Assembly: GCA_016875915.1 (NCBI GenBank)
Contig: VGOM01000002.1
Location: 23,263 to 87,262 of the forward strand
From: Chloroflexota bacterium
GTDB taxonomy: Bacteria; Chloroflexota; Dehalococcoidia; UBA2247; RBG-13-53-26
Direction of reading: 5' to 3'
Length of the DNA: 64,000 bases
Shown: piece after piece, positions 1-64,000 of the stretch
Position numbering within the stretch: the first letter of the stretch is position 1
Layout of the letters: every line of letters begins with the position of its first letter
Notes under the pieces: model-generated
The model's database searches: none
Seen by the model: only the letters and a program-made list of their open reading frames with translations
What the model was told of the DNA's origin: nothing
Program-made: the position numbers and the translations under genes

Positions 1-724
1 TCTGCCGGGCCAGATCCGCGGTCACCCCGCCGGGCATGCAGTCCGACCCGTTGATGCGGCAGCTCACCGTGAAGTCCGCCCCCGCTCTCTCCTTGATGAG
101 ATGGACAATCTCCATGACGAAGCGAGCCCGGCCCTCTACACTGCCGCCGTACCTGTCACTCCGCCTGTTGGTGTGGGGCGAGAGGAAACCACTGAGCAGA
201 TAGCCGTGGCAGGCATGAAGCTCGACCATGTCGAAACCGGCCTCCCTGGCTCTCCGGGCCGCCGCCGCAAACTTCTCCACCAGGCCCTCGACCTCACCCG
301 CGGTCAGCTCTCGAGGGGCTTCCTCATTGGGGGAAAGGGGGACCGGCGAGGCCGCCACCGGCTGATAACCCTTGATCTCTCCGCCCTGCCGGCCGAGATG
401 CATCAACTGGATGCCCATGAGGGCCCCTTCGGAGTGCACCAGGTCGGTCAGCTGCCTCAGCGAAGGAATGAAACGGTCTTCGTAGATGCCCAACTGAATG
501 GGCGACGCCATGCTTATGTCCACAATACCCGGGGTCAGCACGATCAGGGCAACACCACCCCTGGCCCGGGCGGCATAGAAGTCCTTCACCCTGTCGCCGG
601 CCACGCCATCCACGGCCAGCCGGTCGATCATGGGGGGCATGATGATCCTGTTCTTCAGCTCGATCCTGCCCACCTTGATCGGAGTGAACAGCAACTGAAG
701 CGCCTTATCAGCCTTCGTCGACAT
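1..724 (-). CDS. NADH:flavin oxidoreductase, Old Yellow Enzyme family (N-terminal part; gene continues beyond window start)
   Basis: Hand translation of the minus strand from ATG at ~722-724 gives MSTKADKALQLLFTPIKVGRIELKNRIIMPPM...HACHGYLLSGFLSPHTNRRSDRYGGSVEGRARF. These are classic OYE/TIM-barrel FMN motifs. Not in the ORF track because it runs off the window edge. Confidence 0.75.
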   Translation of the reverse strand, partial: MSTKADKALQLLFTPIKVGRIELKNRIIMPPMIDRLAVDGVAGDRVKDFYAARARGGVALIVLTPGIVDISMASPIQLGIYEDRFIPSLRQLTDLVHSEGALMGIQLMHLGRQGGEIKGYQPVAASPVPLSPNEEAPRELTAGEVEGLVEKFAAAARRAREAGFDMVELHACHGYLLSGFLSPHTNRRSDRYGGSVEGRARFVMEIVHLIKERAGADFTVSCRINGSDCMPGGVTADLARQ

Positions 725-768
725 GCAGTTCCTCTCTTCGCGTTCTGGCCAAGGCCGACCCTTCAGTC

Positions 769-1431
769 TCACCGAGCCTGAAAGGCGGTCTGGAAGAAGT
801 CCGCCACCTTCCGGGCAACCTGTCCCTCGTATCCCCACCAGAAGTGGTCGGCGCCGGGGATGATCTCGCACCGGCTCGGTCCGGCCAGACCGCCGGCCAG
901 ACGCTGCACCTTGTGGCACGAGATGTGCTGGTCGGCACTGCCACAGAGCAGGAGCATAGGGATGGGGAGATTCCTGGCCCTCTCCCAGTCTTCGTCGGTG
1001 GCGAAGGGCGAGACCAGAGCGACCGCCCTGACCGACCCGTTCCGGAGGGCCACCGGCAGGGCCACCCGGGTCCCGAAGGAGTAGCCAGCCAGACCGATCC
1101 TGGCGGGGTCAACGCCCTTCAGAGATCTGAGGTGGTCCAGAGCGGCGACGACGTCGTCCTGCTCACCGATGCCCTCCGCATAGTCGCCCTCGCTACGGCC
1201 AACACCGCGGAAGTTGAAGCGCAGCGCGACGATCGATGCCTCTGCCAGATCTTCGCAGATGGAAACCACCACGCTGCTCTCCATATCGCCACCATGAAGA
1301 GGATGGGGATGGCACACCGCCACCGCCGGGTGAGGGGCCACACCGGCCGGCCAGTGGATCACGCCCTCGAGCCACAGATCAGCCGCGGCGAACCTGATCC
1401 GCTTTTGGCCTACTTCCTGCCCTTCCACCAT
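769..1431 (-). CDS. alpha/beta-fold hydrolase (dienelactone hydrolase-like)
   Basis: 220-aa ORF with HGG oxyanion-hole motif (HPLHGGDM), GYSFG nucleophile elbow (GxSxG) and a C-terminal His. True start may be internal. Confidence 0.6.
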   Translation of the reverse strand: MVEGQEVGQKRIRFAAADLWLEGVIHWPAGVAPHPAVAVCHPHPLHGGDMESSVVVSICEDLAEASIVALRFNFRGVGRSEGDYAEGIGEQDDVVAALDHLRSLKGVDPARIGLAGYSFGTRVALPVALRNGSVRAVALVSPFATDEDWERARNLPIPMLLLCGSADQHISCHKVQRLAGGLAGPSRCEIIPGADHFWWGYEGQVARKVADFFQTAFQAR

Positions 1432-2735
1432 TCCTTCATCCGCGCCTTGACCTCCGCCTCAAAGCCCAGGTCGCCCGGGGAATAGTAGCGCCTGTCCTTC
1501 AGGCTGTCGGGCATGTTCTGCTGCTCCACGAAGTGACCTTCATAGTCGTGGGCATACTTGTATCCATCCCCATATCCCACCTCCCGCATCAGAGAGGTCA
1601 CCGGATTTCGGAGATGCAGAGGCACTGGCGGGCTCCCGGTCCGCCTTATGTCATGTTGCACCTCGGAATAGGCCCGATACAGGGAGTTGCTCTTCGGCGC
1701 GGTGGCTAGATAGACCACCGCCTCGGCCAGGGCCAGATTGCCCTCGGGCATGCCCACGAAGTGCACCGCCTGCTGGGCCGCCACGGCCACTGTCAGAGCC
1801 TGCGGGTCGGCCAGGCCCACATCCTCGGAGGCGAAGCGGATCAGCCGTCGTACGATGTAGAGCGGGTCCTCGCCAGCTTCCAGCATCCGCCCCAGCCAGT
1901 ACAGCGAGGCGTCGGGGTCGGAACCCCGGAGCGACTTGTGCAAAGCGGAGATCAGATTGTAGTGCTCTTCGCCCGCCTTGTCGTACAGCAGCGACCGGCG
2001 CTGCATGGCCTCCTCGATGGTGGGCAGATCGACCGTCCTCTTCCCCTCCACATCGGGACGGGTGGACAGGGCGGCCAACTCCAGGGCATTGAGGGCGGTT
2101 CGTCCATCCCCATTGGACATGCCCACCAGGTGCTTCAGGGCACCGGCCTCCAGTTCCACCCTCAGGCGGGCCAGTCCCCTCTCCCCATCCGCCAGTGCCC
2201 CGTTCACAATGACCTCCAATTCTTCGTCGGACAGAGCACTGAGGGTGAACACCCGGCAGCGCGAAAGCAGTGGTGAGATGACCTCGAACGAGGGGTTCTC
2301 GGTGGTGGCTCCGATGAGGGTGATGGTGCCGTCCTCCACATAGGGCAGAACGGCGTCCTGCTGCGCCTTGTTGAAGCGGTGTATCTCGTCAATGAACAGA
2401 ATGGTCCGCTGCTGGTACAGGCCCCGCCTCTCCCTGGCTTCCTCAACCACGCGGCGCAGATCGGCCACGCCCGAACTCACCGCCGACAGCGGACTGTAGT
2501 GGGACTTCGTCAGGCTGGCCACGATGTAGGCCAGCGTGGTCTTGCCGCTCCCCGGTGGGCCCCACAGGATCATCGACGGCACCTGGTCGGCCTCGATGCT
2601 CTTCCTCAGCACCCGCCCCCTCCCGACTACGTGCTCCTGGCCCACGAACTCATCGAAGTTCCTGGGCCTCATCCTGGCCGCCAGCGGCGCTTCGCGCTCT
2701 CTCAGCTGTTCGCGACTCAGATCAAACAGGTCCAT
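1410..2735 (-). CDS. rarA: replication-associated recombination protein A (AAA+ ATPase RarA/MgsA)
   Basis: Walker A GPPGSGKTT, ILFIDEIHRFNK, the conserved RarA C-terminal helical domain and the sensor motifs. Start moved to the internal MDLFDL, which has a GGGGGAA RBS. Confidence 0.9.
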   Translation of the reverse strand: MDLFDLSREQLREREAPLAARMRPRNFDEFVGQEHVVGRGRVLRKSIEADQVPSMILWGPPGSGKTTLAYIVASLTKSHYSPLSAVSSGVADLRRVVEEARERRGLYQQRTILFIDEIHRFNKAQQDAVLPYVEDGTITLIGATTENPSFEVISPLLSRCRVFTLSALSDEELEVIVNGALADGERGLARLRVELEAGALKHLVGMSNGDGRTALNALELAALSTRPDVEGKRTVDLPTIEEAMQRRSLLYDKAGEEHYNLISALHKSLRGSDPDASLYWLGRMLEAGEDPLYIVRRLIRFASEDVGLADPQALTVAVAAQQAVHFVGMPEGNLALAEAVVYLATAPKSNSLYRAYSEVQHDIRRTGSPPVPLHLRNPVTSLMREVGYGDGYKYAHDYEGHFVEQQNMPDSLKDRRYYSPGDLGFEAEVKARMKEWWKGRK

Positions 2736-2834
2736 CGGGAATTCCCCCGGTGCTGCCGGCCCTGCGGCGGGACCGCAAGAGAACGTACCCTCCACGTTCT
2801 CTTGCCAGCATCTTACCGCAGGGATACGGCTTTG

Positions 2835-3668
2835 TCATCCGTCCGGACCCGCAGCCGGATGCCGCCGGCCGGTCTCCCTGATCCTGTCGATCTGTTCATT
2901 CACCCGGGCGAAGAGTGACCAGCGATCATCACGAAACAGGCGCCGCCTCTGCCGTTCCTCCGCCCAGTCGTCGATGGAGGACAGAACCAGCACCCGAACC
3001 ACCCCGTCCGCACCGGCCACCGGCACTCTCTCCAGAGGCGCGCCCAGCCTTCTCAGGCCATTCTCGAAGTCGGGATCGCGGGACGGATCGCAGGTCTGCC
3101 ACCCATCCAGATAGACCTCGCACTGCATGTGGTCCTGCTCATCAGGCACCCCGCCGAGCCTCCCGCCCAGATCCCGGTTCTGCTGTATCACCTGCTGCAA
3201 CAGCCTTCGCTCCGACCTGATCCTGAACACCCGGTACCTTGCCGGGATGAGCAGAACCCGCGACATGGCTACCAGAAGGTTGGCCTTGCCGCAGCACATA
3301 CCCCAGCCCTTTCGGAGGGTCTCCGAAGCCCTGACATCCCAGTCCTCCAGTCCATAGGGCAGCCCCCTGACGAACCGCTCGACCCGGTCGAATCTCTCGC
3401 TCAGACTGGAACAGCCACCGGTCAGCTGAAGGACTGACTCGGCTATCCTGCCGTCCCTATCGAAATCGCAGAGCCGCGTCGGTTGCAGGTAGTCCCTGTC
3501 CTCACTCAATGCCCTGCTCCCGGCACTTCGCTCTTCCGTCTGGGGACTCCCGTCCAAACGCGAAGCTGCCACCGCTATGGTACTCTGGGGAGGGCTGTCG
3601 GGGCGAGCGGCGAGAAGGAGAGGAAGATGGCAAGCGTTCCAGTCTCCCCGGCTCGGCCTCATCCCCAC
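2835..3668 (-). CDS. transglutaminase-like cysteine protease domain protein
   Basis: Core motif GWGMCCGKANLLVAMSRVLLIPARY (Cys nucleophile), followed by downstream His and Asp. The N-terminal 60-80 aa of the ORF are probably not translated (alternative start). Confidence 0.55.
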   Translation of the reverse strand: MGMRPSRGDWNACHLPLLLAARPDSPPQSTIAVAASRLDGSPQTEERSAGSRALSEDRDYLQPTRLCDFDRDGRIAESVLQLTGGCSSLSERFDRVERFVRGLPYGLEDWDVRASETLRKGWGMCCGKANLLVAMSRVLLIPARYRVFRIRSERRLLQQVIQQNRDLGGRLGGVPDEQDHMQCEVYLDGWQTCDPSRDPDFENGLRRLGAPLERVPVAGADGVVRVLVLSSIDDWAEERQRRRLFRDDRWSLFARVNEQIDRIRETGRRHPAAGPDG

Positions 3669-3677
3669 CCGGCAGGG

Positions 3678-4892
3678 TCAAGGGCGAGAGGACAGCGGGT
3701 TGACTCTCCCACAGTGAGGGCATCTGATGCTGCTGCCCCGGAGCTTCGGGGGCACCCTGAGCTTGGTGCCGCACTCGCAGTTCACCAGGCCGTAGTTGCT
3801 GTACTTCCAGAGCAGGTCGGACGTCTCCCTGGCCCGCTCCACCTTGCCGGGCTCGGCCGGCACGGCCTCGGCCTTCCGGGCGGCCACCGGTGTCTCGCCA
3901 ACGAGAGCAGAGGGGGGAATCACCCCCCTGCCGGAGCCCCTGACCTCCTGGTAGGCCTTCTCGTAGGCAGCCAGCGAAGCGCCCCCGGCCATGCTCCGCA
4001 GGATCCTGACCCTCTCCGATATCGGTGGATGGGTGCTGGTCAGATCGCTGGCCGCCCTCCCTTTGCTTCGGAAGGGATTGATGATGTACATCGGGGCGAA
4101 GGCCTGATTGGCCGTCTTCAGTTCCTGGGTCGATCCGGCGATCTTCTCCAGCGCCGAGGCCAGTCCCTCGGGGTATCTGGTGTAGAGAGCGCCCGACGCA
4201 TCGGCCAAGTACTCCCTCTTCCTGGAGATGGCATAGTAGATCAGTTGGGCGGCGATGGGCGCCAAGATCATCAGCAGGATAGCTACGGCCACGATGATCA
4301 GGGTTGCGTAGCCGCCTCCACCTCCGGAGCTTCTCCTGCCCCCGCGGGCCCCGCCGAAGAGCATCATCCTGGAGCCGAACCAAGCCAGGATGACAATAGT
4401 ACCCAGCAGGACACTGCAGAACGTCATCAAGAGCACATCCCGGTTCTTGATGTGGGATATCTCGTGAGCCATGACGCCCTGCAGTTCATCCCTGTTCAGT
4501 CTCTCCAGCAGGCCCGAGGTGATGGCCACCGACGCCCGGCTGGGATCACGGCCAACGGCGAAGGCGTTCGGCGAGGGATCGTCGATGATGTAGATGTCCG
4601 GTATCTTGGGCAGCCCCGAAGCGATCTTCATTTCCTCGACCACGTTGTAGAGACGGGGGTGATCGTCAGGGCTGATCTTCCTGGCCCGGGATATGGCCAG
4701 TATCATGCTGTCTCCCTGGAAGTAGGCGAACAGATTCATGACCACCCATATCAGGATGGCCACCACCAGACCGCCGATGCCGCTCCCGAAGATGGCCTCG
4801 CCCAGAAAGTAGCCCACCAGCAGGAGCAGCAGCCCCATGGCCACCACCAGAACCAAGGTCCGGGTCTGGTTAGACCTGATCTGTTCCCACAT
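3678..4892 (-). CDS. HtpX-like M48 zinc metalloprotease with C-terminal zinc-ribbon
   Basis: N-terminal TM helices, HEISH zinc-binding motif, a second TM pair, and a C-terminal CxCG...CPHCG ribbon. Confidence 0.85.
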   Translation of the reverse strand: MWEQIRSNQTRTLVLVVAMGLLLLLVGYFLGEAIFGSGIGGLVVAILIWVVMNLFAYFQGDSMILAISRARKISPDDHPRLYNVVEEMKIASGLPKIPDIYIIDDPSPNAFAVGRDPSRASVAITSGLLERLNRDELQGVMAHEISHIKNRDVLLMTFCSVLLGTIVILAWFGSRMMLFGGARGGRRSSGGGGGYATLIIVAVAILLMILAPIAAQLIYYAISRKREYLADASGALYTRYPEGLASALEKIAGSTQELKTANQAFAPMYIINPFRSKGRAASDLTSTHPPISERVRILRSMAGGASLAAYEKAYQEVRGSGRGVIPPSALVGETPVAARKAEAVPAEPGKVERARETSDLLWKYSNYGLVNCECGTKLRVPPKLRGSSIRCPHCGRVNPLSSRP

Positions 4893-4909
4893 CGCCGGAT
4901 GTCTTCAAA

Positions 4910-5485
4910 CTAGCCGAAACTGACCTTGGGGGCTTCCCTTTCCGCAGCCGCCGTGACCTCGAAGAACTCGCCGGTCTTGAAGCCGAACATGCCGGCGATG
5001 ATGTTCGAAGGCACCATCTGGGTCTTGTTGTTGTAGGTCAGCACCGAGTCGTTGTAGTACTGCCGGGAGAAGCTGATCTTGTTCTCCGTGGAGGTCAGCT
5101 CTTCCTGAAGGGCCATGAAGTTCTGGTTGGCCTTCAGGTCGGGGTAGTTCTCCACCACCGCCAGCAGCCTGGACAGCGCGCTGCTCAGCTCACCCTCCGC
5201 CTTGGCCTGGGCTCCCACGCCTGTCCCGATAGCCTTCTGGGCCAGGTTGCGGGCGCTAGTCACCGCCTCCAGGGTCTCCCGCTCGTGCTTCATGTAGCCC
5301 TTGACCGTCTCCATGAGGTTGGGGATCAGGTCATGCCTTCTCTTGAGCTGCACGTCGATCTGCGCCCAGGCGTTCTTCACCTGGTTGCGCAGTCTCACCA
5401 GTCCGTTGTAGGTCATCCAGATGAAGCCGATGACAAGGAACAGGACCGCCAGAACCACGATAAGCACAATGATTCCAATGCCCAC
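4910..5485 (-). CDS. LemA family membrane protein
   Basis: N-terminal TM helix followed by the typical LemA sequence (YNGLVRLRNQVKNAWAQIDVQLKRRHDLIPNL...). It sits 17 nt upstream of the HtpX-like gene, which is the usual LemA-HtpX pairing. Confidence 0.85.
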   Translation of the reverse strand: MGIGIIVLIVVLAVLFLVIGFIWMTYNGLVRLRNQVKNAWAQIDVQLKRRHDLIPNLMETVKGYMKHERETLEAVTSARNLAQKAIGTGVGAQAKAEGELSSALSRLLAVVENYPDLKANQNFMALQEELTSTENKISFSRQYYNDSVLTYNNKTQMVPSNIIAGMFGFKTGEFFEVTAAAEREAPKVSFG

Positions 5486-5509
5486 GAATCACCTCCTCAG
5501 AGTATTCCG

Positions 5510-5926
5510 CTATCCTCTGACATGAAAGACCTCCCCCAGGAAGTCAATCACCCTTCCCTGCTCGTCCGCCGCTGCGCCCTTGTCCTTCAGCTGTCCCAGC
5601 ACCTGTCCCACCTCCCCACCATCGAACCACAGCCCATCCCCTCGGGTGCAAACATCCACCAGCACCTCCGGCGCACTGCCCAGGGTCACCTTCTTCATCT
5701 TCTTCCGGCATATGGGGCAACCCCTGGCCTTCTCGGCCGCCTTCTTCTCCGGCAGGGCGGCTATCTGGTTCACATCCAGCGCCGCGCCCCGGAGATCCAA
5801 GCGCTCTGCAAGCAGAGACAACTCTCCGGCATCGAACCAGACGCCGTAGCACTTGGTGCAGTAGTCCAGCTCAATCCTCTGGTACTCCACCACGACCACC
5901 ACACCCTTGCATGCAGGACAGTCCAC
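5510..5926 (-). CDS. double zinc-ribbon (zf-TFIIB-like) domain protein
   Basis: Two CPxC...C(T/P)xC modules (CPACKG...CTKCYGVWFD and CPICRK...CTRGDGLWFD). First gene of the Zn-ribbon / LemA / HtpX operon. Confidence 0.6.
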   Translation of the reverse strand: MDCPACKGVVVVVEYQRIELDYCTKCYGVWFDAGELSLLAERLDLRGAALDVNQIAALPEKKAAEKARGCPICRKKMKKVTLGSAPEVLVDVCTRGDGLWFDGGEVGQVLGQLKDKGAAADEQGRVIDFLGEVFHVRG

Positions 5927-6074
5927 CGTCTTCTCCCTCAGGCCCCGGGAATCAGCCCTTCCTTTGACATGGAAGTATAGAACAGTCCACGGATTAGGGC
6001 AATACGGGCGTCAGGCACAATCCAGCCATCATCCCCAGCGGCCGGCCAGGCTCGCCCCGAAGGCAGATCACCCC

Positions 6075-8462
6075 TCACCTCTCGGTCTCCACCCAGAGCC
6101 TCTCCCCATCGGTGATGAAGCTCACTGTCCCGTTCATGTCGGTGCGATAGATCTCCGCCTCCCCCAATCTGGCCACCGTGGCCCCATCAGGGTGACCGAA
6201 ACCGTTGTCTTCGCCCACCGAGACGACCGCTATCTCCGGCTCGACTGCGGACAGCAATCGAGCGGACGTTGAACCGGCGCTGCCGTGATGGGGCACCTTG
6301 AGCACGGTGCAGTTCAGTTCCTGCCACTGATCGGCACCGAGGATGGCCGTCTCCGCCTCTCGATCGATATCGCCTGTGAAGAGGAAGCTCACCCCTCCCA
6401 AGACAAGCCTCAGCACCAGCGAGTTGTTGTTGGCGTCCGAGTCTGTGCCCTGGAGCATCTCCTCCTGGGGGTGGATGACGTCGATGGTGATGCCGCCGCC
6501 CAGATCGATCCGCTGCCCTGCTTCAGCCACGGCGCGCTCTATGCTCCTCTCCTCGATTGCCTCCAGCCAGGCCTCATAGGCAGGCGTGCTTTCCGCCAGA
6601 CCGGACTCCAGCACCAGGTCAACCCGGTACCGATGGAGCACCTCCACCAGTCCCGTGATGTGATCATCGTGGCCATGGCTGAGCACCACCAGATCCAGGC
6701 TCCTGTCCCAGAAGGGCAGCTTCTCCCCCAGTTCCTGACAGACCCTGTCGCCGTCCGGGCCGCCGTCGATGAGGATCTGCTGACCCGCCGGCGTCTCGAT
6801 GAGAACCGCGTCTCCCTGGCCGGTATCGAGGAAACTGACCCGCAGCCGCTCATCGGGCATGGCCAGAACGGCTATCCAGACCAGAGCCGTGCAGACCACA
6901 AGCACTGCCAGTGAGAGCCTCACGGCAAGACGAGAGTTGAGCCAACTCGACCCGGCCAGCCATGACGCGCACCTACGTGCATACCCGGACAGTCCCGAGA
7001 TGGCTATGCCTAGCTGCCTCCTGAGCACCAGTCCCCCGACCAACGCATAATACACCCAGATGAACGCCCAGTGCACCGGCCCAATCGGCAGGGACGCCGC
7101 CTCCACCGAGCCGAAGGCACCGACTACCTCAATGATACAGGTGAGGAAGAGCCAGGCGGCCCAGCCTACAACTGCAGCTACCGCGGGGGCGAAGAGTCCC
7201 AGCACGGCTGTGGCGGCCGCCAGCAGGAGCGCGCCAGGCAGAAACAGGGAAACGACGACCGTGGCTGGCAGGGCGAACAGGGAGAGATCCCCGAAGTAGT
7301 ACAGAGTCAGCGGCAGGGTAGCACCGATAGCCGCCAGGCCTAGGGCAGTGCCATCGATGACCGTCCTCACGACTGCCGCCCCGGCATGGGAACCACCGGA
7401 GGTGATCCTCGCACCCCACCGCTGAAAGACGGGGAAGAAGAGGATCAGCCCCGCCACCGCAGCGAAGCTCAACTGAAAGGACACGTCCCACAGCACCGCC
7501 GGATTGACGCCCGCCATCACCGCAGCCGCCAAGGCCAGCGAAGGCAGGGCTGTGCCCGGCCTTCCCAGCCACAGGGATGCCAGATACGTGCTGAACATGA
7601 TGGCCGCCCGGAGCACCGGCGGCTGCATTCCGGTCAGGGAAGCGTAGAGCCACACGCCGGCGAGGGCCAGGAACAGGTACGTGGGACGGCGCCTGCCCAA
7701 GGCCCACGCTCCGCCAACCAGGAGCATCCCTCCGAAGATGGCTACATTGAATCCCGAAATGGCCAGCAAGTGGGCCGTCCCCGTCTGATAGAAGCCGTTC
7801 TGAAGCGACTGGGGGATGTGGCTCCGGATGCCAAGGAGGAGCGCCCCGGCCAGCGATGCCTGTGGTTCAGACAGAGCGGACGCCAGCGACTGAGCCAGCC
7901 GCTGCCTCACCTCGAAGAGCCAGCCCTGGCCCAGCGAAACCACCTCTTCGGGGCGGGTCAGAAGCGAACAGAAGCCCTGACGGTCGAGATGGACGGCATA
8001 CTCGACGTCTTCGATGCCGGATAGCGATGTGAGCTCTCCTCTGACCTCCAGCCGCTGGCCCAGGCTGCAGGCGGGTAGGGCTGCCGTCTTGATGAGCACT
8101 TTGCCCGAGACCCCTGTCCATCGGTCGTCGGCCCATACCCGCTCGGCCGCCAGGGTGATCCTGGCCAGGCCGTCGTCGACCTCGGGGTCCCTGACCACCT
8201 CTCCTCTGACCGTCACCACCCCACGGTTGTTGAACACCTCGAGCGTCGATTCGGTGGCCCTCCACTGGTACCAGCCGATGCCGCCAAGGAGGACGATGAG
8301 GCACAGCCCTCCCCAGAGAGCAGCGGTCCGCCCCCGCCAAGCCAGCAGAGCCAGCAGAGGGATGGGGCATAGCGAAAGCAGGACGAGCCAGAGCGGCGAT
8401 AGAGACAGCGAGCCCAGATAGATGCCCAGAATCCAGGCACAACCGAGCGATACTAGCTTCAC
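6075..8462 (-). CDS. comEC: DNA internalization competence protein ComEC/Rec2
   Basis: 795 aa with a polytopic competence domain plus a C-terminal metallo-beta-lactamase domain (VLSHGHDDH). Confidence 0.9.
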   Translation of the reverse strand: MKLVSLGCAWILGIYLGSLSLSPLWLVLLSLCPIPLLALLAWRGRTAALWGGLCLIVLLGGIGWYQWRATESTLEVFNNRGVVTVRGEVVRDPEVDDGLARITLAAERVWADDRWTGVSGKVLIKTAALPACSLGQRLEVRGELTSLSGIEDVEYAVHLDRQGFCSLLTRPEEVVSLGQGWLFEVRQRLAQSLASALSEPQASLAGALLLGIRSHIPQSLQNGFYQTGTAHLLAISGFNVAIFGGMLLVGGAWALGRRRPTYLFLALAGVWLYASLTGMQPPVLRAAIMFSTYLASLWLGRPGTALPSLALAAAVMAGVNPAVLWDVSFQLSFAAVAGLILFFPVFQRWGARITSGGSHAGAAVVRTVIDGTALGLAAIGATLPLTLYYFGDLSLFALPATVVVSLFLPGALLLAAATAVLGLFAPAVAAVVGWAAWLFLTCIIEVVGAFGSVEAASLPIGPVHWAFIWVYYALVGGLVLRRQLGIAISGLSGYARRCASWLAGSSWLNSRLAVRLSLAVLVVCTALVWIAVLAMPDERLRVSFLDTGQGDAVLIETPAGQQILIDGGPDGDRVCQELGEKLPFWDRSLDLVVLSHGHDDHITGLVEVLHRYRVDLVLESGLAESTPAYEAWLEAIEERSIERAVAEAGQRIDLGGGITIDVIHPQEEMLQGTDSDANNNSLVLRLVLGGVSFLFTGDIDREAETAILGADQWQELNCTVLKVPHHGSAGSTSARLLSAVEPEIAVVSVGEDNGFGHPDGATVARLGEAEIYRTDMNGTVSFITDGERLWVETER

Positions 8463-8559
8463 CTGACGAATCCCCCAGGCTGCAGCAGAGGTCTTCGGCC
8501 GGCCGTCTCACCCGGTCGCCTGCCCTCACCGGCCAGCCAGCCGATCTGTGTTCGTGGGC

Positions 8560-9093
8560 CTAGTCCACCAGACTGATCTGGTCTCTGATCTCTTCCAGGG
8601 TCTGGGGCCCTATGCCCGGGACATTGAGAAGCTCATCGACGGTTCGGAACAGCACGTGTTCATTCCGGTAGTCCACAATGGCCTGAGCCTTCACCGGGCC
8701 GATGCCGTTTAGTGTCTCCAGTTCCTCCATCGTCGCGGTGTTGACATTGACCCTCTTCCCGACATCGGCTGGGCCAAACGGATCTTCGCCGGCATGAAGG
8801 ACATAGAGCTTGAGGCCAATTGGCTCCCCGGCGTCGGTGAGCCCACCGGCCCTCTCCAGGACGGCTTCCAGAGTGGTGTCCAAGCTGAAGGCGTAGATGC
8901 CTTCGCTGGCCAAGGCTCCGCTGAGGTAGATGTCGACCGGCGAAGCAGGCGGGGACGAACTGACCTCGATCTCAAGGGGCTTGGGGCGAGAGCTATGCTT
9001 GTAGGCCAGCACCGCGCCGCCGGCCACAAGGGCAACCATCAGGACGCCCAGCGCCAGCAGCCACCATTTCTGGTGGCTCCCGCTCTGGCTCAT
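8560..9093 (-). CDS. comEA: competence protein ComEA (helix-hairpin-helix DNA-binding)
   Basis: N-terminal TM helix, SLBB-like middle region, and a C-terminal tandem HhH motif (VNVNTATMEELETLNGIGPVKAQAIVDYR). Confidence 0.85.
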   Translation of the reverse strand: MSQSGSHQKWWLLALGVLMVALVAGGAVLAYKHSSRPKPLEIEVSSSPPASPVDIYLSGALASEGIYAFSLDTTLEAVLERAGGLTDAGEPIGLKLYVLHAGEDPFGPADVGKRVNVNTATMEELETLNGIGPVKAQAIVDYRNEHVLFRTVDELLNVPGIGPQTLEEIRDQISLVD

Positions 9094-9797
9094 CCAGCGG
9101 CATCCGCCTCGAGGACTATCCTGGCGTCAACAGCCACGGCCCCGTCCTTGTAGGCAAATACCGGATTGAGGTCGAGCTCCTTGATGACCGGATTCCGTTC
9201 CACGAAATCGGAGACCTTCAGAATCATATCCTCCAGAGCACCGACATCCGAGGGAGGCTGGCCCCGGTAGCCTTCGAGCACGGGATAGCCCTTGATGTCG
9301 CGGATCATCTCTCTGGCGTCCTTCCTCAGCAGAGGGACTATGCGGAAGGATACGTCCTTGAGGATCTCCACCAGTATGCCCCCCAGGCCGAACATGATCA
9401 CCGGCCCGAACTGGGCGTCCTTGGTCATGCCAATGATGGTCTCCACCCCTGGCTTGGCCATGGCCTGAACCGAAACACCGTGCACCGTGGCCTTGGGCTC
9501 CTTCTCCTTCACAGCGGCCATGATCTCCCGGTAGGCCTTGCTCACCTGGCTGGCGTTGCCAAGCCCCACCTTCACTCCGCCGATATCGCTCTTGTGAACT
9601 ATGTCCGGCGAGGCGACCTTGAGAACCACCGGGAAGCCCACTTCCCTGGCTATGGACGCGGCCTCCTTCATCGACCGGGCCAGTCTGGCCCTGATCACGT
9701 TTATGCCTGCTTCCTCAAGAACCTGCTTCGACTCGACCTCGGTGAGAAGGACCCTCTTCTCGCGTCTGGCGGCATCGACAGTAGCCTGAATACCCAT
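9090..9797 (-). CDS. ATP-grasp domain protein, similar to the ADP-forming acetyl-CoA synthetase beta subunit
   Basis: 235 aa consisting of an ATP-grasp_5-type domain only (EVESKQVLEEAGINV...GFPVVLK). Its stop overlaps the comEA start by 4 nt. Confidence 0.7.
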   Translation of the reverse strand: MGIQATVDAARREKRVLLTEVESKQVLEEAGINVIRARLARSMKEAASIAREVGFPVVLKVASPDIVHKSDIGGVKVGLGNASQVSKAYREIMAAVKEKEPKATVHGVSVQAMAKPGVETIIGMTKDAQFGPVIMFGLGGILVEILKDVSFRIVPLLRKDAREMIRDIKGYPVLEGYRGQPPSDVGALEDMILKVSDFVERNPVIKELDLNPVFAYKDGAVAVDARIVLEADAAG

Positions 9798-9892
9798 TCG
9801 CTTCTCCTCTTCTCCGCTTCGCGTGTCCCGGACAAGAATCGCCGAAGGCTATTATACGAACAGGACCTCTGCGGGGGCAAGTTGAAGGTCAG

Positions 9893-9935
9893 CGGAAAAA
9901 GGAGACTGGTACCCCCAACCAAGCGGAGGTACCAG
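9893..9935 (-). terminator. putative intrinsic terminator downstream of mvhA
   Basis: Minus-strand hairpin CUGGUACC...GGUACCAG followed by UCUCCUUUUUCC, about 30 nt after the mvhA stop. Confidence 0.45.
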
Positions 9936-9963
9936 TTATGCGCGACGCGTAAACGGCAGGAGT

Positions 9964-11427
9964 CTAGTCCCTCGATAGGGTACGGACCACCCTGCCTTCG
10001 CTGTCTCTGATATTGACCTGGAGTTGCATCTGGCCGGGCAACGCGTGGGTGGCGCAGGAGAGGCAGGGATCATAGGCCCGGAAGGCCATCTCCACCATAT
10101 TCAGGAAGCCTTCCTTCACCTCATGCCCCTTGACGAACCCCATGGCGGCCTTCTTCACCGAAAGGCAGATGGGCGCCGCGTTGTGCTGCGTGGCCACTAT
10201 CAGATTCACCTTCGTGATCAGACCGCGGTCATCGGTCTCATAGTGATGCAGCAGCGTGCCCCGGGCGGCCTCAACGCAGCCGATGCCGACCTTCTTCAGC
10301 TTCATATCCATGTTGCGGATGTCCTTGCCAGTCAGCAGAGGATCGCTGGCTATTCTCTGCAGATCCTCCGCGGCCTGCAAGGCCTCGATGAGCCGGGCCC
10401 AGTGGAAGGCCAGGGTGTGGTGGCTCGGCCTGCCTCCCAGCGTCTCAAACATCTGCTCGTATTCCTTGTGGGCCAGCGGCGTGGCCATCCCTTCAGCCAC
10501 GTTCAATCTCGCCAGCGGACCAACGCGGTACAGGGATGTACCGTCCCCTTCGATCAACCCGCTCCAGCCGACCTTCCTCAAATGGGTCAGTCTGATGTAT
10601 GTCCACGGCTCCACCCACTCTGCCATGTAGTCAACGTAGCGATGCGGGTCAAACAGGGCGCACTCCTTGCCCTGGGGATCCACGAGCCTGAGCTTGCCTT
10701 CGTAGAAGTTGGCCTTCTTGTCCTCATCCACCATACCCATGTAGTAGCTCTGGAGCTTGTAGGCATCGCTGAGCACCAGGTCAAGATAGGCCTTGTTCTC
10801 CAGGACAACGTCCTTGAACAGCTTCAGGGCAAAACGGGCGAACTCCACGGAATCGTCGGCCGTCTGCCTGATCCACTTCCTCTCCTCAACAGTGATCCCC
10901 CGGGACACGCCTCCGGGCAGCCCCCCCTCCGGATGAGGCGGCTTGCTGGCCACCAGCTTGATGATCTCGCGGCACCTCTTCCTTATGTCGATAACCTTGC
11001 CGCCGATCTCCAGTCCCACCTTCCTGATCACACCGATGATGTTCCTCTCGGCAGGGTCGGCGTCCGGCCCCACCACGAAGTCCGGCCCAGCGAGGAAGAA
11101 GAAGTGGATGTAGTGGTCCTCAACATAGAACGCATTGTAGTGGAGCTGCCTGATCAGCTTGGCCGTCGGCGTCGGTTCGACGCTGTACAGGTCATCCAGG
11201 GCTTTGGTGGCCGCCATGTTGTGCGGCGTGGGGCAAACCCCGCAGATGTTGGACACGATCCGGGGCATTTCCTCAGCTGGCCGGCCCAGGCAGAACCTCT
11301 CGAAACCCCTGAGCTCAACCACCTGCCAGTAGGCATCCTTTACATCTCCCTTGTCATCCAGGAAGATCTCGATCTTCCCATGCCCCTCGAGCCTGGTTAT
11401 CGGGTTTATGGTCAGTTTGCTGGTCAT
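9964..11427 (-). CDS. mvhA: [NiFe]-hydrogenase large subunit, group 3c (Mvh/Vhu-type)
   Basis: N-terminal RLEGHG and CGVCPTPH Ni-binding motifs and C-terminal DPCLSCATHAL, with a cleavable C-terminal extension. Confidence 0.92.
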   Translation of the reverse strand: MTSKLTINPITRLEGHGKIEIFLDDKGDVKDAYWQVVELRGFERFCLGRPAEEMPRIVSNICGVCPTPHNMAATKALDDLYSVEPTPTAKLIRQLHYNAFYVEDHYIHFFFLAGPDFVVGPDADPAERNIIGVIRKVGLEIGGKVIDIRKRCREIIKLVASKPPHPEGGLPGGVSRGITVEERKWIRQTADDSVEFARFALKLFKDVVLENKAYLDLVLSDAYKLQSYYMGMVDEDKKANFYEGKLRLVDPQGKECALFDPHRYVDYMAEWVEPWTYIRLTHLRKVGWSGLIEGDGTSLYRVGPLARLNVAEGMATPLAHKEYEQMFETLGGRPSHHTLAFHWARLIEALQAAEDLQRIASDPLLTGKDIRNMDMKLKKVGIGCVEAARGTLLHHYETDDRGLITKVNLIVATQHNAAPICLSVKKAAMGFVKGHEVKEGFLNMVEMAFRAYDPCLSCATHALPGQMQLQVNIRDSEGRVVRTLSRD

Positions 11428-11450
11428 AACTCAATGCTCCTCGTTCTCTT

Positions 11451-12416
11451 CTAGACTCTCTTCTTCCTCAAGAGGGATGTCGGCATCGAGAAGCGGTACA
11501 GGTAGCCGACGGGGTCGTCTATCCCGTCCATGACCTTCCTGATGTCCTCTTCCTTCTCGGCATCGACGATGGCCGCCAGGGCGGACACGAACTTGGCCCC
11601 GGAGTCCTCTACCCCCTCCACGGGTCCGAAGCAGCCCCGGCAGGGAAGATTGATATTGAGGCAAGCCTCTCCGCAGCCTGAGCGGGTGGCCGGTCCCAGG
11701 CAGAGCACGCCCTGCACCAGGAAACAGGTGTTGGGCTCCGCCTCGATCTGGTGGATCCTCTTGACCTCCTTGATGGTGAAACGGCTGGGTTTGGTCTTGT
11801 TGCGCGGACAGGTGTCGCACAGGGCTTTGTGCGGCGTCAGTGTCGAGCCCTTGGGGGGCAGCTTGCCTTCAAGGACGGCAGTCACCGCATTCATGATCAG
11901 GTCAGGAGGCGGGGGGCATCCCGGCAGGTAGTAGTCCACGTCGACGGCATGCTTGAGCGCATACACCTCACCGAAGAACTCCGGAAGCGTCAACTCCCGG
12001 CCATTCGAGGTGCATTTGGTCTGTGGGCGGCTGCCCTTGGGATTGACCACCGTTGGGGCGTCCCGGTACACCCAGTTGAAGATGTCTTCCTTCGTGGTCA
12101 GATTGGCCAGTCCGGGCGTCCCTCCAAAACAGGCGCAGGCTCCGAAGGCCAGCACCAACTGGGACTTCTTCCGGAGCAATCTGGCCACCTCTTCGTGATC
12201 GGAGTTCCTCACATTGCCGTTGATGATGCTCAGTGCGATCTCGCCGTCCTTCATGGCCTCCACGTGGTGGTACTTGAAGTCCAACGCCACCGGCCAGAGG
12301 ACGAAATCGACGGCGTCCACGACCTTGAGGACGGCCTCATTGATGTCCACGACAGCTTCGTCACAGCCCCCGCAGCCACCCAGCCAACAGATCGCCACTT
12401 TTGGTTTGTCTGCCAT
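11451..12416 (-). CDS. mvhG: [NiFe]-hydrogenase small subunit, group 3c
   Basis: Proximal-cluster Cys pattern (WLGGCGGCDEA...GACACFGG...LPGCPP) and a cytoplasmic type without a Tat signal. Confidence 0.9.
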   Translation of the reverse strand: MADKPKVAICWLGGCGGCDEAVVDINEAVLKVVDAVDFVLWPVALDFKYHHVEAMKDGEIALSIINGNVRNSDHEEVARLLRKKSQLVLAFGACACFGGTPGLANLTTKEDIFNWVYRDAPTVVNPKGSRPQTKCTSNGRELTLPEFFGEVYALKHAVDVDYYLPGCPPPPDLIMNAVTAVLEGKLPPKGSTLTPHKALCDTCPRNKTKPSRFTIKEVKRIHQIEAEPNTCFLVQGVLCLGPATRSGCGEACLNINLPCRGCFGPVEGVEDSGAKFVSALAAIVDAEKEEDIRKVMDGIDDPVGYLYRFSMPTSLLRKKRV

Positions 12417-12436
12417 CTTCGCTCCCTTTCACCAGT

Positions 12437-12862
12437 CTAGACCGCAGAGGCCTTCTCTGCGTGTTCCTTGGCCTTCTTCACCGGGCCCAGCTTGGCCAGC
12501 CTGTCGCTCATCTCCTTCACAATGGCGGGGATGGTCTTCCCCTCCGGGTCGAGAGACAGTCTGATCTCCAGCCTCTCCTTCTCGATTCCGTAGGATTCCA
12601 GCACCCGGCGCAGCAGATAGACCCTCTTCTTCGCCTCGAAGTTGCCGTCCTGGTAGTGACAATCGCCTTCCGGGCAGCCCAGGATCAGCACACCATCGGC
12701 ACCATGCTGGAAGGCACTGAGTATGTGGGTGGATTCGATCTTGCCGCTGCAGATGATGGGAATCCAGTTCTTCACCTGACGCGCCAGCGAGACCTCGTCA
12801 GCCACATAGCCCCAGCTAAACCTACAGGAGAAGCAGACCAACTTGGGTTCGTAGTTCTTCAT
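12437..12862 (-). CDS. mvhD: methyl-viologen-reducing hydrogenase delta subunit (MvhD) family protein
   Basis: FSCRFSWGY...ILGCPEGDCHYQDGN is the MvhD [2Fe-2S] signature. Confidence 0.85.
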   Translation of the reverse strand: MKNYEPKLVCFSCRFSWGYVADEVSLARQVKNWIPIICSGKIESTHILSAFQHGADGVLILGCPEGDCHYQDGNFEAKKRVYLLRRVLESYGIEKERLEIRLSLDPEGKTIPAIVKEMSDRLAKLGPVKKAKEHAEKASAV

Positions 12863-12895
12863 TTCTTCTCTCCCTAAGCCTCCTCTGGAGTAACT

Positions 12896-14686
12896 CTAGA
12901 GCGCGGCGCATGCCTCGAAGATGCGCTCTTCGGTGTCATCATCGACCAGCTTCCTGGCGTGTGACGGACAGGCCACTACGCACATGCCGCAGGACTTGCA
13001 CCGGAACATGTCCGTCGTCGATACGGTCTTGCCCTCCACATCGGTCAGCCTGGCCGAATCGTAGTTGCAGACATAGACACACATGCCGCAGCCACTGCAC
13101 CTCTTCTCGTCAACAGCCACCGAATAGAGCGACTTCTCAAAGCCTATGGAGATGCAGGCCTTGCAGGAAACGCACGGGCCGCAGGTGATACACCTCTTGG
13201 CCTCCTCCCTGGCTTCCTGCAGGGTGAAACCCTTCTCGAACAATTGGAAATGCATCCTCTTCTCAGGGGGTATCCAGGCTACCTCGGCTTCGGGCTTGTA
13301 GTCCCTCCTCAAGGGAATGCCAAACCCTTCGTAGTCCCTCTTCCGCCCCTCCCTCATGTCCAGGCCCCTGAGGAACCTCTCTATCGATTCAGCGGCGACC
13401 AATCCCTCCTTCATGGCCTCTACCATGAAGCCGATCCTCCTCACGTCGCCGCCCACAAAGACATAGCCCTTTCTCAGGCTCTGCAGGGTGAAGGGGTCCA
13501 CCACCAGCCGGCCCCGTTCGTCCAGTAGCCCCTCCCTCTGCAGGAAGGCCTTGTCCGGCACCTGCCCCACGGTGATGACCAGCATGTCACCTTCCATGTC
13601 GGTGCAGTCGGCACAGTCAAACTGGGGATTGAAGCCCTTTTCATCGAACACGCTGGTGCATTTGGGGCAGATGATCTTCTTGAATCTGCCGTGCTCACCA
13701 ACGATCTTCTGCACGCCGCGTGAGTACGTTATCGGTATCCCCTCTTCCCACGCCCCGCGGATTTCCTCCTCATCGGCAGGGATGCCATCCTTGGTGCCTT
13801 TGTCCTCACTCTCCAGACAGATGATGCTCACATCTCCACCCAGCCTCCTGGCCGTCCTGGCCACATCGAAGGCCACGTTGCCACCTCCGATGACCACCAG
13901 CCTCTTGCCCTTGAAGTAGTCCGCGGTGATATTGCCATGACTGACCTCATAGAGAAGGGTGTGGCCGTACATCACCCCGGACAGATCCTGCCCTTCCACG
14001 ACCTCTCCGTCGAAGGTCAGCACCCGGGGGTACGGCGTCCCCTTGGCCAGGAAGACAGCCCTGTAGCCTTCGTTTCTCAGCCTCTCCATCGTCAGTCGGC
14101 CCTCACCGACCCTGGACCCGAACTTGACGTCTATCCCGGCGATCCGCACCAGGCTGTCCATGGTGGTGGTCAGGACATCCTCCGGCAGGCGGTAGTTCGG
14201 TATGAGCCAAAGCGCGCCTCCCAGCCGCTTGGACTCCTCGAATATGGTCACCCGGTAGCCCTTCCTGCTCAGGGCATAGGCACACATCAGTCCGCCCGGC
14301 CCGCCACCGATGATGGCGATGTTCTCCTTGTCCTTGACGATGCTCAGTTCCTCTTTCTGTTTCAGATGCGGAGTGTAGTGATCAGAGAGGAACCTCTTGA
14401 GCAGCCTCCGCCTGATCGCCCCACCCTTGTTCTTGTAGTTGCACTCCAGCTCGCACAGTCCGCAGATATAGCCGCAGACGTTGAAGAAGGGATTCTTCTC
14501 ATACAGATAGTCGCCAATCTGAATGACCTCGTTCTTGGCCTGCTCCAACTCCTCCGGCAGCAGCGAGATGAGCACATTCGTCCGCTGGATGTCCTCGTTG
14601 ATGGGGCACTTGATCTGGCACGGTGGCAGGAGCTGCTTCATGGCTTCCTCAACCCGGGCCACTCCCTTGCTTTCGGTCCTCCACAT
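12896..14686 (-). CDS. GltD/NfnB/SudA-like FAD- and NAD(P)-binding oxidoreductase fused to a C-terminal poly-ferredoxin
   Basis: An N-terminal 2x[4Fe-4S] Cys region typical of GltD; two Rossmann GGG motifs (IIGGGPGG, VVIGGGNVAFD); and a C-terminal triple CxxCxxCxxxCP ferredoxin. GGAGG RBS. It is the first gene of the mvhD-G-A operon. Confidence 0.75.
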   Translation of the reverse strand: MWRTESKGVARVEEAMKQLLPPCQIKCPINEDIQRTNVLISLLPEELEQAKNEVIQIGDYLYEKNPFFNVCGYICGLCELECNYKNKGGAIRRRLLKRFLSDHYTPHLKQKEELSIVKDKENIAIIGGGPGGLMCAYALSRKGYRVTIFEESKRLGGALWLIPNYRLPEDVLTTTMDSLVRIAGIDVKFGSRVGEGRLTMERLRNEGYRAVFLAKGTPYPRVLTFDGEVVEGQDLSGVMYGHTLLYEVSHGNITADYFKGKRLVVIGGGNVAFDVARTARRLGGDVSIICLESEDKGTKDGIPADEEEIRGAWEEGIPITYSRGVQKIVGEHGRFKKIICPKCTSVFDEKGFNPQFDCADCTDMEGDMLVITVGQVPDKAFLQREGLLDERGRLVVDPFTLQSLRKGYVFVGGDVRRIGFMVEAMKEGLVAAESIERFLRGLDMREGRKRDYEGFGIPLRRDYKPEAEVAWIPPEKRMHFQLFEKGFTLQEAREEAKRCITCGPCVSCKACISIGFEKSLYSVAVDEKRCSGCGMCVYVCNYDSARLTDVEGKTVSTTDMFRCKSCGMCVVACPSHARKLVDDDTEERIFEACAAL

Positions 14687-14788
14687 AGTCGACGCCTCCG
14701 TTTACATAAGAATACTGGTGGCTTCAGAGGGATGGTTTCGGTTCCACTGCCCCACCACCCCACCCTCGTCAGAGCCGCAAAAACGAAC

Positions 14789-14815
14789 GGGAGAGCCCCC
14801 GCTGCGGGCTCTCCC
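14789..14815 (-). promoter_or_regulatory. perfect 10-bp GC-rich stem-loop with a downstream U-run, in the leader/upstream region of the hydrogenase operon
   Basis: Minus-strand GGGAGAGCCC-gcagcgg-GGGCUCUCCC followed by GUUCGUUUUUGCGG, about 100 nt upstream of the ATG at 14686. This is terminator-like geometry in a 5' region. Confidence 0.35.
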
Positions 14816-14978
14816 TGAGTAGCTGCTGAGCGAATACCTTGATGGCACCGTGGAAATCCACCCTTTATTGTAGGGCAGTGGCCCGCACAATGCAAAACCA
14901 GTGTACTCGACCTCCGCATTTGACCGCGGGGTCGGCCCTCTTCAGTACTAGGTGCTCGCCCGGGGGACACGGTGTGCC

Positions 14979-14995
14979 TAGGCAGAAATACCTAG
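14979..14995. promoter_or_regulatory. palindromic motif TAGGCAGAAATACCTAG (copy A), a putative regulator operator
   Basis: Near-identical motif at 26430-26446 (TAGGCATAAATGCCTAC). Both lie upstream of the paralogous small membrane-protein genes; copy B is a perfect 7-2-7 palindrome. Confidence 0.4.
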
Positions 14996-15082
14996 AGCCA
15001 ACAGGCATAATAGCGGAATCCAGTGCCACCGGCCCTGTGCTAATGTCATCAATAGCCAACAACCAAGGAGGCAGGGAACACA

Positions 15083-15253
15083 ATGGAATGGCAGTTGATT
15101 GTAGCGCTGGTCATCATGATCCCGGTAATTCTTCTGCCGGTGGCCTTCGTGTGGTACCTCAACCTCGGGGGGATGCGCCTACTGCTTCGCGCCGTTCGGA
15201 GAGGCAAGGCGACCGACAAACAACGGGCGGTCGCCCCTGAGGAGGCAAGATAG
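15083..15253 (+). CDS. small single-pass membrane protein (56 aa), paralog A
   Basis: Hand translation: MEWQLIVALVIMIPVILLPVAFVWYLNLGGMRLLLRAVRRGKATDKQRAVAPEEAR. GGAGG RBS. About 80% nucleotide identity over the first ~90 nt to the ORF at 26692. Below the size cutoff of the ORF track. Confidence 0.6.
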   Translation: MEWQLIVALVIMIPVILLPVAFVWYLNLGGMRLLLRAVRRGKATDKQRAVAPEEAR

Positions 15254-15421
15254 AGCCGCGATGCCGGTGGTGACGGGGGGAGGAAGCGCTGATCGACAGA
15301 GGGCGCTCCAGTGTGAGAACATAGCAGATGGGCCAAGTTCTCTCCCTTTCCGGAGGTCATCGGAGTACGATGCCAGGGCGCGTCTTTCGCCTGCCGAGAC
15401 TAACTCAGCCTCTCGTGTTGC

Positions 15422-16690
15422 GTGGGGCATATTGCCATGGTTAACGGCGCAGTAGCACCGTTCACAGGCGGCAACGAGGCTGAATGGGCCAGGTACCTCG
15501 AGAGGCTGCTCAAGACCGAGAGAGACCGCCTGATGTCGATCCTCAACTCCATGGAGGAGGGGGTCACCATCATCGGGCCGGACCACAAGATCCGGTTCAT
15601 GAACCCCAGCATGATGCGTCAGTTTGGTGACGGCACTGGCCTCCCCTGCTACAGACACCTCCGTGGCTACGATCAGCCCTGCCCCGACGTCTGCAGACTG
15701 CCGGAGGTGGTCAAGGGTGCTACGGAGCGATGGGAACACAGCTTTCCGGAAGGGGTGACCTACGAGGTGATCTCCTCCCCCTTTGCCGATACGGATCAGA
15801 CACCCTGCATGCTGTCAACGTTCAGGAATGTCACTCAGCAGAAGCAGATCCAGCTTGAGCTGATCAGGCTGAACCAGCTCAGATCAGAGGTCCTGGCCCA
15901 GATAACCAAGGACCTGGATCAGACCTCACATGAGGTGGTCCGCCTGCAGGAGGAGAAGCGCCGTTTCGTCCGCTTCCTGAGCGCCGTGGTACACGATCTC
16001 CGCGCTCCTCTGGCAGTCACTCAGAGCTGTCTGTGGACAATCCTGGAGGGCTACACCGGCGACGTCAACGACGAACAGAAGGACCTCCTGCAGAGGGGCA
16101 CCAGAAGGATCAATGACCTGATGGCACTTGTTGACGATCTGCTGGACATCCCCCGCATCGAATCGGGTCAACTGGTTCACGAGATGCAGGGCGTCTCCGT
16201 GAACGAAGTTGTCCGCCGGGCGCTCGATGGTCTGGACAGCCTGGCCGCAGAGAAGGGCATCAAGCTGGAGACGGCGCTGCCCGCCGTGACCCCCAGGGTC
16301 CATGGGTCAGCCCGGAGGCTGCAGCAGGTGGTCACCAATCTGGTGAACAACGCCATCGCCTACACCAACAAAGGGCAAGTGACGGTCAAGGTCTCTGAAG
16401 ACAACGGCAACGTCAAGGTTGAAGTCATGGACAGCGGCATCGGCATACCGGCGGACGATCTGTCGCGGCTCTTCGAGGATTTCTTCCGGGCCAGCAATGT
16501 GTCGGCCAAGGGTACCGGACTGGGACTGTCAATATCGAAGAGGATTGTCGAGGCCCATGGAGGCAGAATCTGGGTGGAGAGCCCGTGCCCCGAGACCAAG
16601 AAGGGCAGCAAGTTCAGCTTCACCCTGCCCAAGAGGACCGCGGTGCTGGCCGACGGAACAGCCAATGGGAATACTGGCAGACCTGCTTGA
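15422..16690 (+). CDS. cytoplasmic PAS-domain sensor histidine kinase with conserved 4-Cys PAS motif
   Basis: No TM helix. PAS domain with C-x10-C-x3-C...PCML; HisKA (AVVHDLRAPL) and HATPase_c (GTGLGLSISKRIVEAHGG). Paralog of the kinase at 23659. Confidence 0.85.
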   Translation: MGHIAMVNGAVAPFTGGNEAEWARYLERLLKTERDRLMSILNSMEEGVTIIGPDHKIRFMNPSMMRQFGDGTGLPCYRHLRGYDQPCPDVCRLPEVVKGATERWEHSFPEGVTYEVISSPFADTDQTPCMLSTFRNVTQQKQIQLELIRLNQLRSEVLAQITKDLDQTSHEVVRLQEEKRRFVRFLSAVVHDLRAPLAVTQSCLWTILEGYTGDVNDEQKDLLQRGTRRINDLMALVDDLLDIPRIESGQLVHEMQGVSVNEVVRRALDGLDSLAAEKGIKLETALPAVTPRVHGSARRLQQVVTNLVNNAIAYTNKGQVTVKVSEDNGNVKVEVMDSGIGIPADDLSRLFEDFFRASNVSAKGTGLGLSISKRIVEAHGGRIWVESPCPETKKGSKFSFTLPKRTAVLADGTANGNTGRPA

Positions 16691-16724
16691 GCCTGCCATA
16701 TAATTGTGAAGGAGGTAGGAGGCG

Positions 16725-17204
16725 ATGGAGAAGAAAGCCAAGATCCTGCTGATCGACGACGATCCCGACTTCGTGGAGGTAACCAGGAAGGTCCTGGAAA
16801 AGGGCGAGTCCTACCAGGTCGTCATTGCCGTCAACGGCAAGGAGGGCCTAGAGAAGGCCAAGAAGGAGAAGCCTGACCTCATCCTCCTGGACATCCTCAT
16901 GCCGGTGACAGATGGCTTCGGCTTCGCGGAACAGTTCAGCAAAGAGAGGTCACTGCGCAACATCCCCGTCCTGGCTCTGACCAGCTTCTCCACCTCTCTC
17001 GGGGAGCCATTTGCCTTTGACGTGGCGGAATTCATCAGGAAGCCCGTCGGCCCCCGAGACCTGATCGAGAGGGTGGAGAAGCACCTCAAACGAGCCGCAG
17101 AGAAGGCAGAGACGCGCGCTGTCAAGGTAAGCCCCAAGAGGCGTCCGGCCTCAGCCAAGCCCAGGCCGAAGGCCCCGGCCAGGACCAGCAAGCGTCCCAA
17201 GTAG
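16725..17204 (+). CDS. response regulator, receiver domain only, with a Lys/Pro/Ala-rich basic C-terminal tail
   Basis: CheY-like receiver (LLIDDDPDF...DLILLDILMP...) and then KVSPKRRPASAKPRPKAPARTSKRPK. Confidence 0.85.
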   Translation: MEKKAKILLIDDDPDFVEVTRKVLEKGESYQVVIAVNGKEGLEKAKKEKPDLILLDILMPVTDGFGFAEQFSKERSLRNIPVLALTSFSTSLGEPFAFDVAEFIRKPVGPRDLIERVEKHLKRAAEKAETRAVKVSPKRRPASAKPRPKAPARTSKRPK

Positions 17205-17275
17205 CCCTGCGGCTGCAGACCATTCCCGAGGCAGGCCAGATTGAGTCTTGACGGCAGAACGGATCAGGAAGAGAG

Positions 17276-18430
17276 GTGTCCACCATAGTCGTATCGCCTT
17301 TCAAGGAAGCCATCGATGCCGTTGTGGAGGCGGGGGGCAAGGCTCTGAAGCAGTGCTACCAGTGCGGCCTGTGCACCGGCACATGTCCGTGGAACCTGGT
17401 GAAGAGCTTCCCCACCCGCAAACTGATCCATCAGTCCCAGCTTGGCGCCGCCGACTTCGAGAGTGAGGATACCTGGACGTGCGCCACGTGCCGGGCATGC
17501 GTGGCCCGCTGCCCCAGGGGGGTGGCCATCATAGACATAATGAAGGCCCTCCGCGGAGTGATCGTGGGCATGGGGGCCGGCTATGTGCCGGACGGCCTGC
17601 GGGTGACCCTGAAGAACATCGCCGGAACGGGCAATCCTCTGGGCGAATCAGCGGAGAAGCGGACGGACTGGGCCAAGGACCTGGAGATCGCCCCTTTCAC
17701 CAGTGACACCGAGGTGCTCTACTTCTCCTGCTGCATCCCGGCCTACGACCCCAACATCAAGAGGGTGGCCAGGGCCACGGCGGCGATCCTCAAGAAGGCC
17801 GGGGTCAGCTTCGGTATGCTCGGCCCCCGGGAGAGCTGCTGCGGCGAGAGCGTGCGCAAGGCGGGAAACGAGAGCCTGTTCCAGACGCTGGCTCAGAGCA
17901 ACATCAGCGCCTTCGTGGAGAGAGGCGTGAAGAAGATCGTGGTCAGCTCTCCACACTGCTACCACACATTCAAGAATGAATACCCCGAGCTGGGCAGCAG
18001 CTTCGAGGTGACCCATCTCACCCAGTACCTTGCCGGACTGATCAGGGAGGAGCGGCTGAAGCCGAAGAAGGAACTGAACTTGAAGGTGACCTATCATGAT
18101 CCCTGCTACCTTGGGCGCCACAACAGCGTCTACGACGAACCCAGAGAGATCCTGACGAAGATCCCGGGGCTGGACCTCGTGGAGATGGCTGAGTGCCGAG
18201 AGAACAGCCTCTGCTGCGGAGGGGGCGGGAGCAGGATATGGCAGGAGACCAAGAAGGGCGAGAGGCTGTCCGATCTACGGCTGGACCAGGCGGTGGCCAC
18301 AGGGGCCAGCGTGCTGTCCACAGCCTGCCCCTACTGCATGCTCAACTTCGAGGACAGCATACTCACATCCAACAAGGGCGATATGATCAAGTTGAAGGAG
18401 ATCTCGGAACTGGTTCTGGAAGCCCTGTAG
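17276..18430 (+). CDS. heterodisulfide reductase subunit D-like protein (HdrC-like 2x[4Fe-4S] ferredoxin fused to an HdrB-like double CCG domain)
   Basis: CGLCTGTCP / CATCRACVARCP, then two CCG motifs (FSCCIPAYDP...CCGES and YHDPCYLGRHN...LCCGGGG). GTG start with an AGGAAGAGAGG RBS. Confidence 0.8.
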   Translation: MSTIVVSPFKEAIDAVVEAGGKALKQCYQCGLCTGTCPWNLVKSFPTRKLIHQSQLGAADFESEDTWTCATCRACVARCPRGVAIIDIMKALRGVIVGMGAGYVPDGLRVTLKNIAGTGNPLGESAEKRTDWAKDLEIAPFTSDTEVLYFSCCIPAYDPNIKRVARATAAILKKAGVSFGMLGPRESCCGESVRKAGNESLFQTLAQSNISAFVERGVKKIVVSSPHCYHTFKNEYPELGSSFEVTHLTQYLAGLIREERLKPKKELNLKVTYHDPCYLGRHNSVYDEPREILTKIPGLDLVEMAECRENSLCCGGGGSRIWQETKKGERLSDLRLDQAVATGASVLSTACPYCMLNFEDSILTSNKGDMIKLKEISELVLEAL

Positions 18431-18454
18431 CGAACGCGCAAGGAGATTCTGACC

Positions 18455-20452
18455 ATGGCCAGGATAGGCGTCTTCATCTGCCACTGCGGCACCAACATCG
18501 CCGGCACCGTCGACATCGGCCGTGTGGTTGAGGCAGCCGGTCAGATGCCTATGGTGGTCCACGCCGCCGACAACAAGTACAACTGCAGCGAACCGGGGCA
18601 AGCCCTGATCCGCGACGCCATCGCGGAGCACAGGCTGAGCCGGGTGGTCATCGCCGCCTGTTCGCCGCGGATGCACGAGAATACCTTCCGCAAGACCGTG
18701 GCTGCCGCGGGGCTGAACCCGTATCTGCTGGAGATGGCCAATCTGCGTGAGCACTGCAGCTGGGTCCACAGCGATGGGAAGGAAGCGGCCACCACCAAAG
18801 CCATCGAGCTGATCCGGATGGCCGTGTCCAAGGTGGCCCGCCACGAGAAGCTCTTCCCGAAGCAGGTGTCCCTCACCAAGCGGGCACTGGTCATTGGTGG
18901 GGGCATCTCGGGCATCCAGGCGGCCCTGGACATCGCCAATTCCGGCTACAAGGTGGTCCTGGTCGAGCGCGAGCCGACCATCGGCGGCCGCATGGCCCAA
19001 CTGGACAAGACATTCCCTACCCTGGACTGCTCCTCGTGCATCCTCACGCCCAAGATGGTGGATGTGGCCCAGCATGCCAACATCACCCTGCTGACCAGCG
19101 CGGAGGTGAAAGAGGTCAAGGGCTTCGTGGGCAATTTCGAGGTGAGCATTGTCCAGAAGGCCAGGAAGGTTGACCATGCCAAGTGCACCGGGTGCGGAAT
19201 ATGCTGGCAGAAATGCCCGGAGAAGGCCCCCTCGGAGTTCGACATGGGTCTGGGGAAGCGCTCCGCCATCTACATCCCCTTCCCGCAGGCGGTGCCGCCG
19301 AAGCCGGTGATTGACACCGCCAACTGCCGCTACCACAAACACCTGCGCTTCGTGGAGGAGAAGCGGGAGGGCAAGCCGCCACCCCAGTGCCGCGTCTGCG
19401 AGAAACTCTGCCCGGTGGGCGCCATTGACTGGGAGCAGAAGGACGAAGTCCTGACGGAGAAATTCGGAGCCATCATTGTGGCCACGGGCTACAAGGCCTT
19501 CGAGCCCGCGGTCTATGCAGAGCTGGGCTACGGCAAGCACCCCGACGTGATCACCGGACTGGAGATGGAGAGGATGATGAGCGCCTCCGGGCCAGCCGGC
19601 GGCGACGTGACCCGTCCCTCCAACGGCGAGCATCCCAGGGACGTGGTCTTCCTCACGTGCATTGGCTCCAGGGATGAACAGAGGGGCCGGACCTACTGCA
19701 GCAAGGTCTGCTGCATGTACATCGCCAAACACGCCATCATACTGAAGGAGCACTATCCGGACGTGCAGTGCTACGTCTTCTACATGGACGTCCGGGCAGT
19801 GAGCAAGGACTACGAGGAATTCTACAAGCGGGCCCAGGAGAGCGGCGCCATATACATCCGGGGCAAGGTGTCGGGAATACGGCAGGAGGATGGCCGGCTC
19901 GTCGTGCGGGGCGAGGACACGCTGCTGGGGGAGATGGTCGAGATCCCGGCCGATATGGTAGTGCTGGCCGTGGGCATGGAGCACAGTCCGGGATCGGCCG
20001 AGTTGGCCCAGGCCTTGAAGGTCAGCTATGACATCAACGAGCTGTTCATCGAGGCCCACCCCAAGCTGCGTCCCGTGGAGACGATGAGCGATGGGGTCTT
20101 TGTGGCCGGAGCCTGCGTGGGCCCCCGGGACATCCCTGAATCGGTAGCCAGCGGGAGCGCCGCCGCCGCCAAGGTGGCTGCCCTATTCAGCCAGGAATTC
20201 CTCACCACCGACCCCATGGTGGCCAGTGTGGACCAGATGAAATGCGGCGGCTGCCTGCTGTGCACCAAGGTCTGCCCCTTCAAGGCCATCGACACTCAGG
20301 TACTCCGGGATGGCCGGACCGTGGCCGTGGTCAACGAGAGCCTGTGCAAGGGCTGCGGCCTGTGTGTTGCCACCTGCCGGTTCGGTGCGGCCAACCTGCG
20401 CGGGTTCACGCAGCAGCAGCTGCTGGCTGAGGTGACATCTCTATGGCAATAG
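18455..20452 (+). CDS. hdrA: heterodisulfide reductase subunit A-like flavoprotein
   Basis: N-terminal GVFICHCGTNIAGTVD motif, FAD motif VIGGGISGIQAALD, an inserted ferredoxin and a C-terminal ferredoxin (CGGCLLCTKVCP...CKGCGLCVATC). Confidence 0.9.
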   Translation: MARIGVFICHCGTNIAGTVDIGRVVEAAGQMPMVVHAADNKYNCSEPGQALIRDAIAEHRLSRVVIAACSPRMHENTFRKTVAAAGLNPYLLEMANLREHCSWVHSDGKEAATTKAIELIRMAVSKVARHEKLFPKQVSLTKRALVIGGGISGIQAALDIANSGYKVVLVEREPTIGGRMAQLDKTFPTLDCSSCILTPKMVDVAQHANITLLTSAEVKEVKGFVGNFEVSIVQKARKVDHAKCTGCGICWQKCPEKAPSEFDMGLGKRSAIYIPFPQAVPPKPVIDTANCRYHKHLRFVEEKREGKPPPQCRVCEKLCPVGAIDWEQKDEVLTEKFGAIIVATGYKAFEPAVYAELGYGKHPDVITGLEMERMMSASGPAGGDVTRPSNGEHPRDVVFLTCIGSRDEQRGRTYCSKVCCMYIAKHAIILKEHYPDVQCYVFYMDVRAVSKDYEEFYKRAQESGAIYIRGKVSGIRQEDGRLVVRGEDTLLGEMVEIPADMVVLAVGMEHSPGSAELAQALKVSYDINELFIEAHPKLRPVETMSDGVFVAGACVGPRDIPESVASGSAAAAKVAALFSQEFLTTDPMVASVDQMKCGGCLLCTKVCPFKAIDTQVLRDGRTVAVVNESLCKGCGLCVATCRFGAANLRGFTQQQLLAEVTSLWQ

Positions 20453-20874
20453 ACTTCGAACCCAGGATTGTGGGCTTCCTCTGCAACTGGTGCAGCTACG
20501 CCGGGGCTGATATGGCCGGCACGGCACGGATCTGCTACCCCTCGAACATCCGCGTCATCAGGGTGCCCTGCTCGGCCAGGATCGACCCCCTCCTGGTGGT
20601 CAAGGCCTTTCAACTCGGCGCCGACGGCGTGCTGGTGGCGGGCTGCCACCCCGGCGACTGCCACTACACCGAAGGTAACTACTACTCCCGGCGCCGCTTC
20701 GCGCTGCTCTATCCCTTCCTGGAATACCTCGGCATCGAGAAAGGCCGGCTCCGACTGGAATGGGTGTCAGCCTCCGAAGGGAGGAAGTTCTCACATGTGG
20801 TGTCCTCCTTCACCGAGGGCCTGGTCAGCCTGGGCCCCCGGGAGAAGGTCCCGGCAGAAGGAGCGCTGCCATGA
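20443..20874 (+). CDS. MvhD/FlxD-like [2Fe-2S] protein
   Basis: FLCNWCSYAGADMAG...VAGCHPGDCHY. Overlaps the hdrA stop by 10 nt and the next gene by ATGA. Confidence 0.85.
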   Translation: MAIDFEPRIVGFLCNWCSYAGADMAGTARICYPSNIRVIRVPCSARIDPLLVVKAFQLGADGVLVAGCHPGDCHYTEGNYYSRRRFALLYPFLEYLGIEKGRLRLEWVSASEGRKFSHVVSSFTEGLVSLGPREKVPAEGALP

Positions 20875-21731
20875 GCCAGACAGCCCAGATCCGCCAAGCG
20901 GCCAGGGAACTGCTGCAGGGCAAGGCCGTGGAGTGCGTCATCGGCTATGAACGTGGCACCGATGGCGTGAACGCCAGGCCATTCTTCGCCTACGAGGCGG
21001 CGGAGGCCGACAGGCTGATCTTCGATCAAACCTGCACTCACGACCTGGCCAAGTATCTGCTCAACCGCAAGGGCAAGTCCACAGCCATAGTGGTCAAACC
21101 CTGCGATTCACGGGCCATCAACTTGCTCCTCAACGAGAGCCAGATTCAGCGGGACAAGCTCCACATCATTGGAGTGGTCTGCCCCGGCGTGGTGGAGAGG
21201 CGCTGGGGGACTCCCGGCGCCAAGCAGCTCAACGCCTGCCAGGTGTGCCAGCAGCATACGCCGGTGGTCTACGACACCCTGGTAGGCCAACCCGTCTCAG
21301 AGCCGGCGGTTGCCGACCCATACCCCGACGTCGCCGGGATGGAAGCCAAACCGGCCGACGAGAGACGAACCTTCTGGGAAGAGCAGTTCAGCCGGTGCCT
21401 GCGCTGCTATGCCTGCCGTCAGGCCTGCCCTGGCTGCTATTGCCCGGAGTGCTTCGCGGAGAGGCTGGACCCGCTGTGGGTGGGGATCAGGATCGCTCCG
21501 GGCGAGAACGAGGTCTGGAACACCATGCGGGCCTTCCATCTGGCCGGGCGGTGCATCGGCTGCTACCAGTGCGAGCAGGTCTGCCCTGTGAACATCCGAC
21601 TCAGTCTCCTCAACCGCAAGCTGGAGAAGGACGTCCTGGGTATGTTCCATTTCCAAGCGGGCATGGATGCCGAAAGCCCGCCGCCCTTCTCCACATATCA
21701 GAAGGACGAGAAGCTGGGGATAGGCGAATGA
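20871..21731 (+). CDS. iron-sulfur subunit (2x[4Fe-4S]; FrhB/FlxC-like)
   Basis: Start chosen at MSQTAQIRQ (ATGA overlap with the upstream gene). CLRCYACRQACPGCYCPEC and CIGCYQCEQVCP motifs. Confidence 0.65.
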   Translation: MSQTAQIRQAARELLQGKAVECVIGYERGTDGVNARPFFAYEAAEADRLIFDQTCTHDLAKYLLNRKGKSTAIVVKPCDSRAINLLLNESQIQRDKLHIIGVVCPGVVERRWGTPGAKQLNACQVCQQHTPVVYDTLVGQPVSEPAVADPYPDVAGMEAKPADERRTFWEEQFSRCLRCYACRQACPGCYCPECFAERLDPLWVGIRIAPGENEVWNTMRAFHLAGRCIGCYQCEQVCPVNIRLSLLNRKLEKDVLGMFHFQAGMDAESPPPFSTYQKDEKLGIGE

Positions 21732-22720
21732 GACAGTTCATCTCAAAGCAGAATCTGATCTCGTGGCTGCGCCAGCAGATGGAGGCTCGCCAGTTGGTGG
21801 CGCCAACGCAGGTAGATGACCTCATCCTCTTCAGGAGGATCGACCGTGTAGATGACGTCATCCTTCAGTTCCAGAACACCGCAACATCTCCCAAGGAATG
21901 GCTGTTCCCCAAGACCGAGACCCTGTTCCATGTGGAGCGAAAGGACGGAAAGGCGGAACTGATCCCCGCCGAGATCGACGGGGAAACCGTGATCTTCGGC
22001 CTTCGCCCATGCGATGCCAGGGGCATCACCATGCTGGACCTGCCCTACCTGGCGGACCCGGCTGACACCCTCTACCGTCAGCACCGCCAGAAGACCGTTC
22101 TGGTGGGCCTCTCCTGTCTGACGGCCTGCCCGGAGTGCTTCTGTGAAAGCATGGGCAGCGGACCAGAGGACACGGCGGCACTGGACATCATGTTTACCGA
22201 GGTCCGGGACGGCTACCTCGTTCAGGCGATCACAGAGAAGGGCAGGAGTCTCATGCCTCAGGCACTGCTGTCGCCTGCAGAGACGGTCAAGCCGCCAGCC
22301 CCCGAGACGGCCCCGGTGCCAAGTGAAGGCATCACGGCCAAGATGCGCCAAGCCTTCGACGGTCCCTATTGGGGAAGGGTGGCAGACAGATGCATCCACT
22401 GCAATGTCTGCGCCTATGTCTGCCCCACATGCTACTGCTTCGACGTCCGCGACTACACCAACAAGGGCAGCGTGGAGCGGGTGCGCAGCTGGGAGAGCTG
22501 TCAATCGCCGGGGTTCACCAAGATCGCCGGCGGCCATGACCCCCGGGCCAACAAGGGGGCCAGGATGAGACAGAGATTCAGCCACAAACTGCTCTACTTC
22601 CCGGAGCAGTTCGGTCCCCTGCATTGCGTCGGCTGCGGCCGATGCGTCAGGGCCTGCCCGGTGAACATCGACATCAGAGAGATCATGCAGGACGTACAGA
22701 GAATGGGGGCCCCCAAGTGA
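21728..22720 (+). CDS. iron-sulfur subunit, sulfhydrogenase-beta (HydB) / AsrA / FlxB-like
   Basis: Start at MRQFISKQ (ATGA overlap). CPECFCESMG, CIHCNVCAYVCPTCYC and CVGCGRCVRACP motifs. 330 aa, typical of HydB/AsrA. Confidence 0.7.
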   Translation: MRQFISKQNLISWLRQQMEARQLVAPTQVDDLILFRRIDRVDDVILQFQNTATSPKEWLFPKTETLFHVERKDGKAELIPAEIDGETVIFGLRPCDARGITMLDLPYLADPADTLYRQHRQKTVLVGLSCLTACPECFCESMGSGPEDTAALDIMFTEVRDGYLVQAITEKGRSLMPQALLSPAETVKPPAPETAPVPSEGITAKMRQAFDGPYWGRVADRCIHCNVCAYVCPTCYCFDVRDYTNKGSVERVRSWESCQSPGFTKIAGGHDPRANKGARMRQRFSHKLLYFPEQFGPLHCVGCGRCVRACPVNIDIREIMQDVQRMGAPK

Positions 22721-23550
22721 AGTCCGACAACCCCTTCGTGCCCCATATGGCCACGCTGCGGGAGGCAGTGGAGCTGACCCCCGACGTGATGCTCTTCAGG
22801 ATCGACCTCGACGACCCCGACCTCAAGCCCGACTTCAGCTACCAGCCCGGCCAGTTCGTCTTCGTATCCGCCTTCGGGACAGGTGAGTCTCCCTTCGGAT
22901 TGACCTCAGTGTCGTACCGCCGCGGGCCGCTGGAAGTAGCCGTGAGAAAGGTGGGCACGGTGACCGGTTCGCTGCACGAACTGGAGGCCGGGGCCTCCGT
23001 GGGCGTGAGGGGTCCGTTCGGCAATCACTTCCCCCTGGATGATTTCAGAGGGAAGAACATCCACATCATCGGAGGCGGCATCGGTTTCGCACCGCTGCGG
23101 CCGGTGATCCTGACCATCCTGGACCACAGGTCGGACTACGAGGACCTGCTCATCCTCAACGGGGCCCGTACTCCACAGGACCTGGTCTTCGCCAGCGAGT
23201 TCGACACCTGGGCGGCATCGCCGAGGACGAGGCTGGAACTCACCGTTGATGCCGGTGACAAGAGCTGGACGGGCCGGGTGGCCCTGATCCCTTCGGTGGT
23301 CAGGGAGCTGAACCTCTCGCCGCAGAACTCCGTGGCCGTGATCTGCGGTCCGCCGATCATGATCCATTTCACCCTGATTGAACTGAAGAAGCTGGGCTTC
23401 GCCGACCATCAGATCGTGACCACCCTGGAAGGAAAGATGAAGTGCGGCCTGGGCAAGTGCGCCCGCTGCAATGTCGGCGACAAGTACGTCTGCAAAGACG
23501 GTCCCGTCTTCACCCTGGAGCAGATCTCCACGCTCCTGGAGCAGTTCTGA
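22717..23550 (+). CDS. FAD/NAD(P)-binding oxidoreductase with C-terminal [2Fe-2S] (HydG/AsrB/PyrK/FlxA-like)
   Basis: FNR-like fold (RLFSI-type FAD region GQFVFV; NAD(P) motif IGGGIGFAPLRP) and C-terminal CGLGKCARCNVG...C. GTG start in a GTGA overlap with the upstream stop; an ATG at 22747 is the alternative. Confidence 0.8.
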   Translation: MKSDNPFVPHMATLREAVELTPDVMLFRIDLDDPDLKPDFSYQPGQFVFVSAFGTGESPFGLTSVSYRRGPLEVAVRKVGTVTGSLHELEAGASVGVRGPFGNHFPLDDFRGKNIHIIGGGIGFAPLRPVILTILDHRSDYEDLLILNGARTPQDLVFASEFDTWAASPRTRLELTVDAGDKSWTGRVALIPSVVRELNLSPQNSVAVICGPPIMIHFTLIELKKLGFADHQIVTTLEGKMKCGLGKCARCNVGDKYVCKDGPVFTLEQISTLLEQF

Positions 23551-23658
23551 GCATCGTTGGAGACAGCCCTACTCATCGCCACATCCCCCCTCAGACCAGT
23601 CCGCACCCGATGGCTGCCGGCACGATGGACAGACCGATTTCCGGTGTGAGAATATAGG

Positions 23659-24960
23659 ATGTACGAAGATCCTTCAGATTCCGGAGACAACCGGAGAATG
23701 CTTCGTGCGCATGGCCCTCATCTGGTCCTGGTGCTCCTGGCGACTGGGGCACTGCTCTGGCATTCGCCCGGCTCAGTCGGCCTCCCGGCAGCGGGCGTCT
23801 TCGGATTCGCCGGGCTGACCGTCCTTCTGGCCATGGTCAGCAGCGTCCTCGGTCCTTTCGCCGGAGGCAACGAGGCGGAATGGACCGTGTACCTGGAGAA
23901 GGCCCTCAAGGCAGAGAGGGACAGGCTGATGGCCATGCTCAACACCATGGAGGAAGGGGTGGCCATCATCGGCCCGGACCACCGGATCCGCTTCATGAAT
24001 CCCAGCATGGTCAGGGACTTCGGCCACGGCATTGGCGCGCTGTGCCACCGGCATCTCTACGGCTTCGACGAGCCGTGCAACGAGGTGTGCAAGCTCCCAC
24101 AGGTGATCAGGGGCTCCACGGAGAGGTGGGACTACACCTTCGCCGACGGCCGGACCTACGACATGATCGCCGCACCGTTCGCCGACTCCGACGAGAGTCC
24201 CTGCATGCTGGCCACCTACAGGAACGTCACCCGGCAGAAGCAGGTTGAGCTGGAGCTAATCAAGCTCAACCGCCTCAAGTCCGAGCTTCTGTCCAACGTG
24301 TCACACGAACTCAAGTCACCGCTGACCTCCATCAAGGGGATCATCAGCAGCCTGCTGCAGGAGGACATCAGATGGGACGATGCCACCGGCAAGATGCTGC
24401 TGGCCGGAATAAGCGAGGAATCGGACCGGTTGGCCAGCCTGGTGACCAACCTGCTGAACATGAGCAAGCTCGAGGCGGGGGTGTGGAATCCCGAGAAGGA
24501 GGCCTGCGACATATCGGAGATCATTCGTGAGACCCTGGAACGCCAGAAGTGGGTCCACAAGAGCCACACGTTCGAGGCCAACGTCGCCCCGGACCTGCCG
24601 GAGATCTCTGCGGACTCCAACCAGATCAAGCAGGTCCTGATCAATCTGCTGGAAAATGCCGCGGCCTACTCTGAAGAAGGCACCAGGATCGTAGTGGCGG
24701 CCAGGGCGGACGGCAGAGAGATCGAGGTGTCGGTGTCCGACCAAGGCATCGGCATGCCGGCGGAGGAACTGGAGAAGGCCTTTGAGAAGTTCTACCGCGG
24801 CAGCCAGAAGCGCCGCCGCCCCGGAGGCACCGGACTGGGCCTGGCCATCTGCAAATCCATTGTCATGGCTCACGGTGGGCGGATCTGGGCCGAGAGCCAA
24901 CTTGGCAGAGGAAGCACCTTCCGCTTCACCCTGCCCCCAGGCGAGCAGGCCAAGCACTAG
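23659..24960 (+). CDS. membrane-anchored PAS sensor histidine kinase (paralog of the 15422 kinase; same 4-Cys PAS motif)
   Basis: Two N-terminal TM segments; the PAS core has ~60% identity to the kinase at 15422, including C-x10-C-x3-C...PCML. HisKA and HATPase_c domains. The start codon is uncertain (23659 or 23698). Confidence 0.85.
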   Translation: MYEDPSDSGDNRRMLRAHGPHLVLVLLATGALLWHSPGSVGLPAAGVFGFAGLTVLLAMVSSVLGPFAGGNEAEWTVYLEKALKAERDRLMAMLNTMEEGVAIIGPDHRIRFMNPSMVRDFGHGIGALCHRHLYGFDEPCNEVCKLPQVIRGSTERWDYTFADGRTYDMIAAPFADSDESPCMLATYRNVTRQKQVELELIKLNRLKSELLSNVSHELKSPLTSIKGIISSLLQEDIRWDDATGKMLLAGISEESDRLASLVTNLLNMSKLEAGVWNPEKEACDISEIIRETLERQKWVHKSHTFEANVAPDLPEISADSNQIKQVLINLLENAAAYSEEGTRIVVAARADGREIEVSVSDQGIGMPAEELEKAFEKFYRGSQKRRRPGGTGLGLAICKSIVMAHGGRIWAESQLGRGSTFRFTLPPGEQAKH

Positions 24961-24974
24961 AGACTGAAAGCGCG

Positions 24975-25664
<690 letters not shown>

Positions 25665-25688
25665 ACCGGAGAGAGAAACCCCGTCCCC

Positions 25689-26354
25689 TCACGGGATATC
25701 CTCCAGGGTGACCCAGCCCTCCTTCAGCGCCCTGACCACCGCCTCGGTCCGGGAACTGACCTGCAGTTTGTTGAAGATGTGCCCCAGGTGCCCCTGCACC
25801 GTCCTGATGCTCAGACAGAGATCTCTGGCGATATCGGCGTTACTGAGACCGTGGGTGGCCATCCTGAGTATCTCCTTCTCCCGGTCGCTGAGCACCTCCG
25901 CGGACTTGGCCGGCGACGCCTTTGCACCGCCGGCCACGAAGCGATTGAGCACCTTCTTGGCCACCGCCGGATGCAGCACTGACTCGCCGCCGTGCACCGC
26001 ACGCACCGCGTCTATGAACTCGCGGCTGCGTACGCTCTTGAGCAGATACCCGGCAGCCCCGGCCTCCAGCAGACTGAAGACGAACTGATCATCGTCATAG
26101 GCGGACAGTATCAGGATGGTCACCGAAGGGCAGCGGGCCTTGATCTGTCTGGTCGCCTCTATGCCGTCCAGCTTCGGCATCGATATGTCCACGATGGCAA
26201 CATCGGGCCTGGTCTCGTCCGCCAGTTTGACCGCCTCTTCCCCATCAGCAGCCTCACCCACCACCTCCATATCCCCCTCTTGTTCCAGCATCCTCCTGGT
26301 CCCTTCCCTCACCACAGCATGATCATCCGCTATCAGCACACGTATCTTGCCCAC
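25689..26354 (-). CDS. NarL/LuxR-family response regulator (paralog of 37223-37888)
   Basis: Receiver plus LuxR helix-turn-helix (ILRMATHGLSNADIARDL). The ORF track extends it to 26399. The preferred start is the GTG at ~26354, which has a GGAGAGG RBS and an extended -10 TGCTATAAT 26 nt upstream. Confidence 0.85.
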   Translation of the reverse strand: MGKIRVLIADDHAVVREGTRRMLEQEGDMEVVGEAADGEEAVKLADETRPDVAIVDISMPKLDGIEATRQIKARCPSVTILILSAYDDDQFVFSLLEAGAAGYLLKSVRSREFIDAVRAVHGGESVLHPAVAKKVLNRFVAGGAKASPAKSAEVLSDREKEILRMATHGLSNADIARDLCLSIRTVQGHLGHIFNKLQVSSRTEAVVRALKEGWVTLEDIP

Positions 26355-26377
26355 GTTGCCTCTCCTCTGCCTAGGGC

Positions 26378-26388
26378 GGATTATAGCA
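26378..26388 (-). promoter_or_regulatory. extended -10 promoter element TGCTATAAT for the LuxR-type regulator
   Basis: The minus strand reads TGCTATAATC. The identical element sits at the same spacing upstream of the paralogous gene at 37911-37921. Confidence 0.45.
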
Positions 26389-26429
26389 TCGCGCCTCACC
26401 GCCCCCCAGAGGGGAACTACCCGATGCAG

Positions 26430-26446
26430 TAGGCATAAATGCCTAC
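26430..26446. promoter_or_regulatory. palindromic motif TAGGCATAAATGCCTAC (copy B), a putative operator
   Basis: Perfect TAGGCAT-AA-ATGCCTA palindrome. About 45 nt upstream of the LuxR -10 element and ~245 nt upstream of small gene B. Matches copy A in 14 of 17 positions. Confidence 0.4.
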
Positions 26447-26536
26447 CTCATACCCCGACCATGGGAGTTTTAGGCAAGGGCAAACAAGCATTACTGCGGA
26501 AGCCATCCTTCCCCTCCAGATGATACCTTTGGGCCT

Positions 26537-26611
26537 GGAGGTAAGAGATGCGATGAACACCGCAGAAACTCCCTTCTTCGGCTTCCCTTGCGCATGTCTG
26601 CTCTTACCTCC
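26537..26611 (+). promoter_or_regulatory. long imperfect stem-loop in the 5' region of small-protein gene B
   Basis: GGAGGTAAGAG(ATGCG)...(CGCATGTCTG)CTCTTACCTCC. The outer stem is a perfect 11 bp, extendable to ~18 bp; ~80 nt upstream of the ATG at 26692. Confidence 0.3.
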
Positions 26612-26691
26612 AATTTCTTAACAAGACACGCGGCTGAGAGCGAACATGGCGTTCCGGAAACGGCAGGGGGATGGGGAAGGAGGAGTGAGCC

Positions 26692-26874
26692 ATGGACTGG
26701 GAGTTCATTGTAGCGCTGGTGGTGGCCATTCCCATCGTTCTTCTGCCCGTGGCGTTCGTGTGGTACCTCAATATCGGCGGCATCTACGCAACCATACGAG
26801 CTGCGCGGCGCAGGAGGGCGGCACGCCGCGAAAGGGAGGCCGCGTCCACTAGACAGGGACAAGGAGGAGCCTGA
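26692..26874 (+). CDS. small single-pass membrane protein (60 aa), paralog B
   Basis: MDWEFIVALVVAIPIVLLPVAFVWYLNIGG..., then an Arg-rich tail. GGAAGGAGGAG RBS. Its stop overlaps the next start (TGATG). Confidence 0.6.
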   Translation: MDWEFIVALVVAIPIVLLPVAFVWYLNIGGIYATIRAARRRRAARREREAASTRQGQGGA

Positions 26875-27293
26875 TGGCGGACAGGAAGATTGAACAGATC
26901 CGGGAGATTGTCAGTGGAATCGCTGAACCCGACGAAATCGCGGAAGTGGACAGAGTCGTCGGTGAAGCCAAAGGCAGAATCCTGATGGAGTCGAAGCGGG
27001 GGTTCTGGGCCGGCAAGACCCCGTGCTGGGAAATGGTCCGTTGCCCGGAGGCCATCAAGAACGACTGCCCGGCATCAAAAGGCCACTCAGTGGCCTGCTG
27101 GGAGATCGCAGGGACCTACTGCAAGCTGCCTTCGGGACACGACACCAGTATCTGTGAGGTATGCCGGGTGTACAAGAGGTGGGGCGATGGAGAGGTCATC
27201 GCCATCAAGCTCGATACCACAGGGACCACAGGCAGCGCAGCGGCTGAGACCCGCACAAAGGCGGCTTCAGCCAAGGCAAAGGGCGGGAAGTAA
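26874..27293 (+). CDS. cysteine-rich protein of unknown function (8 Cys, two CWE(M/I) motifs)
   Basis: Cysteine array: ...CWEMVRCPEAIKNDCPASKGHSVACWEIAGTYCKLPSGHDTSICEVCRVY... Translationally coupled to the upstream small membrane protein, with an A/K-rich C-terminal tail. Confidence 0.55.
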   Translation: MADRKIEQIREIVSGIAEPDEIAEVDRVVGEAKGRILMESKRGFWAGKTPCWEMVRCPEAIKNDCPASKGHSVACWEIAGTYCKLPSGHDTSICEVCRVYKRWGDGEVIAIKLDTTGTTGSAAAETRTKAASAKAKGGK

Positions 27294-27385
27294 CTCAGGG
27301 ACGTGAATGGCCACGAACAAGGAGTCCATCGGTTGTTGACACAGGCAGGAAGTATGAGATCGCAGAGGTGTAGAGAGGGGGCAGC

Positions 27386-27410
27386 CGGGCGGCGAAGCCC
27401 CCGTTTCTTT
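27386..27410 (+). terminator. putative intrinsic terminator after the Cys-rich protein gene
   Basis: GC-rich hairpin CGGGCGGC-gaa-GCCCCCG followed by UUUCUUU, ~95 nt after the stop. Confidence 0.35.
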
Positions 27411-27462
27411 GGATAAGGGATCTGGTTCCGCGGCTCGTGCGGCACCGCTTAGGAGGCAAGGG

Positions 27463-27975
27463 ATGACCAAGGCCGAACTAGAATCACTGGTGAAGAGAGA
27501 GGCTGGCACAGGGTACGCCCCCCGCATCTTCAGGGACATCCAGAAGGTCATTGAAGACACCGGAGGGCGGTCGGGGGCATTGATCAGAGTCCTGCAGCAA
27601 GCCCAGGGACTGGTGGGGTATCTGCCGCCGCCGGTGCTCATGACCATCTCCAGGGACCTGAACATACCTCTCAGCGAAGTGAACGGCATAGTCAGTTTCT
27701 ACAGCTTCTTCACCACCGTTCCCCGCGGGAAGTATGTCGTTCAGGTGTGCCTGGGTACATGCTGCTACGTCAGAGGCGGGCAGAGGATCCTGGATGTCCT
27801 GAAGAAGGAGTACGGGCTTGAACCCGGCGATACGTCGCCTGACGGACTGCTGTCCGTGGACACCATCCGCTGTCTGGGGGCCTGCGCCCTGGCCCCGGTG
27901 GTTACTCTGGACGGACAGGTGCACAGAAGGGTGAAGGCCACCGGTGTGAAAGAACTAGTCAGCCACTGCAAATAG
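27463..27975 (+). CDS. hoxE: NuoE-like [2Fe-2S] thioredoxin-fold diaphorase subunit (HoxE/HndA-like)
   Basis: CLGTCC...C...C motif of NuoE/24-kDa-subunit type. Start at MTKAELESL, with an AGGAGG RBS. Confidence 0.85.
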   Translation: MTKAELESLVKREAGTGYAPRIFRDIQKVIEDTGGRSGALIRVLQQAQGLVGYLPPPVLMTISRDLNIPLSEVNGIVSFYSFFTTVPRGKYVVQVCLGTCCYVRGGQRILDVLKKEYGLEPGDTSPDGLLSVDTIRCLGACALAPVVTLDGQVHRRVKATGVKELVSHCK

Positions 27976-27985
27976 GGGGTTAGCC

Positions 27986-30900
27986 GTGAAGAGAATTGAC
28001 TCCTTGGAAGCCCTGGACGCCATCAAGAAGAAGGTAAGGCCCCGTCTGGCCGTCAGAGAGGACACCGACCACAGCAAGATCAAGGATGCCGCTCAGGTCG
28101 ATGTGCTCGTCTGCAGAGGCACCGGCTGCACGGCTGCCGGCGCCGACCTGGTCGAAGAGGCTTTCCGCGACCTCATTGCCAAGAAAGGCCTCGAGTCCAA
28201 AGCCAGAGTCGTTGGCGTGACCAAGATCGGCTGCCGCGGTTTCTGTGAGAAGGGCCCCAACGTGACCATCACCCCCGGTGACATCCTCTACACCCTGGTG
28301 AAGCCCGAAGACGTGGAGGAGATCATCGAGACGCACCTCATCCACGGTGAGATCGTGGACAGGCTGGTCTACGTTGACCCCATCAGCCGCAAGGCCAGTC
28401 CGGCGAACCATGACATCGAGTTCTATAAGAAGCAGAAGAGGATCGTTCTGGGCCTCAACGGCCTGATAGACCCATGGAGCATAGAGGACTACATCGCCTT
28501 TGACGGCTACCGCGCCTTTGTCCGCGCGCTGACCCAGATGAACGCCGATCAGGTCCTGGAAGAGGTGAATAAGTCGGGCCTCCGCGGGCGGGGCGGGGCC
28601 GGATTCCCCACGGCGCGCAAATGGACGTTCGTCCGCAATGCCACCGGCGATGAGAAGTTCGTGGTCTGCAACGGAGACGAAGGCGACCCCGGGGCTTTCA
28701 TGAACCGCTCCGTCCTCGAAGGCAACCCCCACGCCGTGGTTGAGGGCATGCTGCTGGGAGCATATGCCATCAAGAATGTCCGCCAGGGATATGCCTACGT
28801 CCGTGCCGAGTACCCGCTGGCCATCGAGACGCTGGGCCACGCCATAAGCCAGGCTCGCCAGTACGGGCTGCTGGGCAAGGACATCCTGGGGACCGGCTTC
28901 GAGTTCGATCTCGACATCTTCCCCGGTGCGGGAGCCTTCGTCTGCGGAGAAGAGACCGCCCTGCTCATATCCATCGAAGGCAAGCGGGGCAATCCCCGCC
29001 AAAGGCCCCCGTTCCCGGCCAACAAGGGTCTCTTCGACAAGCCGACCACCATCAACAATGTGGAGACGTGGTCCATAGTCCCGCAGATCATCCTCAACGG
29101 CGGGGAGTGGTACAAGAGCCTGGGAGTGAAGGGGAACGCGGGAACCAAGACCTTCTGCCTGGTGGGCAAGATCAGTAGCTCCGGAATCGCTGAAGTCCCG
29201 GTCGGCACTCCCTTGGGGAACATAGTCTTCGACATCGGCGGAGGTCCTCCCGGCGACAAGGCCTTCAAGGCCGTCCAGATCGGCGGACCCTCCGGCGGCG
29301 TGATCCCTATCGAGCATATCAACACCTCCGTTGACTATGAATCGGTGACCAGCCTGGGGGCCATCATGGGCTCCGGCGGCCTCATCGTCATGGATGAAGA
29401 CAGCTGCATGGTGGACATGGCCAAGTTCTTCCTCCAGTTCACCAAGGACGAGTCCTGCGGCAAATGCCTCCCGTGCCGCGCCGGCATCCCCAAGATGCTG
29501 GACATCCTGAACAAGATCACCCGGGGCGAAGGCAGCCTGGAAGACCTGGCCGTCCTCCAGGAGTTGGCCGAGATGGTGGGCTCCGCGTCCCTCTGCGGAC
29601 TGGGCCAGACCGCCCCCAACCCCGTGTTGAGCACCATCCGCCACTTCCGTCAGGAGTACGAGGCGCATATCATCGACAAGAGGTGTCCGGCGGCTGTCTG
29701 CGCAGCGCTGTTCAAGGCACCATGCCAGCACACCTGTCCGGTGGGCCTGGATGTCCCGGGCTACGCCGCCTTCATCAAGGAAGGCCGGTTCGCCGATGCC
29801 TACCGACTGATCAAGCAGAGGAATCCCTTCCCCTCGATTTGTGGCCGAGTCTGCCACCACCCCTGCGAGAGCAAGTGCCGGCGGGGGCAGATGGATGAGC
29901 CCGTGGCAATCAGGCACCTGAAGCGGTTCGCCGCTGACTGGGCTATCGAACACGGCTTCGAATATATACCGCCGGTGAAGGAGAGAAGGGCGGAGAAGGT
30001 GGCCATCGTTGGGGCCGGCCCCGCCGGACTGTCCGCGGCTCACGACCTGGCCCTTGACGGCTACCCGGTCACGGTCTTCGAGGCTTTGTCCGTGGCCGGC
30101 GGCATGCTTGCGGTGGGCATACCCGAATACCGGCTGCCCAGGAACGCCATCCAGAGAGAGATCGACGCCATCCGGAGAATGGGCGTTGATATCCAACTGA
30201 ACACCAGCATCGACGATCTGAAGGCCCTGTTCAAGGATGGCTACAAGGCCGTCTTCATGGCCGTGGGTGCCCACAGCGGGGACAAGATGAAGATCGCCGG
30301 CGAGGACATGAAAGGCGTGTACGACGCCGTGGAGTTCCTCCGCGACGCCAACCTGGGCCGCGCCGCCAAGGTAGGGAAGAAGGTGGCCGTGGTCGGCGGG
30401 GGCAATACTGCCACCGACTCCGCCAGAGTGGCCCTGAGGATGGGCGCCGAAGAGGTGCACATGTTCTACAGGCGGGAGAAGAAGGATATGCCCGCCATAG
30501 CCGAGGAGGTGGTGGCCGTCGAGGAAGAGGATATCCACCTTCACCTGCTGACCGCCCCCACCCGGATAGTGGGCCAGGACGGCAGGGTGTCAGGGCTGGA
30601 GCTGATCCAGATGACGCTGGGAGAGTTCGACAAGAGCGGCAGGAGAACGCCGAGCAATGTTGCCGGCTCTGAGTACGTCTTCAAGTGCGACACCATCATC
30701 GAGGCCATCGGGCAGCGGCCAGCCACCGCCTCGTTCAGCGGCAACGGACTCAAGATCGGCCGGGGCGGGACCATATCCGCAGATGCCCGCACCCTGGCCA
30801 CGGATCAGCCGGGCGTGTTTGCCGGTGGAGATGCAGTGACCGGCCCCCAGACGGTGATAGAAGCCATCGCCGCCGGCCAGAGGGCCGCTTCTTCCATCAA

Positions 30901-31141
30901 GCGCTTCCTGCGGGGAAGCGATCTGGCCCCGAGGGTGGATCGCCCCGACGTCGAGGCCTTCGTGCTGCCTGCGCCTGACGAGGTGGAGGACGTCAAAGAG
31001 AAAGCACGGCTGGTCATCGAGGAGGTGACCTCGAAGAAGAGGAAGGGCTCATTCGACGAAGTGGTCCTGGGCTACAGCGCTCCGGAGGCCATGGAAGAGG
31101 CAGCGCGATGCCTCAGGTGCGATGCAGAAGCTGGAGGATAA
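27986..31141 (+). CDS. hoxF: NuoF-like NAD(H)-binding FMN/[4Fe-4S] diaphorase subunit (HoxF) with N-terminal [2Fe-2S] domain, fused to a C-terminal GltD-like FAD/NAD(P)-binding domain
   Basis: GTG start. N-terminal thioredoxin-like [2Fe-2S] (CRGTGCTAAG...CRGFCEKGP). NuoF core (GRGGAGFPTARKW, CGKCLPCR). 2x[4Fe-4S]. Then, from about residue 650, VAIVGAGPAGLSAAHDL...VAVVGGGNTATDSAR, typical of the glutamate synthase small chain. Confidence 0.88.
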   Translation: MKRIDSLEALDAIKKKVRPRLAVREDTDHSKIKDAAQVDVLVCRGTGCTAAGADLVEEAFRDLIAKKGLESKARVVGVTKIGCRGFCEKGPNVTITPGDILYTLVKPEDVEEIIETHLIHGEIVDRLVYVDPISRKASPANHDIEFYKKQKRIVLGLNGLIDPWSIEDYIAFDGYRAFVRALTQMNADQVLEEVNKSGLRGRGGAGFPTARKWTFVRNATGDEKFVVCNGDEGDPGAFMNRSVLEGNPHAVVEGMLLGAYAIKNVRQGYAYVRAEYPLAIETLGHAISQARQYGLLGKDILGTGFEFDLDIFPGAGAFVCGEETALLISIEGKRGNPRQRPPFPANKGLFDKPTTINNVETWSIVPQIILNGGEWYKSLGVKGNAGTKTFCLVGKISSSGIAEVPVGTPLGNIVFDIGGGPPGDKAFKAVQIGGPSGGVIPIEHINTSVDYESVTSLGAIMGSGGLIVMDEDSCMVDMAKFFLQFTKDESCGKCLPCRAGIPKMLDILNKITRGEGSLEDLAVLQELAEMVGSASLCGLGQTAPNPVLSTIRHFRQEYEAHIIDKRCPAAVCAALFKAPCQHTCPVGLDVPGYAAFIKEGRFADAYRLIKQRNPFPSICGRVCHHPCESKCRRGQMDEPVAIRHLKRFAADWAIEHGFEYIPPVKERRAEKVAIVGAGPAGLSAAHDLALDGYPVTVFEALSVAGGMLAVGIPEYRLPRNAIQREIDAIRRMGVDIQLNTSIDDLKALFKDGYKAVFMAVGAHSGDKMKIAGEDMKGVYDAVEFLRDANLGRAAKVGKKVAVVGGGNTATDSARVALRMGAEEVHMFYRREKKDMPAIAEEVVAVEEEDIHLHLLTAPTRIVGQDGRVSGLELIQMTLGEFDKSGRRTPSNVAGSEYVFKCDTIIEAIGQRPATASFSGNGLKIGRGGTISADARTLATDQPGVFAGGDAVTGPQTVIEAIAAGQRAASSIKRFLRGSDLAPRVDRPDVEAFVLPAPDEVEDVKEKARLVIEEVTSKKRKGSFDEVVLGYSAPEAMEEAARCLRCDAEAGG

Positions 31142-31144
31142 GAG

Positions 31145-33124
31145 ATGAAGCAGATAACGCTCACTGTTGACGGCAAGGAAGTCAAGGGCCGCGAGGGTGA
31201 TACTGTCCTCGATGTCTGCCAGGCCAACGGCTTCGATGTCCCCACACTGTGCCATTTCAAGGGTCTTACCAGTGTCGGCGCCTGCCGCATGTGTGTCGTT
31301 GACATTGAGGGTGAGAGAAGGATAAACCCCGCCTGCACCTACCCCGCCAGGGACGGCTTGGTGGTGCAGACCAAGACCGAGACGCTGGAGAGATACCGCC
31401 GCCTGATGCTGGAACTGATGTTCACGGAGAGGAACCACCTCTGCATGTTCTGCGAGCAGAGCGGCGACTGCGAGCTGCAGAAGATGGCCTACCGCTATCA
31501 GATGGATAATGTCCGCTACCCCTACACCTTTCCGTCGCAGCCGCTGGACCCGTCCACGGACGCCATTGCCGTGGACCACAACCGCTGCATCCTCTGCGGC
31601 AGGTGCGTCCGCGCCTGCGCTCAGATTGAAGCCAACCACACCCTGGATTTCTCCAAGCGCGGCTGGAAGACCATGGTGGCGGCCGATCTGGGCCAGTTGC
31701 TGGGCGAATCGTCATGCACACTCTGCGGGGCCTGTATGCAGGTCTGCCCCACCGGAGCAGTATTCTCCAAACTTAGCATCTATAAGGGGAGGACCGCGGA
31801 GTGTCAGAAGACTGATACGGTCTGCCCCATCTGCGGGGTGGGCTGCGAGCTGCGGGTCTTCTCCAAGGACAACAACGTGATACTTATTCAGGCCCCGGAA
31901 CCGGCTCAGCCAAGGGGAGCCCTCTGCAAAGAGGGCCGCTTCGGGCTGCTCCGCAACGGGCATCTGAGGGTCGCCTCACCCCTGATCAGGGACAGGCATG
32001 GCAGGCAGTCGGAGAGCACTCTGGATGAAGCCCTGGAGGCGGCGGCAGAGAAGCTCAAGGCGGCGGGGCGGGGCTCCACTGCCGGGGTTGTCTCGTCCAG
32101 ACTGCCCGGCGAGACCCTCTCCCTCTTCGACAACTTCGTGCGCGATGTGCTGGGCAGCGACTGCATCGATACCTGCGATGGCAGGTCCTTCCGGGTGATT
32201 GCCCAGGGCATCAAGCAGTTCCACGGCAAGAGGAAGGGCCTGGACATCGAATGCGGTGCCGAGGAGATCCTTCAGGCCGACTGCATCCTCCTGGTGGGGG
32301 CTGACCCCCTGAAGACCCACCCGGTCATCGGCGCGCTGATCCGCAGAGCCTTGGACGAGAGGAAGGCCAAGCTGGTGGTGGTCAACGTTGAGAGGGATGT
32401 CTTCCCCCTATGGAGCACCCTCTGGCTGAAGCCCAGGGCGGGCAGCGAAGGAGCGGTGCTCAGCGGCCTGTCCAAGAGCATCATCGACAACGGCCTGGTG
32501 AAGACCAAGAAGACGCCGGCTGAGCTCATTCAGTCCCAGCGCCGCTACTGGACCGAGGAACCGGTCCATTCCACCGGCGTCGATCCGGAGAAGATCGATG
32601 CCGCGGCCAGGATGTACGCCGAGGCTGAGAACGCCGTGATCATCTACGGTGAAGGGTTGCTGGAGAGGAATGACTCCAATCTGGTCACCCTCCTGCTCAA
32701 CCTGGCCGATCTGACCGGGAACCAGGCGGGAAGCCATCTCCGCGTGCTCTCCCTCAAACCGCACTGCAACAGCCGCGGCGCCTGGGATCTGGGCATAGCA
32801 GACAAGGAGATCCCCCGGGGCAAGGTGAACGGGCTTTATCTGCTTCTGGGTGAGGAGCAGGGAAGCGAGAGGCTGCAGAGCTGGCTTCGGGGCATGGATT
32901 TCCTCATTGTCCAGGCCAGCTACCAGTCGCCGGTGACCTCGATGGCCGACATCGTATTGCCATCGCCAACCTGGGCGGAGAGGGAGCCGGGGGAGTTCAT
33001 CAGCATGGACGGTCGTATCTACGAGTCACGACCGGTCGTCAGCCCGGCGGATGGCGTGCTTCAAGACAGGGAGATCCTGGTGAGGCTCTCGAAGAAGCTG
33101 GGACACAGATTGACCCCAAGGTAG
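31145..33124 (+). CDS. hoxU: NuoG/HoxU-like Fe-S subunit with an N-terminal [2Fe-2S] and [4Fe-4S] region and a degenerate molybdopterin-oxidoreductase-like C-terminal domain
   Basis: 2Fe-2S motif (CRMCVVDIEGERRINPAC), 4Fe-4S His/Cys cluster motifs, CILCGRCVRAC and CTLCGACMQVCP. No Mo-ligating Cys/Sec context. Confidence 0.85.
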   Translation: MKQITLTVDGKEVKGREGDTVLDVCQANGFDVPTLCHFKGLTSVGACRMCVVDIEGERRINPACTYPARDGLVVQTKTETLERYRRLMLELMFTERNHLCMFCEQSGDCELQKMAYRYQMDNVRYPYTFPSQPLDPSTDAIAVDHNRCILCGRCVRACAQIEANHTLDFSKRGWKTMVAADLGQLLGESSCTLCGACMQVCPTGAVFSKLSIYKGRTAECQKTDTVCPICGVGCELRVFSKDNNVILIQAPEPAQPRGALCKEGRFGLLRNGHLRVASPLIRDRHGRQSESTLDEALEAAAEKLKAAGRGSTAGVVSSRLPGETLSLFDNFVRDVLGSDCIDTCDGRSFRVIAQGIKQFHGKRKGLDIECGAEEILQADCILLVGADPLKTHPVIGALIRRALDERKAKLVVVNVERDVFPLWSTLWLKPRAGSEGAVLSGLSKSIIDNGLVKTKKTPAELIQSQRRYWTEEPVHSTGVDPEKIDAAARMYAEAENAVIIYGEGLLERNDSNLVTLLLNLADLTGNQAGSHLRVLSLKPHCNSRGAWDLGIADKEIPRGKVNGLYLLLGEEQGSERLQSWLRGMDFLIVQASYQSPVTSMADIVLPSPTWAEREPGEFISMDGRIYESRPVVSPADGVLQDREILVRLSKKLGHRLTPR

Positions 33125-33134
33125 GAGGTATAAC

Positions 33135-33671
33135 GTGGCCAAACCGAAGATCGCTACTGCGTGGCTAGCCGGGTGTGCTGGATGTCATATGTCCTTCCTT
33201 GACATCGATGAGGCGATCATCGAGGTCGCCAAACTGGTGGAGATCACCGCCAGTCCCATCACCGACTTCAAGGAGTTCCCCGCTGTTGACGTCGGCATCG
33301 TCGAAGGCGCCGTCAATACCACGGACAACGTCGAGGTAGTGCACAAGCTGCGGCACGCCTGCAAGATACTCATGGCCTGGGGTGACTGCGCCTGCTTCGG
33401 GGGCATACCTACCATGCGCAATATGTTCGACAAGAACGAACTGCTCCGGCGGGCTTTCGTCGAAACCGAGAGCACCGCGAAGGGGAGGATCCCCTCCTCT
33501 GACGAGCTGCCCCGCCTTCTGGATCAGTGCAAGCCGGTGCACAACGTCGTCAAGGTGGATTGCTTCGTCCCCGGCTGTCCCCCCAGTGCCAAAGCGATTC
33601 ACTACGCCCTGGTGGAGCTCCTCAATGGCAGGATCCCGGTGCTGCCCGCCGAAATGATGAAGTTCGACTGA
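33135..33671 (+). CDS. hoxY: [NiFe]-hydrogenase small subunit, group 3d (HoxY)
   Basis: GTG start after a GGAGG RBS. WLAGCAGCHMSF...WGDCACFGG...VPGCPP; short (178 aa), HoxY-type. Confidence 0.88.
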   Translation: MAKPKIATAWLAGCAGCHMSFLDIDEAIIEVAKLVEITASPITDFKEFPAVDVGIVEGAVNTTDNVEVVHKLRHACKILMAWGDCACFGGIPTMRNMFDKNELLRRAFVETESTAKGRIPSSDELPRLLDQCKPVHNVVKVDCFVPGCPPSAKAIHYALVELLNGRIPVLPAEMMKFD

Positions 33672-33697
33672 ATGTGCAGAGTTGTGGAGGCATTCAA

Positions 33698-35128
33698 ATG
33701 ACCAAGAAGATCGTCATCGAGCCGATTACCCGTATCGAGGGCCACGGGAAGGTGACCATCGAACTGGACAACGACGGGAATGTTGCCGACACCAGGTTCA
33801 ATGTCGTGGAGTTCCGGGGGGTGGAGAAGTTCTGTGAGGGGCGGCTCTTCTGGGAAATGCCACTGATCACTGCACGGGTCTGCGGCATCTGCCCCGTCAG
33901 CCATCATCTGGCCGCCGCCAAGGCCGGCGATGCCATCCTGGGCGTTGAACTGCCCCCGGCGGCCAAGAGACTGCGCGAGCTGCTCCACATGGCCCAGTAC
34001 GTCCAATCCCATTCTCTTCACTTCTTCCACCTGGCCAGCCCCGATCTGCTCCTGGGTATGGACGCCGATCCGGCCAAACGGAACGTCATCGGGCTCATCG
34101 CCGAGAAACCTGAAATCGCAGTCAAAGGGGTGATGCTGCGCAAGTTCGGCCAGGAGCTGATTGAAGCCCTGGGCGGCAAGAAGGTGCATCCCAACGCTGC
34201 CATCCCGGGAGGGATGAACAAGGCCCTCTCCCATGCGGAGCGGGACAGGTTCCTGGGGCAGGCAGACCGGGTCATCGCTGACATCGGCGTTGCCCTGGAC
34301 ATCGCCAAGGACTACTTCGCCCACCACGGGCGCGAAGCGGCTACCTTCGCCGTGTTCCCGTCCTGCTATATGGGACTGGTGGGCCAGAGCGGGAATCTCG
34401 AGCTGTACGACGGCACTCTGAGGGTCAGAGACAGCAAGGGGTTCATCCTCGAAGATAACGTGGATCCCAGCGACTACCTGTCCATCATCGAGGAAACGGT
34501 GGAGGACTGGTCCTACCTCAAGTTCCCCTACTACAAGAAGTGGGGCTACCCCGCCGGCACCTACCGCGTCGGCCCGCTGGGCAGGCTGAACGTGGCGGAC
34601 AGGATTGCCACGCCTCTGGCCGACAAGGAGTTCCGCGCCTTCAAGAAGCTCGGAAACGACGGGATAGTCGAGGGTTCGCTGTACTACCACTATGCCCGGC
34701 TCATCGAGGCCCTGTACGCCGCCGAGAGGCTGAAGGCACTGCTGGAGGATGAACTCACCTGTTCAACTGAGATAAACGTCAACTCCTCGACCTTCAACGA
34801 AGAGGGTATCGGGGTCATCGAGGCCCCCAGGGGCACGCTGATCCATCACTACTGGGTGGACCGCAACGGGACAGTGAGGAAGGCCAACCTCATCGTGGCC
34901 ACCGGGCACAACAACGGGGCCATCAACCGCGCCGTTCACGAGGTGGCCAAGGAGTACATCAAGGGGACCAAGATCGCCGAGGGAATGCTGAACCGGGTGG
35001 AGGCAGCCATTCGCTGCTACGACCCCTGTCTCTCCTGTTCAACGCACGCCCTGGGGCAGATGCCCCTGAGAATCGAAGTGGTCTCCCCCTCCGGGGAGGT
35101 CTTGGACTGCTCTCAGACCCGGCCGTAG
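33698..35128 (+). CDS. hoxH: [NiFe]-hydrogenase large subunit, group 3d (HoxH)
   Basis: Start at [17 protein letters not shown] with a [16 protein letters not shown] and C-terminal [12 protein letters not shown], plus a C-terminal extension for endopeptidase processing. The ORF track entry starts further upstream. Confidence 0.92.
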
Positions 35129-35149
35129 CTAGCAGCAGCGGCGCGGGCC

Positions 35150-35183
35150 AGAACATCTCCTGATGTGGGACAGGAGATGTTCT
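35150..35183. terminator. perfect 13-bp inverted repeat between convergent hoxH and the histidine kinase (putative bidirectional terminator)
   Basis: AGAACATCTCCTG-atgtggga-CAGGAGATGTTCT, lying between the hoxH stop (35128) and the kinase stop (35185). No strong U-run. Confidence 0.35.
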
Positions 35184-35184
35184 C

Positions 35185-37191
35185 TTATGCGGCGATCTCC
35201 ACCACCACCGATGTACCTTTGCCCGGCTCGGAGTGAAAGGTCACATTGCCGCCGAGCAGGCCCGCCCTCTCCTGCATGCCGGTCAACCCGAGCTTGCCGT
35301 CCCTGGTCAGATCACCGACGGAACTCGGCACGGCGAAGCCCTTGCCATTGTCCTTGATGATCATCACCACCTTGGATCCCTGGAAATCCACGCTGACTTC
35401 TGCTTCTGTTGCCTCGGAATGCCGCCAGACATTCCTCAGGGACTCCTGAGCGATCCGAAACAGAGTCAGCTCGACATCGGGAGGTAGTCGCCGGCTGGCG
35501 CCGCCCACTTTGACCTTGACATCTATGCCTGAGTACCGGGACACATCGCTGGCCAGCCACTCCAGCCCGGCCAGCAGGCCGAGCCGGTCCAGCGTCGAAG
35601 GTCTCAGGTCCTGAGTCAGACGCCTCACCCCGTCCATGATGCCGGTGGTCTGCTGCCGCAGGCTCTCCAGGAGAGCCCTCTTCTCCTCCGGCATGCTCCT
35701 GCCCGAAGAGGCCGCATCCTCGAGCTGCCGCGAAAGGACCACCAGCGCCTGTATGGTGTCATCGTGAAGCTCGCGGGCAATGCGCTTTCTCTCCTCTTCC
35801 TGGGCCTTGGTCACCTGGCTCAGGTAGCGGCGCAGGTTCTCTTTCAGACGGATCTCCTCGGTCACATCCCTGGCGATGTTGTGGAAGCCCACGGGCTTTC
35901 CATCCTCCGCCACCATGCTGGTGGTCACCATCAGTATCGCCTCGGAACCGTCCCTGCGCCCCATGCGCAGCTCATAGGGCTGTTCCAGGGGCTCGCCGTC
36001 CATCAACTTGGACTTGACCTCCCTGGCACGGCCTAGGCCCTCCTCCGACAGGAAACCCCTGACGTTCATGGTGAGTAGTTCTGCCATGCTATATCCAGTG
36101 ACCTTCTCGGAGGCCCTGTTGGCAACGATGTAGTTCCCTTCCAGGTCGTGCACCCAGATGGCATCGTAGGCGTTCTCGAAGAGCCCCCGGTAGTTCCTCT
36201 CCGAGACAGCCAGCCTCTGGGTCGCCAGACGCTCCATCTCATACAGTCGAGCGTTGTCTGTGGCCACCCCGATCTGGTTGGCGATGGCGGTGAGCAATTC
36301 CACGTCGTCCTTCAGGAAGCGCCTGACACTCCGCGTAGCCACGTAGAGGGTCCCAGCCACCCTGCCCTTGGCCTTCATAGGCACCACCAACTGGGACCGA
36401 ATCCCCTCCTGCTTCACTGCCTGCCTGGCCACATCGTAGTGCTGGAAGGCATCCTCCACCAGCTTCATCTCGCCCGACTCAGCGACATGATTCTGGAAGC
36501 CGCGGCGCACCTTCACCCGGCCCACGGCCAGCACGAATTCCTGGGACGCACCGTGGTGGGCGGAGACCACCAGCTCGCCCGCCTCCTCATCGACAAGGGC
36601 GATCATGGCCACGTCTACCTTGGTCACATCGACCACATTCCGCACCGCCCTGTTCAACACATCATCCAGCTGCAGCGACTCAGACAGTATGGCCGACATC
36701 CGGTTCAGAGCCCCCAGTTTCCTCTCATTCTCCTTGATCACCTGGAGCTGCAGTTGCAGCCTCTTCTCCGCCATCTCCAGCTGGGTCCGGCGGTTGTGCT
36801 CCTCTCTGAGGGACTTGAAGGATAGGGCCACAACCATGCCGATGCTGAATACGGCAATGCTCTCCAGAATCGCGTCCGTGGGGTGGTCCGAGATGGCGAT
36901 GGCCCGCGGCAGCATGCAGGCCAGGGCCACGACGGAGGTGGCCACCACCCCCCGCTGGCCGAAAAGGAATCCCGCCCAGACCATCGGGGCCAGGTAGAGT
37001 ATTCTCTCGAACGAGTGTCTGTCCAGCTTGATGTTGTCAAGGACGCTGTTCAGCCACTGGGGATAGCCCGCCGTGTCCCGGTAGTGCAGGACGGTGATCA
37101 GTGCCAGCAGGACGACTGTCAGCCAGAAGCCAGGGCGCTTCAACAACCCCGACAGACGTCTGGTCAACGGCATTCTCTCGTGTTCAGCCAC
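35185..37191 (-). CDS. NarL-family sensor histidine kinase (TM + GAF + PAS + HisKA_3 + HATPase)
   Basis: N-terminal TM helices, GAF and PAS regions, the HisKA_3 H-box (ARELHDDTIQAL) and HATPase_c (GKGTSV). Confidence 0.88.
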   Translation of the reverse strand: MAEHERMPLTRRLSGLLKRPGFWLTVVLLALITVLHYRDTAGYPQWLNSVLDNIKLDRHSFERILYLAPMVWAGFLFGQRGVVATSVVALACMLPRAIAISDHPTDAILESIAVFSIGMVVALSFKSLREEHNRRTQLEMAEKRLQLQLQVIKENERKLGALNRMSAILSESLQLDDVLNRAVRNVVDVTKVDVAMIALVDEEAGELVVSAHHGASQEFVLAVGRVKVRRGFQNHVAESGEMKLVEDAFQHYDVARQAVKQEGIRSQLVVPMKAKGRVAGTLYVATRSVRRFLKDDVELLTAIANQIGVATDNARLYEMERLATQRLAVSERNYRGLFENAYDAIWVHDLEGNYIVANRASEKVTGYSMAELLTMNVRGFLSEEGLGRAREVKSKLMDGEPLEQPYELRMGRRDGSEAILMVTTSMVAEDGKPVGFHNIARDVTEEIRLKENLRRYLSQVTKAQEEERKRIARELHDDTIQALVVLSRQLEDAASSGRSMPEEKRALLESLRQQTTGIMDGVRRLTQDLRPSTLDRLGLLAGLEWLASDVSRYSGIDVKVKVGGASRRLPPDVELTLFRIAQESLRNVWRHSEATEAEVSVDFQGSKVVMIIKDNGKGFAVPSSVGDLTRDGKLGLTGMQERAGLLGGNVTFHSEPGKGTSVVVEIAA

Positions 37192-37222
37192 AGCCCTGCT
37201 CCGGCAAAGCCACGGAGGCCAC

Positions 37223-37888
37223 TCAGGGCACGTCTTCCAGAGTGACCCACTCTTCCTTCAAGGCCCGGACCACCGCCTCAGTGCGGGAGCCAACCTGCAG
37301 CTTGTTGAATATGTGCCCCAGATGCCCCTGCACAGTCCGTATGCTGAGGCACAACTCCTCGGCGATGTCGGCATTGCTCAGGCCGCGGGCGGCCAGCTTG
37401 AGGATCTCCTTCTCTCGATCGCTCAGTATCTCGGCCGACCTAGCGGCCACCGTCTTCTTGTTGCCGGCCATGAAGCGGTTGAGCACCTTCTTGGCCACGG
37501 CAGGGTGCAGCACAGACTCGCCGGAATAGACCGCCCTGACCGCATCCACCACCTCGCGGCTGCGCACGCTCTTGATCAGATAGCCCGCCGCGCCGGCCTC
37601 CAGCAGAGCGAAGACAAACTGATCATCATCATAGGCAGAGAGGATCAGCACCGTCACTGAAGGGCAGCGCCTCTTGATCTCCTTGGTGGCCTCTATGCCA
37701 TCGAGCTTCGGCATCGAGATGTCCATTATGGCTACGTCCGGCCTCAACTCATCGGCCAGGCATACCGCCTCTTCACCATCGCCGGCCTCGCCCACCACCT
37801 CGAGGTCCTTCTCGCGCTCGAACATCCTCCTCATCCCCTCCCTCACCATCGCATGATCATCAGCTATCAGCACTCGGATATTGGTCAT
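37223..37888 (-). CDS. NarL/LuxR-family response regulator (cognate of the upstream kinase; paralog of 25689-26354)
   Basis: About 75% aa identity to the other LuxR regulator. Start set at MTNIRVLIADDH, which has a GGGGG RBS and the TGCTATAAT element 26 nt upstream. The ORF track extends it to 37948. Confidence 0.88.
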   Translation of the reverse strand: MTNIRVLIADDHAMVREGMRRMFEREKDLEVVGEAGDGEEAVCLADELRPDVAIMDISMPKLDGIEATKEIKRRCPSVTVLILSAYDDDQFVFALLEAGAAGYLIKSVRSREVVDAVRAVYSGESVLHPAVAKKVLNRFMAGNKKTVAARSAEILSDREKEILKLAARGLSNADIAEELCLSIRTVQGHLGHIFNKLQVGSRTEAVVRALKEEWVTLEDVP

Positions 37889-37910
37889 GCCACCCCCTCG
37901 TAGCTGACGT

Positions 37911-37921
37911 AGATTATAGCA
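37911..37921 (-). promoter_or_regulatory. extended -10 promoter element TGCTATAAT for the LuxR-type regulator (copy 2)
   Basis: Same sequence and spacing as at 26378-26388. Confidence 0.45.
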
Positions 37922-38040
37922 CAGGCCGAACGTGATCTCGCGTTGCATTGGACCAGGCGCACCGGCACCGCACGGGTTTCTTTGACACTCGCGTTCGGCA
38001 CAGCGTACAATCTACACAGGAGACTCGCTCAGGAGGCCAG

Positions 38041-39216
38041 ATGGATTTCAGCTTCACCGATGAGGAAAAGAAGTTCCGCTTAGAGGTCCTCGACTTCATC
38101 AAGAGGGAGCTCCCTGACAACTGGACCGGGACCGGCCTTCTTCAGGAGGCCAAGGACGGTGCGGAGTGGGAATTCGCCCGGGGCATGCTGCGCAAGGTGG
38201 GAGAGAAGGGCTGGCATTCTCTGTCCTGGCCCCGGGAGCATGGCGGAGAGGACTCCGTAACCAAGCAGTTCATCTTGAGCGACGAGATGTACTACCACGA
38301 GCTTCCCGGCGTGGACATCCAGGGCGCTCTGATGTGCGCTCCCACCCTGATACAGTATGGCAGCGAGGCCCAGAGGAAGAACTTCCTGCCCGAGATCGCC
38401 CGCGGCGAGCAGGTCTGGTGTCAGGGCTTCAGTGAACCGGGGGCCGGCTCCGACCTGGCCGCGGTGTCAACCAAGGCTGTGGACAAGGGGGACCATTTCG
38501 TCGTTGATGGGCAGAAGGTCTGGAGCACCGGGGCCATGCGCGCCGATTGGACCTTCATCCTGGCCAGGACCGACCCCGAGGCCGCCAAGCACAAGGGGAT
38601 AAGCTTCCTCCTCGTTGATCTGAAGACGCCCGGGGTTGAGGTGCGCTTCCTGCCGAACATCGTCGGCACCTACTGCGAGATCTTCTTCGACAACGTCAAG
38701 GTGCCCAAGGAGAACCTAATAGGCAAGCAGAACGACGGCTGGCGGGTCACCGGAGCCATCCTTGGCTACGAGAGATCGGGCATTCACCGCATTGCCGCCG
38801 CCCGGCGGAATCTCACCCGTCTGATCGAGTTCGCCAAGGAAACGAAGCGCAACGGCAGGCCGCTCTTTGCCAATCCGGTTGTCCGCAGCCGCCTGGCTCA
38901 ACTCTACGTCGAAGCTGAGGTGGCCAGGATCCTGGCCCACCGCATCGTCTGGATGCAGGGTGCCGGCAAAGCCGTGGACCACGAAGCCTCGATGTCCAGG
39001 GTGTTCGGCGCGGAGTTCCAGCAGCGCGTGGCCCAGGCCGGACTGCAGATCACCGGGGCTTTCGGGCAACTCGACGAGGGCTGCAAGTGGGCCCCTCTCT
39101 CGGGGTTCTTCCAGCGTCAGTATTTCTACGCCGCCGCGGCCACCGTGGGCGCTGGCACCGCCGAGATACAGAGGAACATCATCGCTCTCAGAGGACTGGG
39201 GCTGCCCAGGGGCTAG
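38041..39216 (+). CDS. acyl-CoA dehydrogenase
   Basis: Start at MDFSFTDEEKKF. ACAD N-terminal, middle (CQGFSEPGAGSD) and C-terminal domains, with a catalytic Glu near the C-terminus. Confidence 0.88.
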   Translation: MDFSFTDEEKKFRLEVLDFIKRELPDNWTGTGLLQEAKDGAEWEFARGMLRKVGEKGWHSLSWPREHGGEDSVTKQFILSDEMYYHELPGVDIQGALMCAPTLIQYGSEAQRKNFLPEIARGEQVWCQGFSEPGAGSDLAAVSTKAVDKGDHFVVDGQKVWSTGAMRADWTFILARTDPEAAKHKGISFLLVDLKTPGVEVRFLPNIVGTYCEIFFDNVKVPKENLIGKQNDGWRVTGAILGYERSGIHRIAAARRNLTRLIEFAKETKRNGRPLFANPVVRSRLAQLYVEAEVARILAHRIVWMQGAGKAVDHEASMSRVFGAEFQQRVAQAGLQITGAFGQLDEGCKWAPLSGFFQRQYFYAAAATVGAGTAEIQRNIIALRGLGLPRG

Positions 39217-40421
39217 TCCAGAACGCCCTCGTTCAGCAGCCGGACGAACTCCTCGTCGCTCATGCCCAAGATGTGCTTGCACACGTATTCATTGTGCTCG
39301 CCCAGACAGGGGGCCGGCCGTCTGGGCTCTCCGGGCGTCTTCGAGAATCTGAACGGCGGCAGCAGGTACCGGTGGCGGCCGATCTCGGGGTGCACCAGCT
39401 CCTTGTAGAAGCCCCTGGCACTGAGATGATCGTTCTCCACCAGGTCACGGCCGTTGAGCACGGCGCCGGCGGCCACCCCGGCCTGCTGCAGTAGTCCCAT
39501 CACCTCCTCGGCCGAACGGGCACCAGTCCACTCCTCTATCAGCGCATCCAGGGGCTCAGAGTTCTGAACCCGGTCCAGCATGGTGGCAAACCTGGGATCT
39601 CCGGCCAGTTCCGGCCGCCCCATAGCCGCACACAGTCTGGACCACTCCTCCTCGGTGAACACGGCAATGGCGCACCACCTCTCACGGCCACGGCACCGGT
39701 ACACACCGTGGGGAGCGACGCCGGCGCACCGGTTGCCCGCCCGATTCGGCTCGCGGCCATGCGCAAACCAGTCCATCATCACCGGCGCCAGGAACTGGAT
39801 ACCTGCTTCATACTGGGCGATCTCCACGAACTGCCCCCTGCCCGTTCTGCGCCGGGAGTCCAGTGCCGCCATCACAGCGCAGACCGCGTAGTAGGGGATG
39901 ATGAAATCGGTGTAGGCGCCCGGCGGAGAACTGGGCTCGCGATCCGGCCAGCCAGTGAGATTGCCGAACCCGATCAGGTCCGACAACTGGGAGCCCAGGC
40001 CCGGCTGCCCGGACCACGGCCCCGTGTGCCCAAACATGGGCAGGCTGACCATGATCAGGTCAGGCCTTGCCTGCCTCAGGTCGGAGTAGCCCAGGCCCAG
40101 CCTGTCCATTGTCCCCGAGCTGAAGTTCTCCACCACCACATCGGCCCAGGCCACGAGCCTCCCGGCCAAGGCCACCCCCTCGGGCTTCCTCAGATTGAGG
40201 CTCAGCCCGTACTTGCTGCTGTTGTACCGGGCGAAGGCCGCCGAGCGGTTGATCCCCGGCACGTTGCCCTTCATCGGAGTGGTGCTCCGCATGTTGTCCG
40301 GACTGGTGACCGACTCAACGTGAACCACCTCGGCCCCGCAATCACCGAGGAACTTGGTGGTCAGCGGACCAGAGATGAACCAGGTGAAATCGATGACCTT
40401 GATGCCCTCAAGTGCCTGCAA
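39213..40421 (-). CDS. CoA-transferase family III (CaiB/BaiF/Frc-like)
   Basis: LEGIKVIDFT...GP and VENFSSG motifs typical of family III CoA-transferases. Confidence 0.88.
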   Translation of the reverse strand: MQALEGIKVIDFTWFISGPLTTKFLGDCGAEVVHVESVTSPDNMRSTTPMKGNVPGINRSAAFARYNSSKYGLSLNLRKPEGVALAGRLVAWADVVVENFSSGTMDRLGLGYSDLRQARPDLIMVSLPMFGHTGPWSGQPGLGSQLSDLIGFGNLTGWPDREPSSPPGAYTDFIIPYYAVCAVMAALDSRRRTGRGQFVEIAQYEAGIQFLAPVMMDWFAHGREPNRAGNRCAGVAPHGVYRCRGRERWCAIAVFTEEEWSRLCAAMGRPELAGDPRFATMLDRVQNSEPLDALIEEWTGARSAEEVMGLLQQAGVAAGAVLNGRDLVENDHLSARGFYKELVHPEIGRHRYLLPPFRFSKTPGEPRRPAPCLGEHNEYVCKHILGMSDEEFVRLLNEGVLD

Positions 40422-40431
40422 GCAGCACCTC

Positions 40432-41664
40432 CTAGATCACCCCGGCCTCAGCGAGCGCGGCCAGGTCCCCCCTCGACAGGCCAATCTCGCCGTACACCTC
40501 TTCGTTGTGCTCACCGATGAGCGGCGCTCTTCGCCGCAGACCGCCGCCGCCTTCTGACGGCCTGATGCAGACCCCGGGGTAGGTGACATCCCCGCCGAGA
40601 TGATCATGCCTCAAACCCACCCAGTAACCCCTTTGCTTCAGCTGGGCGCTGCCGCAGACCTCCCGGGGAGAAGCCACCGGGTAGACGCAGCAGCGCCGGG
40701 CCAGGCCGCCCCGCCACAGTTCCTCCTTGGTATGGGCCAGGAAGAACCGGCCGACGGGCTGGGAGATCCCCTCCACCAGCTCGGGTGGCACCGCCGAATA
40801 GTCGAACGTGGCCCAGTCGATTTCCCTGATGAAGTCGGGGGCCATGCCCTCTTCTGCCATCCAGGCTGCCAGCGGGATCATGAAGTTGCGGGCGAGCCGG
40901 CCACCGTAGAGGTCGAAACTGACGTAGCCATCGGCGCACCGCCAGACGCGTCTCATCCGGGCCCCGGTCGTCGGTCTGACCCGCACTGCCCCGTGTCGCT
41001 CCTCCAGAAGCCGGTTCATCTCCCAGAAGGCGGCGGAGTCCGGCGGTATCCAGGCACAGGCCTCATGGATGGACACATCCACCCACTGCCCCTCTCCGGT
41101 GGACTGCCTGGCACAGTGGGCAATCATCGCCCCGGCAGCGCCGGCCATGCCACCATGGAGATAGGCCTGGGGAAAGCCGATGCGCACCGGCGGCCGGTCT
41201 GGCTCCCCGGTGAGGTACAGATAGCCGCCCAGGGCCATGCTGACGATGTCCGCCGTCCTGTGGTCGCGATAGGGACCGCTCTGTCCGAAGGGAGCTATCG
41301 AGGTCAGGATCACCCGGGGATTCAACCGGCTCAACTCCTCGTAGCCTAGGCCGAGGCCCTTCAGATGCCCGGGGGCAAAGGATTCGATGATGAAGTCGGA
41401 CTCCCGGGCCAGCCTTCCGAAGATGGCCTGACCGTCCTTCGTCTCGATGTTCAGGGTGATGCCCCGCTTGTTGGCATTGTAGGCCATCCAGTACAGGCTC
41501 GCCTCTGGGTGGGGGGTGTCACCGAAGAACGGGCCGATGTTCCTCGCCCGATCACCACCGGGCGGCTCGATCTTGACCACGTCCGCACCCAGGTCGGCCA
41601 GGGTCTTGCCGCATATGAAGCCCTTCTCGTCCGTCAGATCGAGCACTCGATAGGCATCAAGCAT
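40432..41664 (-). CDS. CoA-transferase family III (CaiB/BaiF/Frc-like), second copy
   Basis: LDAYRVLDLTDEKGFICGKTLADLGADVVKIEPPGG is the N-terminal signature. About 35% identity to the neighbouring transferase. Confidence 0.88.
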   Translation of the reverse strand: MLDAYRVLDLTDEKGFICGKTLADLGADVVKIEPPGGDRARNIGPFFGDTPHPEASLYWMAYNANKRGITLNIETKDGQAIFGRLARESDFIIESFAPGHLKGLGLGYEELSRLNPRVILTSIAPFGQSGPYRDHRTADIVSMALGGYLYLTGEPDRPPVRIGFPQAYLHGGMAGAAGAMIAHCARQSTGEGQWVDVSIHEACAWIPPDSAAFWEMNRLLEERHGAVRVRPTTGARMRRVWRCADGYVSFDLYGGRLARNFMIPLAAWMAEEGMAPDFIREIDWATFDYSAVPPELVEGISQPVGRFFLAHTKEELWRGGLARRCCVYPVASPREVCGSAQLKQRGYWVGLRHDHLGGDVTYPGVCIRPSEGGGGLRRRAPLIGEHNEEVYGEIGLSRGDLAALAEAGVI

Positions 41665-41810
41665 GATGGTCAGTCACCAACGGGGTCCGGGCTTTCTTCA
41701 CACCAGGATTCATGTTTTACCACCGCGCCGTCGCGGTTTCAAATCCGCAGCGTCCCGCATGTGACTGGCGAAGGCACAGATGCTAAACTAGTCGGCAGAG
41801 CGCAGCAGCG

Positions 41811-42857
41811 ATGGAACCGGTCGTTTGGCTCGGCGACGGCATCGAGATCGTTGATCAGACCAGGCTCCCCTGGGAGGAGGTCTGCCTTCGCCTGTCGACA
41901 TGCCAGGAGGTGGCCGCGGCCATCAACGAGATGAGGGTCCGGGGAGCGCCGGTGATCGGCATAGCAGCCGCCTATGGCATCGCGCTGGGAGCCCGGTCCA
42001 TCGAGGCGCCGGACAAGGAGTCGTTCCTGGCCGATCTGAGCCGCATGGCTGAGATGCTGGCCTGCACCAGGCCCACGGCGGTCAATCTCTTCAAGGCCAT
42101 CGACCGGATGCTGTCGGCGGCCGGCGGGGGTGGGGACGCGGCCACGATCAAGGCCTCGCTGGTGGCTGAGGCAGAGGCGATCCACGCTGAGGAAAGGGCG
42201 GCCACCAGAAGCATATCCCGACTCGGCGCTGAACTGATCAGGGATGGCTCCACCATCATCACCCACTGCAACGCCGGGCCGCTGGCCACCGGCGGGTATG
42301 GAACGGCCCTGGGCGTGATCATCGAAGCCAAGCGGCAGGACAAGGCGATTGCCGTCCTGGCCACGGAGACCCGGCCCCTGCTCCAGGGAGCACGGCTGAC
42401 CATGTGGGAGCTCATGCGGGAGGGTATTCCCGTCACGCTCATCACCGACTCCATGGCCGGCCATTTCATCAACAGAGGCGACGTGGACTGCGCCTTGGTC
42501 GGTGCCGACAGGATCGCCGCCAACGGGGACGTGGCCAACAAGATCGGCACCTATGCACTGGCGGTCCTGGCCAGGGAGAACGGCGTCCCCTTCTACGTTG
42601 CCGCCCCCACTTCCACGATTGACCTCTCACTGGCCTCCGGCGACGGAATCCCCATCGAGCAGAGGAGGCCCGACGAGGTGACCCTGATCCGGGGCATGTC
42701 AATTGCCCCCCAGGGGGCACCGGCAGCCAACCCCGCCTTCGACGTCACCCCGCACCGCTACGTCTCTGCCATCGTCACCGACAGAGGCATACTGCGGGAA
42801 CCCTATGTTTCCACCATACCCCGCGTCCTCAGCAGGGCGAGCACTACTGGCGGATAG
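41811..42857 (+). CDS. mtnA: S-methyl-5-thioribose-1-phosphate isomerase (eIF-2B alpha/beta/delta-like)
   Basis: MtnA family: conserved C...THCNAG and DRIAANGDVANKIGTY motifs. Confidence 0.85.
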   Translation: MEPVVWLGDGIEIVDQTRLPWEEVCLRLSTCQEVAAAINEMRVRGAPVIGIAAAYGIALGARSIEAPDKESFLADLSRMAEMLACTRPTAVNLFKAIDRMLSAAGGGGDAATIKASLVAEAEAIHAEERAATRSISRLGAELIRDGSTIITHCNAGPLATGGYGTALGVIIEAKRQDKAIAVLATETRPLLQGARLTMWELMREGIPVTLITDSMAGHFINRGDVDCALVGADRIAANGDVANKIGTYALAVLARENGVPFYVAAPTSTIDLSLASGDGIPIEQRRPDEVTLIRGMSIAPQGAPAANPAFDVTPHRYVSAIVTDRGILREPYVSTIPRVLSRASTTGG

Positions 42858-42872
42858 AGGAAGGAGGCCCCA

Positions 42873-43736
42873 GTGATTCAGGCCAGCATCGGCGTCATCG
42901 GAGGCAGCGGCCTCTACCGGATTGAAGGGTTGACCGACGTTGAACAGGCGGAGGTGAGCACCCCCTTTGGCGAACCCAGCGACCTCATCACCACGGGCAC
43001 CCTGCGCGGTGTCCGAGTGGCCTTCGTGCCCCGGCATGGCAAGGGACACCGCATCAGCCCGGCCGAGGTCCCGGCCAGAGCCAACATCTATGCACTCAGG
43101 TCCCTGGGCGTGGAACGGATCATCTCCATCAGCGCCGTGGGCAGCCTGAAGGAGGACATCCATCCCCTGGATCTGGTCATTCCAGACCAGATCATCGACC
43201 GAACCAGCAGCCGGGTGAACACCTTCTTCGGACAGGGACTGGTGGCCCACGTGGGACTGGCTGAGCCGTTCTGCCCCGACCTGAGCCGTCTCCTGTATCA
43301 GACGTCGCGGCAGGCGGGGGCAGTCGCGCACCAGGGAGGAACCTGCGTGGTTATAGAGGGCCCGTCGTTCTCCACCCGGGCGGAATCCTTCCTGTACCGC
43401 TCCTGGGGCGCCAGCATTGTGGGCATGACCGCCGTGCCGGAGGCCAGACTGGCCCGGGAAGCCGAGATGTGCTACGCCACTCTGGCCTTCGTTACCGACT
43501 ACGACTGCTGGCATCACAGTGAGGAGTCGGTCACGGTGGAGATGGTCGTAGCCAACCTCGAGCGGAGCGTGGAGGTGGCGAAGAACATCGTCAAGGCTGT
43601 GGTGGCCCAGATCCCCCGGCAGCGGGGCTGTGAGTGCGCCACAGCTCTCAGAGATGCTATCATTACCTCTCCGGAACAGATCCCGGCATACCTGAAGAAG
43701 GACCTGGATCTGCTGATCGGGAAGTACGTCAAGTAG
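42873..43736 (+). CDS. mtnP: S-methyl-5'-thioadenosine phosphorylase
   Basis: PNP/MTAP family: IGVIGGSGLY, RHG.GH and GMTAVPEARLAREAEMCYA. Confidence 0.88.
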   Translation: MIQASIGVIGGSGLYRIEGLTDVEQAEVSTPFGEPSDLITTGTLRGVRVAFVPRHGKGHRISPAEVPARANIYALRSLGVERIISISAVGSLKEDIHPLDLVIPDQIIDRTSSRVNTFFGQGLVAHVGLAEPFCPDLSRLLYQTSRQAGAVAHQGGTCVVIEGPSFSTRAESFLYRSWGASIVGMTAVPEARLAREAEMCYATLAFVTDYDCWHHSEESVTVEMVVANLERSVEVAKNIVKAVVAQIPRQRGCECATALRDAIITSPEQIPAYLKKDLDLLIGKYVK

Positions 43737-43748
43737 AAGGGATGAACC

Positions 43749-44777
43749 ATGACCGGCACACCTGACTTCGGCTGCCTGCCCACCATCATCGGCAGCATGC
43801 CGCACACTGATCCCCAGGCGGCCTGCCGCCTGATCGGGCGCTTCCTCAAGGACATCCCTGTCTGGCCACAGTTGCCCAACCGCTCCGCCGAGGAGAACAT
43901 GTACGCCCAGTTCGGTCAGGGCTTCCCCGGCATAGTCATGGCCGATGGCAGGATAACCATTGACCGTTCACGCGACCTTGAACTGGGTCTGGAGCGGCTG
44001 TATACCGCCCACGCCAGCAACGCCTACGCTGACTACCCCATCGGCCCGGACCATGCCGCTGGCCTTCAGGCATTCCTGAACCTTGACTTGGCGACGCCCC
44101 TGGCGGTCAAGGGACAGGTCACCGGCCCCATAAGCTGGGGCCTCTGCGTCACCGACGGCGTCCACTACGCCGTCTACGATGATTCCCTGGCCGACGCCAT
44201 GGCAAGACACCTCCGCCTCAAGGCCGCCTGGCAGGAAAGCGTCCTCAGGCGGCTGTCACCGAATGTCATCCTGTTCGTCGACGAGCCCTACCTCACATCG
44301 CTGGGTTCCGCCTTCGTCTCCCTGCCCTCCGAGAAGGTGGTGGCCCTCCTGACTGAAACCCTGGGAGGCATAGCCGGCATCCGCGGACTCCACTGCTGTG
44401 GCAACACCGACTGGACCCTCCTGCTGGATCTGCCCATCCACATCCTCAGCTTTGACGCCTACAACTACGCCGGTGCCCTGAGCACCTATCCGGAGCAGGT
44501 GCAGTCCTTCCTGAAACGGGGCGGCACCGTGGCCTGGGGCATCGTCCCCAACGACGAAGAGGCGCTGGCCAGGGAGTCCGTGGCCAGCCTGAAGGACCGG
44601 CTGGAAGAGGCCATGGCGCCCTATGCCAGGTCCGGCACTCCGTTCAAGCGACTGCTGCAGCAAGCCCTGCTCACCCCTTCCTGTGGCCTGGCATCGCTGT
44701 CGGCAGAGGCCGCAGAGCACTGCCTGGAATTCCTGGCACAGCTCTCCGCCAGGATGCGCCAGCAGCACGCCTTGTAG
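43749..44777 (+). CDS. core-MetE-like zinc methyltransferase (MetE C-terminal/UroD-like fold; possible corrinoid-dependent methionine synthase)
   Basis: About 340 aa with MetE C-domain signatures: ILFVDEPYL (compare IQIDEPA), LHCCG (compare H-x-C) and TPSCGLASL (compare NPDCGLKTR). It sits between mtnP and ahcY. Confidence 0.55.
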   Translation: MTGTPDFGCLPTIIGSMPHTDPQAACRLIGRFLKDIPVWPQLPNRSAEENMYAQFGQGFPGIVMADGRITIDRSRDLELGLERLYTAHASNAYADYPIGPDHAAGLQAFLNLDLATPLAVKGQVTGPISWGLCVTDGVHYAVYDDSLADAMARHLRLKAAWQESVLRRLSPNVILFVDEPYLTSLGSAFVSLPSEKVVALLTETLGGIAGIRGLHCCGNTDWTLLLDLPIHILSFDAYNYAGALSTYPEQVQSFLKRGGTVAWGIVPNDEEALARESVASLKDRLEEAMAPYARSGTPFKRLLQQALLTPSCGLASLSAEAAEHCLEFLAQLSARMRQQHAL

Positions 44778-44890
44778 ACCTCCCAGGCCCCGCGCCTCGA
44801 ACCCTGAGGCCAGCCCAGGCAACCCGGGGATTGCAGCCTCTGGCGAGCGGTGGGCAAGTCCCGACCAGTGAAGAACAACGCGCCACTATG

Positions 44891-44899
44891 TGCTACAAT
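44891..44899 (+). promoter_or_regulatory. candidate extended -10 element TGcTACAAT upstream of ahcY
   Basis: tgTGcTACAATg sits about 200 nt upstream of the ahcY start, implying a long leader. Confidence 0.25.
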
Positions 44900-44994
44900 G
44901 TGGCCATGATACTGAGAGATGTCCTTCCGGAAGGACGGCGGCCGCGCCGGGAACTCCACGGCCATTCCGCACGGGAAGTTGCCCTCATGACGAC

Positions 44995-45078
44995 CTGAGG
45001 CGGCGATCGCCGCTCCCGCCGGGGACCCTGCTCCCCGAACCATGCTCCACCACTCAGACTGCGCCGCTCACCATTTGA
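44995..45078 (+). ncRNA. candidate SAH riboswitch-like element in the ahcY leader
   Basis: A 5' GAGGCGGCG can pair with a 3' GCGCCGCUC, which would form P1. The 3' end UCAGACUGCGCCGCUCACCAUU resembles the SAH-riboswitch consensus ...UCAGGCUCGG..ACGGCGCUCACCAUU, and the element ends ~15 nt before the RBS. The core is imperfect and lacks CGGAAAC. Confidence 0.3.
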
Positions 45079-45096
45079 AACGAAAGGGGGGACTTG

Positions 45097-46368
<1,272 letters not shown>

Positions 46369-46399
46369 CCGAAGACACGCACTTGAAGGAGAAGCGACC

Positions 46400-47644
46400 A
46401 TGACTCTGACTTTCTCAAGATCTTCCTCATACATGCTCACTTCTGAATCCGTCACCGAAGGGCATCCCGACAAGGTATGTGACCTCATCGCCGACGCCAT
46501 TCTGGACGCTATCCTGGCCAAGGATCCCGTAGCCAGAGTAGCCTGCGAGGCCATGGCCACCACCGGCCTGGTAATCACCACGGGGGAGATCACCACCAAC
46601 TGCTACGTTGACATACCGCAGATCGTCAGGGATACGGTCTTGGAGATTGGCTACACCCGGGCCAAGTACGGCTTTGACGGCGAGACCTGCGGGGTGATCG
46701 CCTCCATCAAGGAGCAGTCCCAGGACATCGCTATGGGTGTCAACCACGCCCAGGAGTCGAAGCAGAAGACGGAGAACGCCAGCGACAAGGACGGCCTGGG
46801 CGCCGGCGACCAGGGGATGATGATCGGTTTCGCCTGTGACGAAACGCCGGAACTGATGCCGCTGCCCATCTCGCTGGCCCACAAGCTCTGCCGCCGTCTG
46901 GCTGAGGTGCGGAAGGACGGCACCCTGTCCTATCTGCGCCCCGACGGGAAGTCTCAGGTAACCGTCGAGTACAGTCACGGCGTTCCCAAGAGGGTGGACG
47001 CCGTGGTCATCGCGGCCCAGCACAGCGAGACGGCCAGCAACGACACCATCCATCGCGATATCCAGCAGATGGTGATCAAGAAGGTTATTCCCGCCCATTT
47101 GCTGGACAAGAAGACCAAGTACCATATCAATGCCACCGGCCGCTTCGTCACCGGTGGCCCCATGGGCGACACCGGCCTCACCGGGCGCAAGATACTGGTG
47201 GACACCTACGGGGGCATCGCCAGACACGGCGGCGGCTCCTTCTCCGGAAAGGATCCCACCAAAGTGGACCGCTCGGCGGCCTACTACGCCCGCTACGTTG
47301 CCAAGAACATCGTGGCCGCCGGACTGGCCAAGCGCCTGGAGATTCAGGTCTCCTATGCCATTGGGATCGCCCACCCCATCTCCATCTCCATCGAGACCTT
47401 CGGGACGGCCAAGGCAGACGAGGACCTGATCGTGAGCCTCATCAGGAAGCACTTCGACTTCCGGCCCAGCGCCATCATCGATTCACTGGGGTTGCGCCGG
47501 CCCATATACAAGCAGACCGCGGCCTACGGTCACTTCGGCCGGCCCGACCTGGATCTTCCCTGGGAAAGGACTGACAAGGTCGCCCTGCTCCAGGCCGACA
47601 TGGAGCTGGCCAAGGTCAGCGGCTCTCTCCAGAAGCAACCGTAG
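46400..47644 (+). CDS. metK: S-adenosylmethionine synthetase
   Basis: [20 protein letters not shown] and DTYGG...GGGAFSGKD motifs. GGAGAAG RBS. Confidence 0.92.
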
Positions 47645-47665
47645 GCGCCACGGAAGCGACAGGAT

Positions 47666-49090
47666 ATGCAGCCCGCAATCAGGTTCGGCACCGACGGCTG
47701 GCGCGGTGTCATTGCCGACGACTTCACCTTCGGCAACGTCAGGTACTGCGCCCAGGGGCTGGCCGATCACCTCAACGACGATGGCGTGGGCCGCCAGGGC
47801 CTGGTCATTGGCTACGACACCCGCTTCGCTTCGGAGAACTTCGCCGCCGCCGCCGCGGAGGTGGTCGCCGCCAACGGGATCAAGGCGTACCTCTGCACCC
47901 AGGCCACTCCCACCCCGATGGTGAGCTACGCCACGGTGAACCACAGGGCGGCCGGGGCCATCATCATCACGGCCAGCCACAACCCGGCGCAGTGGAACGG
48001 ATTCAAGATCAAGACCTCAGATGGAGCCAGCGCGCCAACCAGCGTTGAAGCAGACATCGAGTCGCGCCTGCCTCAGATCATAGCCTCAGGCAGCGTGAAG
48101 CGCCTGCCTCTGGAGGAAGCGGTCAAGAAGGGACTGGTGGAGCACCTCGATGCGTCGCCAGCCTACTACGAGCACATAGCCCGGTTCGTCGATCTGGGGG
48201 AACTGCGCCGGGCGGGGCTGAAGGTGGCGGTGGACTCGATGTACGGCGCGGGGTCCGGCCATTTCAGGAGGCTCCTGCAGGGGGGAGAAACGCAAATAGC
48301 GGAGATCAATGGGGAACGGAATCCATCCTTCCCCGGAATACAGCCTGAGCCCATTGCCCGGCACCTCACCAGGCTGTCCGAGACGGTCAGGACCCGCGGG
48401 GCAGACGTCGGCCTGGCCACCGATGGCGACGCCGACCGCGTGGGCATTGTAGATGAGAAGGGCATCCCGCTCACGCCGCTGCAGATCTTCGCCCTGCTTG
48501 CCCTCTATCTCCTGGAGGTGCGCGGCGAGCGGGGTCCCATCGTCAAGACCCTGACCACCAGCAGCATGCTGTTCAAGTTGGGGGACCTGTACAACGTGCC
48601 GGTGCACGAGACCCGGGTGGGCTTCAAGTACGTGGCGCCCAAGATGATCAGCGACAACGCCCTCATCGGCGGGGAGGAGAGCAGCGGCTTCGGATTCAGG
48701 GGCCACCTGCCGGAGCGAGACGGTATTCTCGCCGGCCTGTATTTCCTGGACTTCATGCACAAGCTGGGCAGAACCCCGTCACAGCTCATCGACTACCTCT
48801 ACAGCAAGGTCGGACCGCATCACTACCAGCGGGTCGACCTGGAGTTCCCGCCGGTCGACCGACAGCGGATCATCGGCCAACTAGCCTCTGACAGGCCGTC
48901 GCGGATCTCCGGCAGCGAGGTGGTGAAGGTCAACACCGTGGACGGCTATCACTTCTCCCTGGCCGATGGCTCGTGGCTGCTCATCCGTCTCTCAGGCACG
49001 GAGCCCATCCTGCGCATCTATGCCGAAGCCAGCAGTATGGACAGGGCCCAGACACTGGTGGCCGAGGGCAGGCGGCTCCTGGGGGTGTAG
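47666..49090 (+). CDS. phosphoglucomutase/phosphomannomutase (alpha-D-phosphohexomutase family)
   Basis: Active-site TASHNP, FGTDGWRG, GDADR metal loop, and the four-domain architecture. Confidence 0.85.
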   Translation: MQPAIRFGTDGWRGVIADDFTFGNVRYCAQGLADHLNDDGVGRQGLVIGYDTRFASENFAAAAAEVVAANGIKAYLCTQATPTPMVSYATVNHRAAGAIIITASHNPAQWNGFKIKTSDGASAPTSVEADIESRLPQIIASGSVKRLPLEEAVKKGLVEHLDASPAYYEHIARFVDLGELRRAGLKVAVDSMYGAGSGHFRRLLQGGETQIAEINGERNPSFPGIQPEPIARHLTRLSETVRTRGADVGLATDGDADRVGIVDEKGIPLTPLQIFALLALYLLEVRGERGPIVKTLTTSSMLFKLGDLYNVPVHETRVGFKYVAPKMISDNALIGGEESSGFGFRGHLPERDGILAGLYFLDFMHKLGRTPSQLIDYLYSKVGPHHYQRVDLEFPPVDRQRIIGQLASDRPSRISGSEVVKVNTVDGYHFSLADGSWLLIRLSGTEPILRIYAEASSMDRAQTLVAEGRRLLGV

Positions 49091-49093
49091 GGC

Positions 49094-50155
49094 ATGAGCG
49101 TCCTGGACAGTCCTCCTCTCTACAAGCAACTGGACCCCTCGGGGATGCTGGGGCATCTTCACCGCTTCCCGGAGGAGTGCCGCCGCGCCTGGGACAACTC
49201 CATGCGGCTTGGCCTGCCATCGGAGTACGCCAGCGTCAACAAGGTGGTCATCTCAGGCATGGGGGGCTCGGCCATTGGAGGCGAGTTCATTCGCCGTCTG
49301 GCCGTTCTCGACAACAGCGTGCCGGTGGCAGTGCACCGCGACTACGGACTGCCGCCCTTCGTCGACAGGGACACATTGCTCATCTTCTCCAGCTACTCCG
49401 GGAACACCGAGGAGACCATCTCCTGCTTCACGGAATCCCTGAGCACCCCAGCGAGGAAGCTGGCCATCACCACCGGCGGGAAACTGAAGGAACTGGCGCA
49501 GCAGGAGGGATTCCCGGTTCTAGCCATAGACTATGCCTCTCCGCCCCGGGCGGCCTTCCCCCACAGCTTCGTCTCCCTGCTGGGCATCTTCAACGCTCTG
49601 GGACTGATCCGGGACAAGACCGCTGACTCCCAGGAGACGCTGCAGGTTCTGGGGTCCATCGCGGGGCAGGCGGGCCAGGGAGTGCCCCTGGCTTCAAATC
49701 CGGCCAAGCAACTGGCCACCCAGTTGCACGGCCGCGTGACTGTGGTCTATGGGGCCGGACTGCTCACGGAAGTGGCCCAGCGCTGGAAGACCCAGATCAA
49801 TGAGAACAGCAAGGCCTGGGCTTTCCACGAGGCCCTCCCCGAACTGAACCACAACGCCGTCGTGGGCTACCAGTTCCCGCCCGAGGTTGGAGCCGGAGCC
49901 GTAGTGGTCCTGCTCCACTCCCCGCTCCTCCATCAGCGTGTCTCTCTCCGGTACCATCTGACCCAGGAACTACTGGCCCGGCAGGCTGTGAAGCACAGGA
50001 TGGTGGAAGCCACGGGGCGGAGCGCTCTGGCCCAGATGCTGGGGATGGTCCTGCTGGGGGACTACGTCAGCCTCTATCTGGCCATGCTGAACGGTGTTGA
50101 CCCAACAGGCGTGCCGCAGATCGACTACCTGAAATCGCGCCTCTCGCAATCCTAG
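49094..50155 (+). CDS. bifunctional phosphoglucose/phosphomannose isomerase (SIS-domain, archaeal-type PGI/PMI)
   Basis: Two SIS domains (ISGMGGSAIGG; TVVYGAG) and the size and pattern of PGI/PMI. Confidence 0.7.
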   Translation: MSVLDSPPLYKQLDPSGMLGHLHRFPEECRRAWDNSMRLGLPSEYASVNKVVISGMGGSAIGGEFIRRLAVLDNSVPVAVHRDYGLPPFVDRDTLLIFSSYSGNTEETISCFTESLSTPARKLAITTGGKLKELAQQEGFPVLAIDYASPPRAAFPHSFVSLLGIFNALGLIRDKTADSQETLQVLGSIAGQAGQGVPLASNPAKQLATQLHGRVTVVYGAGLLTEVAQRWKTQINENSKAWAFHEALPELNHNAVVGYQFPPEVGAGAVVVLLHSPLLHQRVSLRYHLTQELLARQAVKHRMVEATGRSALAQMLGMVLLGDYVSLYLAMLNGVDPTGVPQIDYLKSRLSQS

Positions 50156-50246
50156 AGAGGCGTGTGACGGGAAGCCAGGCAGCCCCCTGGAGTATGTATG
50201 CCACTGCGGGGCGCGGCCTCCGCCGTGTGCCGGGCCGGGTGGCGAT

Positions 50247-50642
50247 CTACCTCTTGGTGTACTGAGGTGCCTTGCGGGCCCGCTTCAACCCGTACTTCTT
50301 GCGTTCCTTGATCCTGGCGTCCCTGGTCAGCAATCCGTACTGGCGTAGCACCGACCGCAGTCCCTCGTCAGACTCCACCAGGGCCCGGGCGATGCCATGA
50401 CGAAGGGCCCCCGCCTGACCCATGGCACCACCACCAACCACCTTCACCGCAGCGTCCATCTTGTTGAGAGTGCCCGTGACCTTGAGGGGCTCGAGGACAG
50501 CGTTCTGGAGGGCCAGGCTGGGGAAGTACTCCTGGAATGCCCGGCCGTTGACAACAATGCTGCCATTGCCGGCCAGCAGCTTCACCCGGGCTATGGCGGT
50601 CTTCCTCTTCCCCGTGCCGTAGGTGTATTCCGGATCAGCCAC
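50247..50642 (-). CDS. rpsI: 30S ribosomal protein S9
   Basis: Typical S9 sequence ending KKYGLKRARKAPQYTKR. Confidence 0.95.
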   Translation of the reverse strand: MADPEYTYGTGKRKTAIARVKLLAGNGSIVVNGRAFQEYFPSLALQNAVLEPLKVTGTLNKMDAAVKVVGGGAMGQAGALRHGIARALVESDEGLRSVLRQYGLLTRDARIKERKKYGLKRARKAPQYTKR

Positions 50643-50643
50643 T

Positions 50644-51075
50644 TCAGCCCTCCCTCTCTACCGTGATCTGAGCCTGGTGCGGGTGAGCGCCTTCGGCATA
50701 GACCTTCAGTCTCCTGGCCATGGCACGCCCCTGGCTGTTGTGAGGCAGCATCCCCTTGACGGCATGCTCAATGACACGTGTGGGATGCGTCTCCATCATC
50801 TTGGCAAAGGTGGTCTCTCTCAGCCCTCCGGGATACTGGGTGTGGTGGCGGTAGACCTTCTGCTCCGCCTTCTTGCCGGTCACCCGGACCTTGGCCGCGT
50901 TTATGACCACCACGAAATCACCATTGTCGAGGTGCCGGGAATACGCCGGCTTACCCTTTCCCTGGAGCAATGCCGCTGCCTCGGTGGCCAGCCTGCCCAG
51001 GGTCTTCCCTGAGGCATCCTGCAGATGCCAGCGGCGCTTCACATCCGAGCTCTTCACGCTGTATGTCATGATCAC
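50644..51075 (-). CDS. rplM: 50S ribosomal protein L13
   Basis: L13 family; adjacent to rpsI. Confidence 0.95.
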
Positions 51076-51827
51076 TCCTCAGTCTCCGTCTGGGACGGTG
51101 GGAAGTCTCTGTATTTCACGCTCATCAGGCACAAGCCTCGAGCGGGCGCGGTCGGCCCCACTACCCCGGGCTTGCCGGAGGCCGCCATGCTCCGGAAGTC
51201 ATCGCATTTGGTCTTCCCCAGGCCGACCTTCACCAGGCCTCCCACCGTATTGCGCACCTGGTGCGGCAAGAAGGAATCGGCCGCCATGTCGAAGACAACG
51301 AGATCGCCCCTTCCGGATACCCCGGCCTCGAAGACCCGGCGATGCGTGGACCGGCCATCCGCCACCGATGCGAAGGGGGCGAAATCGTGCCGCCCCACCA
51401 GAACCTGGCAGGCCTCGTTCATGGCATCAACGTCAAGAGGCCAGCGCACGAAATCACAGAACCCGCGACAGAGAGCAGGTGGAGCAGGCCGGTTCATGAT
51501 GCAGTACCGGTACTCCCGGCGTACAGCATGACGTCTGACATCGAATCCCATCTCGACCTCATAGGCAGCAGTGCTCGATATGTCCTTGGGCAGATGATGG
51601 TTCAGAGCGCTGACCCATGCCTTCAAGGGCAGGGTCTTGTTGGTCCTGAAACTGGCCACCTGTCCCCGGGCGTGAACGCCCGCATCGGTGCGACTGGCCA
51701 TGGACACCCGGTGTGCCTCACCGGTGAGTTTGAGCAGGGAGCACTCGACCTCCCCCTGAACAGTGGGGGCATTGGTCTGATACTGGGAGCCGTGGTATCT
51801 GGTGCCATCGTATTCCATAACTAGCAC
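51072..51827 (-). CDS. truA: tRNA pseudouridine(38-40) synthase
   Basis: TruA family: [13 protein letters not shown] and RTDAGVHA with the catalytic Asp. Confidence 0.9.
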
Positions 51828-51879
51828 AATTCTGGTCGGCTCCCCTGCGTTCCGAATACCACACTCCCCAAGGCAGCTT

Positions 51880-52233
51880 CTACTTCACCAACTCGATTAT
51901 GGCCATTGAGGCCCCGTCACCCGGCCGGGCTCCCAGCTTCAGGACGCGGGTGTAGCCTCCGTTGCGGCTGGAGTATCTGGTGGCCAGTTCGCCGAAAGCC
52001 TTGTCAACGGCCTTCTTGTCGTTCACCATCGTCAGAGCCCGCCTCCGGGCATGGAGGCTACCCGCTTTGCTCAGCGTAATCACCCTGTCCGCCAGACCTC
52101 GTATCTCCTTGGCCTTGGGCTCCGTGGTCACAATCCTCTCATACTGCAGCAGGTCGCCAACCAGATTCCGGTACATGGCCGTGCGGTGACTGCCACGTCT
52201 GGAGAACTCCCTTCCCGCGACTCTATGCTTCAT
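51880..52233 (-). CDS. rplQ: 50S ribosomal protein L17
   Basis: MKHRVAGREFSRRGSHR is a typical L17 N-terminus. Confidence 0.95.
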   Translation of the reverse strand: MKHRVAGREFSRRGSHRTAMYRNLVGDLLQYERIVTTEPKAKEIRGLADRVITLSKAGSLHARRRALTMVNDKKAVDKAFGELATRYSSRNGGYTRVLKLGARPGDGASMAIIELVK

Positions 52234-53188
52234 CTTCCTTTTCCGATCTCAGGCTCAATCCCATCTCCTGAAGGTGTTGCTGCAGTTCCTCCACCGACTT
52301 GCGGCCGAACTTCTTCAAGGCCAGGAGATCCTTCTCGCTCTTCTCCAGCAGCTCGCCCACCTTGCTGATCTTGTTCCTTCTCAGGCAGTTGAAGACGCGG
52401 GGCGACAGTCCGAGTTGCTCCAACGGCATCTCGTACTGCTCCACCGATACCCCGCCGATGGCCTGCTCCGCTTCGGTCGGGGGCGTCAGTACCAGTGAAG
52501 CGAAGGAGGCCAGCTGTTCCCTGAGGATCTGGGCGCTCTGGTTCAGAGCCTCAAGTGCGGGGATGGTCCCGTCGGTCCAGATGTCCAGAACCAGTCTCTC
52601 GTAGCCGCTGTACTGACCGGTCCGAACGGGTTCAACGATGTAGTTCACCTTGCGCACCGGAGTGAATATGGCGTCGACCGGGATGGTGCCGATGGGAAGA
52701 CCGTCGCCGTGGTCCGCCGCGGACAGGTACCCCTTGCCCAGCTTCACGCTCATCTCCACGTACAGGCTGGCCTCAGCCGAATCCAGTGTGGCCAGATAGA
52801 GATCCGGGTTGACCACTTCGAAATCGGCCGATGGCTGGATGTCGCCAGCATGGAGGATCCCCTCACCATCCGCCTTCAGGACGAGCCTGCCTTCGCTCTT
52901 GCTTGTGGACCGCAGACGGATGGCTTTGACGTTCAACAGGAACTCCGTCACATCCTCTTTCACGTACGGGATGGTGGAGAACTCATGATCGATGCCTTCG
53001 ATCCTCACCGAGGCCACCGCCGCCCCAAGGAGAGAGCCAAGAAGGACCCGCCGCAAGGCATTGCCCAGGGTGATCCCAAACCCGCTCTCCAGTGGCTCGG
53101 CAACGAAGCGTCCGTAGCTGTTCGCGCTCTCCACGCATTCAACTCTTGGCGTAACAAGATGAGACAAAGCTAAAGCCTCCTTCCGCAA
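52223..53188 (-). CDS. rpoA: DNA-directed RNA polymerase subunit alpha
   Basis: N-terminal dimerisation domain and C-terminal alpha-CTD (VEELQQHLQEMGLSL). Confidence 0.95.
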   Translation of the reverse strand: MRKEALALSHLVTPRVECVESANSYGRFVAEPLESGFGITLGNALRRVLLGSLLGAAVASVRIEGIDHEFSTIPYVKEDVTEFLLNVKAIRLRSTSKSEGRLVLKADGEGILHAGDIQPSADFEVVNPDLYLATLDSAEASLYVEMSVKLGKGYLSAADHGDGLPIGTIPVDAIFTPVRKVNYIVEPVRTGQYSGYERLVLDIWTDGTIPALEALNQSAQILREQLASFASLVLTPPTEAEQAIGGVSVEQYEMPLEQLGLSPRVFNCLRRNKISKVGELLEKSEKDLLALKKFGRKSVEELQQHLQEMGLSLRSEKEDEA

Positions 53189-53818
53189 TCACCGGGAGTA
53201 GTGCTCAACTATCAGCTTCCCATCGAACTTGGCGCCCACTTCGCCAGCCAACGGAAGGCTCAGGACCCGCCCCGAAAGATTGCTCTTGTCTACGTTGAGC
53301 CAGCTCGGAATGACCTTCGATTCGATCCCCTGCAGAGCGCTCTTGTAGGGCTCCTTGTTCAAGCTCCTCTCACTCCAGGCGATGGCGTCGCCCGGCTTGA
53401 CCAGGAACGAAGGTATGTTGACCCTTCGTTTGTTCACCGTAAGATGACCGTGAAGCACCAGCTGTCGCGCCTCATTCCGAGACTCGGCGAAGCCCGCCCG
53501 GTACACCGTGTTGTCCAAACGTCTCTCCAGCAGTTGTATCAGCGACTCACCCGTCTTCCCCGGGGACTTCTGGGCCTCGGCAAAGAGACGCCGAAACTGC
53601 TGTTCCAGGACTCCGTAGGTGTATCTGGCCTTCTGCTTCTCACGAAGTCGAACCCCGTAGTCGGACAGTTTCTTGGGACGGCCGCCGCGCCGCCGGCCAG
53701 AAACCATCGACCTCTTCTGCACAGCGCACTTTGGGCCCGCACATCTCTCCCCCTTCAACATGAGCTTCTCGTCCACTCGACGACACAGTCGGCAATTGGG
53801 TCCGGTATATCGAGCCAT
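53189..53818 (-). CDS. rpsD: 30S ribosomal protein S4
   Basis: MARYTGPNCRLCRR with the zinc-finger-like N-terminus. Confidence 0.95.
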   Translation of the reverse strand: MARYTGPNCRLCRRVDEKLMLKGERCAGPKCAVQKRSMVSGRRRGGRPKKLSDYGVRLREKQKARYTYGVLEQQFRRLFAEAQKSPGKTGESLIQLLERRLDNTVYRAGFAESRNEARQLVLHGHLTVNKRRVNIPSFLVKPGDAIAWSERSLNKEPYKSALQGIESKVIPSWLNVDKSNLSGRVLSLPLAGEVGAKFDGKLIVEHYSR

Positions 53819-53823
53819 CGCCC

Positions 53824-54195
53824 CTATACCCTCCTTCGCTTCGGTGCCCGGCAGCCGTTATGAGGGACAGGAGTCACATCCCTGATGCCGGTCACGCTCA
53901 GGCCGGCGATCTGCAGGGACCGGATGGCGGCCTCACGACCGCTCCCCGGACCTCTGACGTAGACCTCCACCTGGCGCAGACCGTACTCCTTGGCACGCCG
54001 CGCCGCCTGCTCGGCGGCCAACTGGGCTGCAAACGGAGTCCCCTTGCGGGACCCCTTGAAGCCGGCTGTGCCCGAGCTCCCCCAGGCGATGACGTTTCCG
54101 CCGCCATCGGTCAGGGTCACGATGACGTTGTTGAACGTCGAGTAGATATATGCCTTCCCATGGGGGACGACCTTCTTCTCCTTCTTCTTCGCCAT
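53824..54195 (-). CDS. rpsK: 30S ribosomal protein S11
   Basis: S11 family. Confidence 0.95.
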
Positions 54196-54238
54196 ACCAC
54201 TCTCCTTGTCTGCGCCAGCCTCAGATTATGTCAACTCC

Positions 54239-54628
54239 CTACTTCTTGGCCACGCCGCGGCGTCTGCCTCTGCCGGCCACAGTCTGTCTCGGACCGCGTT
54301 TGGTTCTGGCGTTGGTCCGGGTGCGCTGCCCTCGAACCGGCAACCGCCGGCGGTGTCTCACCCCCCGGTAGCAGCCGATCTCTCTCAGCCGCCCGATGTT
54401 GAGGTTGATCTCCCTTCTCAGATCACCCTCGACGCGGTAGCCCTTGTCGATGGTGTCACGAATCCGGGACACCTCCTCTTCCGCCAGATCCTTCACCTTC
54501 TTGCCGGGGTCAACCCCGGCCTGGGCCAGGATGCGCCTACTGAAGGCCGGCCCGATGCCGTAGATGTAGGTCAATCCAATCTCAACGCGTTTCTCGTTGG
54601 GAATGTCAACACCAGCAATACGTGCCAC
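54239..54628 (-). CDS. rpsM: 30S ribosomal protein S13
   Basis: [10 protein letters not shown]; GTG start. Confidence 0.95.
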
Positions 54629-54642
54629 TGGAAGCCTCCCCT

Positions 54643-54756
54643 CTAGCCTTGCCTCTGCTTATGCCTGGGGTTCGAACAAATCACCCGGACGATCCCCTTC
54701 CGCCTGACTATCTTGCACTTGTTACAGCGGCGCTTGACCGAAGCTCGTACCTTCAT
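54643..54756 (-). CDS. rpmJ: 50S ribosomal protein L36
   Basis: Hand translation gives [37 protein letters not shown]. Below the ORF-track size cutoff. Confidence 0.9.
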
Positions 54757-54773
54757 CTGACTGTCTCCAAACC

Positions 54774-54992
54774 CTACTTGAAACGGTAGACTACCCTGCC
54801 GCGGCCCAGGTCATACGGAGAAAGCTCCACCCGCACGATATCCCCCGGCAGGATCTTGATGAAGTGCTTCCTCATCCTCCCGGATATGTGGGCCAGCACC
54901 TTGTGCCCGTTGGCCAGCTCAACCCGGAACATGGCATTGGGCAGGCACTCCACCACCGTACCTTCGACTTCTATCCTTTCCTTCTTGGCCAT
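54774..54992 (-). CDS. infA: translation initiation factor IF-1
   Basis: [26 protein letters not shown]. Confidence 0.95.
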
Positions 54993-55012
54993 GCTTGCTG
55001 TAACTGCGAAAC

Positions 55013-55762
55013 CTAGACCAGGGTCAGGATCTCCGCCTCGCCGTTGGTGACAGCCACGGTATGCTCGAAATGCGCGGAGAGACTGCCGTCGGCGGTGACC
55101 ACCGTCCAGTGATCATCGCCAACGCGGGTGCTCCAACCGCCGCTGTTCACCATCGGCTCAATAGCCAGCGTCATGCCCCTGCGAAGGCGGGGGCCATGCC
55201 CCGGCCTGCCGAAATTGGGTATCTGGGGCTCCTCATGCATCTCTCGACCGATCCCATGTCCGGTATACTCTCTCACCACCGAGAACCCGTTCGATTCAAC
55301 ATAGTCCTGAATGGCCGCGGAGATGTCCCCGAGGCGTGCATTCTCCTTGGCCGCGGCAATGCCGGCCCCCAGAGAACCCTCTGTGACCTCCAGCAGCCTC
55401 CTGGCCTCGGCGCTGATCGTACCCACTCCCACCGTCATGGCCGCATCCCCCTGGAAGCCATTGTGCACCACACCCACGTCAATGGAGAGCACATCTCCCT
55501 CCCGGAGGATCCGCTCTCCGGGGATGCCATGGACCACCTCATCATTGATCGAGGTGCAGATGTGAGCCGGAAACCCGCGATAGCCTTTGAAAGAGGACTT
55601 CACTCTGTACCTGGTCAACTCCTCGACACAGACCCTGTCCAGATCAGCCGTTCTCACCCCCGGTCTGACTTCCGCAGCCAGCCTTTGTAGTATCCTGGCC
55701 ACGATCCTGCCCGCTTCCCGCATGGCGGCGATTTCATCATCCGACTTAGTGCCTATGGCCAT
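55013..55762 (-). CDS. map: type I methionine aminopeptidase
   Basis: M24 metal ligands (D..D..H..E..E pattern) and the typical size. Confidence 0.93.
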
Positions 55763-56399
55763 CCTGTCTCAATCGGAGCCTGGCCACGAGATCCTTGTTC
55801 ACCGTCTCTATCGGCCTCTCCCCGGCGATCTCAACCAGCCTTCCCTTCCTCCGGTAGTACTCCACCAGAGGAGCCGTCTGTTCCAAATAGACCTCCAGCC
55901 TCTTCTCGGCGGTTTCCACCGTGTCGTCGGGACGCTGATACAGCTCCCCTCCGCAGTTGTCGCACCTGCCGGCCTTCTTGGGCGGAGATGTCACCAGGTG
56001 ATACGGCTTCTGACACTGGCGGCATATCCAGCGTCCGCTCAGACGCTTGAGCAGTTCACCGCGCGAGACCTCGATGTAGACCGCCTTGTCTATGCCGCCC
56101 TCTCCCAGCGCCTTGTCCAGGGACTCCGCCTGCTCCAGCGTCCGGGGGAAGCCATCGAATATGACCCCCGCCTTGTTGCCCGCGATCCGCTCCAGGACCA
56201 TCCTGATGACCACCTCGTCGGGAACCAGCAGTCCCTTTTCCATATGCGACTTGGCCAGCTTGCCCAGCTCTGTGCCCTCTTTCTCGGCCTGGCGGAACAG
56301 ATCTCCCGATGACAGGTGCATCATGCCCGTAGCCGCCGCAAGCCGCTCCGCCTGCGTTCCCTTGCCCGACCCCGGAGCACCGAGCAGAATAATCCGCAA
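55746..56399 (-). CDS. adk: adenylate kinase (with zinc-lid CxxC...CxxC)
   Basis: MRIILLGAPGSGKGTQ; the lid contains CRQCQ...CDNCGG. Confidence 0.95.
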   Translation of the reverse strand: MRIILLGAPGSGKGTQAERLAAATGMMHLSSGDLFRQAEKEGTELGKLAKSHMEKGLLVPDEVVIRMVLERIAGNKAGVIFDGFPRTLEQAESLDKALGEGGIDKAVYIEVSRGELLKRLSGRWICRQCQKPYHLVTSPPKKAGRCDNCGGELYQRPDDTVETAEKRLEVYLEQTAPLVEYYRRKGRLVEIAGERPIETVNKDLVARLRLRQDGHRH

Positions 56400-56413
56400 C
56401 TTCTATCTCCCCA

Positions 56414-57727
56414 TCACTTGAGGAAGCCCTCGTAGCGGCGCATCAGCAGCTGAGCCTCAAGCTGTTTCATCGTGTCCAGGGCCACGCCGACCATGATCAG
56501 CAGACCGGTGCTGGAGATGGCCACAGCGGTGACATTGGTGAGATTCTTGGCAATGAAGGGCAGCACCGCCACCACAGCCAGGAAGATGGCCCCACCCCAG
56601 GTGATCCGGGTGGTCACCTGGCTGAGGTAGGTGGCCGTGGCCTGGCCGGGGCGAATCCCGGGCACAAAGCCTCCCTGCTTCTGCAGCGTCTCCGCCAGAT
56701 TCATCTGCTCGAAGATGACCATGGTATAGAAGAAGGTGAAGGCCAACACCAGGAGCCCCAGCACCAGCCAGTAGCTCCAGTGGCTGGTCCACGTGTACAG
56801 GAAATGGGCGATGTCACCGCCGATTCCGGAGGCGTTGGTGAAGTAGCTGGCGATCACCCCCGGCAGAGTCACCATGGAGAAAGCGAAGATCAGCGGGATC
56901 ATGCCTGCTGAGTTCACCCTCAACGGTATGTGGGTTGACCCTGACTGGCGGTACATCCGCCTGCCCCGAAAGACGCTCCTCGAGTAGTGCACCGGGATGC
57001 GCCGGGCACCTTCAGTGAACAGGACGATGAACAGCACCGTGGCCAGCCCCAGCACGATGAAGGCGATCAGCCCCGGCAGGTTGTCTCTGGCCGACATCTC
57101 CCCGGTGGCGACCATGCTGGGCAGACCGGCCACAATCCCGGCGAAGATGATGATGGACACGCCATTGCCGATGCCGCGTTCGGTGATCAGCTCGCCCAGC
57201 CATACCAGGAACATGGTGCCGGCGATCACGGCGATGATTATCGCCGCAACGCCCAGGGGGCCAGACGACTCAATGGCCGTTATCCCCGACTCATCCGGCC
57301 GGCTCAGAGTGACATAAAGAGCGTAACCCTGAAGGCCGGCCAGAGGCAGCGTCAGCCAGTGGGTGATCACATTGATCTTGTTCCTGCCCGCCTCGCCTTC
57401 CCTGGAGAGATTCTGCAGCTGGGGGATGACCGGCACCAGGAGCTGCATCACAATCGACGCCGTGATGTAGGGATAGACCCCCATGGCCACGACGCTGAAG
57501 TTCCTCATTGCCCCGCCGCTGAATATGTTCAGCATCCCCAGCAGCTGATTCCCTTCGAAGACCTTCTCCAGCGCAGTAGTGTCAACCCCCGGAGCAGGGA
57601 TATGGGCCACAAAGCGGAAGATGATCAGAGCGCCAATGGTGAAGATGAGCCTGGCCCTTAGATCAGGCAAGCTGAAGGCATCGATCATCGCCTGGATGAG
57701 GCGTGGCCTAGCTTGCCTTTGCTGCAC
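56414..57727 (-). CDS. secY: preprotein translocase subunit SecY
   Basis: 10-TM SecY topology with the conserved plug and hinge regions. Confidence 0.95.
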   Translation of the reverse strand: MQQRQARPRLIQAMIDAFSLPDLRARLIFTIGALIIFRFVAHIPAPGVDTTALEKVFEGNQLLGMLNIFSGGAMRNFSVVAMGVYPYITASIVMQLLVPVIPQLQNLSREGEAGRNKINVITHWLTLPLAGLQGYALYVTLSRPDESGITAIESSGPLGVAAIIIAVIAGTMFLVWLGELITERGIGNGVSIIIFAGIVAGLPSMVATGEMSARDNLPGLIAFIVLGLATVLFIVLFTEGARRIPVHYSRSVFRGRRMYRQSGSTHIPLRVNSAGMIPLIFAFSMVTLPGVIASYFTNASGIGGDIAHFLYTWTSHWSYWLVLGLLVLAFTFFYTMVIFEQMNLAETLQKQGGFVPGIRPGQATATYLSQVTTRITWGGAIFLAVVAVLPFIAKNLTNVTAVAISSTGLLIMVGVALDTMKQLEAQLLMRRYEGFLK

Positions 57728-58175
57728 TTCTCACCTCCTCCACTCTCCCCCCCACCGCTTCAATCTTCTCTCTGGCCGCTGCCGATACCTTCTCGGCCCG
57801 CACTACCAGCGCTCGGTCAAGAGAGCCCCCGCCAAGGAGCTTGAGAGGCTTTGCAGTTGATTTGATCACCCTGGCGCTCACCAGCTTCTCCCGGTCGATG
57901 ATGCTGTTGGGCTCAAAGACATTCAGCCTGCCCACGTTCACCACGCAGTACTCCTTCCGGAATATGTTGTTGAAGCCCCGCTTGGCAGGCAGGCGTTTCA
58001 CCAGAGGCAACTGACCGCCCTCGAAGTAGGGATGAATGCCCGGGCCGCTGCGCGCTTTCTGCCCCTTCATGCCCCGTGTGGAATACGTGCCATGGCCGCT
58101 TCCCAGGCCTCGGCCGACGCGCTTTCTCTTCTTCCTGGAACCACTGGCGGGTGCAAGACTGTCCTGTCTGACCAC
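57708..58175 (-). CDS. rplO: 50S ribosomal protein L15
   Basis: RKRVGRGLGSGHGTYSTRG. Confidence 0.93.
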   Translation of the reverse strand: MVRQDSLAPASGSRKKRKRVGRGLGSGHGTYSTRGMKGQKARSGPGIHPYFEGGQLPLVKRLPAKRGFNNIFRKEYCVVNVGRLNVFEPNSIIDREKLVSARVIKSTAKPLKLLGGGSLDRALVVRAEKVSAAAREKIEAVGGRVEEVRSAAKAS

Positions 58176-58360
58176 TACGCTTCTATCTCCTCAACCTTGA
58201 CCAGATGCTTGATCTTAAGGAGCATACCGCGAACGGAGGGTGAATCCTCTCGCTCGACCTTCTGGTGCAAGCGCCGCAGACCCAGTGCCTCGAGCGTACC
58301 TCTCTGATCCCGTTCGTAGCCTATGCAGCTCTTGGTCCACGTGATACGCAGTTTGGACAT
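58175..58360 (-). CDS. rpmD: 50S ribosomal protein L30
   Basis: [31 protein letters not shown]. Confidence 0.93.
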
Positions 58361-58366
58361 CTATGT

Positions 58367-58870
58367 CTATCCCCTGGCAGCAGACGCTGCCTTTCTCTCA
58401 GCGATGACCTTGTCCGGCTCCCTCAAGCGGCTCAGCGCGACCATCGTCGCCCTGACTACGTTGGTGGGATTGGAGCTGCCCAGGGACTTGGCCAGGACAT
58501 CCTTCACCCCGGCCACCTCCACCACGGCACGCATGCTGCCGCCCGCGATAACCCCGCTGCCGGGCCTTGCCGGCCGGAGCAGCACATCGGCCCCGCCGAA
58601 CTTGGCCCGGATTTCATGCGGAACGGTTGTCCCCGCCAGGGGAACGCTGATCATGGCCTTCTTGGCCACGCTGTTGGCCTTCTGGATGGCCTGAGCCACC
58701 TCGTTGGCCTTGCCCATCCCTATGCCAACCTGGCCGTTCCCATCGCCAACCGCCACCAGAGCCCTGAACCTCAGGTGCTTCCCGCCCTTGACCACCTTGG
58801 CCACGCGGGTGACGGAGATCACCCGTTCGGACAACTCCTCCTTGGCTTCCGCTATCTCTTCACGCACCAT
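58367..58870 (-). CDS. rpsE: 30S ribosomal protein S5
   Basis: S5 family ([23 protein letters not shown]). Confidence 0.95.
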
Positions 58871-58883
58871 CGTCTCACCAAGC

Positions 58884-59216
58884 CTAGAACTTCAGTCCCG
58901 ACGTCCTGGCTGCTTCAGCCAGAGCCTTCACCCGCCCGTGATACTTGAACCCATGCCGATCAAACACCACCTCCACCACACCCTTCTCAATGGCCCGCTT
59001 GCCCACCAAGCTGCCCACAGCAGCAGCCACCTCCGTCTTCTTTCGCTTCTCAGCGGCGATCTCGGGTTCGCAACTGGAGGCGCTGGCTATGGTCCGCGAC
59101 TGCCTGTCGTCAATGACTTGGGCACTGATGTGCTTCAGGCTCCGGGAAACACACAAACGAACCCGCGATTGATGCCTCAGTCTCCGGCTTGAGTCTCTCT
59201 TCTTCTTCAGTGCCAT
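58884..59216 (-). CDS. rplR: 50S ribosomal protein L18
   Basis: L18 family; position between rpsE and rplF. Confidence 0.9.
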
Positions 59217-59768
59217 CTATTTCTTCTTAGCCGCAGCCCTGCCGGCCTTGCCCGCCTTCAGCCGCAAGGTCTCTCCCACGTATTTGACACCCTTCCCCTT
59301 ATAGGAGTCGCAGCGACGGATAGCCCGGATCTTCGCCGCCGCCTCACCAACGGCCTCCTTGTCTATGCCCGCCACCTTGATCCTGTTCGTCCCCTCCACT
59401 GAAAAAGATATGCCTGAGGCAGGCGACACTTCCACCGGATGAGTGAAGCCTACCTGGAGGACCAGTTTCTCCCCCACCTTCTGAGCCCGATAGCCCACGC
59501 CGACCACCTCTAGGAGCTTCTCATAGCCCTTGCTCACTCCATCAACCATGTTGGCCAGCAGCGATCTGGTAAGTCCGTGCAGAGCACCAAGACCATCTCT
59601 GCTTCCCGTCGAAACGACTAAGGCGCCTCCTTCAAGAGCAATCGACATCTTCGGGTCAAAGGATCGACACAGTTCGCCCTTTGGCCCCTTCACAGTCACC
59701 TCGTTTTCCCTTATCTCCACCGCCACGCCCGGCGGCAGATCTATTGGCAGTTTCCCGACTCTCGACAT
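59217..59768 (-). CDS. rplF: 50S ribosomal protein L6
   Basis: MSRVGKLPIDLPPGV. Confidence 0.95.
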   Translation of the reverse strand: MSRVGKLPIDLPPGVAVEIRENEVTVKGPKGELCRSFDPKMSIALEGGALVVSTGSRDGLGALHGLTRSLLANMVDGVSKGYEKLLEVVGVGYRAQKVGEKLVLQVGFTHPVEVSPASGISFSVEGTNRIKVAGIDKEAVGEAAAKIRAIRRCDSYKGKGVKYVGETLRLKAGKAGRAAAKKK

Positions 59769-59798
59769 CGCAGAATCACCACATCATTCCGTCGCAGG

Positions 59799-60194
59799 TC
59801 ACCATATGTAGCACAGCAACTCACCGCCCAGGTGTTGCTTCCAGGCCTTCTGCCCCGCCATTATCCCCTTGGAAGTGGACAGCATGGCTATGCCCAGTCC
59901 CCCGTAGACGCGGGGGATTTCCGAAGACCCGACGTACACCCTGAGTCCCGGCCTGCTCACTCTCTTCAGGCCCAGGATCGCCGGCCGGCTCCGGTCAACG
60001 TATTTGAGGTGAAGCTTCATTGTCCGCCCCGGTTTGCCCTTCAGTATCTCGTAGTCCTGAATGAACCCCTCTTCCTTCAGGATCTTGGCCATCGACATCT
60101 TCATTCTGGACCAGGGTATCAGGACGAAGTCCTGCCTCACCATATTGGCGTTCCGTATTCTGGTCAGCATATCGGCGATCGGATCAGTAGTCAT
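59799..60194 (-). CDS. rpsH: 30S ribosomal protein S8
   Basis: Start moved to the internal [16 protein letters not shown] (131 aa). The upstream 56 codons of the track ORF are probably not translated. Confidence 0.9.
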
Positions 60195-60202
60195 ACTATT
60201 AC

Positions 60203-60388
60203 TCACCAACTCGATTTCTTCACTCCGGCGATCTCTCCCTTGAGGGCCAGCTCGCGGAAGCAGATACGACAGAGGCCGAATCTGCGTATGTAGGCCCGTG
60301 GTCTGCCGCACAGGTTGCACCTGTTGTGCTTCTGCACCTTGTACTTGGGTTCCCGTTGCCATTTGACGATCTTGGACAGCTTTGCCAA
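60203..60388 (-). CDS. rpsN: 30S ribosomal protein S14 type Z (zinc-binding)
   Basis: 61 aa with CNLCGRP...CRIC. Confidence 0.93.
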
Positions 60389-60392
60389 CTTG

Positions 60393-60950
60393 CTAACCTC
60401 TCACAAAGGGCATTCCCAGAAGCTCCAGCAGCCGTCTGGCTTCATCGTCCGTCTTGGCACTGGTCACAATGGTGACTTCCAGGCCCCGGGCCTTGTCCAC
60501 CTTGTCGTATTCAATCTCCGGGAACACCAACTGATCCTTCATGCCCAAACTGTAGTTGCCCCGGCCATCGAATGAGCCCCTGGGAACGCCCCGGAAATCC
60601 CTGATGCGCGGCAGCACCGCGTTGACCAGCCTGTCCAGGAATTCATACATCCTGCGCCCCCGCAGGGTCACTTTCATCCCGATGGGCATCCCCGTCCTGA
60701 GTTTGAAGGCGGCGATGGATCTCCGCGCCCGGGTGATGATGGGATGCTGTCCTGAGATGGTGGCCAGGTCCTTCTCCGCGCTCTCCAGAGCCTTGGGGTC
60801 CTGGATGGCCTCGCCCAGCCCGATGTTGATCACCACCTTCTCCAGCCGGGGCACACACATGACATTGGGGTACTTGAAGTCCTTCATCAGCGCCGGAAGG
60901 GCCTGACGGCTGTACCTGTCCTGCAGTCTCGGTCGGTTCTGCTTCTCCAT
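60393..60950 (-). CDS. rplE: 50S ribosomal protein L5
   Basis: L5 family. Confidence 0.95.
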
Positions 60951-60955
60951 CTCCG

Positions 60956-61264
60956 CTAGTCCATAACCTCATGACAGGAAGAGCAGACACGAACCTTCTT
61001 CTCTTCCGTGAACCGGAAGCCCACCCGGGTGGGCTTGCTGCACTTGTTGCAGATCAGCATCACCTTGGACACCGGAAGCGGGGCCTCGCGTTCGATGACT
61101 CCCGCCTGTCTGGCCATGGCTCTGGCCTTGGTGTGCCTCTTGATCATGTTCACGCCGTCCACGATCAGCCGCTTCTTGTCAGGATAGGCGTACCTAACCT
61201 TGCCCTTCTTGCCCCTATCCTTCCCGGCGATGACCAGCACGTTGTCGTTCTTGTGGATCTTCAC
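60956..61264 (-). CDS. rplX: 50S ribosomal protein L24
   Basis: [23 protein letters not shown]. Confidence 0.93.
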
Positions 61265-61268
61265 TTGT

Positions 61269-61637
61269 CTAGAATACCTCCGGCGCCAGGGAGATTATCT
61301 TCGTGAAATCCTTCTCACGAAGCTCTCTCGCCACAGGCCCAAAAATGCGGCTGCCTTTGGGGTTGTTCTGCTCACCCAGAATCACGGCCGCATTGTCATC
61401 AAACCTGATGTACGAGCCGTCACGACGGCGATACGACTTGGTGGTCCTCACAATCACAGCCTTCACTACCTCCCCTTGCTTCACCACCCCCCTGGGCATG
61501 GCCTGCTTCACCGTGGCCACAATGATATCGCCGATGCTGGCGTATCTCCTCTTCGTGCCTCCAGAGACATGGATACACATGATGGTCTTGGCTCCAGTAT
61601 TGTCCGCCACTCGAAGCCGGCTATATATTTGGATCAT
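61269..61637 (-). CDS. rplN: 50S ribosomal protein L14
   Basis: Start at [17 protein letters not shown] (122 aa). Confidence 0.93.
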
Positions 61638-61908
61638 CCCGCTTAACCTCAACCATGTCGGCTCTGGCAACTATCTCTGCTATTCGCCAATGCTTGCTCT
61701 TGGAGATGGGGCGGCTCTCCACGATCCTCACCGTGTCGCCCGCCTGGCACGAGTTGCCCTCATCATGGGCCTTGAACTTGGCCTGACGTCTGACGATCTT
61801 CTTGTACAAGGGATGGGCTCGCCTGGACTCCACAGCCACCACCGCCGTCTTGTCCATAGCCCTGCTGACGACATGTCCGACCAGCGTCTTCCGCTTTCCC
61901 CTGCTCAT
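61621..61908 (-). CDS. rpsQ: 30S ribosomal protein S17
   Basis: S17 family. Confidence 0.93.
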
Positions 61909-61969
61909 CGGTCAACCCCGGACGATTCTCGCGCCTGCCTCTGCGCCATTCTCCATCTCTTCCTTCCAG

Positions 61970-62176
61970 CTAGGTTTGGGCTCCGGCCAGCTCCCTCTCC
62001 CGCAGCACGGTCTTGATCCTGGCGATCTTCCTCTTCGCCCTTCTCACCTCTCGGTGATTGGTGAGCTGCTTCGTGGCCAGGCGGAACCGCAGGTTGAACA
62101 GCTCGCGCTGCGCCTCCTCCAATTGACCTACCAGGTCAGTGTCGCTCAGCCCCCGGACCTCCTCCGCCTTCATCAA
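61970..62176 (-). CDS. rpmC: 50S ribosomal protein L29
   Basis: [31 protein letters not shown]. Confidence 0.93.
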
Positions 62177-62583
62177 GCCCCCTTGCCCACGACCTTGGTC
62201 TCCATGGGAAGCTTGTGTGAGGCAAGCCGAAACGCCCCCTTGGCCGCCTCCTCGTTCACGCCGCCGATTTCGAATATCACTCTACCCGGCTTCACCACCG
62301 CCACCCAGTGATCCAGGCTGCCCTTGCCACTACCCATTCGCGTCTCCGCCGGCTTCTTGGTTATCGGCTTGTCCGGAAACACCCGAATCCACAGCATCAC
62401 TCCGCGCCGAAGATTGTGCACAATAGCCCGCCGTGCCGCCTCAATCTGCCTGGCACTCAGCCGCCCACCCTGTGATGCCTGAAGCCCGAATTCCCCGAAG
62501 ACCAGGGTGTTGCCGGATTGAGCTTCCCCTCTGATCCTACCCTTCTGGATTTTTCGGTACTTCACTCTCTTTGGCTGCAGCAT
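62173..62583 (-). CDS. rplP: 50S ribosomal protein L16
   Basis: [16 protein letters not shown]. Confidence 0.95.
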
Positions 62584-63313
62584 CTCTTCCCACCTCAGCG
62601 ATCTGTCCCAAAGTCACACCCTTATTGGATGCCCCACCAGCCGCCTGGGCCACGGGCTGCCCGGCCGGCGCCTCCATCTCCTCCATCTTCGGGAACACAT
62701 CGCCCTTGTATATCCAGACCTTAACGCCGATGCGACCCATCATGGTGCGTGCCTCACAGAGACCATAGTCGATGTCAGCACGCAGCGTGTGCAGAGGCAC
62801 CCTGCCCTCGCGGAGCGTCACTGTGCGTGCGATTTCAGCCCCGCCCAGCCTCCCGGAGCAGATGACCTTCACTCCCTTCGCACCCGCTTGCATCGTCCGC
62901 ATAATCGCACGCTTGATTGCCCTGCGATAAGATATCTGACGTTCCATCTGACCGGCAATGCTCTTGGCTACCAGATAGGCCTCCAGCTCGGGGATCCTGA
63001 CTTCCTGGATGTTCAGGCGGATCTTCTTGCCGCAAAGCGCCTCCAGCGAATTCCTCAATGCCTCCACCCTCTGCCCCCCACGCCCGATGACTATCCCCGG
63101 CTTGGCAGCATGAACAGTGACAGTCACTTCATTCGCCCACCGTTCAATATCCATCCTAGACACACCGGCTTCGTCGGTGCGCTCCCGAACCAGCCTGCGG
63201 ATGCGCGCATCCTCCTGCACCAGCGCGCCGTAGTTCCTGTGGGCATACCATTTGGAACGCCACTCGGTGCTTATGCCGATCCTGAACCCTACGGGATGAA
63301 CCTTATGCCCCAA
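62537..63313 (-). CDS. rpsC: 30S ribosomal protein S3 (with low-complexity C-terminal extension)
   Basis: KH and S3-C domains. The C-terminal Ala/Gly-rich tail overlaps the rplP start by ~47 nt. Confidence 0.93.
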
Positions 63314-63649
63314 TTATCCCTCCACATCAACTACGACTGTGATATGACTCGTGTGTCTCAGGATGGGACTCACCCTCCCCCTGGCCTGAGCGCGAATCCT
63401 CTTCAGAGTGGCACCCTGGTCTATCTGAATCCCGACCACCCTCAGATCAGAGGGCGTCATCTGGTGGTTGTTCTCAGCATTGGCAGCGGCCGACTTCACC
63501 ACCTTGGCCAGTGCCCGGGCACATGGAGAAGGCGATAGCTTCAGAATGGCCAGGGACTCCTCCACTCTCCTGCCCCGAACCAGACCGGCATACAGACGCA
63601 GCTTCTGCGGAGACACGCCCACGTATTTGGCCACAGCCTTGACTTCCAT
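63314..63649 (-). CDS. rplV: 50S ribosomal protein L22
   Basis: L22 family. Confidence 0.93.
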   Translation of the reverse strand: MEVKAVAKYVGVSPQKLRLYAGLVRGRRVEESLAILKLSPSPCARALAKVVKSAAANAENNHQMTPSDLRVVGIQIDQGATLKRIRAQARGRVSPILRHTSHITVVVDVEG

Positions 63650-63657
63650 CGAACCCT

Positions 63658-63933
63658 CTAGGCGGCTTTCTCCACCTTGCCAACATGGCTTCTGAACGTG
63701 CGGGTGGGGGCGAACTCACCCAGCCTGTGCCCCACCATGTTCTCGGTGACGAATATGGGCACATGCCTCCGGCCATCATGGACGGCAATGGTGTGACCCA
63801 CCATCTCGGGTACAATGGTCGAGGCCCGGGACCAAGTCTTGATCACCGTCTTCTGCCCCGCCACATCAACGGCCTTGACCTTCGCCATCAGCTTCGGGTC
63901 GACAAAGGGACCCTTCTTTATGGACCTGCCCAT
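63658..63933 (-). CDS. rpsS: 30S ribosomal protein S19
   Basis: [19 protein letters not shown]. Confidence 0.95.
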
Positions 63934-63936
63934 TAT

Positions 63937-64000
63937 CTACTTCCCTCTCCGCTTCACGATCAACTTGTCACTGGCTCTCTTCTTGCGCGTCTTGTAGCCC
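63937..64000 (-). CDS. rplB: 50S ribosomal protein L2 (C-terminal end; gene continues beyond window)
   Basis: The minus-strand translation ends ...GYKTRKKRASDKLIVKRRGK*. Confidence 0.8.
   Translation of the reverse strand, partial: GYKTRKKRASDKLIVKRRGK

What the first reader, a model, noticed from the sequence alone, without database searches (positions are those of the whole stretch)
9964..14686. Non-canonical group-3c-like [NiFe] hydrogenase: MvhADG with a GltD/NfnB-like flavoprotein-polyferredoxin in place of HdrABC
The operon on the minus strand is flavoprotein(596 aa)-mvhD-mvhG-mvhA, with short intergenic gaps and a terminator after mvhA. MvhD normally docks Mvh onto HdrA. Here the partner is instead a protein with GltD-type N-terminal Fe-S clusters, two dinucleotide-binding GGG motifs and a C-terminal triple ferredoxin. 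This resembles the bifurcating NfnB/SudA flavoprotein more than HdrA, which lacks the CHCG.NI motif. It suggests an H2:NAD(P)+/ferredoxin electron-bifurcating or confurcating NiFe hydrogenase of unusual composition.
Basis: partly seen in the sequence, partly recalled or inferred. Interest (0 to 1): 0.7.

Follow-up and report, generated by a model that had tools for sequence, protein, structure and literature searches.

The report
NADH-linked flavoprotein partner for Mvh-type hydrogenase
This is a real four-gene operon, conserved across Dehalococcoidia, for a soluble nickel-iron hydrogenase whose usual heterodisulfide-reductase partner is replaced by a glutamate-synthase-like flavoprotein, so it most likely just interconverts H2 and NAD(P)H and probably does not split electrons.

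Summary
The four minus-strand genes exist exactly as described: flavoprotein 12896-14686, mvhD 12437-12862, mvhG 11451-12416 and mvhA 9964-11427. The gaps are 33, 20 and 23 nt, and a hairpin with a T-run follows mvhA.

The same gene order is present in all 45 related Chloroflexota loci, as far as each contig reaches. A Nitrospiraceae contig has it with the flavoprotein fused to MvhD.

The hydrogenase is not group 3b. Its small subunit and MvhD are Mvh-type. Its large subunit scores about equally against MvhA and the large subunit of the A. mobile NiFe-HydABCSL hydrogenase.

The flavoprotein is not HdrA. In sequence and predicted fold it is closest to the NADPH-input domain of the NfnABC/StnABC transhydrogenases. 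It shares their lysine cluster ligand where bifurcating NfnL has glutamate. It also shares their RCxxC motif placed after the flavin domain. Acidic residues replace the NADPH-specific YRR motif, which suggests NADH.

"In place of HdrABC" needs nuance. A genuine HdrA, an HdrD-like protein and a second MvhD lie 2.6 kb away on the other strand.

Best reading: a linear H2:NAD(P)+ oxidoreductase. Bifurcation is not excluded. The gene cluster appears in many public assemblies, but I found no paper describing this partner.

The parts
12896..14686 (-). 596-aa FAD/Fe-S flavoprotein with a GltD/NfnL fold. Parts: an N-terminal GltD-type Fe-S domain (Cys23, 27, 71, 75, 78, 82 and Lys97); an FAD Rossmann motif (GGGPGG at 127); an NAD(P)H Rossmann motif (GGGNVA at 267, followed by CLESEDK instead of YRR); a five-Cys motif (499-511); and a 2x[4Fe-4S] ferredoxin domain (530-573).
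   Evidence: Pfam and NCBIfam. PDB sequence hits: 9n5u_A 2.1e-51, 5jca_L 4.4e-46, 8oh5_C 2.1e-38. AF2 model with pLDDT 88.8. Foldseek best matches 9n5u_A, 9bov_A and 8oh5_C with TMq 0.70-0.73. 19 Cys and K97 are invariant in 42 orthologues.
12437..12862 (-). MvhD-like [2Fe-2S] adaptor subunit (141 aa). Its N-terminus is divergent: the canonical CCxxC is replaced by C-x-S-C-x-x-S.
   Evidence: PF02662 FlpD 3.8e-30. 5odc_D 1.9e-25. Cys10, 13, 38, 63 and 68 are conserved in 43 orthologues. 38% identical to the second MvhD in the window.
11451..12416 (-). MvhG-type long small subunit (321 aa), predicted to carry three [4Fe-4S] clusters.
   Evidence: VhuG 2.5e-62. 5odc_E 2e-65 over the full length, against 2.6e-20 and 3.6e-18 for the short Bfu/Hox small subunits. 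12 Cys are invariant and one more (Cys167) is 97% conserved.
9964..11427 (-). [NiFe] large subunit (487 aa). It has the N-terminal CGVC (Cys62/65) and C-terminal DPCLSC (Cys455/458) metal ligands, and a 25-residue tail after His461 that implies endopeptidase processing.
   Evidence: VhuA 3.3e-114. PDB: 7t2r_D 1.8e-110, 5odc_F 6.6e-107, 5xf9_D 3.5e-94, SHI about 1e-20. Motifs shown. Cys conservation.
9905..9936 (-). Terminator-like hairpin (13 pairs) plus T-run, immediately after mvhA.
14867..14896 (-). Sigma-70-like promoter candidate upstream of the flavoprotein gene (9 of 12 consensus positions). This is a weak consensus match only.
15422..17204 (+). Histidine kinase (422 aa) and a stand-alone receiver-domain response regulator (159 aa), divergent from the operon. 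This pair lies beside the hydrogenase cluster in 22 of the 45 related loci.
   Evidence: Pfam. Synteny. A 57%-identical flavoprotein carries a fused receiver domain (P0121).

Best explanation
The operon encodes a soluble cytoplasmic four-subunit [NiFe]-hydrogenase.

Proposed path: H2 is split at the Ni-Fe site of the large subunit. Electrons pass through the three [4Fe-4S] clusters of the MvhG-type small subunit to the [2Fe-2S] cluster of MvhD. MvhD docks on the C-terminal ferredoxin domain of the 596-aa flavoprotein. From there electrons run along a single wire of about five [4Fe-4S] clusters to FAD, which reduces NAD(P)+ by hydride transfer. The reaction is reversible.

The flavoprotein is therefore a pyridine-nucleotide module plugged into an Mvh-type hydrogenase through MvhD. 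It works like the NADPH-input domain of NfnABC/StnABC. The enzyme would be functionally analogous to NAD(P)-linked group 3b/3d hydrogenases, not to the bifurcating Mvh-Hdr complex. The nucleotide is more likely NADH than NADPH in this lineage.

Shown here: gene content, conservation, domain and fold relationships, conserved ligands, and fusion of the flavoprotein with MvhD in relatives. Inferred: the docking site, the linear wire, the nucleotide preference and the absence of bifurcation.
For: - The operon is tight.
- The cluster is present, in the same order and strand, in all 45 related loci as far as each contig reaches. It also occurs in a Nitrospiraceae-type contig as flavoprotein::MvhD - small subunit - large subunit - HycI.
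- Fusion evidence: 27 of the 150 nearest representatives carry an MvhD domain, nearly always at the C-terminus after the ferredoxin domain. That is the same order as in HdrA::MvhD fusions (NCBIfam HdrA2 model).
- The C-terminal ferredoxin domain matches the C-terminal ferredoxin domain of HdrA (5odc_A residues 575-632, 5.6e-11; the window's own HdrA residues 591-641, 7e-9). VhuD binding to HdrA involves the N- and C-terminal regions of HdrA (PMC13518236).
- The predicted fold (pLDDT 88.8) superposes best, and over about 615-640 alignment columns, on NfnA/StnC of the Bfu-type transhydrogenases (TMq 0.70-0.73). It aligns over only about 450 columns with NfnL/NfnB (TMq 0.61).
- In StnC and Tsi NfnA this domain carries a non-bifurcating FAD that feeds a linear cluster chain (PMC10482914; PMC12018979).
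- K97 is invariant in 42 orthologues. It aligns with the Lys ligand K170 of StnC and K165 of Tsi NfnA, where bifurcating NfnL has Glu.
- 19 invariant Cys plus K97 give 20 ligands, enough for five [4Fe-4S] clusters.
- YRR is replaced by C-L-E-S, with L291 and E292 each conserved in 41 of 42 orthologues. The window's other GltD module and the Nitrospiraceae orthologue keep YRR.
- Related fused modules sit beside MetV-MetF in 5 of 5 contigs examined, which fits a general NAD(P)H module that plugs into different catalytic units through MvhD.
Against: - There are no biochemical data for any member.
- The Lys-versus-Glu ligand and the domain order correlate with non-bifurcation in only two solved enzyme types. 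The cited authors say the functional meaning of the ligand is unclear.
- Five clusters are more than a minimal wire needs and could form a branch to ferredoxin.
- The conserved Arg near the flavin N5 (R166) is present, as in both bifurcating and non-bifurcating relatives, so it does not discriminate.
- HdrA/HdrD-like genes lie nearby in the window. An HdrD-like gene lies directly upstream on the same strand in 5 loci, so a larger complex is possible.
- The NADH preference rests on one sequence motif plus remembered NADH-GOGAT motifs. It was not tested.
Confidence: 0.55

Rival explanations
1. An Nfn-like bifurcating or confurcating hydrogenase. The FAD of the flavoprotein would be a three-way junction. 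The MvhD [2Fe-2S] cluster, fed by H2 through MvhAG, would play the part of the NfnS [2Fe-2S] branch. The [4Fe-4S] clusters would lead to ferredoxin, and NAD(P)(H) would bind at the flavin. Net reaction: H2 + reduced ferredoxin + 2 NAD(P)+ <-> 2 NAD(P)H, or the reverse at low H2.
For: The flavoprotein belongs to the NfnL/NfnB fold family (5jca_L 4.4e-46, 4ylf_B 6.7e-37; TMt 0.76-0.77). It carries three more [4Fe-4S] clusters than a GltD-type module, including a ferredoxin-like domain that could be a ferredoxin-facing exit. The Arg that contacts flavin N5 in NfnB is conserved (R166). MvhD is elsewhere always part of bifurcating Hdr-type assemblies. At environmental H2 pressures the H+/H2 couple is close to the NAD+/NADH couple, so H2 could thermodynamically replace NADH in an Nfn-type reaction (established thermodynamics, my inference).
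Against: The cluster next to FAD has a Lys ligand, not the Glu of NfnL. The RCxxC motif is permuted, and the best fold match is the non-bifurcating NfnA/StnC domain. MvhD is fused after the ferredoxin domain in relatives, which suggests a position at the far end of the wire and not beside the FAD. The NADPH motif is lost, and an NADH-based version is thermodynamically less sensible. The window already encodes a Bfu-type [NiFe] hydrogenase with NuoE/NuoF modules, a more obvious candidate for bifurcation.
Confidence: 0.2
2. The hydrogenase is part of a larger Hdr-type complex. MvhADG plus the flavoprotein would work with the HdrD-like CCG protein, or with the neighbouring HdrA/Flx proteins, to couple H2 or NAD(P)H oxidation to reduction of a disulfide (a DsrC-like or unknown thiol), possibly with bifurcation. 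This would be a variant of Mvh-Hdr or Flx-Hdr.
For: The window has an HdrD-like protein (17276-18430), HdrA (18455-20452), a second MvhD (20443-20874) and AsrA/HydB-like and HydG/AsrB-like Flx-type subunits, 2.6 kb from the operon. An HdrD-like gene lies directly upstream on the same strand in L013, L022, L030, L038 and L045. A Dehalogenimonas comparative study lists an 8-gene 'Vhu type + CoB-CoM heterodisulfide reductase (Vhu-Hdr complex)' locus. A Chloroflexi survey reports group 3c hydrogenases next to hdr and etf genes.
Against: HdrA lies next to the cluster only in the window and its closest relative L035. The HdrD-like gene is adjacent in 5 of the 45 related loci (6 counting L035, where it is divergent). 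The four-gene core is present in every locus as far as the contig reaches. The Hdr/Flx operon in the window is divergently transcribed, is separated by a two-component system, and has its own MvhD and its own NAD(P)H module, so it looks self-contained. The Nitrospiraceae version has no hdr gene in the 7.4-kb contig.
Confidence: 0.15
3. The flavoprotein is an ordinary glutamate-synthase small subunit, or an unrelated oxidoreductase, that merely happens to lie next to mvhDGA.
For: Sources annotate homologues as 'NADPH-dependent glutamate synthase beta subunit-like oxidoreductase' or 'FAD-dependent oxidoreductase'.
Against: Every GltD-type NCBIfam model scores far below its cut-off. No gltB gene is adjacent. 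Strict synteny holds across 45 related loci with 20-33 nt gaps. Relatives are fused to MvhD.
Confidence: 0.02

Closest known systems
MvhADG/VhuADG-HdrABC ([NiFe] group 3c, methanogens; PDB 5ODC)
   Same: It has MvhD (5odc_D 1.9e-25), a long three-cluster small subunit (5odc_E 2e-65) and a large subunit scoring 6.6e-107 against MvhA. MvhD probably docks on a ferredoxin domain homologous to the C-terminal ferredoxin domain of HdrA.
   Different: The partner flavoprotein is not HdrA. It has no CxCGxNI motif, and no HdrA model matches it apart from the ferredoxin domain. The conserved cluster has no HdrB or HdrC. The MvhD N-terminal cysteine motif is altered. The large subunit is no closer to MvhA than to the large subunit of the A. 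mobile NiFe-HydABCSL hydrogenase (7t2r_D).
NfnL-like (GltD-like) domain of NfnA/StnC in the Bfu-type transhydrogenases NfnABC/StnABC (PDB 9N5U, 9BOV, 8OH5)
   Same: These are the best sequence and fold matches. They share the Lys ligand of the FAD-proximal cluster, the RCxxC motif placed after the flavin domain, and a following Fe-S stretch that continues the wire.
   Different: The window protein has no N-terminal [2Fe-2S] domain, no Fdh/NuoG-like domain and no NuoE/NuoF (BfuBC) partners in the operon. It has a ferredoxin domain and MvhD instead. Its NADPH motif YRR is replaced by CLES.
NfnL/NfnB of the bifurcating NfnSL (NfnAB) transhydrogenase (PDB 5JCA, 4YLF)
   Same: Same fold for residues about 20-440 (TMt 0.76-0.77). 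It has FAD and NAD(P)H Rossmann motifs and two GltD-type clusters.
   Different: Lys replaces the Glu ligand. The RCxxC motif is permuted. The operon has no NfnS/NfnA partner. There are about 150 extra C-terminal residues carrying about three more clusters, and no YRR motif.
[FeFe] hydrogenase group A2 (GltD-linked) in the HydDB classification
   Same: The logic is the same: a hydrogenase whose partner gene encodes a GltD-like pyridine-nucleotide flavoprotein (PMC5037454).
   Different: The catalytic subunit is unrelated ([FeFe] versus [NiFe]), and MvhD is not involved.
HdrL-MvhD of sulfate reducers and syntrophs (Desulfobacterium autotrophicum, Syntrophobacter fumaroxidans)
   Same: A GltD-like NAD(P)H-binding unit is genetically coupled to MvhD (PMC2702500; PMC5947623).
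   Different: HdrL contains a full HdrA moiety, which the window protein lacks. The HdrL-MvhD loci described in those two papers are not reported next to mvhGA.
NAD(P)-linked soluble [NiFe] hydrogenases, groups 3b (sulfhydrogenase) and 3d (Hox)
   Same: The proposed net reaction is the same: H2 + NAD(P)+ <-> NAD(P)H.
   Different: The diaphorase modules differ (HydBG in 3b, HoxEFU in 3d). The 3b large subunit scores only about 75 bits. The 3d-type small subunit is short. Neither type has an MvhD.

Membership tests
[NiFe] hydrogenase group 3c (Mvh/Vhu type) | Large subunit with N-terminal RxCGxC and C-terminal DPCxxC Ni-Fe ligands | tested here: met
   CGVC at Cys62/65 and DPCLSC at Cys455/458, invariant in 36 orthologues.
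[NiFe] hydrogenase group 3c (Mvh/Vhu type) | Large subunit groups with MvhA/VhuA and not with other group 3 subgroups | tested here: inconclusive
   Bit scores are 373 for 7t2r_D (A. mobile NiFe-HydABCSL), 361 for MvhA, 319 for HoxH, at most 116 for Frh and about 75 for SHI. VhuA scores 382 bits in NCBIfam, below the cut-off of 800. No reference phylogeny or HydDB run was possible.
[NiFe] hydrogenase group 3c (Mvh/Vhu type) | Long MvhG-type small subunit with three Fe-S clusters | tested here: met
   5odc_E scores 224 bits over residues 6-315. The short Hox/Bfu small subunits score 69-76 bits. 12 Cys are invariant.
[NiFe] hydrogenase group 3c (Mvh/Vhu type) | MvhD [2Fe-2S] subunit encoded with the hydrogenase | tested here: met
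   FlpD 3.8e-30 and 5odc_D 1.9e-25. Four Cys are invariant and a fifth (Cys10) is 98% conserved.
[NiFe] hydrogenase group 3c (Mvh/Vhu type) | Functional partner is HdrABC (heterodisulfide reductase) | tested here: not met
   The conserved cluster has no hdrA, hdrB or hdrC. HdrA is adjacent only in the window and L035, on the other strand. Physical association cannot be tested with these tools.
[NiFe] hydrogenase group 3b (sulfhydrogenase) | Large subunit close to HydA/ShyA, with HydB (AsrA-like) and HydG (AsrB-like) partners in the operon | tested here: not met
   HydA 1.9e-22 and ShyA 1.2e-41, against VhuA 3.3e-114. PDB SHI about 1e-20. The AsrA/AsrB-like genes in the window belong to the separate Hdr/Flx operon.
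HdrA | N-terminal CxCGxNI cluster motif and a full-length match to HdrA models | tested here: not met
   The flavoprotein has no such motif, while the window's true HdrA has CHCGTNI at residue 9. Apart from a short FAD Rossmann stretch (HdrA model, residues 116-162, 6.6e-10), HdrA models match only the ferredoxin domain (HdrA2, residues 517-590, 7.9e-11).
NfnL/NfnB (bifurcating subunit of NfnSL) | GltD-like fold with FAD and NADPH sites and two [4Fe-4S] clusters | tested here: met
   5jca_L 4.4e-46. Foldseek TMt 0.76-0.77, rmsd about 3 A.
NfnL/NfnB (bifurcating subunit of NfnSL) | Glu as the fourth ligand of the FAD-proximal [4Fe-4S] cluster | tested here: not met
   The aligned residue is Lys97 (LKRF), where Pfu NfnL has LERF. 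It is invariant in 42 orthologues. The role of the ligand is described in PMC12018979.
NfnL/NfnB (bifurcating subunit of NfnSL) | NfnS/NfnA partner (PyrK-like, FAD plus [2Fe-2S]) encoded alongside | tested here: not met
   The operon holds only mvhD, mvhG and mvhA.
NfnL/NfnB (bifurcating subunit of NfnSL) | The FAD actually bifurcates | not testable with these tools
   This needs enzymology or spectroscopy.
NfnL-like domain of Bfu-type NfnA/StnC | Lys-ligated proximal cluster, RCxxC after the flavin domain, and best structural match | tested here: met
   (TMq 0.70-0.73 over 615-640 alignment columns).
NfnL-like domain of Bfu-type NfnA/StnC | Embedded in a NuoG/Fdh-like subunit and partnered with NuoE/NuoF-like BfuBC | tested here: not met
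   The 596-aa protein has no such domains and the operon has no such genes. They do occur in the window's second hydrogenase cluster.
Glutamate synthase small subunit (GltD) | Scores above the GltD family cut-offs and is paired with GltB | tested here: not met
   TIGR01317 scores 113 bits against a cut-off of 448, and TIGR01318 scores 139 against 483. No gltB gene is adjacent.

The most novel reading that the evidence does not exclude
The flavoprotein-ferredoxin-MvhD unit is a previously unrecognised, widespread, portable redox module. It would connect NAD(P)H, and possibly ferredoxin through an Nfn-like bifurcating FAD, to interchangeable catalytic partners. With MvhGA it would give an H2-dependent Nfn analogue, in which the hydrogenase replaces NfnS. 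With MetVF it would give a new type of methylene-THF reductase. In Dehalococcoidia its activity may additionally be controlled at the protein level by a receiver-domain protein, because in one lineage the receiver domain is fused to the flavoprotein.
Probability: 0.2. Interest if true: 0.8.

Novelty: new variant of a known kind. Interest (0 to 1): 0.55.

Why it matters
Group 3c hydrogenases outside methanogens are routinely annotated as 'heterodisulfide-reductase-linked, bifurcating', and metabolic models of Chloroflexota inherit that assumption.

Here the conserved partner is a pyridine-nucleotide flavoprotein. If that holds, this very common Dehalococcoidia enzyme is probably a direct H2:NAD(P)+ link. 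Homologues of its flavoprotein number in the thousands in metagenomes.

That would explain how obligate H2-oxidising organohalide respirers, whose complex I lacks the NADH-input module NuoEFG (PMC6005880), could make reduced pyridine nucleotides.

The related fusions next to MetVF bear on the open question of the electron donor of MetVF-type methylene-THF reductases.

None of this is proven. It is a clear, testable target in cultivable Dehalococcoides and Dehalogenimonas, if their 'Vhu' operon is confirmed to be the same.

Tried and rejected
1. The first AlphaFold run used 24 close homologues and gave an unusable model (pLDDT 38). A second run with 81 diverse sequences worked.
2. Model coordinates are not exposed to the script sandbox. 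Cys-cluster geometry and the wire topology could therefore not be measured. No multimer prediction was possible.
3. I tried to tie the operon directly to cultured Dehalococcoides mccartyi. A second homologue search with the L039 flavoprotein returned only uncultured Dehalococcoidia. Searches for the locus tags DET0612-0616 found only one mention of DET0615 as a Vhu subunit. The link to 'Vhu' therefore rests on three things: papers naming VhuA/VhuG; the Dehalogenimonas 8-gene 'Vhu-Hdr' locus; and MAGs labelled Dehalococcoidaceae that carry the cluster.
4. Literature searches for MvhD with GltD, NfnB, glutamate synthase, group 3c or MvhADG in Dehalococcoidia found no paper describing this partner. 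The library lacks most subscription journals, so absence is weak evidence.
5. Rfam and tRNA scans of the window found nothing, so the hairpin in the 5' leader has no known RNA family.
7. Plain GltD, with adjacency by chance, was considered and rejected (see rivals).
8. No HycI-type maturation protease was found anywhere in the window by tblastn.

Full report
**1. Observation**

The minus strand between 9964 and 14686 carries four consecutive ORFs of 596, 141, 321 and 487 aa, at exactly the coordinates given. The gaps between them are 33, 20 and 23 nt, and each gap holds a purine-rich ribosome-binding site. A 13-bp hairpin with a T-run lies at 9936-9905, right after the last gene. A weak sigma-70-like site lies at 14896-14867, upstream of the first gene.

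Pfam and NCBIfam assign the last three ORFs to MvhD/FlpD (3.8e-30), VhuG (2.5e-62) and VhuA (3.3e-114). The first ORF has a GltD-like architecture: Fer4_20, then Pyr_redox_2 with two Rossmann motifs, then a C-terminal 4Fe-4S dicluster domain.

**2. Conservation**

A scan of one genome per species found 46 loci. Of these, 45 are close relatives and one (L046) is only a 24% match. In every one of the 45, tblastn finds flavoprotein-mvhD-mvhG-mvhA in the same order and strand as far as the contig reaches. All four genes are seen in 39 of them. Flavoprotein identity is 62-94%.

Nearly all are Dehalococcoidia/Chloroflexota MAGs. Five are labelled Dehalococcoidaceae. Two are filed under unrelated taxa and are probably mis-binned.

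The flavoprotein alone has 3893 homologues at E<=1e-20 among the 8000 candidates scored. The best 120 are all about 80-95% identical and 596-597 aa long. The exact protein occurs on a 58-kb JGI metagenome contig (sample 3300020083).

A histidine kinase and receiver-only response regulator pair (window 15422-17204) lies next to the cluster in 22 of the 45 loci. A HycI-type protease lies next to it in 13 loci, but none is present in this window.

**3. Which hydrogenase**

Sulfhydrogenase large subunits score about 75 bits, against 361 bits for MvhA (NCBIfam scores).

The small subunit is unambiguously Mvh-type. It matches 5odc_E over its full length at 224 bits, against 69-76 bits for the short Hox/Bfu small subunits. 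MvhD matches 5odc_D at 1.9e-25.

The large subunit is about equidistant from the A. mobile NiFe-HydABCSL large subunit (373 bits) and MvhA (361 bits), with HoxH at 319. For contrast, the window's second hydrogenase large subunit scores 611, 413 and 481 bits against the same three.

So the enzyme has group-3c architecture. The subgroup placement of the large subunit still needs a reference phylogeny.

MvhD is a divergent variant. The canonical CCxxC has become C-x-S-C-x-x-S, but Cys13, 38, 63 and 68 are invariant and Cys10 is 98% conserved in 43 orthologues.

**4. What the flavoprotein is**

It is not HdrA. It lacks the CxCGxNI motif, which the genuine HdrA in the window has at residue 9. Apart from a short FAD Rossmann stretch (residues 116-162), HdrA models match only residues 517-590, the ferredoxin domain.

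Its closest solved relatives by sequence are:
- Thermococcus sibiricus NfnA of NfnABC (9n5u_A, 2.1e-51)
- Pyrococcus NfnL (5jca_L, 4.4e-46)
- Caldicellulosiruptor NfnA (9bov_A, 3.4e-39)
- Sporomusa StnC (8oh5_C, 2.1e-38; this alignment runs to residue 573)

An AlphaFold model built on 81 diverse sequences is confident (pLDDT 88.8, pTM 0.87). Foldseek ranks 9n5u_A, 9bov_A and 8oh5_C first, with TMq 0.70-0.73 over 615-640 alignment columns. NfnL and NfnB follow with TMq 0.61 over about 450 columns.

Three sequence features separate the two kinds of relatives:

(a) *The proximal-cluster ligand.* The residue aligned with the non-cysteine ligand of the FAD-proximal cluster is Lys97 (LKRF), invariant in 42 orthologues. 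StnC has K170 and Tsi NfnA has K165 at this position. Bifurcating NfnL has Glu.

(b) *The RCxxC motif.* It opens the NfnL sequence, but here it lies after the flavin domain (Cys499/502), as in StnC and NfnA.

(c) *The nucleotide motif.* The YRR(S/T) stretch after the second Rossmann strand is present in NfnL, StnC, NfnA and the window's own second GltD module. Here it is C-L-E-S-E-D-K, with L291 and E292 each conserved in 41 of 42 orthologues. The Nitrospiraceae orthologue keeps YRRT. An acidic residue at that position is typical of NADH-specific Rossmann folds. NADH-dependent glutamate synthases have a similar 'LE' there, as far as I recall, but I did not test this.

In StnC the FAD was shown experimentally not to bifurcate, and to feed a linear cluster chain (PMC10482914). 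The same role is assigned to the FAD of Tsi NfnA (PMC12018979).

The 19 invariant Cys plus K97 give 20 ligands, enough for five [4Fe-4S] clusters. By my assignment these are two GltD-type clusters, one extra cluster and two ferredoxin-type clusters.

**5. Link to MvhD**

A search of 1.84 billion cluster representatives shows that beyond the orthologous clade, many relatives at 33-43% identity are about 700-aa proteins with an MvhD domain fused to the C-terminus, after the ferredoxin domain. 27 of the top 150 carry an MvhD-like domain.

The nearest such fusion is P0123, 43% identical, whose cluster includes a Nitrospiraceae protein. On its contig it is followed by a 330-aa small subunit (55% identical to the window's MvhG), a 485-aa large subunit (68% identical) and HycI. 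This hydrogenase type therefore crosses phyla.

The ferredoxin domain is homologous to the C-terminal ferredoxin domain of HdrA. That domain precedes MvhD in HdrA::MvhD fusions. [quoted passage not shown]

I infer that MvhD docks there, and that electrons run MvhD -> ferredoxin domain -> extra cluster -> GltD-type clusters -> FAD -> NAD(P)+.

**6. The module is portable**

Five more distant fusions were examined on their contigs: P0135, P0193 from a Bacillota MAG, P0309, P0316 and P0332. In four of them the fusion is directly followed by MetV (DUF5981) and MetF. In the fifth (L052) a fused DUF5981-MTHFR gene lies directly upstream on the opposite strand. Two of the five contigs also carry CODH/ACS genes.

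The flavoprotein-MvhD unit therefore behaves as a pyridine-nucleotide module that plugs into different catalytic partners.

**7. The 'in place of HdrABC' claim**

The window also encodes, divergently and 2.6 kb away:
- an HdrD-like CCG protein (17276-18430)
- a bona fide HdrA (18455-20452, 8e-256 to the HdrA2 model)
- a second MvhD (20443-20874)
- AsrA/HydB-like and HydG/AsrB-like subunits

This is a Flx-Hdr-type cluster with its own MvhD and its own NAD(P)H module.

Among the related loci, HdrA is adjacent only in L035. An HdrD-like gene lies directly upstream on the same strand in five loci. A Dehalogenimonas study lists an 8-gene 'Vhu-Hdr complex' locus. A Chloroflexi survey describes group 3c hydrogenases next to hdr and etf genes.

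A larger Hdr-containing complex is therefore a live rival. However, the invariant core is the four genes.

**8. Verdict on mechanism**

The most economical reading is a linear, reversible H2:NAD(P)+ oxidoreductase, probably NADH-linked in this lineage. I give this about 0.55.

In its favour, the fold family is right and there are surplus clusters. Against it, the discriminating features point the other way, and the same window holds a Bfu-type [NiFe] hydrogenase that is a better bifurcation candidate.

Participation in an Hdr-type complex gets about 0.15.

**9. Novelty**

The genes are abundant in public data. They probably correspond to the cytoplasmic 'Vhu' hydrogenase long listed for Dehalococcoides and Dehalogenimonas. 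I could not verify that link directly.

I found no paper that identifies the partner as a GltD/NfnA-type flavoprotein, or that describes the flavoprotein::MvhD module. The nearest published concepts are HdrL-MvhD and the GltD-linked [FeFe] group A2.

I rate it a new variant of a known kind, of moderate interest.

Noticed in passing
window 27409-35128 (+): A second soluble [NiFe] hydrogenase cluster of Bfu/Hox type. It has a NuoE-like protein (188 aa), a 1051-aa fusion, a NuoG/Fdh-like protein (659 aa), a short small subunit (178 aa), and a large subunit scoring 611 bits to the A. mobile NiFe-HydABCSL large subunit. The fusion combines a NuoE-like [2Fe-2S] domain, NuoF, and a GltD-like module with the YRRE NADPH motif and LKRF Lys. 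It looks like a hybrid of a bifurcating NiFe-HydABCSL and an Stn/NfnABC transhydrogenase. The same cluster lies next to the flavo-mvhDGA cluster in L015-L019, L025 and L044.
   Followed up: partly
window 17276-23550 (+): A Flx-Hdr-type operon: an HdrD-like CCG protein, HdrA (with the CHCGTNI motif), a second MvhD/FlxD, an Fe-S protein, an AsrA/HydB-like protein and a HydG/AsrB-like NAD(P)H flavoprotein. The start codons of the overlapping ORFs at 20760-22720 were not resolved.
   Followed up: partly
window 15422-17204 (+); P0121; L057 6001-8175: The kinase and receiver-only regulator pair travels with the hydrogenase cluster in 22 of the 45 related loci. In one lineage (57% identical flavoprotein, 724 aa) a receiver domain is fused to the C-terminus of the flavoprotein, followed by mvhD and the small and large subunit genes. 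This hints at protein-level control of the enzyme by phosphorylation signalling. The window's regulator has no DNA-binding domain, only a Lys/Pro/Ala-rich basic tail.
   Followed up: partly
L052-L056 (contigs carrying P0135, P0193, P0309, P0316, P0332): About 700-aa GltD-like::ferredoxin::MvhD fusion proteins lie next to MetV (DUF5981) and MetF (MTHFR) in 5 of 5 contigs examined. Two of the contigs also carry CODH/ACS genes. This may be an undescribed type of methylene-THF reductase complex without HdrABC.
   Followed up: partly
window 14789-14815 (-): A 10-bp GC-rich hairpin followed by GTTCGTTTTT lies between the promoter-like site and the flavoprotein start codon, about 100 nt upstream of the ATG. 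It could be a leader or attenuator, or the terminator of an upstream small gene. It has no Rfam match.
   Followed up: partly
window flavoprotein residues 340-361 (within 12896-14686): A CxxC...CxxC insertion (Cys340, 343, 358, 361; 74-100% conserved) lies within the long beta-strands (334-348, 351-365) of the NAD(P)H domain in the model. It is absent from NfnL, NfnA and StnC. It may be a zinc or rubredoxin-like site.
   Followed up: no
window 15422-16690 (+), N-terminal about 150 residues of the kinase: The kinase has no predicted membrane part in Pfam. Its N-terminal sensor region contains four cysteines (…LPCYRHLRGYDQPCPDVCRLP… and …TPCML…). This recalls Fe-S or redox-sensing PAS domains. 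Only some related loci keep this N-terminal region.
   Followed up: no
window 9964-11427 versus the whole window: The large subunit has a 25-residue C-terminal tail after His461, implying endopeptidase maturation. No HycI-like protease was found in the 64-kb window. In 13 related loci a HycI gene lies directly beside the cluster.
   Followed up: yes
L039, L020: Two loci with the full Dehalococcoidia-type cluster (76% and 75% identical flavoprotein) are filed under 'Candidatus Methanolliviera sp.' and 'Bacteroidales bacterium UBA5621'. This is probably mis-binning and not transfer.
   Followed up: no
L051 (Ca. Desulfofervidus auxilii CP013015.1, 23555-35342): A 595-aa relative (41% identical) with the five-Cys motif but Glu instead of Lys at the ligand position stands alone. 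It has no hydrogenase, mvhD or metVF gene nearby.
   Followed up: partly
window 9090-9797 (-): An ATP-grasp_5 protein (the beta-like part of an ADP-forming acyl-CoA synthetase) lies immediately downstream of the hydrogenase terminator with its own promoter-like site. It is also adjacent in L002.
   Followed up: no

Follow-up and report, generated by a model that had tools for sequence, protein, structure and literature searches.

Schut et al. (2022; PMC9304861) placed the B2 ligands and the NADH and FMN motifs among the features that separate electron-bifurcating NiFe-HydABCSL (Bfu) hydrogenases from their non-bifurcating homologues, and in current structures B3/B4 form the route to ferredoxin (PMC12018979). 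Here, we describe a locus (positions 9964-35128) in a 64-kb stretch, the window, from the genome of an uncultured member of the Dehalococcoidia (Chloroflexota). Using GC3-based gene calling and Pfam and PDB sequence searches, with NCBIfam for some genes, we found three modules, A, B and C, separated only by sensor kinases, response regulators and small proteins (Table 1). The gene calls thus agree with an earlier note on this DNA about what lies between the modules, and the three identities it proposed hold at the family level. The locus is an ordinary neighborhood of known kinds of parts that holds two widespread enzyme variants. As judged from sequence, both NiFe hydrogenases, A and C, would be wired to NADPH-type flavoprotein modules.

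Consensus promoters and terminators were not more numerous than expected by chance, so operon limits rest on gene spacing and orientation. Both NiFe large subunits carry the C-terminal extension attributed to them previously, a 26-residue tail after DPCLSCxTH (DPCxxCxxH). The reported lack of maturation genes is also borne out, as no called gene of the 64-kb window matched a hyp or endopeptidase family in Pfam.

Table 1. Features of the locus and its HK3-RR4 border, by position in the window
Feature	Position	Strand	Description and evidence
Module A	9964-14686	-	NiFe large, MvhG-type small, MvhD, 596-aa Fer4_20/FAD/NAD(P)H/2x[4Fe-4S] protein
A NiFe large subunit, 487 aa	9964-11427	-	Pfam NiFeSe_Hases; CGVCPTPH and DPCLSCATH motifs; 26-aa C-terminal tail
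A MvhG-type small subunit, 321 aa	11451-12416	-	long form; full-length match to MvhG 5odc_E
A MvhD-like [2Fe-2S] protein, 141 aa	12437-12862	-	Pfam FlpD 3.8e-30
A NfnB/GltD-like flavoprotein, 596 aa	12896-14686	-	Pfam; PDB; Cys motifs
Hairpin with T-run	14789-14815	-	leader of cluster A; sequence; comparable element in L084
A-B interval	15083-17204	+	orf56a, HK1, RR1
orf56a	15083-15253	+	small single-TM peptide, orf56b paralogue; called on JGI contig; one hydrophobic segment
HK1	15437-16690	+	soluble histidine kinase, Cys-rich PAS-like sensor; Pfam HisKA, HATPase_c
RR1	16725-17204	+	receiver-only response regulator, Lys/Pro/Arg-rich tail; Pfam Response_reg only
Module B	17276-23550	+	fused HdrC/HdrB, HdrA, FlxD (MvhD), FlxC, FlxB, FlxA; hdrCB-hdrA-flxDCBA operon
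B fused HdrC/HdrB, 384 aa	17276-18430	+	HdrD-like; 2x[4Fe-4S] and two CCG domains; Pfam CCG 2.8e-34, Fer4
B HdrA, 665 aa	18455-20452	+	NCBIfam HdrA2 851 bits, residues 3-662
B FlxD (MvhD-like)	20443-20874	+	Pfam FlpD 7.8e-52
B FlxC-like Fe-S protein, 286 aa	20871-21731	+	Pfam Fer4, FrhB_FdhB_C; start set by JGI gene call and ATGA overlap
B FlxB-like	21728-22720	+	AsrA/HydB-beta-like; Pfam Fer4_22 2.2e-33; NCBIfam AsrA, ShyB partial
B FlxA-like	22717-23550	+	FAD/NAD(P)H/[2Fe-2S] protein; Pfam FAD_binding_6, NAD_binding_1, DHODB_Fe-S_bind
B-C interval	23659-27293	mixed	HK2, RR2, RR3, orf56b, orf139
HK2	23659-24960	+	histidine kinase, N-terminal TM segment, Cys-rich PAS-like sensor as in HK1; Pfam, TM, alignment
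RR2	24975-25664	+	OmpR-type response regulator; Pfam Response_reg, Trans_reg_C
RR3	25689-26399	-	LuxR/NarL-type, orphan in 9964-35128; Pfam; divergent from orf56b-orf139-hydCBASL
orf56b	26692-26874	+	small TM peptide; homologue alignment
orf139	26874-27293	+	Cys-rich two-CW-like, 8 conserved Cys; NCBIfam two_CW_domain E 8.9e-4, below cut-off
Module C	27463-35128	+	NuoE-like, NuoF-like fused to GltD-like (1051 aa), NuoG-like, small and large NiFe subunits
C HydC/BfuC, NuoE-like, 170 aa	27463-27975	+	Pfam 2Fe-2S_thioredx; PDB; start at Met19 of longest ORF; orthologues 170 aa
C HydB/BfuB fusion	27986-31141	+	HydB (residues 1-~577) and NfnB/GltD-like module (~578-1051); PDB, motifs
C HydA/BfuA, NuoG-like, 659 aa	31145-33124	+	cofactor-less molybdopterin-type domain; Pfam; 7t2r_A full-length 430 bits
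C HydS small subunit, 178 aa	33135-33671	+	short form; 7t2r_E over Hox 5xf9_C
C HydL large subunit, 476 aa	33698-35128	+	motifs including DPCLSCSTH; 26-aa tail; start at ATG with GGAGG site
13-bp perfect inverted repeat	35150-35183	.	between convergent hydL and HK3; marks operon boundary
HK3	35185-37191	-	3 TM segments, GAF, PAS, HisKA_3; Pfam; outside 9964-35128
RR4	37223-37948	-	LuxR/NarL-type, adjoining HK3 partner; Pfam

Module C and the Bfu-type hydrogenases

All five subunits of module C have a chain of the A. mobile NiFe-HydABCSL enzyme as their best or co-best match. HydC matches 7q4v_C (125 bits) and 7t2r_C (124 bits) about equally, and HydB matches 7t2r_B with 733 bits over residues 38-578. 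HydB contains the B2 ligands Cys474/Thr512/His561/Cys567/Cys572, and its NADH and FMN motifs are CNGDEGDPGAFMNR and GAGAFVCGEETALL, respectively. On these sequence features, C fits the bifurcating Bfu enzymes better than Hox. The earlier label of group 3d understates this NuoEFG-linked NiFe hydrogenase, whose sequence signatures are those of bifurcating Bfu enzymes.

C differs from the A. mobile enzyme at the end of HydB. The alignment with 7t2r_B goes no further than residue 542 of 597, and a motif scan of the 1051-aa fusion found no ferredoxin-like CxxCxxCxxxC(P) motif of B3/B4. In place of that domain is an NfnB/GltD-like module, which matches 9bov_A and, with 350-400 bits, the NADPH-binding modules of StnC (8oh5_C), NfnA (9n5u_A) and NfnB (4ylf_B). 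This fusion is widespread, with more than 120 clusters that reach at least 62% identity. It lies in the same five-gene operon in four other loci (L085, L087, L092 and L093), and in two more (L088 and L089) it accompanies an FdhA-like subunit beside Wood-Ljungdahl genes.

One interpretation of the missing B3/B4 domain, which Bfu enzymes use for ferredoxin reduction, is that C is a non-bifurcating, NAD(P)-reducing group 3d (Hox-type) hydrogenase in which the GltD-like domain simply widens nucleotide specificity. The gene order, which resembles hoxEFUYH, is consistent with this. We consider it unlikely, however, given that A. mobile HydABCSL outscores Hox 5xf9 for every subunit (HydL, 611 bits for 7t2r_D versus 481 for 5xf9_D, with MvhA at 414; HydS, 205 versus 155; B subunit region, 273 versus 82), that HydA is of the long, 659-aa form, and that HydB, unlike Hox, contains the Bfu-diagnostic His together with the DPGAFM and GAGAF motifs.

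We favor C as a predicted Bfu-type (HydABCSL-like) enzyme whose FMN/NADH subunit keeps the bifurcating signatures, with its ferredoxin-like exit domain (B3/B4) replaced by a [4Fe-4S]x2-FAD-NAD(P)H module of the NfnB/GltD type. An NADP(H) site would then lie at the end of the low-potential branch or along it, and the reaction would be 2 H2 + NAD+ + NADP+ <-> NADH + NADPH, with H2 pressure setting its direction. Alternatively, ferredoxin could bind at the GltD-type clusters, as in NfnSL, and C could still bifurcate electrons in a ferredoxin-dependent manner, with an NADPH port added.

Module A, its flavoprotein and the Flx-Hdr complex

The small subunit of A is of the MvhG type (224 bits against MvhG 5odc_E versus 76 bits against the short HydS 7t2r_E). 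Its large subunit has about equal scores against Bfu-type HydL and MvhA (7t2r_D 373 bits, 5odc_F 361; Hox 5xf9_D 319). The fourth gene of the operon encodes the 596-aa flavoprotein, which carries Fer4_20 at its N-terminus and a 2x[4Fe-4S] ferredoxin domain at its C-terminus, along with FAD and NAD(P)H domains and a CxxC..CxxC insert. The protein has two separate Fe-S arms. PDB searches matched the protein to NfnA (9n5u_A, 178 bits) and NfnI-L (5jca_L, 160 bits), and its C-terminus to HdrA residues 575-632. Its homologues form more than 120 clusters at 79-95% identity, every one of 596-597 aa. We propose that electrons from H2 would pass through a three-cluster small subunit and MvhD to this flavoprotein. 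Because of the two Fe-S arms, A would connect H2 with NADP(H), and ferredoxin may be a third partner. For the GltD-like modules of both A and C, NADP(H) over NAD(H) is predicted from homology.

Module B encodes an Flx-Hdr complex. The fused HdrC/HdrB protein has partial NCBIfam matches to TfrB, HdrC and HdrB, and the FlxA-like protein matches hydrogenase gamma and AsrB-like families. HdrA homologues are 54-94% identical with flxDCBA next after each, and hdrA-flxDCBA is kept in more than 60 loci across phyla. By analogy with the Flx-Hdr family, B would couple the oxidation of NAD(P)H to ferredoxin and a disulfide.

The proximity of the two modules raises the question of whether A is the hydrogenase for the HdrA of B, in a classical Mvh-Hdr complex with the 596-aa protein as an accessory subunit. 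A is Mvh-like, carries an MvhD (38% identical to FlxD of B, with the Cys pattern in common) and lies 2.6 kb from B, and in more distant relatives (L021 and L024) mvhDGA is directly upstream of hdrA. However, the hydrogenases adjoining hdrA in those two loci are just 55-56% identical to A, B brings an MvhD-like protein (FlxD) and an NAD(P)H entry (FlxA) of its own, and the four-gene operon of A, including the 596-aa protein, is kept without nearby hdr in three loci (L084, L090 and L091). This pairing is thus quite improbable. The partner of A would be the NfnB/GltD-like flavoprotein instead of HdrA, and the group 3c label given earlier to A, whose operon has no Hdr partner, is overstated.

Sensors and regulators beside the modules

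Three two-component systems had been counted in the locus. Two complete pairs, HK1-RR1 and HK2-RR2, and the orphan RR3 are within it, and the third pair, HK3-RR4, is outside (35185-37948). HK1 and HK2 are 43% identical and their PAS-like sensor domains share four conserved Cys in alignment, which fits redox or metal sensing and so the redox role suggested previously. TM prediction found no TM segment in HK1. RR3 and RR4 are 81% identical. The two small TM peptides are also related; orf56a contains a 78% nucleotide repeat of 26692-26783 and has homologues in six loci (L037, L044, L084, L086, L087 and L090). The Cys residues of orf139 align with those of homologues in L037, L084 and L086 and of orf125 in L092.

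Adjacency between particular sensors and particular modules recurs in relatives. In L037, L086 and L087, HK2-RR2 lies beside hdr-flx. Down to 65% identity (L092), hydCBASL is accompanied by a LuxR regulator, a GAF-PAS kinase and a two-CW protein, and the divergent position of RR3 recurs in L086, L087 and L092. Orthologues or paralogues of HK3 adjoin hydCBASL in L087 and L092 and A in L084, L090 and L091; in L090 and L091 the GAF-PAS kinase and LuxR regulator are directly upstream of A. This recurrence supports dedicated regulators, as the earlier note proposed, and not joint control of the three modules. The coordinated regulation that it also proposed finds no support here; every module comes with sensors of its own and occurs alone in relatives. 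From the conserved adjacency, HK2-RR2 would act on B, HK3 with RR3/RR4 and the two-CW protein on C and ancestrally on A, and HK1-RR1 on A and/or B.

Linkage and inheritance of the neighborhood

In the fragmentary metagenome contigs available for synteny, the full arrangement recurs in the closest relatives only (L044, L086 and L087), and each module also occurs alone elsewhere. Several further loci of Dehalococcoidia have two of the A, B and C module types side by side. Rearrangements could have brought together three operons that are unrelated in function and regulation. C is found alone in L085 and L093, B in L005/6/10, and A, on a backbone shared with the window, in L090; RBG_13_53_26, the second-closest genome, has A abutting C and B on a different contig; and each module has its own sensors. 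Such chance juxtaposition has some claim but is rather improbable, as the order B-TCS2-RR3-C is found in L086 and L087, A adjoins C in L084, mvhDGA is directly upstream of hdrA-flxDCBA in L014, L020, L021 and L024, nuoE/F-like genes lie within the flx clusters of L014 and L027, and the regulators of the locus are mutually paralogous (HK1/HK2, RR3/RR4 and orf56a/b).

We consider the locus probably a vertically inherited, lineage-specific neighborhood in which three cytoplasmic redox modules are separable and have their respective sensor genes alongside. Horizontal acquisition as a genomic island could explain why the backbone M48-LemA-comEC-comEA-ATPgrasp-A-orf56-HK3-RR4-acad-CoAT-CoAT-mtnA-mtnP is kept in L090 without the 19.7-kb block HK1..hydL that is present in the otherwise syntenic window. 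The closest homologues of each module, however, are in other Dehalococcoidia, and GC3 and RSCU are indistinguishable from those of flanking housekeeping genes (RSCU correlation 0.92-0.98), in line with the unremarkable GC and codon usage noted by eye. No tRNA gene or flanking direct repeats were found at the locus, where repeats occur only between paralogous genes, and no integrase was found by Pfam among the called genes of the window. We consider a transferred island very improbable and rejected it on codon usage and the lack of a tRNA gene or integrase.

The hairpin and T-run in the leader of cluster A align with a comparable GC hairpin and T-run in L084, which has a kinase gene upstream on the same strand. 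The hairpin is probably a relic terminator of the kinase gene found at this place in relatives.

Gene content and arrangement of the region

The region is an ordinary, variable, lineage-specific neighbourhood that holds two uncharacterised, widespread variants of known enzyme kinds, and its arrangement as such matters less than these two enzymes. Gene calling by third-position GC bias (the G+C content of the window is ~62%) and Pfam scans bear out the three redox modules that the earlier note had recognised: cluster A, an Mvh-type NiFe hydrogenase operon; cluster B, hdrCB-hdrA-flxDCBA; and cluster C, hydCBASL, a NuoEFG-linked NiFe hydrogenase. Only the small transmembrane peptide orf56a, the histidine kinase HK1 and the response regulator RR1 are encoded between A and B, and only HK2, RR2, RR3, the paralogous peptide orf56b and the two-CW-like protein orf139 between B and C. 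Three two-component systems had been counted in this range; two complete pairs and the orphan LuxR-type regulator RR3 lie within it, and the third pair, HK3 and RR4 (81% identical to RR3), lies outside. The absence of hyp and hydrogenase endopeptidase genes, and the C-terminal extensions of both large subunits, hold up across the window: no such gene is among those called in the 64 kb, so processing functions must be encoded elsewhere, and each large subunit contains all four Ni-Fe cysteines, with 26 residues beyond DPCLSCxTH.

The remainder of the window consists of housekeeping genes according to Pfam scans. The nearest genomes are Chloroflexota/Dehalococcoidia metagenome-assembled genomes (MAGs), with HdrA identities of 94% ("bin_27") and 90% (RBG_13_53_26), and JGI metagenome contigs (3300020083, 58 kb) encode a protein identical to that of 9964-11427. 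An Rfam scan of 9000-38500 at E<=0.1 returned no RNA family. Counts of promoter and terminator consensus sites were not above shuffled expectation, and such sites were therefore not used for operon limits. In their longest ORFs, RR4 and the acyl-CoA dehydrogenase overlap at position 37948, and a strong promoter-like site (11/12 matches) follows; for these reasons the acyl-CoA dehydrogenase, whose orthologue in the related locus L090 has 391 aa, probably starts further downstream.

Features of the window
Feature	Position	Strand	Content
Left flank			comEC, comEA, LemA, M48 peptidase
Cluster A	9964-14686	-	596-aa protein, MvhD, 321-aa small subunit, 487-aa large subunit; four genes, 20-33 nt gaps
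Insert in 596-aa protein	13606-13671		CxxC-x14-CxxC, residues 340-361
Hairpin upstream of A	14789-14815	-	10 bp, GC-rich, with T-run; ~100 nt upstream of A start codon
Single-TM peptide, first copy	15083-15253
Element upstream of HK1	15311-15324		GTGTGAGAAyATAG
HK1 PAS-like sensor domain	15437-15900
RR1	16725-17204		receiver-only
Cluster B	17276-23550	+	fused HdrC/HdrB, HdrA, FlxD (MvhD-like), FlxC, FlxB, FlxA; junctions overlapping or 24 nt
Element upstream of HK2	23644-23657		GTGTGAGAAyATAG
HK2 PAS-like sensor domain	23830-24300
Single-TM peptide, second copy	26692-26874
orf139	26874-27293		two-CW-like protein
Hairpin before C	27377-27410		GGGGGC...GCCCCC, then GTTTCTTT
Cluster C	27463-35128	+	NuoE-like (probable hydC start at 27463), 1051-aa NuoF-like/GltD-like fusion, 659-aa NuoG-like, small and large NiFe subunits; gaps 3-26 nt
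HK3 and RR4	35185-37948		HK3 is GAF-PAS-HisKA_3
Promoter-like site	37982-38011		TTGACA-18-TACAAT
Right flank			acyl-CoA dehydrogenase, CoA-transferases, methionine-salvage and SAM-cycle genes, ribosomal-protein/rpoA/secY cluster

A horizontally acquired genomic island was considered and rejected. Composition does not deviate: GC3 of the modules is 0.79-0.84 and the correlation of relative synonymous codon usage with flanking genes is 0.92-0.98 for every module, which bears out the earlier note's impression of no visible deviation. No tRNA gene, integrase or flanking repeat was found at possible island junctions, and repeats in the region occur only between paralogues (HK1/HK2, RR3/RR4 and orf56a/orf56b). 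The flank-like composition and the lack of a tRNA gene or integrase argue against recent transfer. The order of the window is reproduced in loci L044 (94% identity) and L086 (96%), and flxCBA-HK2-RR2-RR3-orf56-hydCBASL-HK3 is kept in L087 (81-85%). RBG_13_53_26 (88-90%), the second-closest genome, has A-(GAF-PAS kinase)-orf56-orf139-hydC-hydB, and its cluster B, on a separate contig, is preceded by a Psr-like/NrfD, MvhD-ferredoxin and large HdrD-like set. L090 (cluster A proteins 78-84%) has the same backbone, M48/LemA/comEC/comEA/ATP-grasp/A, orf56, HK3, RR4, acyl-CoA dehydrogenase, two CoA-transferases, mtnA and mtnP, without the 19.7-kb block from HK1 to hydL. Cluster C occurs alone in L085 and L093, and cluster B alone in L005, L006 and L010. 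These varied arrangements confine the full order to close relatives and indicate that the modules are separable, although pairwise adjacency of such modules still recurs among relatives. Overall, the observation made in the earlier note is confirmed with these corrections, and its interpretation is supported in part.

The NiFe hydrogenase of cluster C

Group 3c and 3d enzymes have been reported as the most abundant hydrogenase types in a preprint on the Chloroflexi supergroup, so the presence of such modules is not new. Cluster C resembles the electron-bifurcating Bfu family. In a PDB sequence search, all of its subunits had the NiFe-HydABCSL of Acetomicrobium mobile (PDB 7T2R) as best or co-best match: HydL with 611 bits (Hox 481, MvhA 414), HydS with 205 (Hox 155), HydA with 430 over its full length, HydB with 733 over residues 38-578, and HydC with 124 (125 for the FeFe HydC, 7q4v_C). 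A Hox-type (group 3d) assignment would account for a soluble NiFe hydrogenase with NuoE/F/G-like diaphorase subunits, as in Hydrogenophilus thermoluteolus (PDB 5XF9), but Hox scores below A. mobile for every subunit, its HoxU is short, and it lacks the Bfu histidine and motifs. Genes for BfuA, BfuC, HydS and HydL are all encoded alongside BfuB in cluster C, which shares with the A. mobile enzyme (PDB 7T2R/7T30) five full-length-matching subunits, a long NuoG-like HydA and a short HydS.

A B2 cluster ligand set with a diagnostic histidine, together with two motifs, DEGDPGAFMxR and GAGAFVCGE, sets bifurcating BfuB apart from the non-bifurcating homologues HoxF/Nqo1 (Schut et al. 2022, PMC9304861). 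The B2 site comprises Cys438, Cys/Thr476, His525, Cys531 and Cys536 in A. mobile numbering, and the histidine is missing in non-bifurcating homologues (PMC9304861). Window HydB has Cys474, Thr512, His561, Cys567 and Cys572 at the aligned positions. The two motifs belong to the NADH and FMN sites, respectively, and have the non-bifurcating counterparts EPGxFKDR and GAGAY (PMC9304861, Supplementary Fig. 10); window HydB has CNGDEGDPGAFMNR at residue 228 and GAGAFVCGEETALL at residue 314. The B2 ligands, including the histidine, and both motifs are shared with the A. mobile enzyme.

The two enzymes part at the C-terminus of the B subunit. BfuB has a C-terminal ferredoxin-like domain with two CX2CX2CX3CP motifs, which bind clusters B3/B4. 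In current cryo-EM models this domain is the path by which low-potential electrons reach ferredoxin from the mobile C1 cluster (PMC12018979). A. mobile HydB has this domain, whereas window HydB carries ~470 residues of an NfnB/GltD-like module (an NfnB/NfnL-type FAD-NAD(P)H module) instead. A motif scan of the 1051-aa protein found no CxxCxxCxxxC motif, its alignment with 7t2r_B stops at residue 542/597, and the new module starts at about residue 578, with matches of 350-400 bits to StnC, NfnA (Bfu-type) and NfnB. The window system also differs from that of A. mobile in its gene order (hydC-B-A-S-L), in having no endopeptidase gene (hydD) in the cluster, and in its host, Chloroflexota as opposed to Synergistetes. 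Only 6 NiFe-Bfu members, from Synergistetes and Euryarchaeota, appear in the Bfu census of 2022 (PMC9304861).

A BfuBC core together with an NADPH-binding GltD/NfnB-like FAD module is also found in the Stn/Nfn-Bfu transhydrogenases StnABC/NfnABC (PDB 8OH5, 9BOV, 9N5U). There, however, the module is inserted in the NuoG-like A subunit, where it feeds the mid-potential path, and BfuB retains B3/B4; in cluster C it occupies the place of B3/B4 on the B subunit, and the A subunit leads to the NiFe hydrogenase. The GltD-like modules of both hydrogenases, A and C, match the large subunit (NfnB/NfnL) of NfnSL/NfnAB, the NADH-dependent ferredoxin:NADP+ oxidoreductase, at 160-366 bits; the match takes in the Fer4_20 cluster domain as well as the FAD and NADPH domains. 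The small subunit, NfnA/NfnS, is not encoded in the window, and the modules are attached to hydrogenases instead.

We propose that H2 would be oxidised at HydL and that electrons would pass via the HydS and HydA clusters to the B1-FMN-C1 site, from which one branch would reduce NAD+ at FMN and the other would run via the GltD-type clusters to FAD and NADP(H). In the main alternative, ferredoxin would dock on the GltD-type clusters, as in NfnSL, which would make NADPH an additional port. For the proposed coupling to NAD+ and NADP+, the relevant potentials are -414 mV for H2 at 1 bar, about -280 mV for NAD and about -380 mV for NADP (PMC9304861). Rough arithmetic from these potentials places the crossover of 2 H2 + NAD+ + NADP+ near 10^-3 bar H2, so that the enzyme could form H2 at low H2 and reduce cofactors at higher H2. 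Low H2 is typical of anoxic sediments.

The BfuB-GltD fusion is widespread, with full-length homologues in >120 sequence clusters at an identity of at least 62%, mostly from Chloroflexi/Dehalococcoidia MAGs, in which the protein is called "FAD-dependent oxidoreductase", "hydrogenase" or "NuoF". The five-gene operon is also present in L085, L087, L092 and L093. We found no description of a BfuB-GltD or NuoF-GltD NiFe hydrogenase, nor of a "3d" enzyme combining Bfu signatures, a B-subunit GltD fusion and loss of B3/B4, in the literature searched, the coverage of which is incomplete, so that absence is not proof.

Several related arrangements were observed. In L088/L089 (9486-15846 and flanks), a HydC and HydB-GltD pair, 62-76% identical, lies ahead of an FdhA-like subunit of 897 aa, which has a Molydop_binding domain; further downstream are two folD genes, fhs and CODH/ACS genes, and upstream are Fur, CooT and CbiMNQO-type transporter genes. 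This set looks like a formate-dehydrogenase version of the cluster C enzyme in a Wood-Ljungdahl context. In L014 (7540-9698) and L027 (13378-15515), NuoE-like and NuoF-like (BfuC/BfuB-like) genes lie between flxC and flxB, which suggests Flx-Hdr variants with a Bfu-type core. The hairpin downstream of orf139, ahead of the probable hydC start, may act as a terminator or attenuator and set the small-protein unit apart from hydCBASL.

Clusters A and B and a joint reading

Cluster A combines a small subunit that is MvhG-like over its full length (224 bits, compared to 76 for short HydS), with the C-terminal cluster-binding extension, and MvhD. It shares these parts and an MvhA-like large subunit with MvhAGD-HdrABC of methanogens (PDB 5ODC; group 3c). 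The large subunit is, however, no nearer to MvhA (361 bits) than to Bfu-type HydL (7t2r_D of A. mobile, 373; Hox, 319), and scores 346 bits each to two methanogen group-3 hydrogenase large subunits, 9sfi_g (deposited as F420-reducing hydrogenase alpha) and 9sw2_F (F420-non-reducing subunit A). The acceptor differs as well: the methanogen enzyme uses HdrABC, whereas no HdrABC or HdrA is encoded within the A gene cluster, whose fourth gene encodes an NfnB/GltD-like flavoprotein of 596 aa. This protein has Fer4_20, FAD, NAD(P)H and C-terminal 2x[4Fe-4S] domains (Pfam) and Fe-S motifs on either side of the flavin domains, and matches NfnA/NfnL/GltD at 90-178 bits. Identification of this protein as HdrA was rejected; its likeness to HdrA is limited to a ferredoxin domain in the last ~58 residues. 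The NAD(P)H domain of the 596-aa protein contains a zinc-ribbon or rubredoxin-like insert, CxxC-x14-CxxC.

Homologues of the 596-aa protein form >120 clusters at 79-95% identity, every one of 596-597 aa, and the four-gene operon without hdr genes recurs in L084, L090 and L091. In more distant Dehalococcoidia (L021, L024, L014 and L020), a different Mvh-like hydrogenase, 52-62% identical, is directly upstream of hdrA-flxDCBA. There are therefore two lineages of Mvh, of which cluster A represents the one without a link to Hdr. Neither an Mvh-NfnB complex, a conserved Mvh-NfnL-like operon nor conserved neighbourhoods of sensors and two-CW proteins were found described in the literature searched, where coverage is incomplete and absence is not proof. 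In a putative path, H2 would be oxidised at the NiFe site and electrons would pass via three MvhG clusters and the MvhD [2Fe-2S] cluster to one Fe-S arm of the 596-aa protein, its FAD and NADP+; the second Fe-S arm could be a ferredoxin branch. The upstream region of A, aligned across five loci, is poorly conserved and contains no convincing leader element except a hairpin common to L084. No same-strand gene precedes this hairpin in the window; the similar hairpin of L084 follows a kinase gene, and the window copy may thus be a relic terminator or attenuator.

Cluster B is, from its gene content, of the known Flx-Hdr type. It shares HdrA, MvhD-like FlxD, Fe-S FlxC and FlxB and FAD/NAD(P)H/[2Fe-2S] FlxA with FlxABCD-HdrABC of Desulfovibrio and other anaerobes, and its hdrA-flxDCBA order with loci of Desulfovibrionaceae, Firmicutes and Bacteroidales. 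This order is kept in >60 retrieved loci from Chloroflexota, Firmicutes, Bacteroidales and Desulfobacterota. One difference is that HdrB (two CCG domains) and HdrC (2x[4Fe-4S]) are fused in a 384-aa protein encoded upstream of hdrA, a trait specific, among the retrieved loci, to the closest relatives; HdrB/HdrC fusions have been reported in marine Chloroflexi (PMC5736913). As proposed for the Flx-Hdr family, NAD(P)H would be oxidised at FlxA and electrons would pass via FlxB, FlxC and FlxD to the HdrA flavin, and from there to ferredoxin and the HdrCB disulfide site.

Two further observations concern B-type loci. In L005 (13634-16993), and also in L006, L010, L013, L021 and L024, three adjacent reading frames have their matches in an N-terminal portion of HdrA, in a GltD-like protein (45-47% identical to the GltD half of window HydB) and in a C-terminal portion of HdrA. 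Located just upstream of flxDCBA, they have the look of an HdrA that an NfnB-like module has split or interrupted. A set comprising a Psr-like molybdopterin oxidoreductase, a 4Fe-4S subunit, NrfD and an MvhD-ferredoxin fusion (L004 123-7913; L085 17485-23156) lies ahead of cluster B in RBG_13_53_26, with a 679-aa HdrD-like protein after the set, and behind C in L085. The window lacks this set, which may represent a membrane-linked partner module.

One interpretation of all this, which we put forward tentatively and consider less likely than not, is that Chloroflexota hydCBASL represents a new functional Bfu class, in which an NfnL-type [4Fe-4S]2-FAD module takes the place of B3/B4 and H2 is bifurcated to NAD+ and NADP+ without ferredoxin or, in reverse, H2 formation at low H2 is driven by NADH and NADPH together. 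On this view, Mvh parts and an NfnL-like flavoprotein would make cluster A a second enzyme that links H2 to NADP(H), possibly with coupling to ferredoxin. BfuB-GltD would serve Dehalococcoidia generally as a core for NAD(H)/NADP(H) bifurcation, since it also pairs with a formate dehydrogenase subunit beside Wood-Ljungdahl genes (L088). Dehalococcoidia, of which few are cultured, abound in anoxic sediments, aquifers and lakes. If the predictions hold, these bacteria link H2 directly to the NADPH pool via two enzyme architectures, and we know of no biochemical or structural study of either. The BfuB-GltD fusion is a natural experiment on the needs of the low-potential branch, with B3/B4 swapped out across hundreds of sequence clusters and the bifurcation-site signatures retained. 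Chloroflexota metagenome genes labelled "group 3d/Hox" or "group 3c/Mvh" may be credited with the wrong physiological couplings.

Sensors, regulators and small proteins

Conserved adjacency links specific sensors to specific modules. HK2-RR2 adjoins hdr-flx in L086 and L087, and in L037 in a different, divergent arrangement. A LuxR regulator divergent from the two-CW protein and hydCBASL, with a GAF-PAS-HisKA_3 kinase alongside, is found in L086, L087 and L092, the last at an identity of only 59-66%. RR4-HK3-type pairs are directly upstream of cluster A in L090 and L091, and in L091 a related kinase and a receiver-only regulator follow cluster A. The intergenic regions of A, B and C yielded no operator motif common to all three. 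One element only is shared, the 9-mer GTGTGAGAA, which lies upstream of the paralogues HK1 and HK2 (43% identical) and extends to the 14-nt element of the table. At HK2, 2 nt separate the end of this element from the start codon, and the transcript would then have a very short leader or none.

The PAS-like sensor domains of HK1 and HK2 have four cysteines, C-x10-C-x3-C and a fourth ~45 residues on, that are invariant in all homologues examined; their spacing resembles that of Fe-S or metal-binding PAS sensors. The small cytoplasmic protein orf139 has eight conserved cysteines in a two-CW-like pattern (NCBIfam NF045718, 19.6 bits, E 8.9e-4, with a cut-off of 35 bits), and CWE...C...CP...CW.I.GTYC...C..C.VY is kept in four homologues. 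These cysteine features would fit redox or metal sensing, and orf139 may be an Fe-S or metal-binding co-sensor. Its homologues (L084, L086, L037 and L092 6970-7347) are kept immediately upstream of hydC down to 42% identity.

RR1 has a 35-residue Lys/Pro/Arg/Ala-rich tail and no recognised output domain. The two single-TM peptides of the window belong to a family of ~56-60 aa with the pattern M[ED]W[QE]xIVALVxxIPxxLLPVAFVWYLNxGG, also present in L044, L084, L086, L087, L090 and L037. Its members sit in regulatory gaps beside A, C or HK2-RR2, often directly before the two-CW protein.

Follow-up and report, generated by a model that had tools for sequence, protein, structure and literature searches.

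The two small membrane protein loci in the window, the 64-kb stretch of DNA analysed here, are instances of one cassette conserved across Dehalococcoidia/Chloroflexota, which we tentatively read as an activator-dependent redox regulon with a small protein that acts together with membrane sensors. An initial annotation of this DNA had described a duplicated module of small membrane protein, shared palindrome and redox-type kinase, and had interpreted it as a dedicated signalling or assembly system for H2/redox metabolism; the underlying observation is confirmed and the interpretation is partly supported. All data derive from MAG sequences.

A family of small membrane proteins

15083-15253, plus strand: small membrane protein, copy A (56 aa, predicted single-pass, N-out/C-in)
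26692-26874, plus strand: small membrane protein, copy B (60 aa)

Both ORFs are present as described, and pairwise comparison gave 71% identity across residues 1-31, with diverged Arg-rich tails. Copy A, an ORF without an NCBI protein accession, has a predicted helix at residues 2-42 and a Shine-Dalgarno sequence (GGAGG) at about 15067. The family profile scored 94.7 bits for copy A and 114.8 bits for copy B, and the family, found in Chloroflexota/Dehalococcoidia only, gave 688 hits in the word index and has 509 representatives when clustered at 50% identity. Its members are single-pass proteins of 50-80 aa with an invariant core (W3...P14...P19.AF.WYLN.GG) and a basic cytoplasmic tail, the charge bias (K+R of 0.01 at the N-terminus vs 6.6 in the tail) corresponding to an N-out/C-in orientation. 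Tandem arrays are common (2-4 copies in 61 of 95 arrays), and in natural two-module fusions both modules retain parallel topology. No match was found in Pfam, NCBIfam, Rfam, PDB or the literature, to the NapE, TorE, CcoQ, CydX or TatA models in profile scans, or to any chain of solved complexes; the small protein represents a conserved family so far without a name.

Both small ORFs are under purifying selection. Between the two copies dN/dS is about 0.26 at a dS of about 0.70, pN/pS against the nearest relatives in other genomes is about 0.07-0.16, and the codon-position entropy of the family is 0.66/0.21/1.38. For each copy, orthologues closer than the other copy exist in other genomes, so that the duplication is a constrained one and not a recent segmental event.

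A conserved promoter class

14979-14994, strandless: distal 7-2-7 inverted heptamer site A, TAGGCAG-AA-ATACCTA (13/14 matches to the consensus TARGYAT-NN-ATRCYTA)
15003-15019, plus strand: proximal promoter block A, from comparison with the class consensus (heptamer remnant AGGCAT, AATA, GCGGAAT)
15038-15046, plus strand: predicted extended -10 of copy A, TGcTAATGT, by the class promoter pattern
26430-26445, strandless: distal 7-2-7 site B, TAGGCAT-AA-ATGCCTA (perfect palindrome)
26471-26502, plus strand: proximal promoter block B (TAGGCAA 26471-26477, remnant AAGCAT 26486-26491, GCGGAAG 26496-26502)
26521-26529, plus strand: predicted extended -10 of copy B, TGaTACCTT, by the class promoter pattern

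The near-identical palindromes reported previously, TAGGCAGAAATACCTAG (14979-14995) and TAGGCATAAATGCCTAC (26430-26446), precede the start codons of copies A and B by 104 nt and 262 nt, and their centres are 54 nt and 86 nt, respectively, away from the T that opens the TAnnnT of the -10 box. The earlier motif count was circular, its pattern having been built from the two sites themselves. A set of 969 kb drawn from 79 other genomes contains 55 palindrome sites (at least 13/14 matches), 46 of which fall no more than about 330 nt upstream of an array of small ORFs, a density of 1.57/kb vs 0.0096/kb (about 160-fold enrichment, far from random frequency); the remaining nine adjoin further promoters of the same class, and shuffled sequences yield one or two sites. 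The class palindrome, a 7-2-7 site of the form TAGGYAT-NN-ATRCCTA, occurs in 59 of 72 promoters, at 54, 65, 86-88, 98-99 and 120-122 nt from the -10, distances that form a ladder of about 11 bp. What had been called a shared operator behaves, as judged from its conservation, as a genuine cis-regulatory site kept across the whole class, and the phasing of its positions upstream suggests a site for an activator rather than the operator of a classical repressor.

The palindrome is one element of a larger conserved promoter, which combines a TAGGTAT heptamer, a near-invariant GCGGAAG, 21 nt and an extended -10 (TGnTAnnnT), a canonical -35 being absent; the proximal block has the consensus AATAGGTAT-CACG-GCGGAAG. 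Fixed alignment columns are TA (47/47), T (47/47) and TG (43-45/47), with a constant 21-nt spacer, the 47/47 figure being partly selected by the profile score cut. In copy A, 21 nt likewise separate GCGGAAT from TAATGT, and copy B is matched by the nhmmer promoter profile at 26488-26548. The pattern GCGGAAK-N18-TGNTANNNT, derived from other genomes only, has exactly two matches without mismatch in the window (15013-15046 and 26496-26529; chance expectation 0.23), and both belong to the two small ORFs. Transcription is predicted to start near 15053 and 26536, and the distance from -10 to ATG in class promoters is mostly 20-59 nt. The window scan found no canonical sigma70 -35/-10 promoter on the small-gene strand at either locus, and the promoter core yielded no consensus RNA structure. 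The same class heads operons without a small gene, for example those that begin with the Cys-rich protein, whose promoters carry variants of CGGAAG. Since promoter and palindrome also drive such operons, the motif is a property of the regulon, not of the small protein.

Two-component regulators

23659-24960, beside copy B: paralogous 4-Cys PAS kinase
24975-25664, beside copy B: OmpR-type response regulator
25689-26399, minus strand: LuxR/NarL-family response regulator (Response_reg + GerE), divergent from copy B
35185-37948, minus strand: cognate-type two-component system at the 3' end of operon B
35185-37191, minus strand: its kinase, whose sensor domain is of the multi-TM type typical of the class (membrane-domain profile, 6e-59)
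37223-37948, minus strand: second LuxR-type response regulator (paralogue match 1e-119)

Copy B does lie beside the paralogous kinase locus and a LuxR regulator, and a TM-less 4-Cys PAS kinase does follow copy A. The proposal that this kinase is the sensor of the module did not hold: 4-Cys PAS/HisKA kinases with OmpR-type or receiver-only regulators were rejected as the conserved partner, which is instead a LuxR/NarL-type response regulator with a membrane-embedded (GAF-)PAS-HisKA_3 kinase. Regulator genes are the commonest immediate neighbours of the arrays, the first divergent gene encoding a Response_reg+GerE protein, followed by a TM-(GAF)-PAS-HisKA_3 kinase, in 30 of 84 arrays. The other 54 have no regulator gene directly alongside, and 40 of these still carry the palindrome (at least 12/14 matches); the proposed identity of the regulator therefore depends on co-localisation at roughly one array in three. 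Fifty-three regulators form one tight subfamily, with a recognition helix that is conserved, though no more so than the rest of the protein. Pairing of regulator and kinase recurs, with the same promoter, in operons that begin with the Cys-rich protein.

The genes beside copy A encode a different kinase type (HisKA, TM-less), an observation that counts against the proposed regulon reading.

Redox cargo

9964-14686, minus strand: divergent Mvh-type [NiFe] hydrogenase operon (flavoprotein/Fe-S protein, MvhD, small and large subunits)
14896-14867, minus strand: sigma70-like promoter of the hydrogenase operon
15422-23550, plus strand: operon A cargo overall, from domain scans
15422-16690, plus strand: TM-less 4-Cys PAS-HisKA kinase
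16725-17204, plus strand: receiver-only response regulator
17276-18430, plus strand: HdrD-like 2xCCG/Fe-S protein
18455-20452, plus strand: HdrA-like protein
20443-20874, plus strand: MvhD
Between MvhD and the FAD/NAD oxidoreductase, plus strand: two Fe-S proteins
22624-23550, plus strand: FAD/NAD oxidoreductase
27409-33124, plus strand: operon B cargo overall, by synteny with L089-L093 (precomputed Pfam)
27409-27975, plus strand: NuoE-like 2Fe-2S protein, by synteny
27986-31141, plus strand: NuoF-GltD fusion, by synteny
31145-33124, plus strand: NuoG/formate-dehydrogenase-like Mo-oxidoreductase, by synteny

The hydrogenase noted beside copy A is present. The small gene is usually the first cistron or cistrons (one to four paralogous copies), separated from the next gene by 30-140 nt as a rule and followed by variable redox cargo: CISM, F11+NrfD, Hdr-like with [NiFe] hydrogenase, NuoEF/formate-dehydrogenase-like, or none. 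The order of operon A (small gene, kinase, CCG, FeS) is repeated in L010, and elsewhere CCG/FeS genes precede [NiFe] hydrogenase subunits; molybdoenzyme/NrfD operons recur as well. At least ten operons are free of enzymes and hold small genes with a kinase-less membrane-PAS protein, usually together with a 2-TM protein of 76 aa; this membrane-PAS protein and the kinase have a sensor domain in common. The suggested link to hydrogenase and redox metabolism thus recurs, but the cassette is not H2-specific, as its cargo includes at least four unrelated redox systems.

Leader RNA of copy B and the Cys-rich protein

26537-26611, plus strand: stem-loop opening the 5' UTR of copy B, closed by GGAGGUAAGAG/CUCUUACCUCC, with internal CUCCCUUCUUCGGCUUCCC, from folding and conservation
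26874-27293, plus strand: Cys-rich protein (139 aa; 7 conserved Cys and two CW motifs, a diverged two-CW domain)

The 5' UTR of copy B (155 nt, ending at 26691) opens with a stem-loop of -28.8 kcal/mol (z -4.6) that recurs in 24 of 74 promoters, with compensatory changes at four stem positions and G.U pairs outnumbering A.C (10 vs 2); it has no Rfam match. Within the full UTR, an internal CUCCCUUCUUC is able to pair with the true Shine-Dalgarno sequence, and the full-UTR fold is no better than shuffles (z -0.2). The TGATG junction reported for copy B is a one-base overlap between its stop and the start of the Cys-rich gene at 26874, and hairpin and translational coupling would add post-transcriptional layers at this locus. 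The Cys-rich protein scored 19.6 bits against NF045718 (cut-off 35); its gene habitually opens the NuoE/NuoF-GltD/Mo-oxidoreductase operon, and a small gene precedes it only occasionally.

Possible roles of the small protein

A generic function of the small proteins, as membrane anchors or as platforms for assembly, is possible but rather doubtful. Their helices would oligomerise, and the basic tail or a partner would tether (Hdr/Flx/Mvh, NuoEF-Fdh, the Cys-rich protein) or stabilise (NrfD-type complexes) redox modules, much like the accessory subunits CydX and CcoQ or NapE/TorE, which head molybdoenzyme operons. The position before redox enzyme genes in most classifiable operons is consistent with this, as are the one-nucleotide overlap with the Cys-rich gene and a natural fusion in an Hdr-like operon (L082, 11979-13655), where the module forms the N-terminal anchor of a Pyr_redox_2 oxidoreductase encoded immediately behind CCG/FeS genes; two-module fusions and tandem paralogues suggest hetero-oligomers, and a helix this strictly conserved (two prolines, WYLNxGG) suggests a specific protein contact. 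However, the small protein tracks no one enzyme family, CISM/NrfD systems come with an anchor of their own, orthologous NuoEF-Fdh-like operons manage without the small gene, the enzyme-free operons offer nothing to tether, and neither the models of the accessory subunits nor solved complexes were matched. It is distinctly improbable that the ORFs act mainly in cis, with SRP-dependent insertion recruiting the polycistronic transcript to the membrane, where the downstream complex would be assembled on site, or with coupling and an SD/anti-SD hairpin gating downstream translation, and with little role for the peptide in trans. The invariable 5'-proximal position, the coupling of copy B, the conserved hairpin with SD-like and anti-SD-like arms in a third of leaders and the pairing potential of the internal element would fit, but a merely hydrophobic leader needs no 14 invariant residues over about 500 clusters at a pN/pS of about 0.1-0.25, nor divergent tandem paralogues or fusion proteins; the usual intergenic gaps make coupling anything but general, and the full-UTR fold speaks against gating.

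Binding of the palindrome by another factor, such as a global redox regulator or a repressor, with the two-component genes as mere members of the same regulon, is unlikely. It would accommodate the palindromes of arrays without an adjacent regulator, the near-identical sites that serve many paralogous cassettes in one genome (five loci in bin_27) and the unexceptional conservation of the recognition helix; against it stand the 7-2-7 geometry typical of GerE-domain dimers, the frequency of regulator neighbours, a promoter class that tracks the regulator/kinase pair even without the small gene, and phased positions that disfavour a simple roadblock repressor. Small size, one TM followed by a charged tail, tandem arrangement and, for some copies, a structured 5' UTR recall type I toxin-like or selfish hydrophobic peptides, yet this reading, like that of spurious ORFs with a chance motif, is scarcely credible given the strong purifying selection, the synteny kept as first gene of metabolic operons, a conservation untypically high for type I toxins, the motif enrichment and a context in which no PADLOC-type or phage features were noted.

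An activator-dependent regulon in which the small protein has a signalling role is favoured because promoter and two-component system stay constant over unrelated cargo, and because the enzyme-free operons retain small genes with the membrane-PAS protein. The membrane-embedded PAS/HisKA_3 kinase (35185-37191) would feed a LuxR/NarL-type regulator (25689-26399 and/or 37223-37948), which once phosphorylated would bind the heptamers, with TAGGCATAAATGCCTA as predicted target, since 7-2-7 inverted heptamers are reportedly the classical site layout of the NarL family (Darwin, Tyson, Busby and Stewart 1997); it would then activate transcription from the helix face that it shares with RNA polymerase. 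Least certain is the part of the small proteins, which may enter the membrane, pair with one another and act on the intramembrane sensor domain of the kinase and of the kinase-less membrane-PAS protein, so that feedback or co-sensing would tie redox-operon expression to the sensor; they would not be a subunit of any one enzyme. Such an action would resemble that of MgrB on PhoQ, and small membrane proteins that modulate kinases have precedents (PMC8404706, PMC12239555). The same kinase, regulator and promoter set works without the small gene, and the small protein is therefore not obligatory in cis. Many paralogous regulators facing nearly one site raise a specificity problem for the activator model, and the invariant CGGAAG is not accounted for by the 7-2-7 arrangement. 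Signalling or assembly, as originally phrased, stays the right pair of candidate roles for the small protein.

For the L082 fusion and the coupling of copy B to the soluble Cys-rich protein, an anchor role is the better fit.

The LuxR-type gene divergent from copy B likely starts at a GTG near 26354, as placed by alignment with 52 relatives, and the following element lies upstream of it:
26380-26388, minus strand: candidate extended -10 of the LuxR gene, TGcTATAAT, about 52 nt from the palindrome centre
This candidate would allow autoregulation, for which a general test was weakly supportive.

A new family of small membrane proteins in the Dehalococcoidia

The initial annotation described two paralogous genes for small single-pass membrane proteins (copy A and copy B), each with a palindrome upstream, among hydrogenase, kinase and regulator genes. 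Both ORFs are present, and the genes said to flank them were borne out. The window belongs to a Chloroflexi MAG whose locus tags carry the prefix FJ020_. The features considered here are, in window positions:

9964-14686, minus strand: Mvh-type [NiFe] hydrogenase operon
14979-14994: palindrome upstream of copy A, TAGGCAG-AA-ATACCTA
15013-15046: promoter-pattern match upstream of copy A
15083-15253, plus strand: copy A, 56 aa
15422-16690: PAS/HisKA kinase without TM segments, with four N-terminal cysteines (4-Cys kinase)
23659-24960: paralogue of the 4-Cys kinase
24975-25664: OmpR-type regulator
25689-26399: LuxR-type regulator
26430-26445: palindrome upstream of copy B, TAGGCAT-AA-ATGCCTA
26496-26529: promoter-pattern match upstream of copy B
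26537-26611: predicted 5'-UTR hairpin
26692-26874, plus strand: copy B, 60 aa
26874-27293: Cys-rich protein, 139 aa
35185-37191, minus strand: kinase with a multi-TM sensor domain, 668 aa
37223-37948, minus strand: second LuxR-type regulator

The products of copy A and copy B share 71% identity across residues 1-31, after which their Arg/Lys-rich tails diverge. A word-indexed search yielded 688 relatives, and an exhaustive profile search of 1.84 billion cluster representatives gave 509 matches at E <= 0.001. The relatives are nearly all 50-90 aa long and are labelled hypothetical wherever a source names them; all 79 loci fetched (GTDB species representatives) originate from Chloroflexota/Dehalococcoidia. 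In a 23-sequence sample 14 positions are invariant (M1, W3, L9, P14, L17, P19, A21, F22, W24, Y25, L26, N27, G29 and G30). Copy A had no Pfam match at E <= 1, the NapE/TorE, TatA/E and CcoQ/FixQ models (PF06796, PF02416, PF05545) were absent among the small-protein matches at E <= 1, and the best NCBIfam results were trivial matches to TM segments (YidC, 14.8 bits with a cut-off of 460; EccE, 20.7 bits with a cut-off of 108). A PDB sequence search matched no chain, the best being PsbK (E = 1.2), and a literature search found nothing on the family. Copy B and the Cys-rich protein carry NCBI accessions (MBM4443860.1, MBM4443861.1); copy A has no NCBI protein accession, occurs in JGI/Logan gene calls only, and was thus missed by the deposited genome annotation. 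The small proteins form a new family of approximately 500 clusters that lies outside curated family libraries and whose members genome annotation sometimes misses.

Lack of conservation, a recent duplication and a dN/dS of ~1 had been named as observations that would speak against the small ORFs. Instead, copy A and copy B differ with pS 0.46 and pN 0.16 (dS ~0.70, dN/dS ~0.26), each has nearer orthologues in other genomes (pN/pS ~0.07-0.16), and the entropies of the three codon positions across 133 genes are 0.66, 0.21 and 1.38. Together these values argue for an old duplication under purifying selection and against a recent segmental copy. Lys plus Arg amount to 0.01 in residues 1-5 versus 6.6 in residues 27-50, a charge bias that indicates an N-out/C-in topology, and AlphaFold2 predicted a single long helix (residues 2-42), confident across the TM part. 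The genes usually occur in tandem: 54 of 95 arrays (runs of one to four adjacent small genes) are double, six are triple and one is quadruple, and fusions of two modules with an extra TM segment between them were found in three comparison loci from other genomes (L029, L032, L051).

Arrays share a predicted extended -10 promoter and a phased palindrome

The near-identical 17-mers that the initial annotation had quoted upstream of both copies lie where it placed them. An inverted heptamer pair, TAGGYAT-NN-ATRCCTA (7-2-7), was found within the upstream 300 nt of most arrays when all arrays were scanned. Non-redundant loci totaling 969 kb contain 55 sites matching at 13 or more of 14 positions, 46 of them within ~330 nt upstream of an array (1.57/kb upstream of arrays versus 0.0096/kb elsewhere) and the remaining nine beside further promoters of the same class; shuffled sequence gave one or two.

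Between palindrome and start codon lies a second block that is conserved even better than the palindrome. The first regex anchors for this leader missed approximately half of the loci and were replaced by an nhmmer profile, which gave 89 matches in ~1 Mb, 78 of them directly upstream of arrays. The aligned columns contain T-A-n-n-n-T in 47 of 47 sequences, preceded by TG in 43-45 of them, corresponding to an extended -10 element. CGGAAG precedes it at a spacing of exactly 21 nt that is nearly free of indels. The invariance of CGGAAG (47/47) is partly a product of the score cut applied; related promoters carry the variants GCGGATG, GCGGGATG or GAGGGG, and the AAATAGGTATCAC immediately before CGGAAG is a further heptamer copy. 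The distance from the -10 to the ATG is 20-59 nt in 47 of the 74 unique promoters. A pattern derived from other genomes, GCGGAAK-N18-TGNTANNNT, had exactly two zero-mismatch matches when run on the 64-kb window, one ahead of each copy (15013-15046 and 26496-26529). A generic sigma70 scan of the small-gene strand in both window regions detected no canonical -35/-10 promoter, as expected for an activator-dependent promoter. The block is a predicted sigma70-type promoter of the extended -10 (TGn) class, given its TGn-TAnnnT core, fixed position, short distance to the gene and absence of a -35 element.

The block was originally read as a structured leader RNA or riboswitch. This reading was rejected, since RNAalifold gave no consensus structure (-1.5 kcal/mol), Rfam gave no match and the TGnTAnnnT core has fixed spacing; it survives only for the optional 5'-UTR hairpin described below. 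The Rfam 15 covariance models, the Moco riboswitch among them, produced chance-level matches only (E >= 1.2) in 14800-15300 and 26350-26900. Sigma-54 and ECF promoters were also considered, for the palindrome or for the CGGAAG block, and rejected, the spacings being unsuitable when compared by eye with the consensus.

Within 220 nt, 59 of 72 promoters have a palindrome matching at 12 or more of 14 positions. The distance from its center to the first T of the -10 falls into discrete classes: 53-55 nt (three cases), 64-66 (15), 85-90 (16), 98-99 (three) and 118-122 (29), the window copies occupying the rungs at 54 (copy A) and 86 (copy B). With steps of ~11 bp between them, these distances keep the palindrome on the same side of the helix with respect to RNA polymerase. 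Additional single heptamers recur at fixed points, mostly 39 nt upstream of the -10. In distribution and spacing the palindrome behaves as a putative upstream activator site. Use of one palindrome by both divergent promoters, as in autoregulation, was also considered; the geometry in the window fits, but a general test gave a weak result and the idea was not retained.

Promoter-profile matches without a recognized array drive a Cys-rich protein, the membrane-PAS protein described below or other, diverged small membrane proteins of the MEW... kind. At L047 (~2430) and L071 (~3950), other promoters of the class likewise precede additional small TM proteins (MEW…).

A NarL/FixJ-family regulator is the commonest neighbor

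The initial annotation emphasized the 4-Cys PAS/HisKA kinases together with partners of the OmpR or receiver-only type. These genes are present, and the order small gene, 4-Cys kinase, CCG-domain protein, Fe-S protein recurs in at least one other genome (L010), but they are not the conserved partners that emerged when neighbors of all arrays were clustered. The commonest immediate neighbor is a Response_reg+GerE (LuxR/NarL-family) regulator, which at 30 of 84 arrays is the first gene upstream, in divergent orientation. Its adjoining kinase comprises a multi-TM N-terminal domain (weak MASE1-like match), (GAF-)PAS, HisKA_3 and HATPase domains.

The 53 distinct regulators constitute one tight subfamily with a conserved recognition helix; the helix is no more conserved than the rest of the protein, and its conservation was dropped as support for a shared operator. 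The regulator at 25689-26399 has a receiver domain (PF00072, 103 bits) and a C-terminal GerE/LuxR HTH (PF00196, 68 bits) and scores below the equivalog cut-offs of NarL, MadR and MctR, which makes it a NarL/FixJ-family member distinct from these three. The window carries all of these components: in addition to that regulator, a kinase with the class-typical multi-TM sensor domain (35185-37191; domain match 6e-59) and a second LuxR-type regulator (37223-37948), a close paralogue of the first (1e-119), are encoded at the 3' end of operon B, the redox gene run downstream of copy B. The classical site of the NarL/NarP family has the same geometry, two inverted heptamers 2 bp apart. From co-localization and this geometry we infer that a LuxR-type protein acts on the palindrome; the regulator would activate the promoter through the heptamers.

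The two 4-Cys kinases differ at their N-termini, hydrophobic segments being found only in the second (23659-24960). The first (15422-16690) starts almost where the cytoplasmic part of the second begins (…PFTGGNEAEW…), and is preceded by small protein A.

The promoter heads redox operons of several types

Three cargo types recur downstream of arrays: a molybdopterin oxidoreductase with Fer4_11 and NrfD proteins; Fer4_11 and NrfD alone; and two CCG-domain (HdrB/D-like) with two Fe-S proteins, sometimes followed by the small and large [NiFe]-hydrogenase subunits. Operon A, downstream of copy A, is of this Hdr/Flx type. Operon B represents a fourth type, consisting of the Cys-rich protein, a NuoE-like protein, a NuoF-GltD fusion and a NuoG/formate-dehydrogenase-like Mo-enzyme. 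At least ten arrays lack an enzyme and are followed only by a membrane-PAS protein of 240-280 aa, which consists of the membrane domain of the kinase and a PAS domain and lacks the kinase core, and usually then by a two-TM protein of 76 aa. Most of the co-directional genes downstream of arrays that were at first taken for kinases encode this kinase-less protein. A literature search found nothing on the regulation of NrfD/molybdoenzyme operons in Dehalococcoidia.

A conserved two-TM protein of 70-80 aa with a weak PLDc_N match regularly follows the membrane-PAS protein at the operon end (L023, L033, L039, L057 at 9119-9349, L072, L073, L084).

The start of the Cys-rich ORF and the stop codon of copy B share one base, in the TGATG that the initial annotation had noted. 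The Cys-rich protein has seven conserved cysteines, in the invariant pairs C51-W52 and C75-W76 and at C57, C65, C83, C94 and C97. It resembles the NCBIfam two-CW domain NF045718 in its two CW motifs and similar cysteine spacing, the match over residues 50-102 (19.6 bits, E = 9e-4) being below the cut-off of 35. Unlike NF045718, it belongs to a family of its own with at least 184 clusters, an N-terminal helical region and sometimes an extra N-terminal domain of ~80 aa. AlphaFold2 modeled the core (residues ~41-110) with a pLDDT of ~78-87; a Foldseek search of the PDB with the model found no solved relative, a profile search of PDB sequences gave no match, and a search of the accessible literature yielded no description of two-CW domain function. 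The cysteine pattern would make a metal or Fe-S site a reasonable guess.

In other genomes the homologues (184 clusters) are the first gene of an operon of the B type, divergent from the same regulator/kinase pair; they are driven by a promoter with identical elements (palindrome, heptamer, GCGGAWG and extended -10), and the small gene is absent ahead of them. As the same promoter drives operons without a small gene, the motif belongs to the regulon, of which the small protein is the most frequent but optional first product.

Approximately half of the Cys-rich homologues, including P0125, P0131 and P0198 (L092, 5001-5645), have the extra domain (MKIGDxVKI…YGFxYxEVE). These long forms were considered as fusions to the small TM protein, which was rejected, the additional ~80 aa being soluble.

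A predicted RNA hairpin opens long leaders

Of 74 promoters, 24 have a predicted 5' UTR that spans at least 95 nt and opens with a hairpin. Its closing arms resemble an SD, GGAGGUAAGAG, and an anti-SD, CUCUUACCUCC, and the motif YCUCUUCGGCUUAGCUCC lies inside it (26537-26611 in the window; L004, L007, L016, L029, L036, L070, L073 and others). The stem that closes it pairs completely in 16 of 23 cases, shuffles reaching ~8 of 11 pairs, and four of its positions have compensatory changes; the ten G.U pairs, compared with only two A.C pairs, point to sense-strand RNA. The window hairpin folds with -28.8 kcal/mol (z = -4.6), and no Rfam family covers it. In short leaders GGAGGTAAGAG is simply the Shine-Dalgarno sequence. 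In the full window UTR a conserved internal CUCCCUUCUUC can pair with the true SD, the overall fold being no better than that of shuffles. The hairpin is a possible SD/anti-SD switch or 5'-terminal stabilizer. Translation of the hairpin insertion as a conserved peptide was rejected, because its CUUCGGCUU block lies in different frames in different loci.

In loci with 388-nt leaders, a gene for a different small single-TM protein (M[GE][LS]HWTEVV…GLVMLIEAVRSIRLR…) is located between the hairpin and the array; it encodes 44 aa in L004 (5727-5861) and 69 aa in L035 (~7540-7750), and there are relatives.

Relation to known systems and role of the small protein

The regulatory half of the cassette resembles NarL/NarP and NreC, whose heptamer sites control nitrate- or oxygen-responsive respiratory operons. 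Common features are a NarL/FixJ-family regulator (Response_reg+GerE) with a HisKA_3 kinase, and 7-2-7 inverted heptamers plus extra single heptamers upstream of anaerobic respiratory operons (molybdoenzymes, formate-dehydrogenase-like). The TAGG/CCTA ends of the heptamer are also those of the NreC site, TAGGG-N4-CCCTA. In contrast, the heptamer is TAGGYAT rather than the TACYYMT of NarL, the sensor is a multi-TM domain (weak MASE1-like match) with a cytoplasmic (GAF-)PAS, a near-invariant GCGGAAG stands 21 nt from the extended -10, and genomes contain many paralogous cassettes.

For the small protein, the closest parallels are MgrB, which modulates the sensor kinase PhoQ and belongs to the PhoQ/PhoP regulon, and similarly ScrA with SaeS (PMC8404706, PMC12239555). 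Like MgrB, it is a single-pass protein of ~50-60 aa, lineage-specific and long overlooked in annotation, and its gene is apparently transcribed from a promoter under a two-component system whose kinase senses within the membrane. Sites of the type expected for the family of the neighboring regulator are found in that promoter, which points away from the regulator gene in 30 of 84 cases. Unlike MgrB, to which it has no sequence relationship (Pfam, NCBIfam), it is N-out with a basic cytoplasmic tail and occurs in tandem paralogue arrays that head large enzyme operons. The functional, Cys-containing part of MgrB is periplasmic. NapE/TorE, CcoQ/FixQ and CydX-type proteins, encoded with periplasmic molybdoenzymes or oxidases and of accessory or unknown function, are likewise small single-pass proteins at the start of or within respiratory enzyme operons. 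There is, however, no homology to NapE, FixQ or TatA (no Pfam match at E <= 1), and, unlike those proteins, the family is not tied to one enzyme family and extends to enzyme-less operons. By analogy, the cassette would combine the workings of a NarL-type respiratory regulon with those of a small membrane protein akin to MgrB. On present evidence it is a lineage-wide regulatory cassette with a new small-protein family, and not a new category of system.

The role of the small protein is the least certain of our proposals; we favor one with the intramembrane sensors, in feedback or co-sensing. In its favor, nothing but the promoter and the two-component system accompanies the small protein constantly, ten operons lack an enzyme, and the co-regulated genes include a copy of the sensor domain without the kinase. 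Its chief competitor is the reading as a generic membrane anchor or assembly platform, to which the enzyme-less operons would offer nothing to anchor; that reading draws on the first-cistron position ahead of enzyme genes, the translational coupling of copy B to the Cys-rich gene and, in L082, a single module serving as the N-terminal anchor of a 558-aa Pyr_redox_2 flavoenzyme. A small ORF acting purely in cis and a toxin-like protein are both unlikely in view of the residue-level conservation. Under the favored sensor role, the MgrB paradigm would be extended to a distant phylum and to energy metabolism; as anchors, the small proteins would supply the missing membrane link for ‘soluble’ Hdr/Flx/Mvh-type complexes.

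A more far-reaching proposal, which we consider improbable in its entirety, is that of an unrecognized, class-wide signaling layer in the Dehalococcoidia. Paralogous intramembrane-sensing NarL-type systems would each control one respiratory or redox operon via a phase-locked heptamer promoter. The small proteins, as first operon products, and the kinase-less membrane-PAS paralogue would be intramembrane ligands or co-sensors of the kinases. They would convey to the transcription machinery how far the cognate redox complex is assembled or active, and in a third of the cassettes the conserved 5'-UTR SD/anti-SD hairpin could contribute control of translation.

Microbiomes of the subsurface, of marine sediments and of contaminated sites are rich in Dehalococcoidia, most of them uncultured, and the control of their many respiratory-type enzymes (molybdoenzymes, Hdr/Mvh and formate-dehydrogenase-like complexes) has been little characterized. 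The promoter and operator signature is searchable and marks the whole regulon in any genome of the class, and the cassette, of interest for Dehalococcoidia physiology and small-protein biology alike, offers a concrete, testable link between a family of intramembrane-sensing kinases and small membrane proteins.

Additional features of the neighboring genes

The catalytic subunit of the molybdopterin oxidoreductase downstream of arrays is called as two adjacent ORFs (L001, 6645-9779; L004, 6610-9645; L070, L086, L087), the first of ~190 aa with a TAT signal and Fe4S4 domain and the second of ~810 aa, which suggests either an in-frame TGA (selenocysteine) or a genuine split. Beyond the second LuxR-type regulator and the multi-TM kinase, a gene from ~38042 is acyl-CoA-dehydrogenase-like by its N-terminus and has an ordinary TTGACA-N17-TACAAT promoter and no palindrome. 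On the minus strand, a sigma70-like promoter (TTTGCA-18-TACAAT, 14896-14867) precedes the divergent hydrogenase operon. Downstream of this promoter, and still ~100 nt short of the first gene (start 14686), lies a strong hairpin that resembles a terminator and has a T-run (14815-14789); this leader hairpin could be a transcription attenuator.
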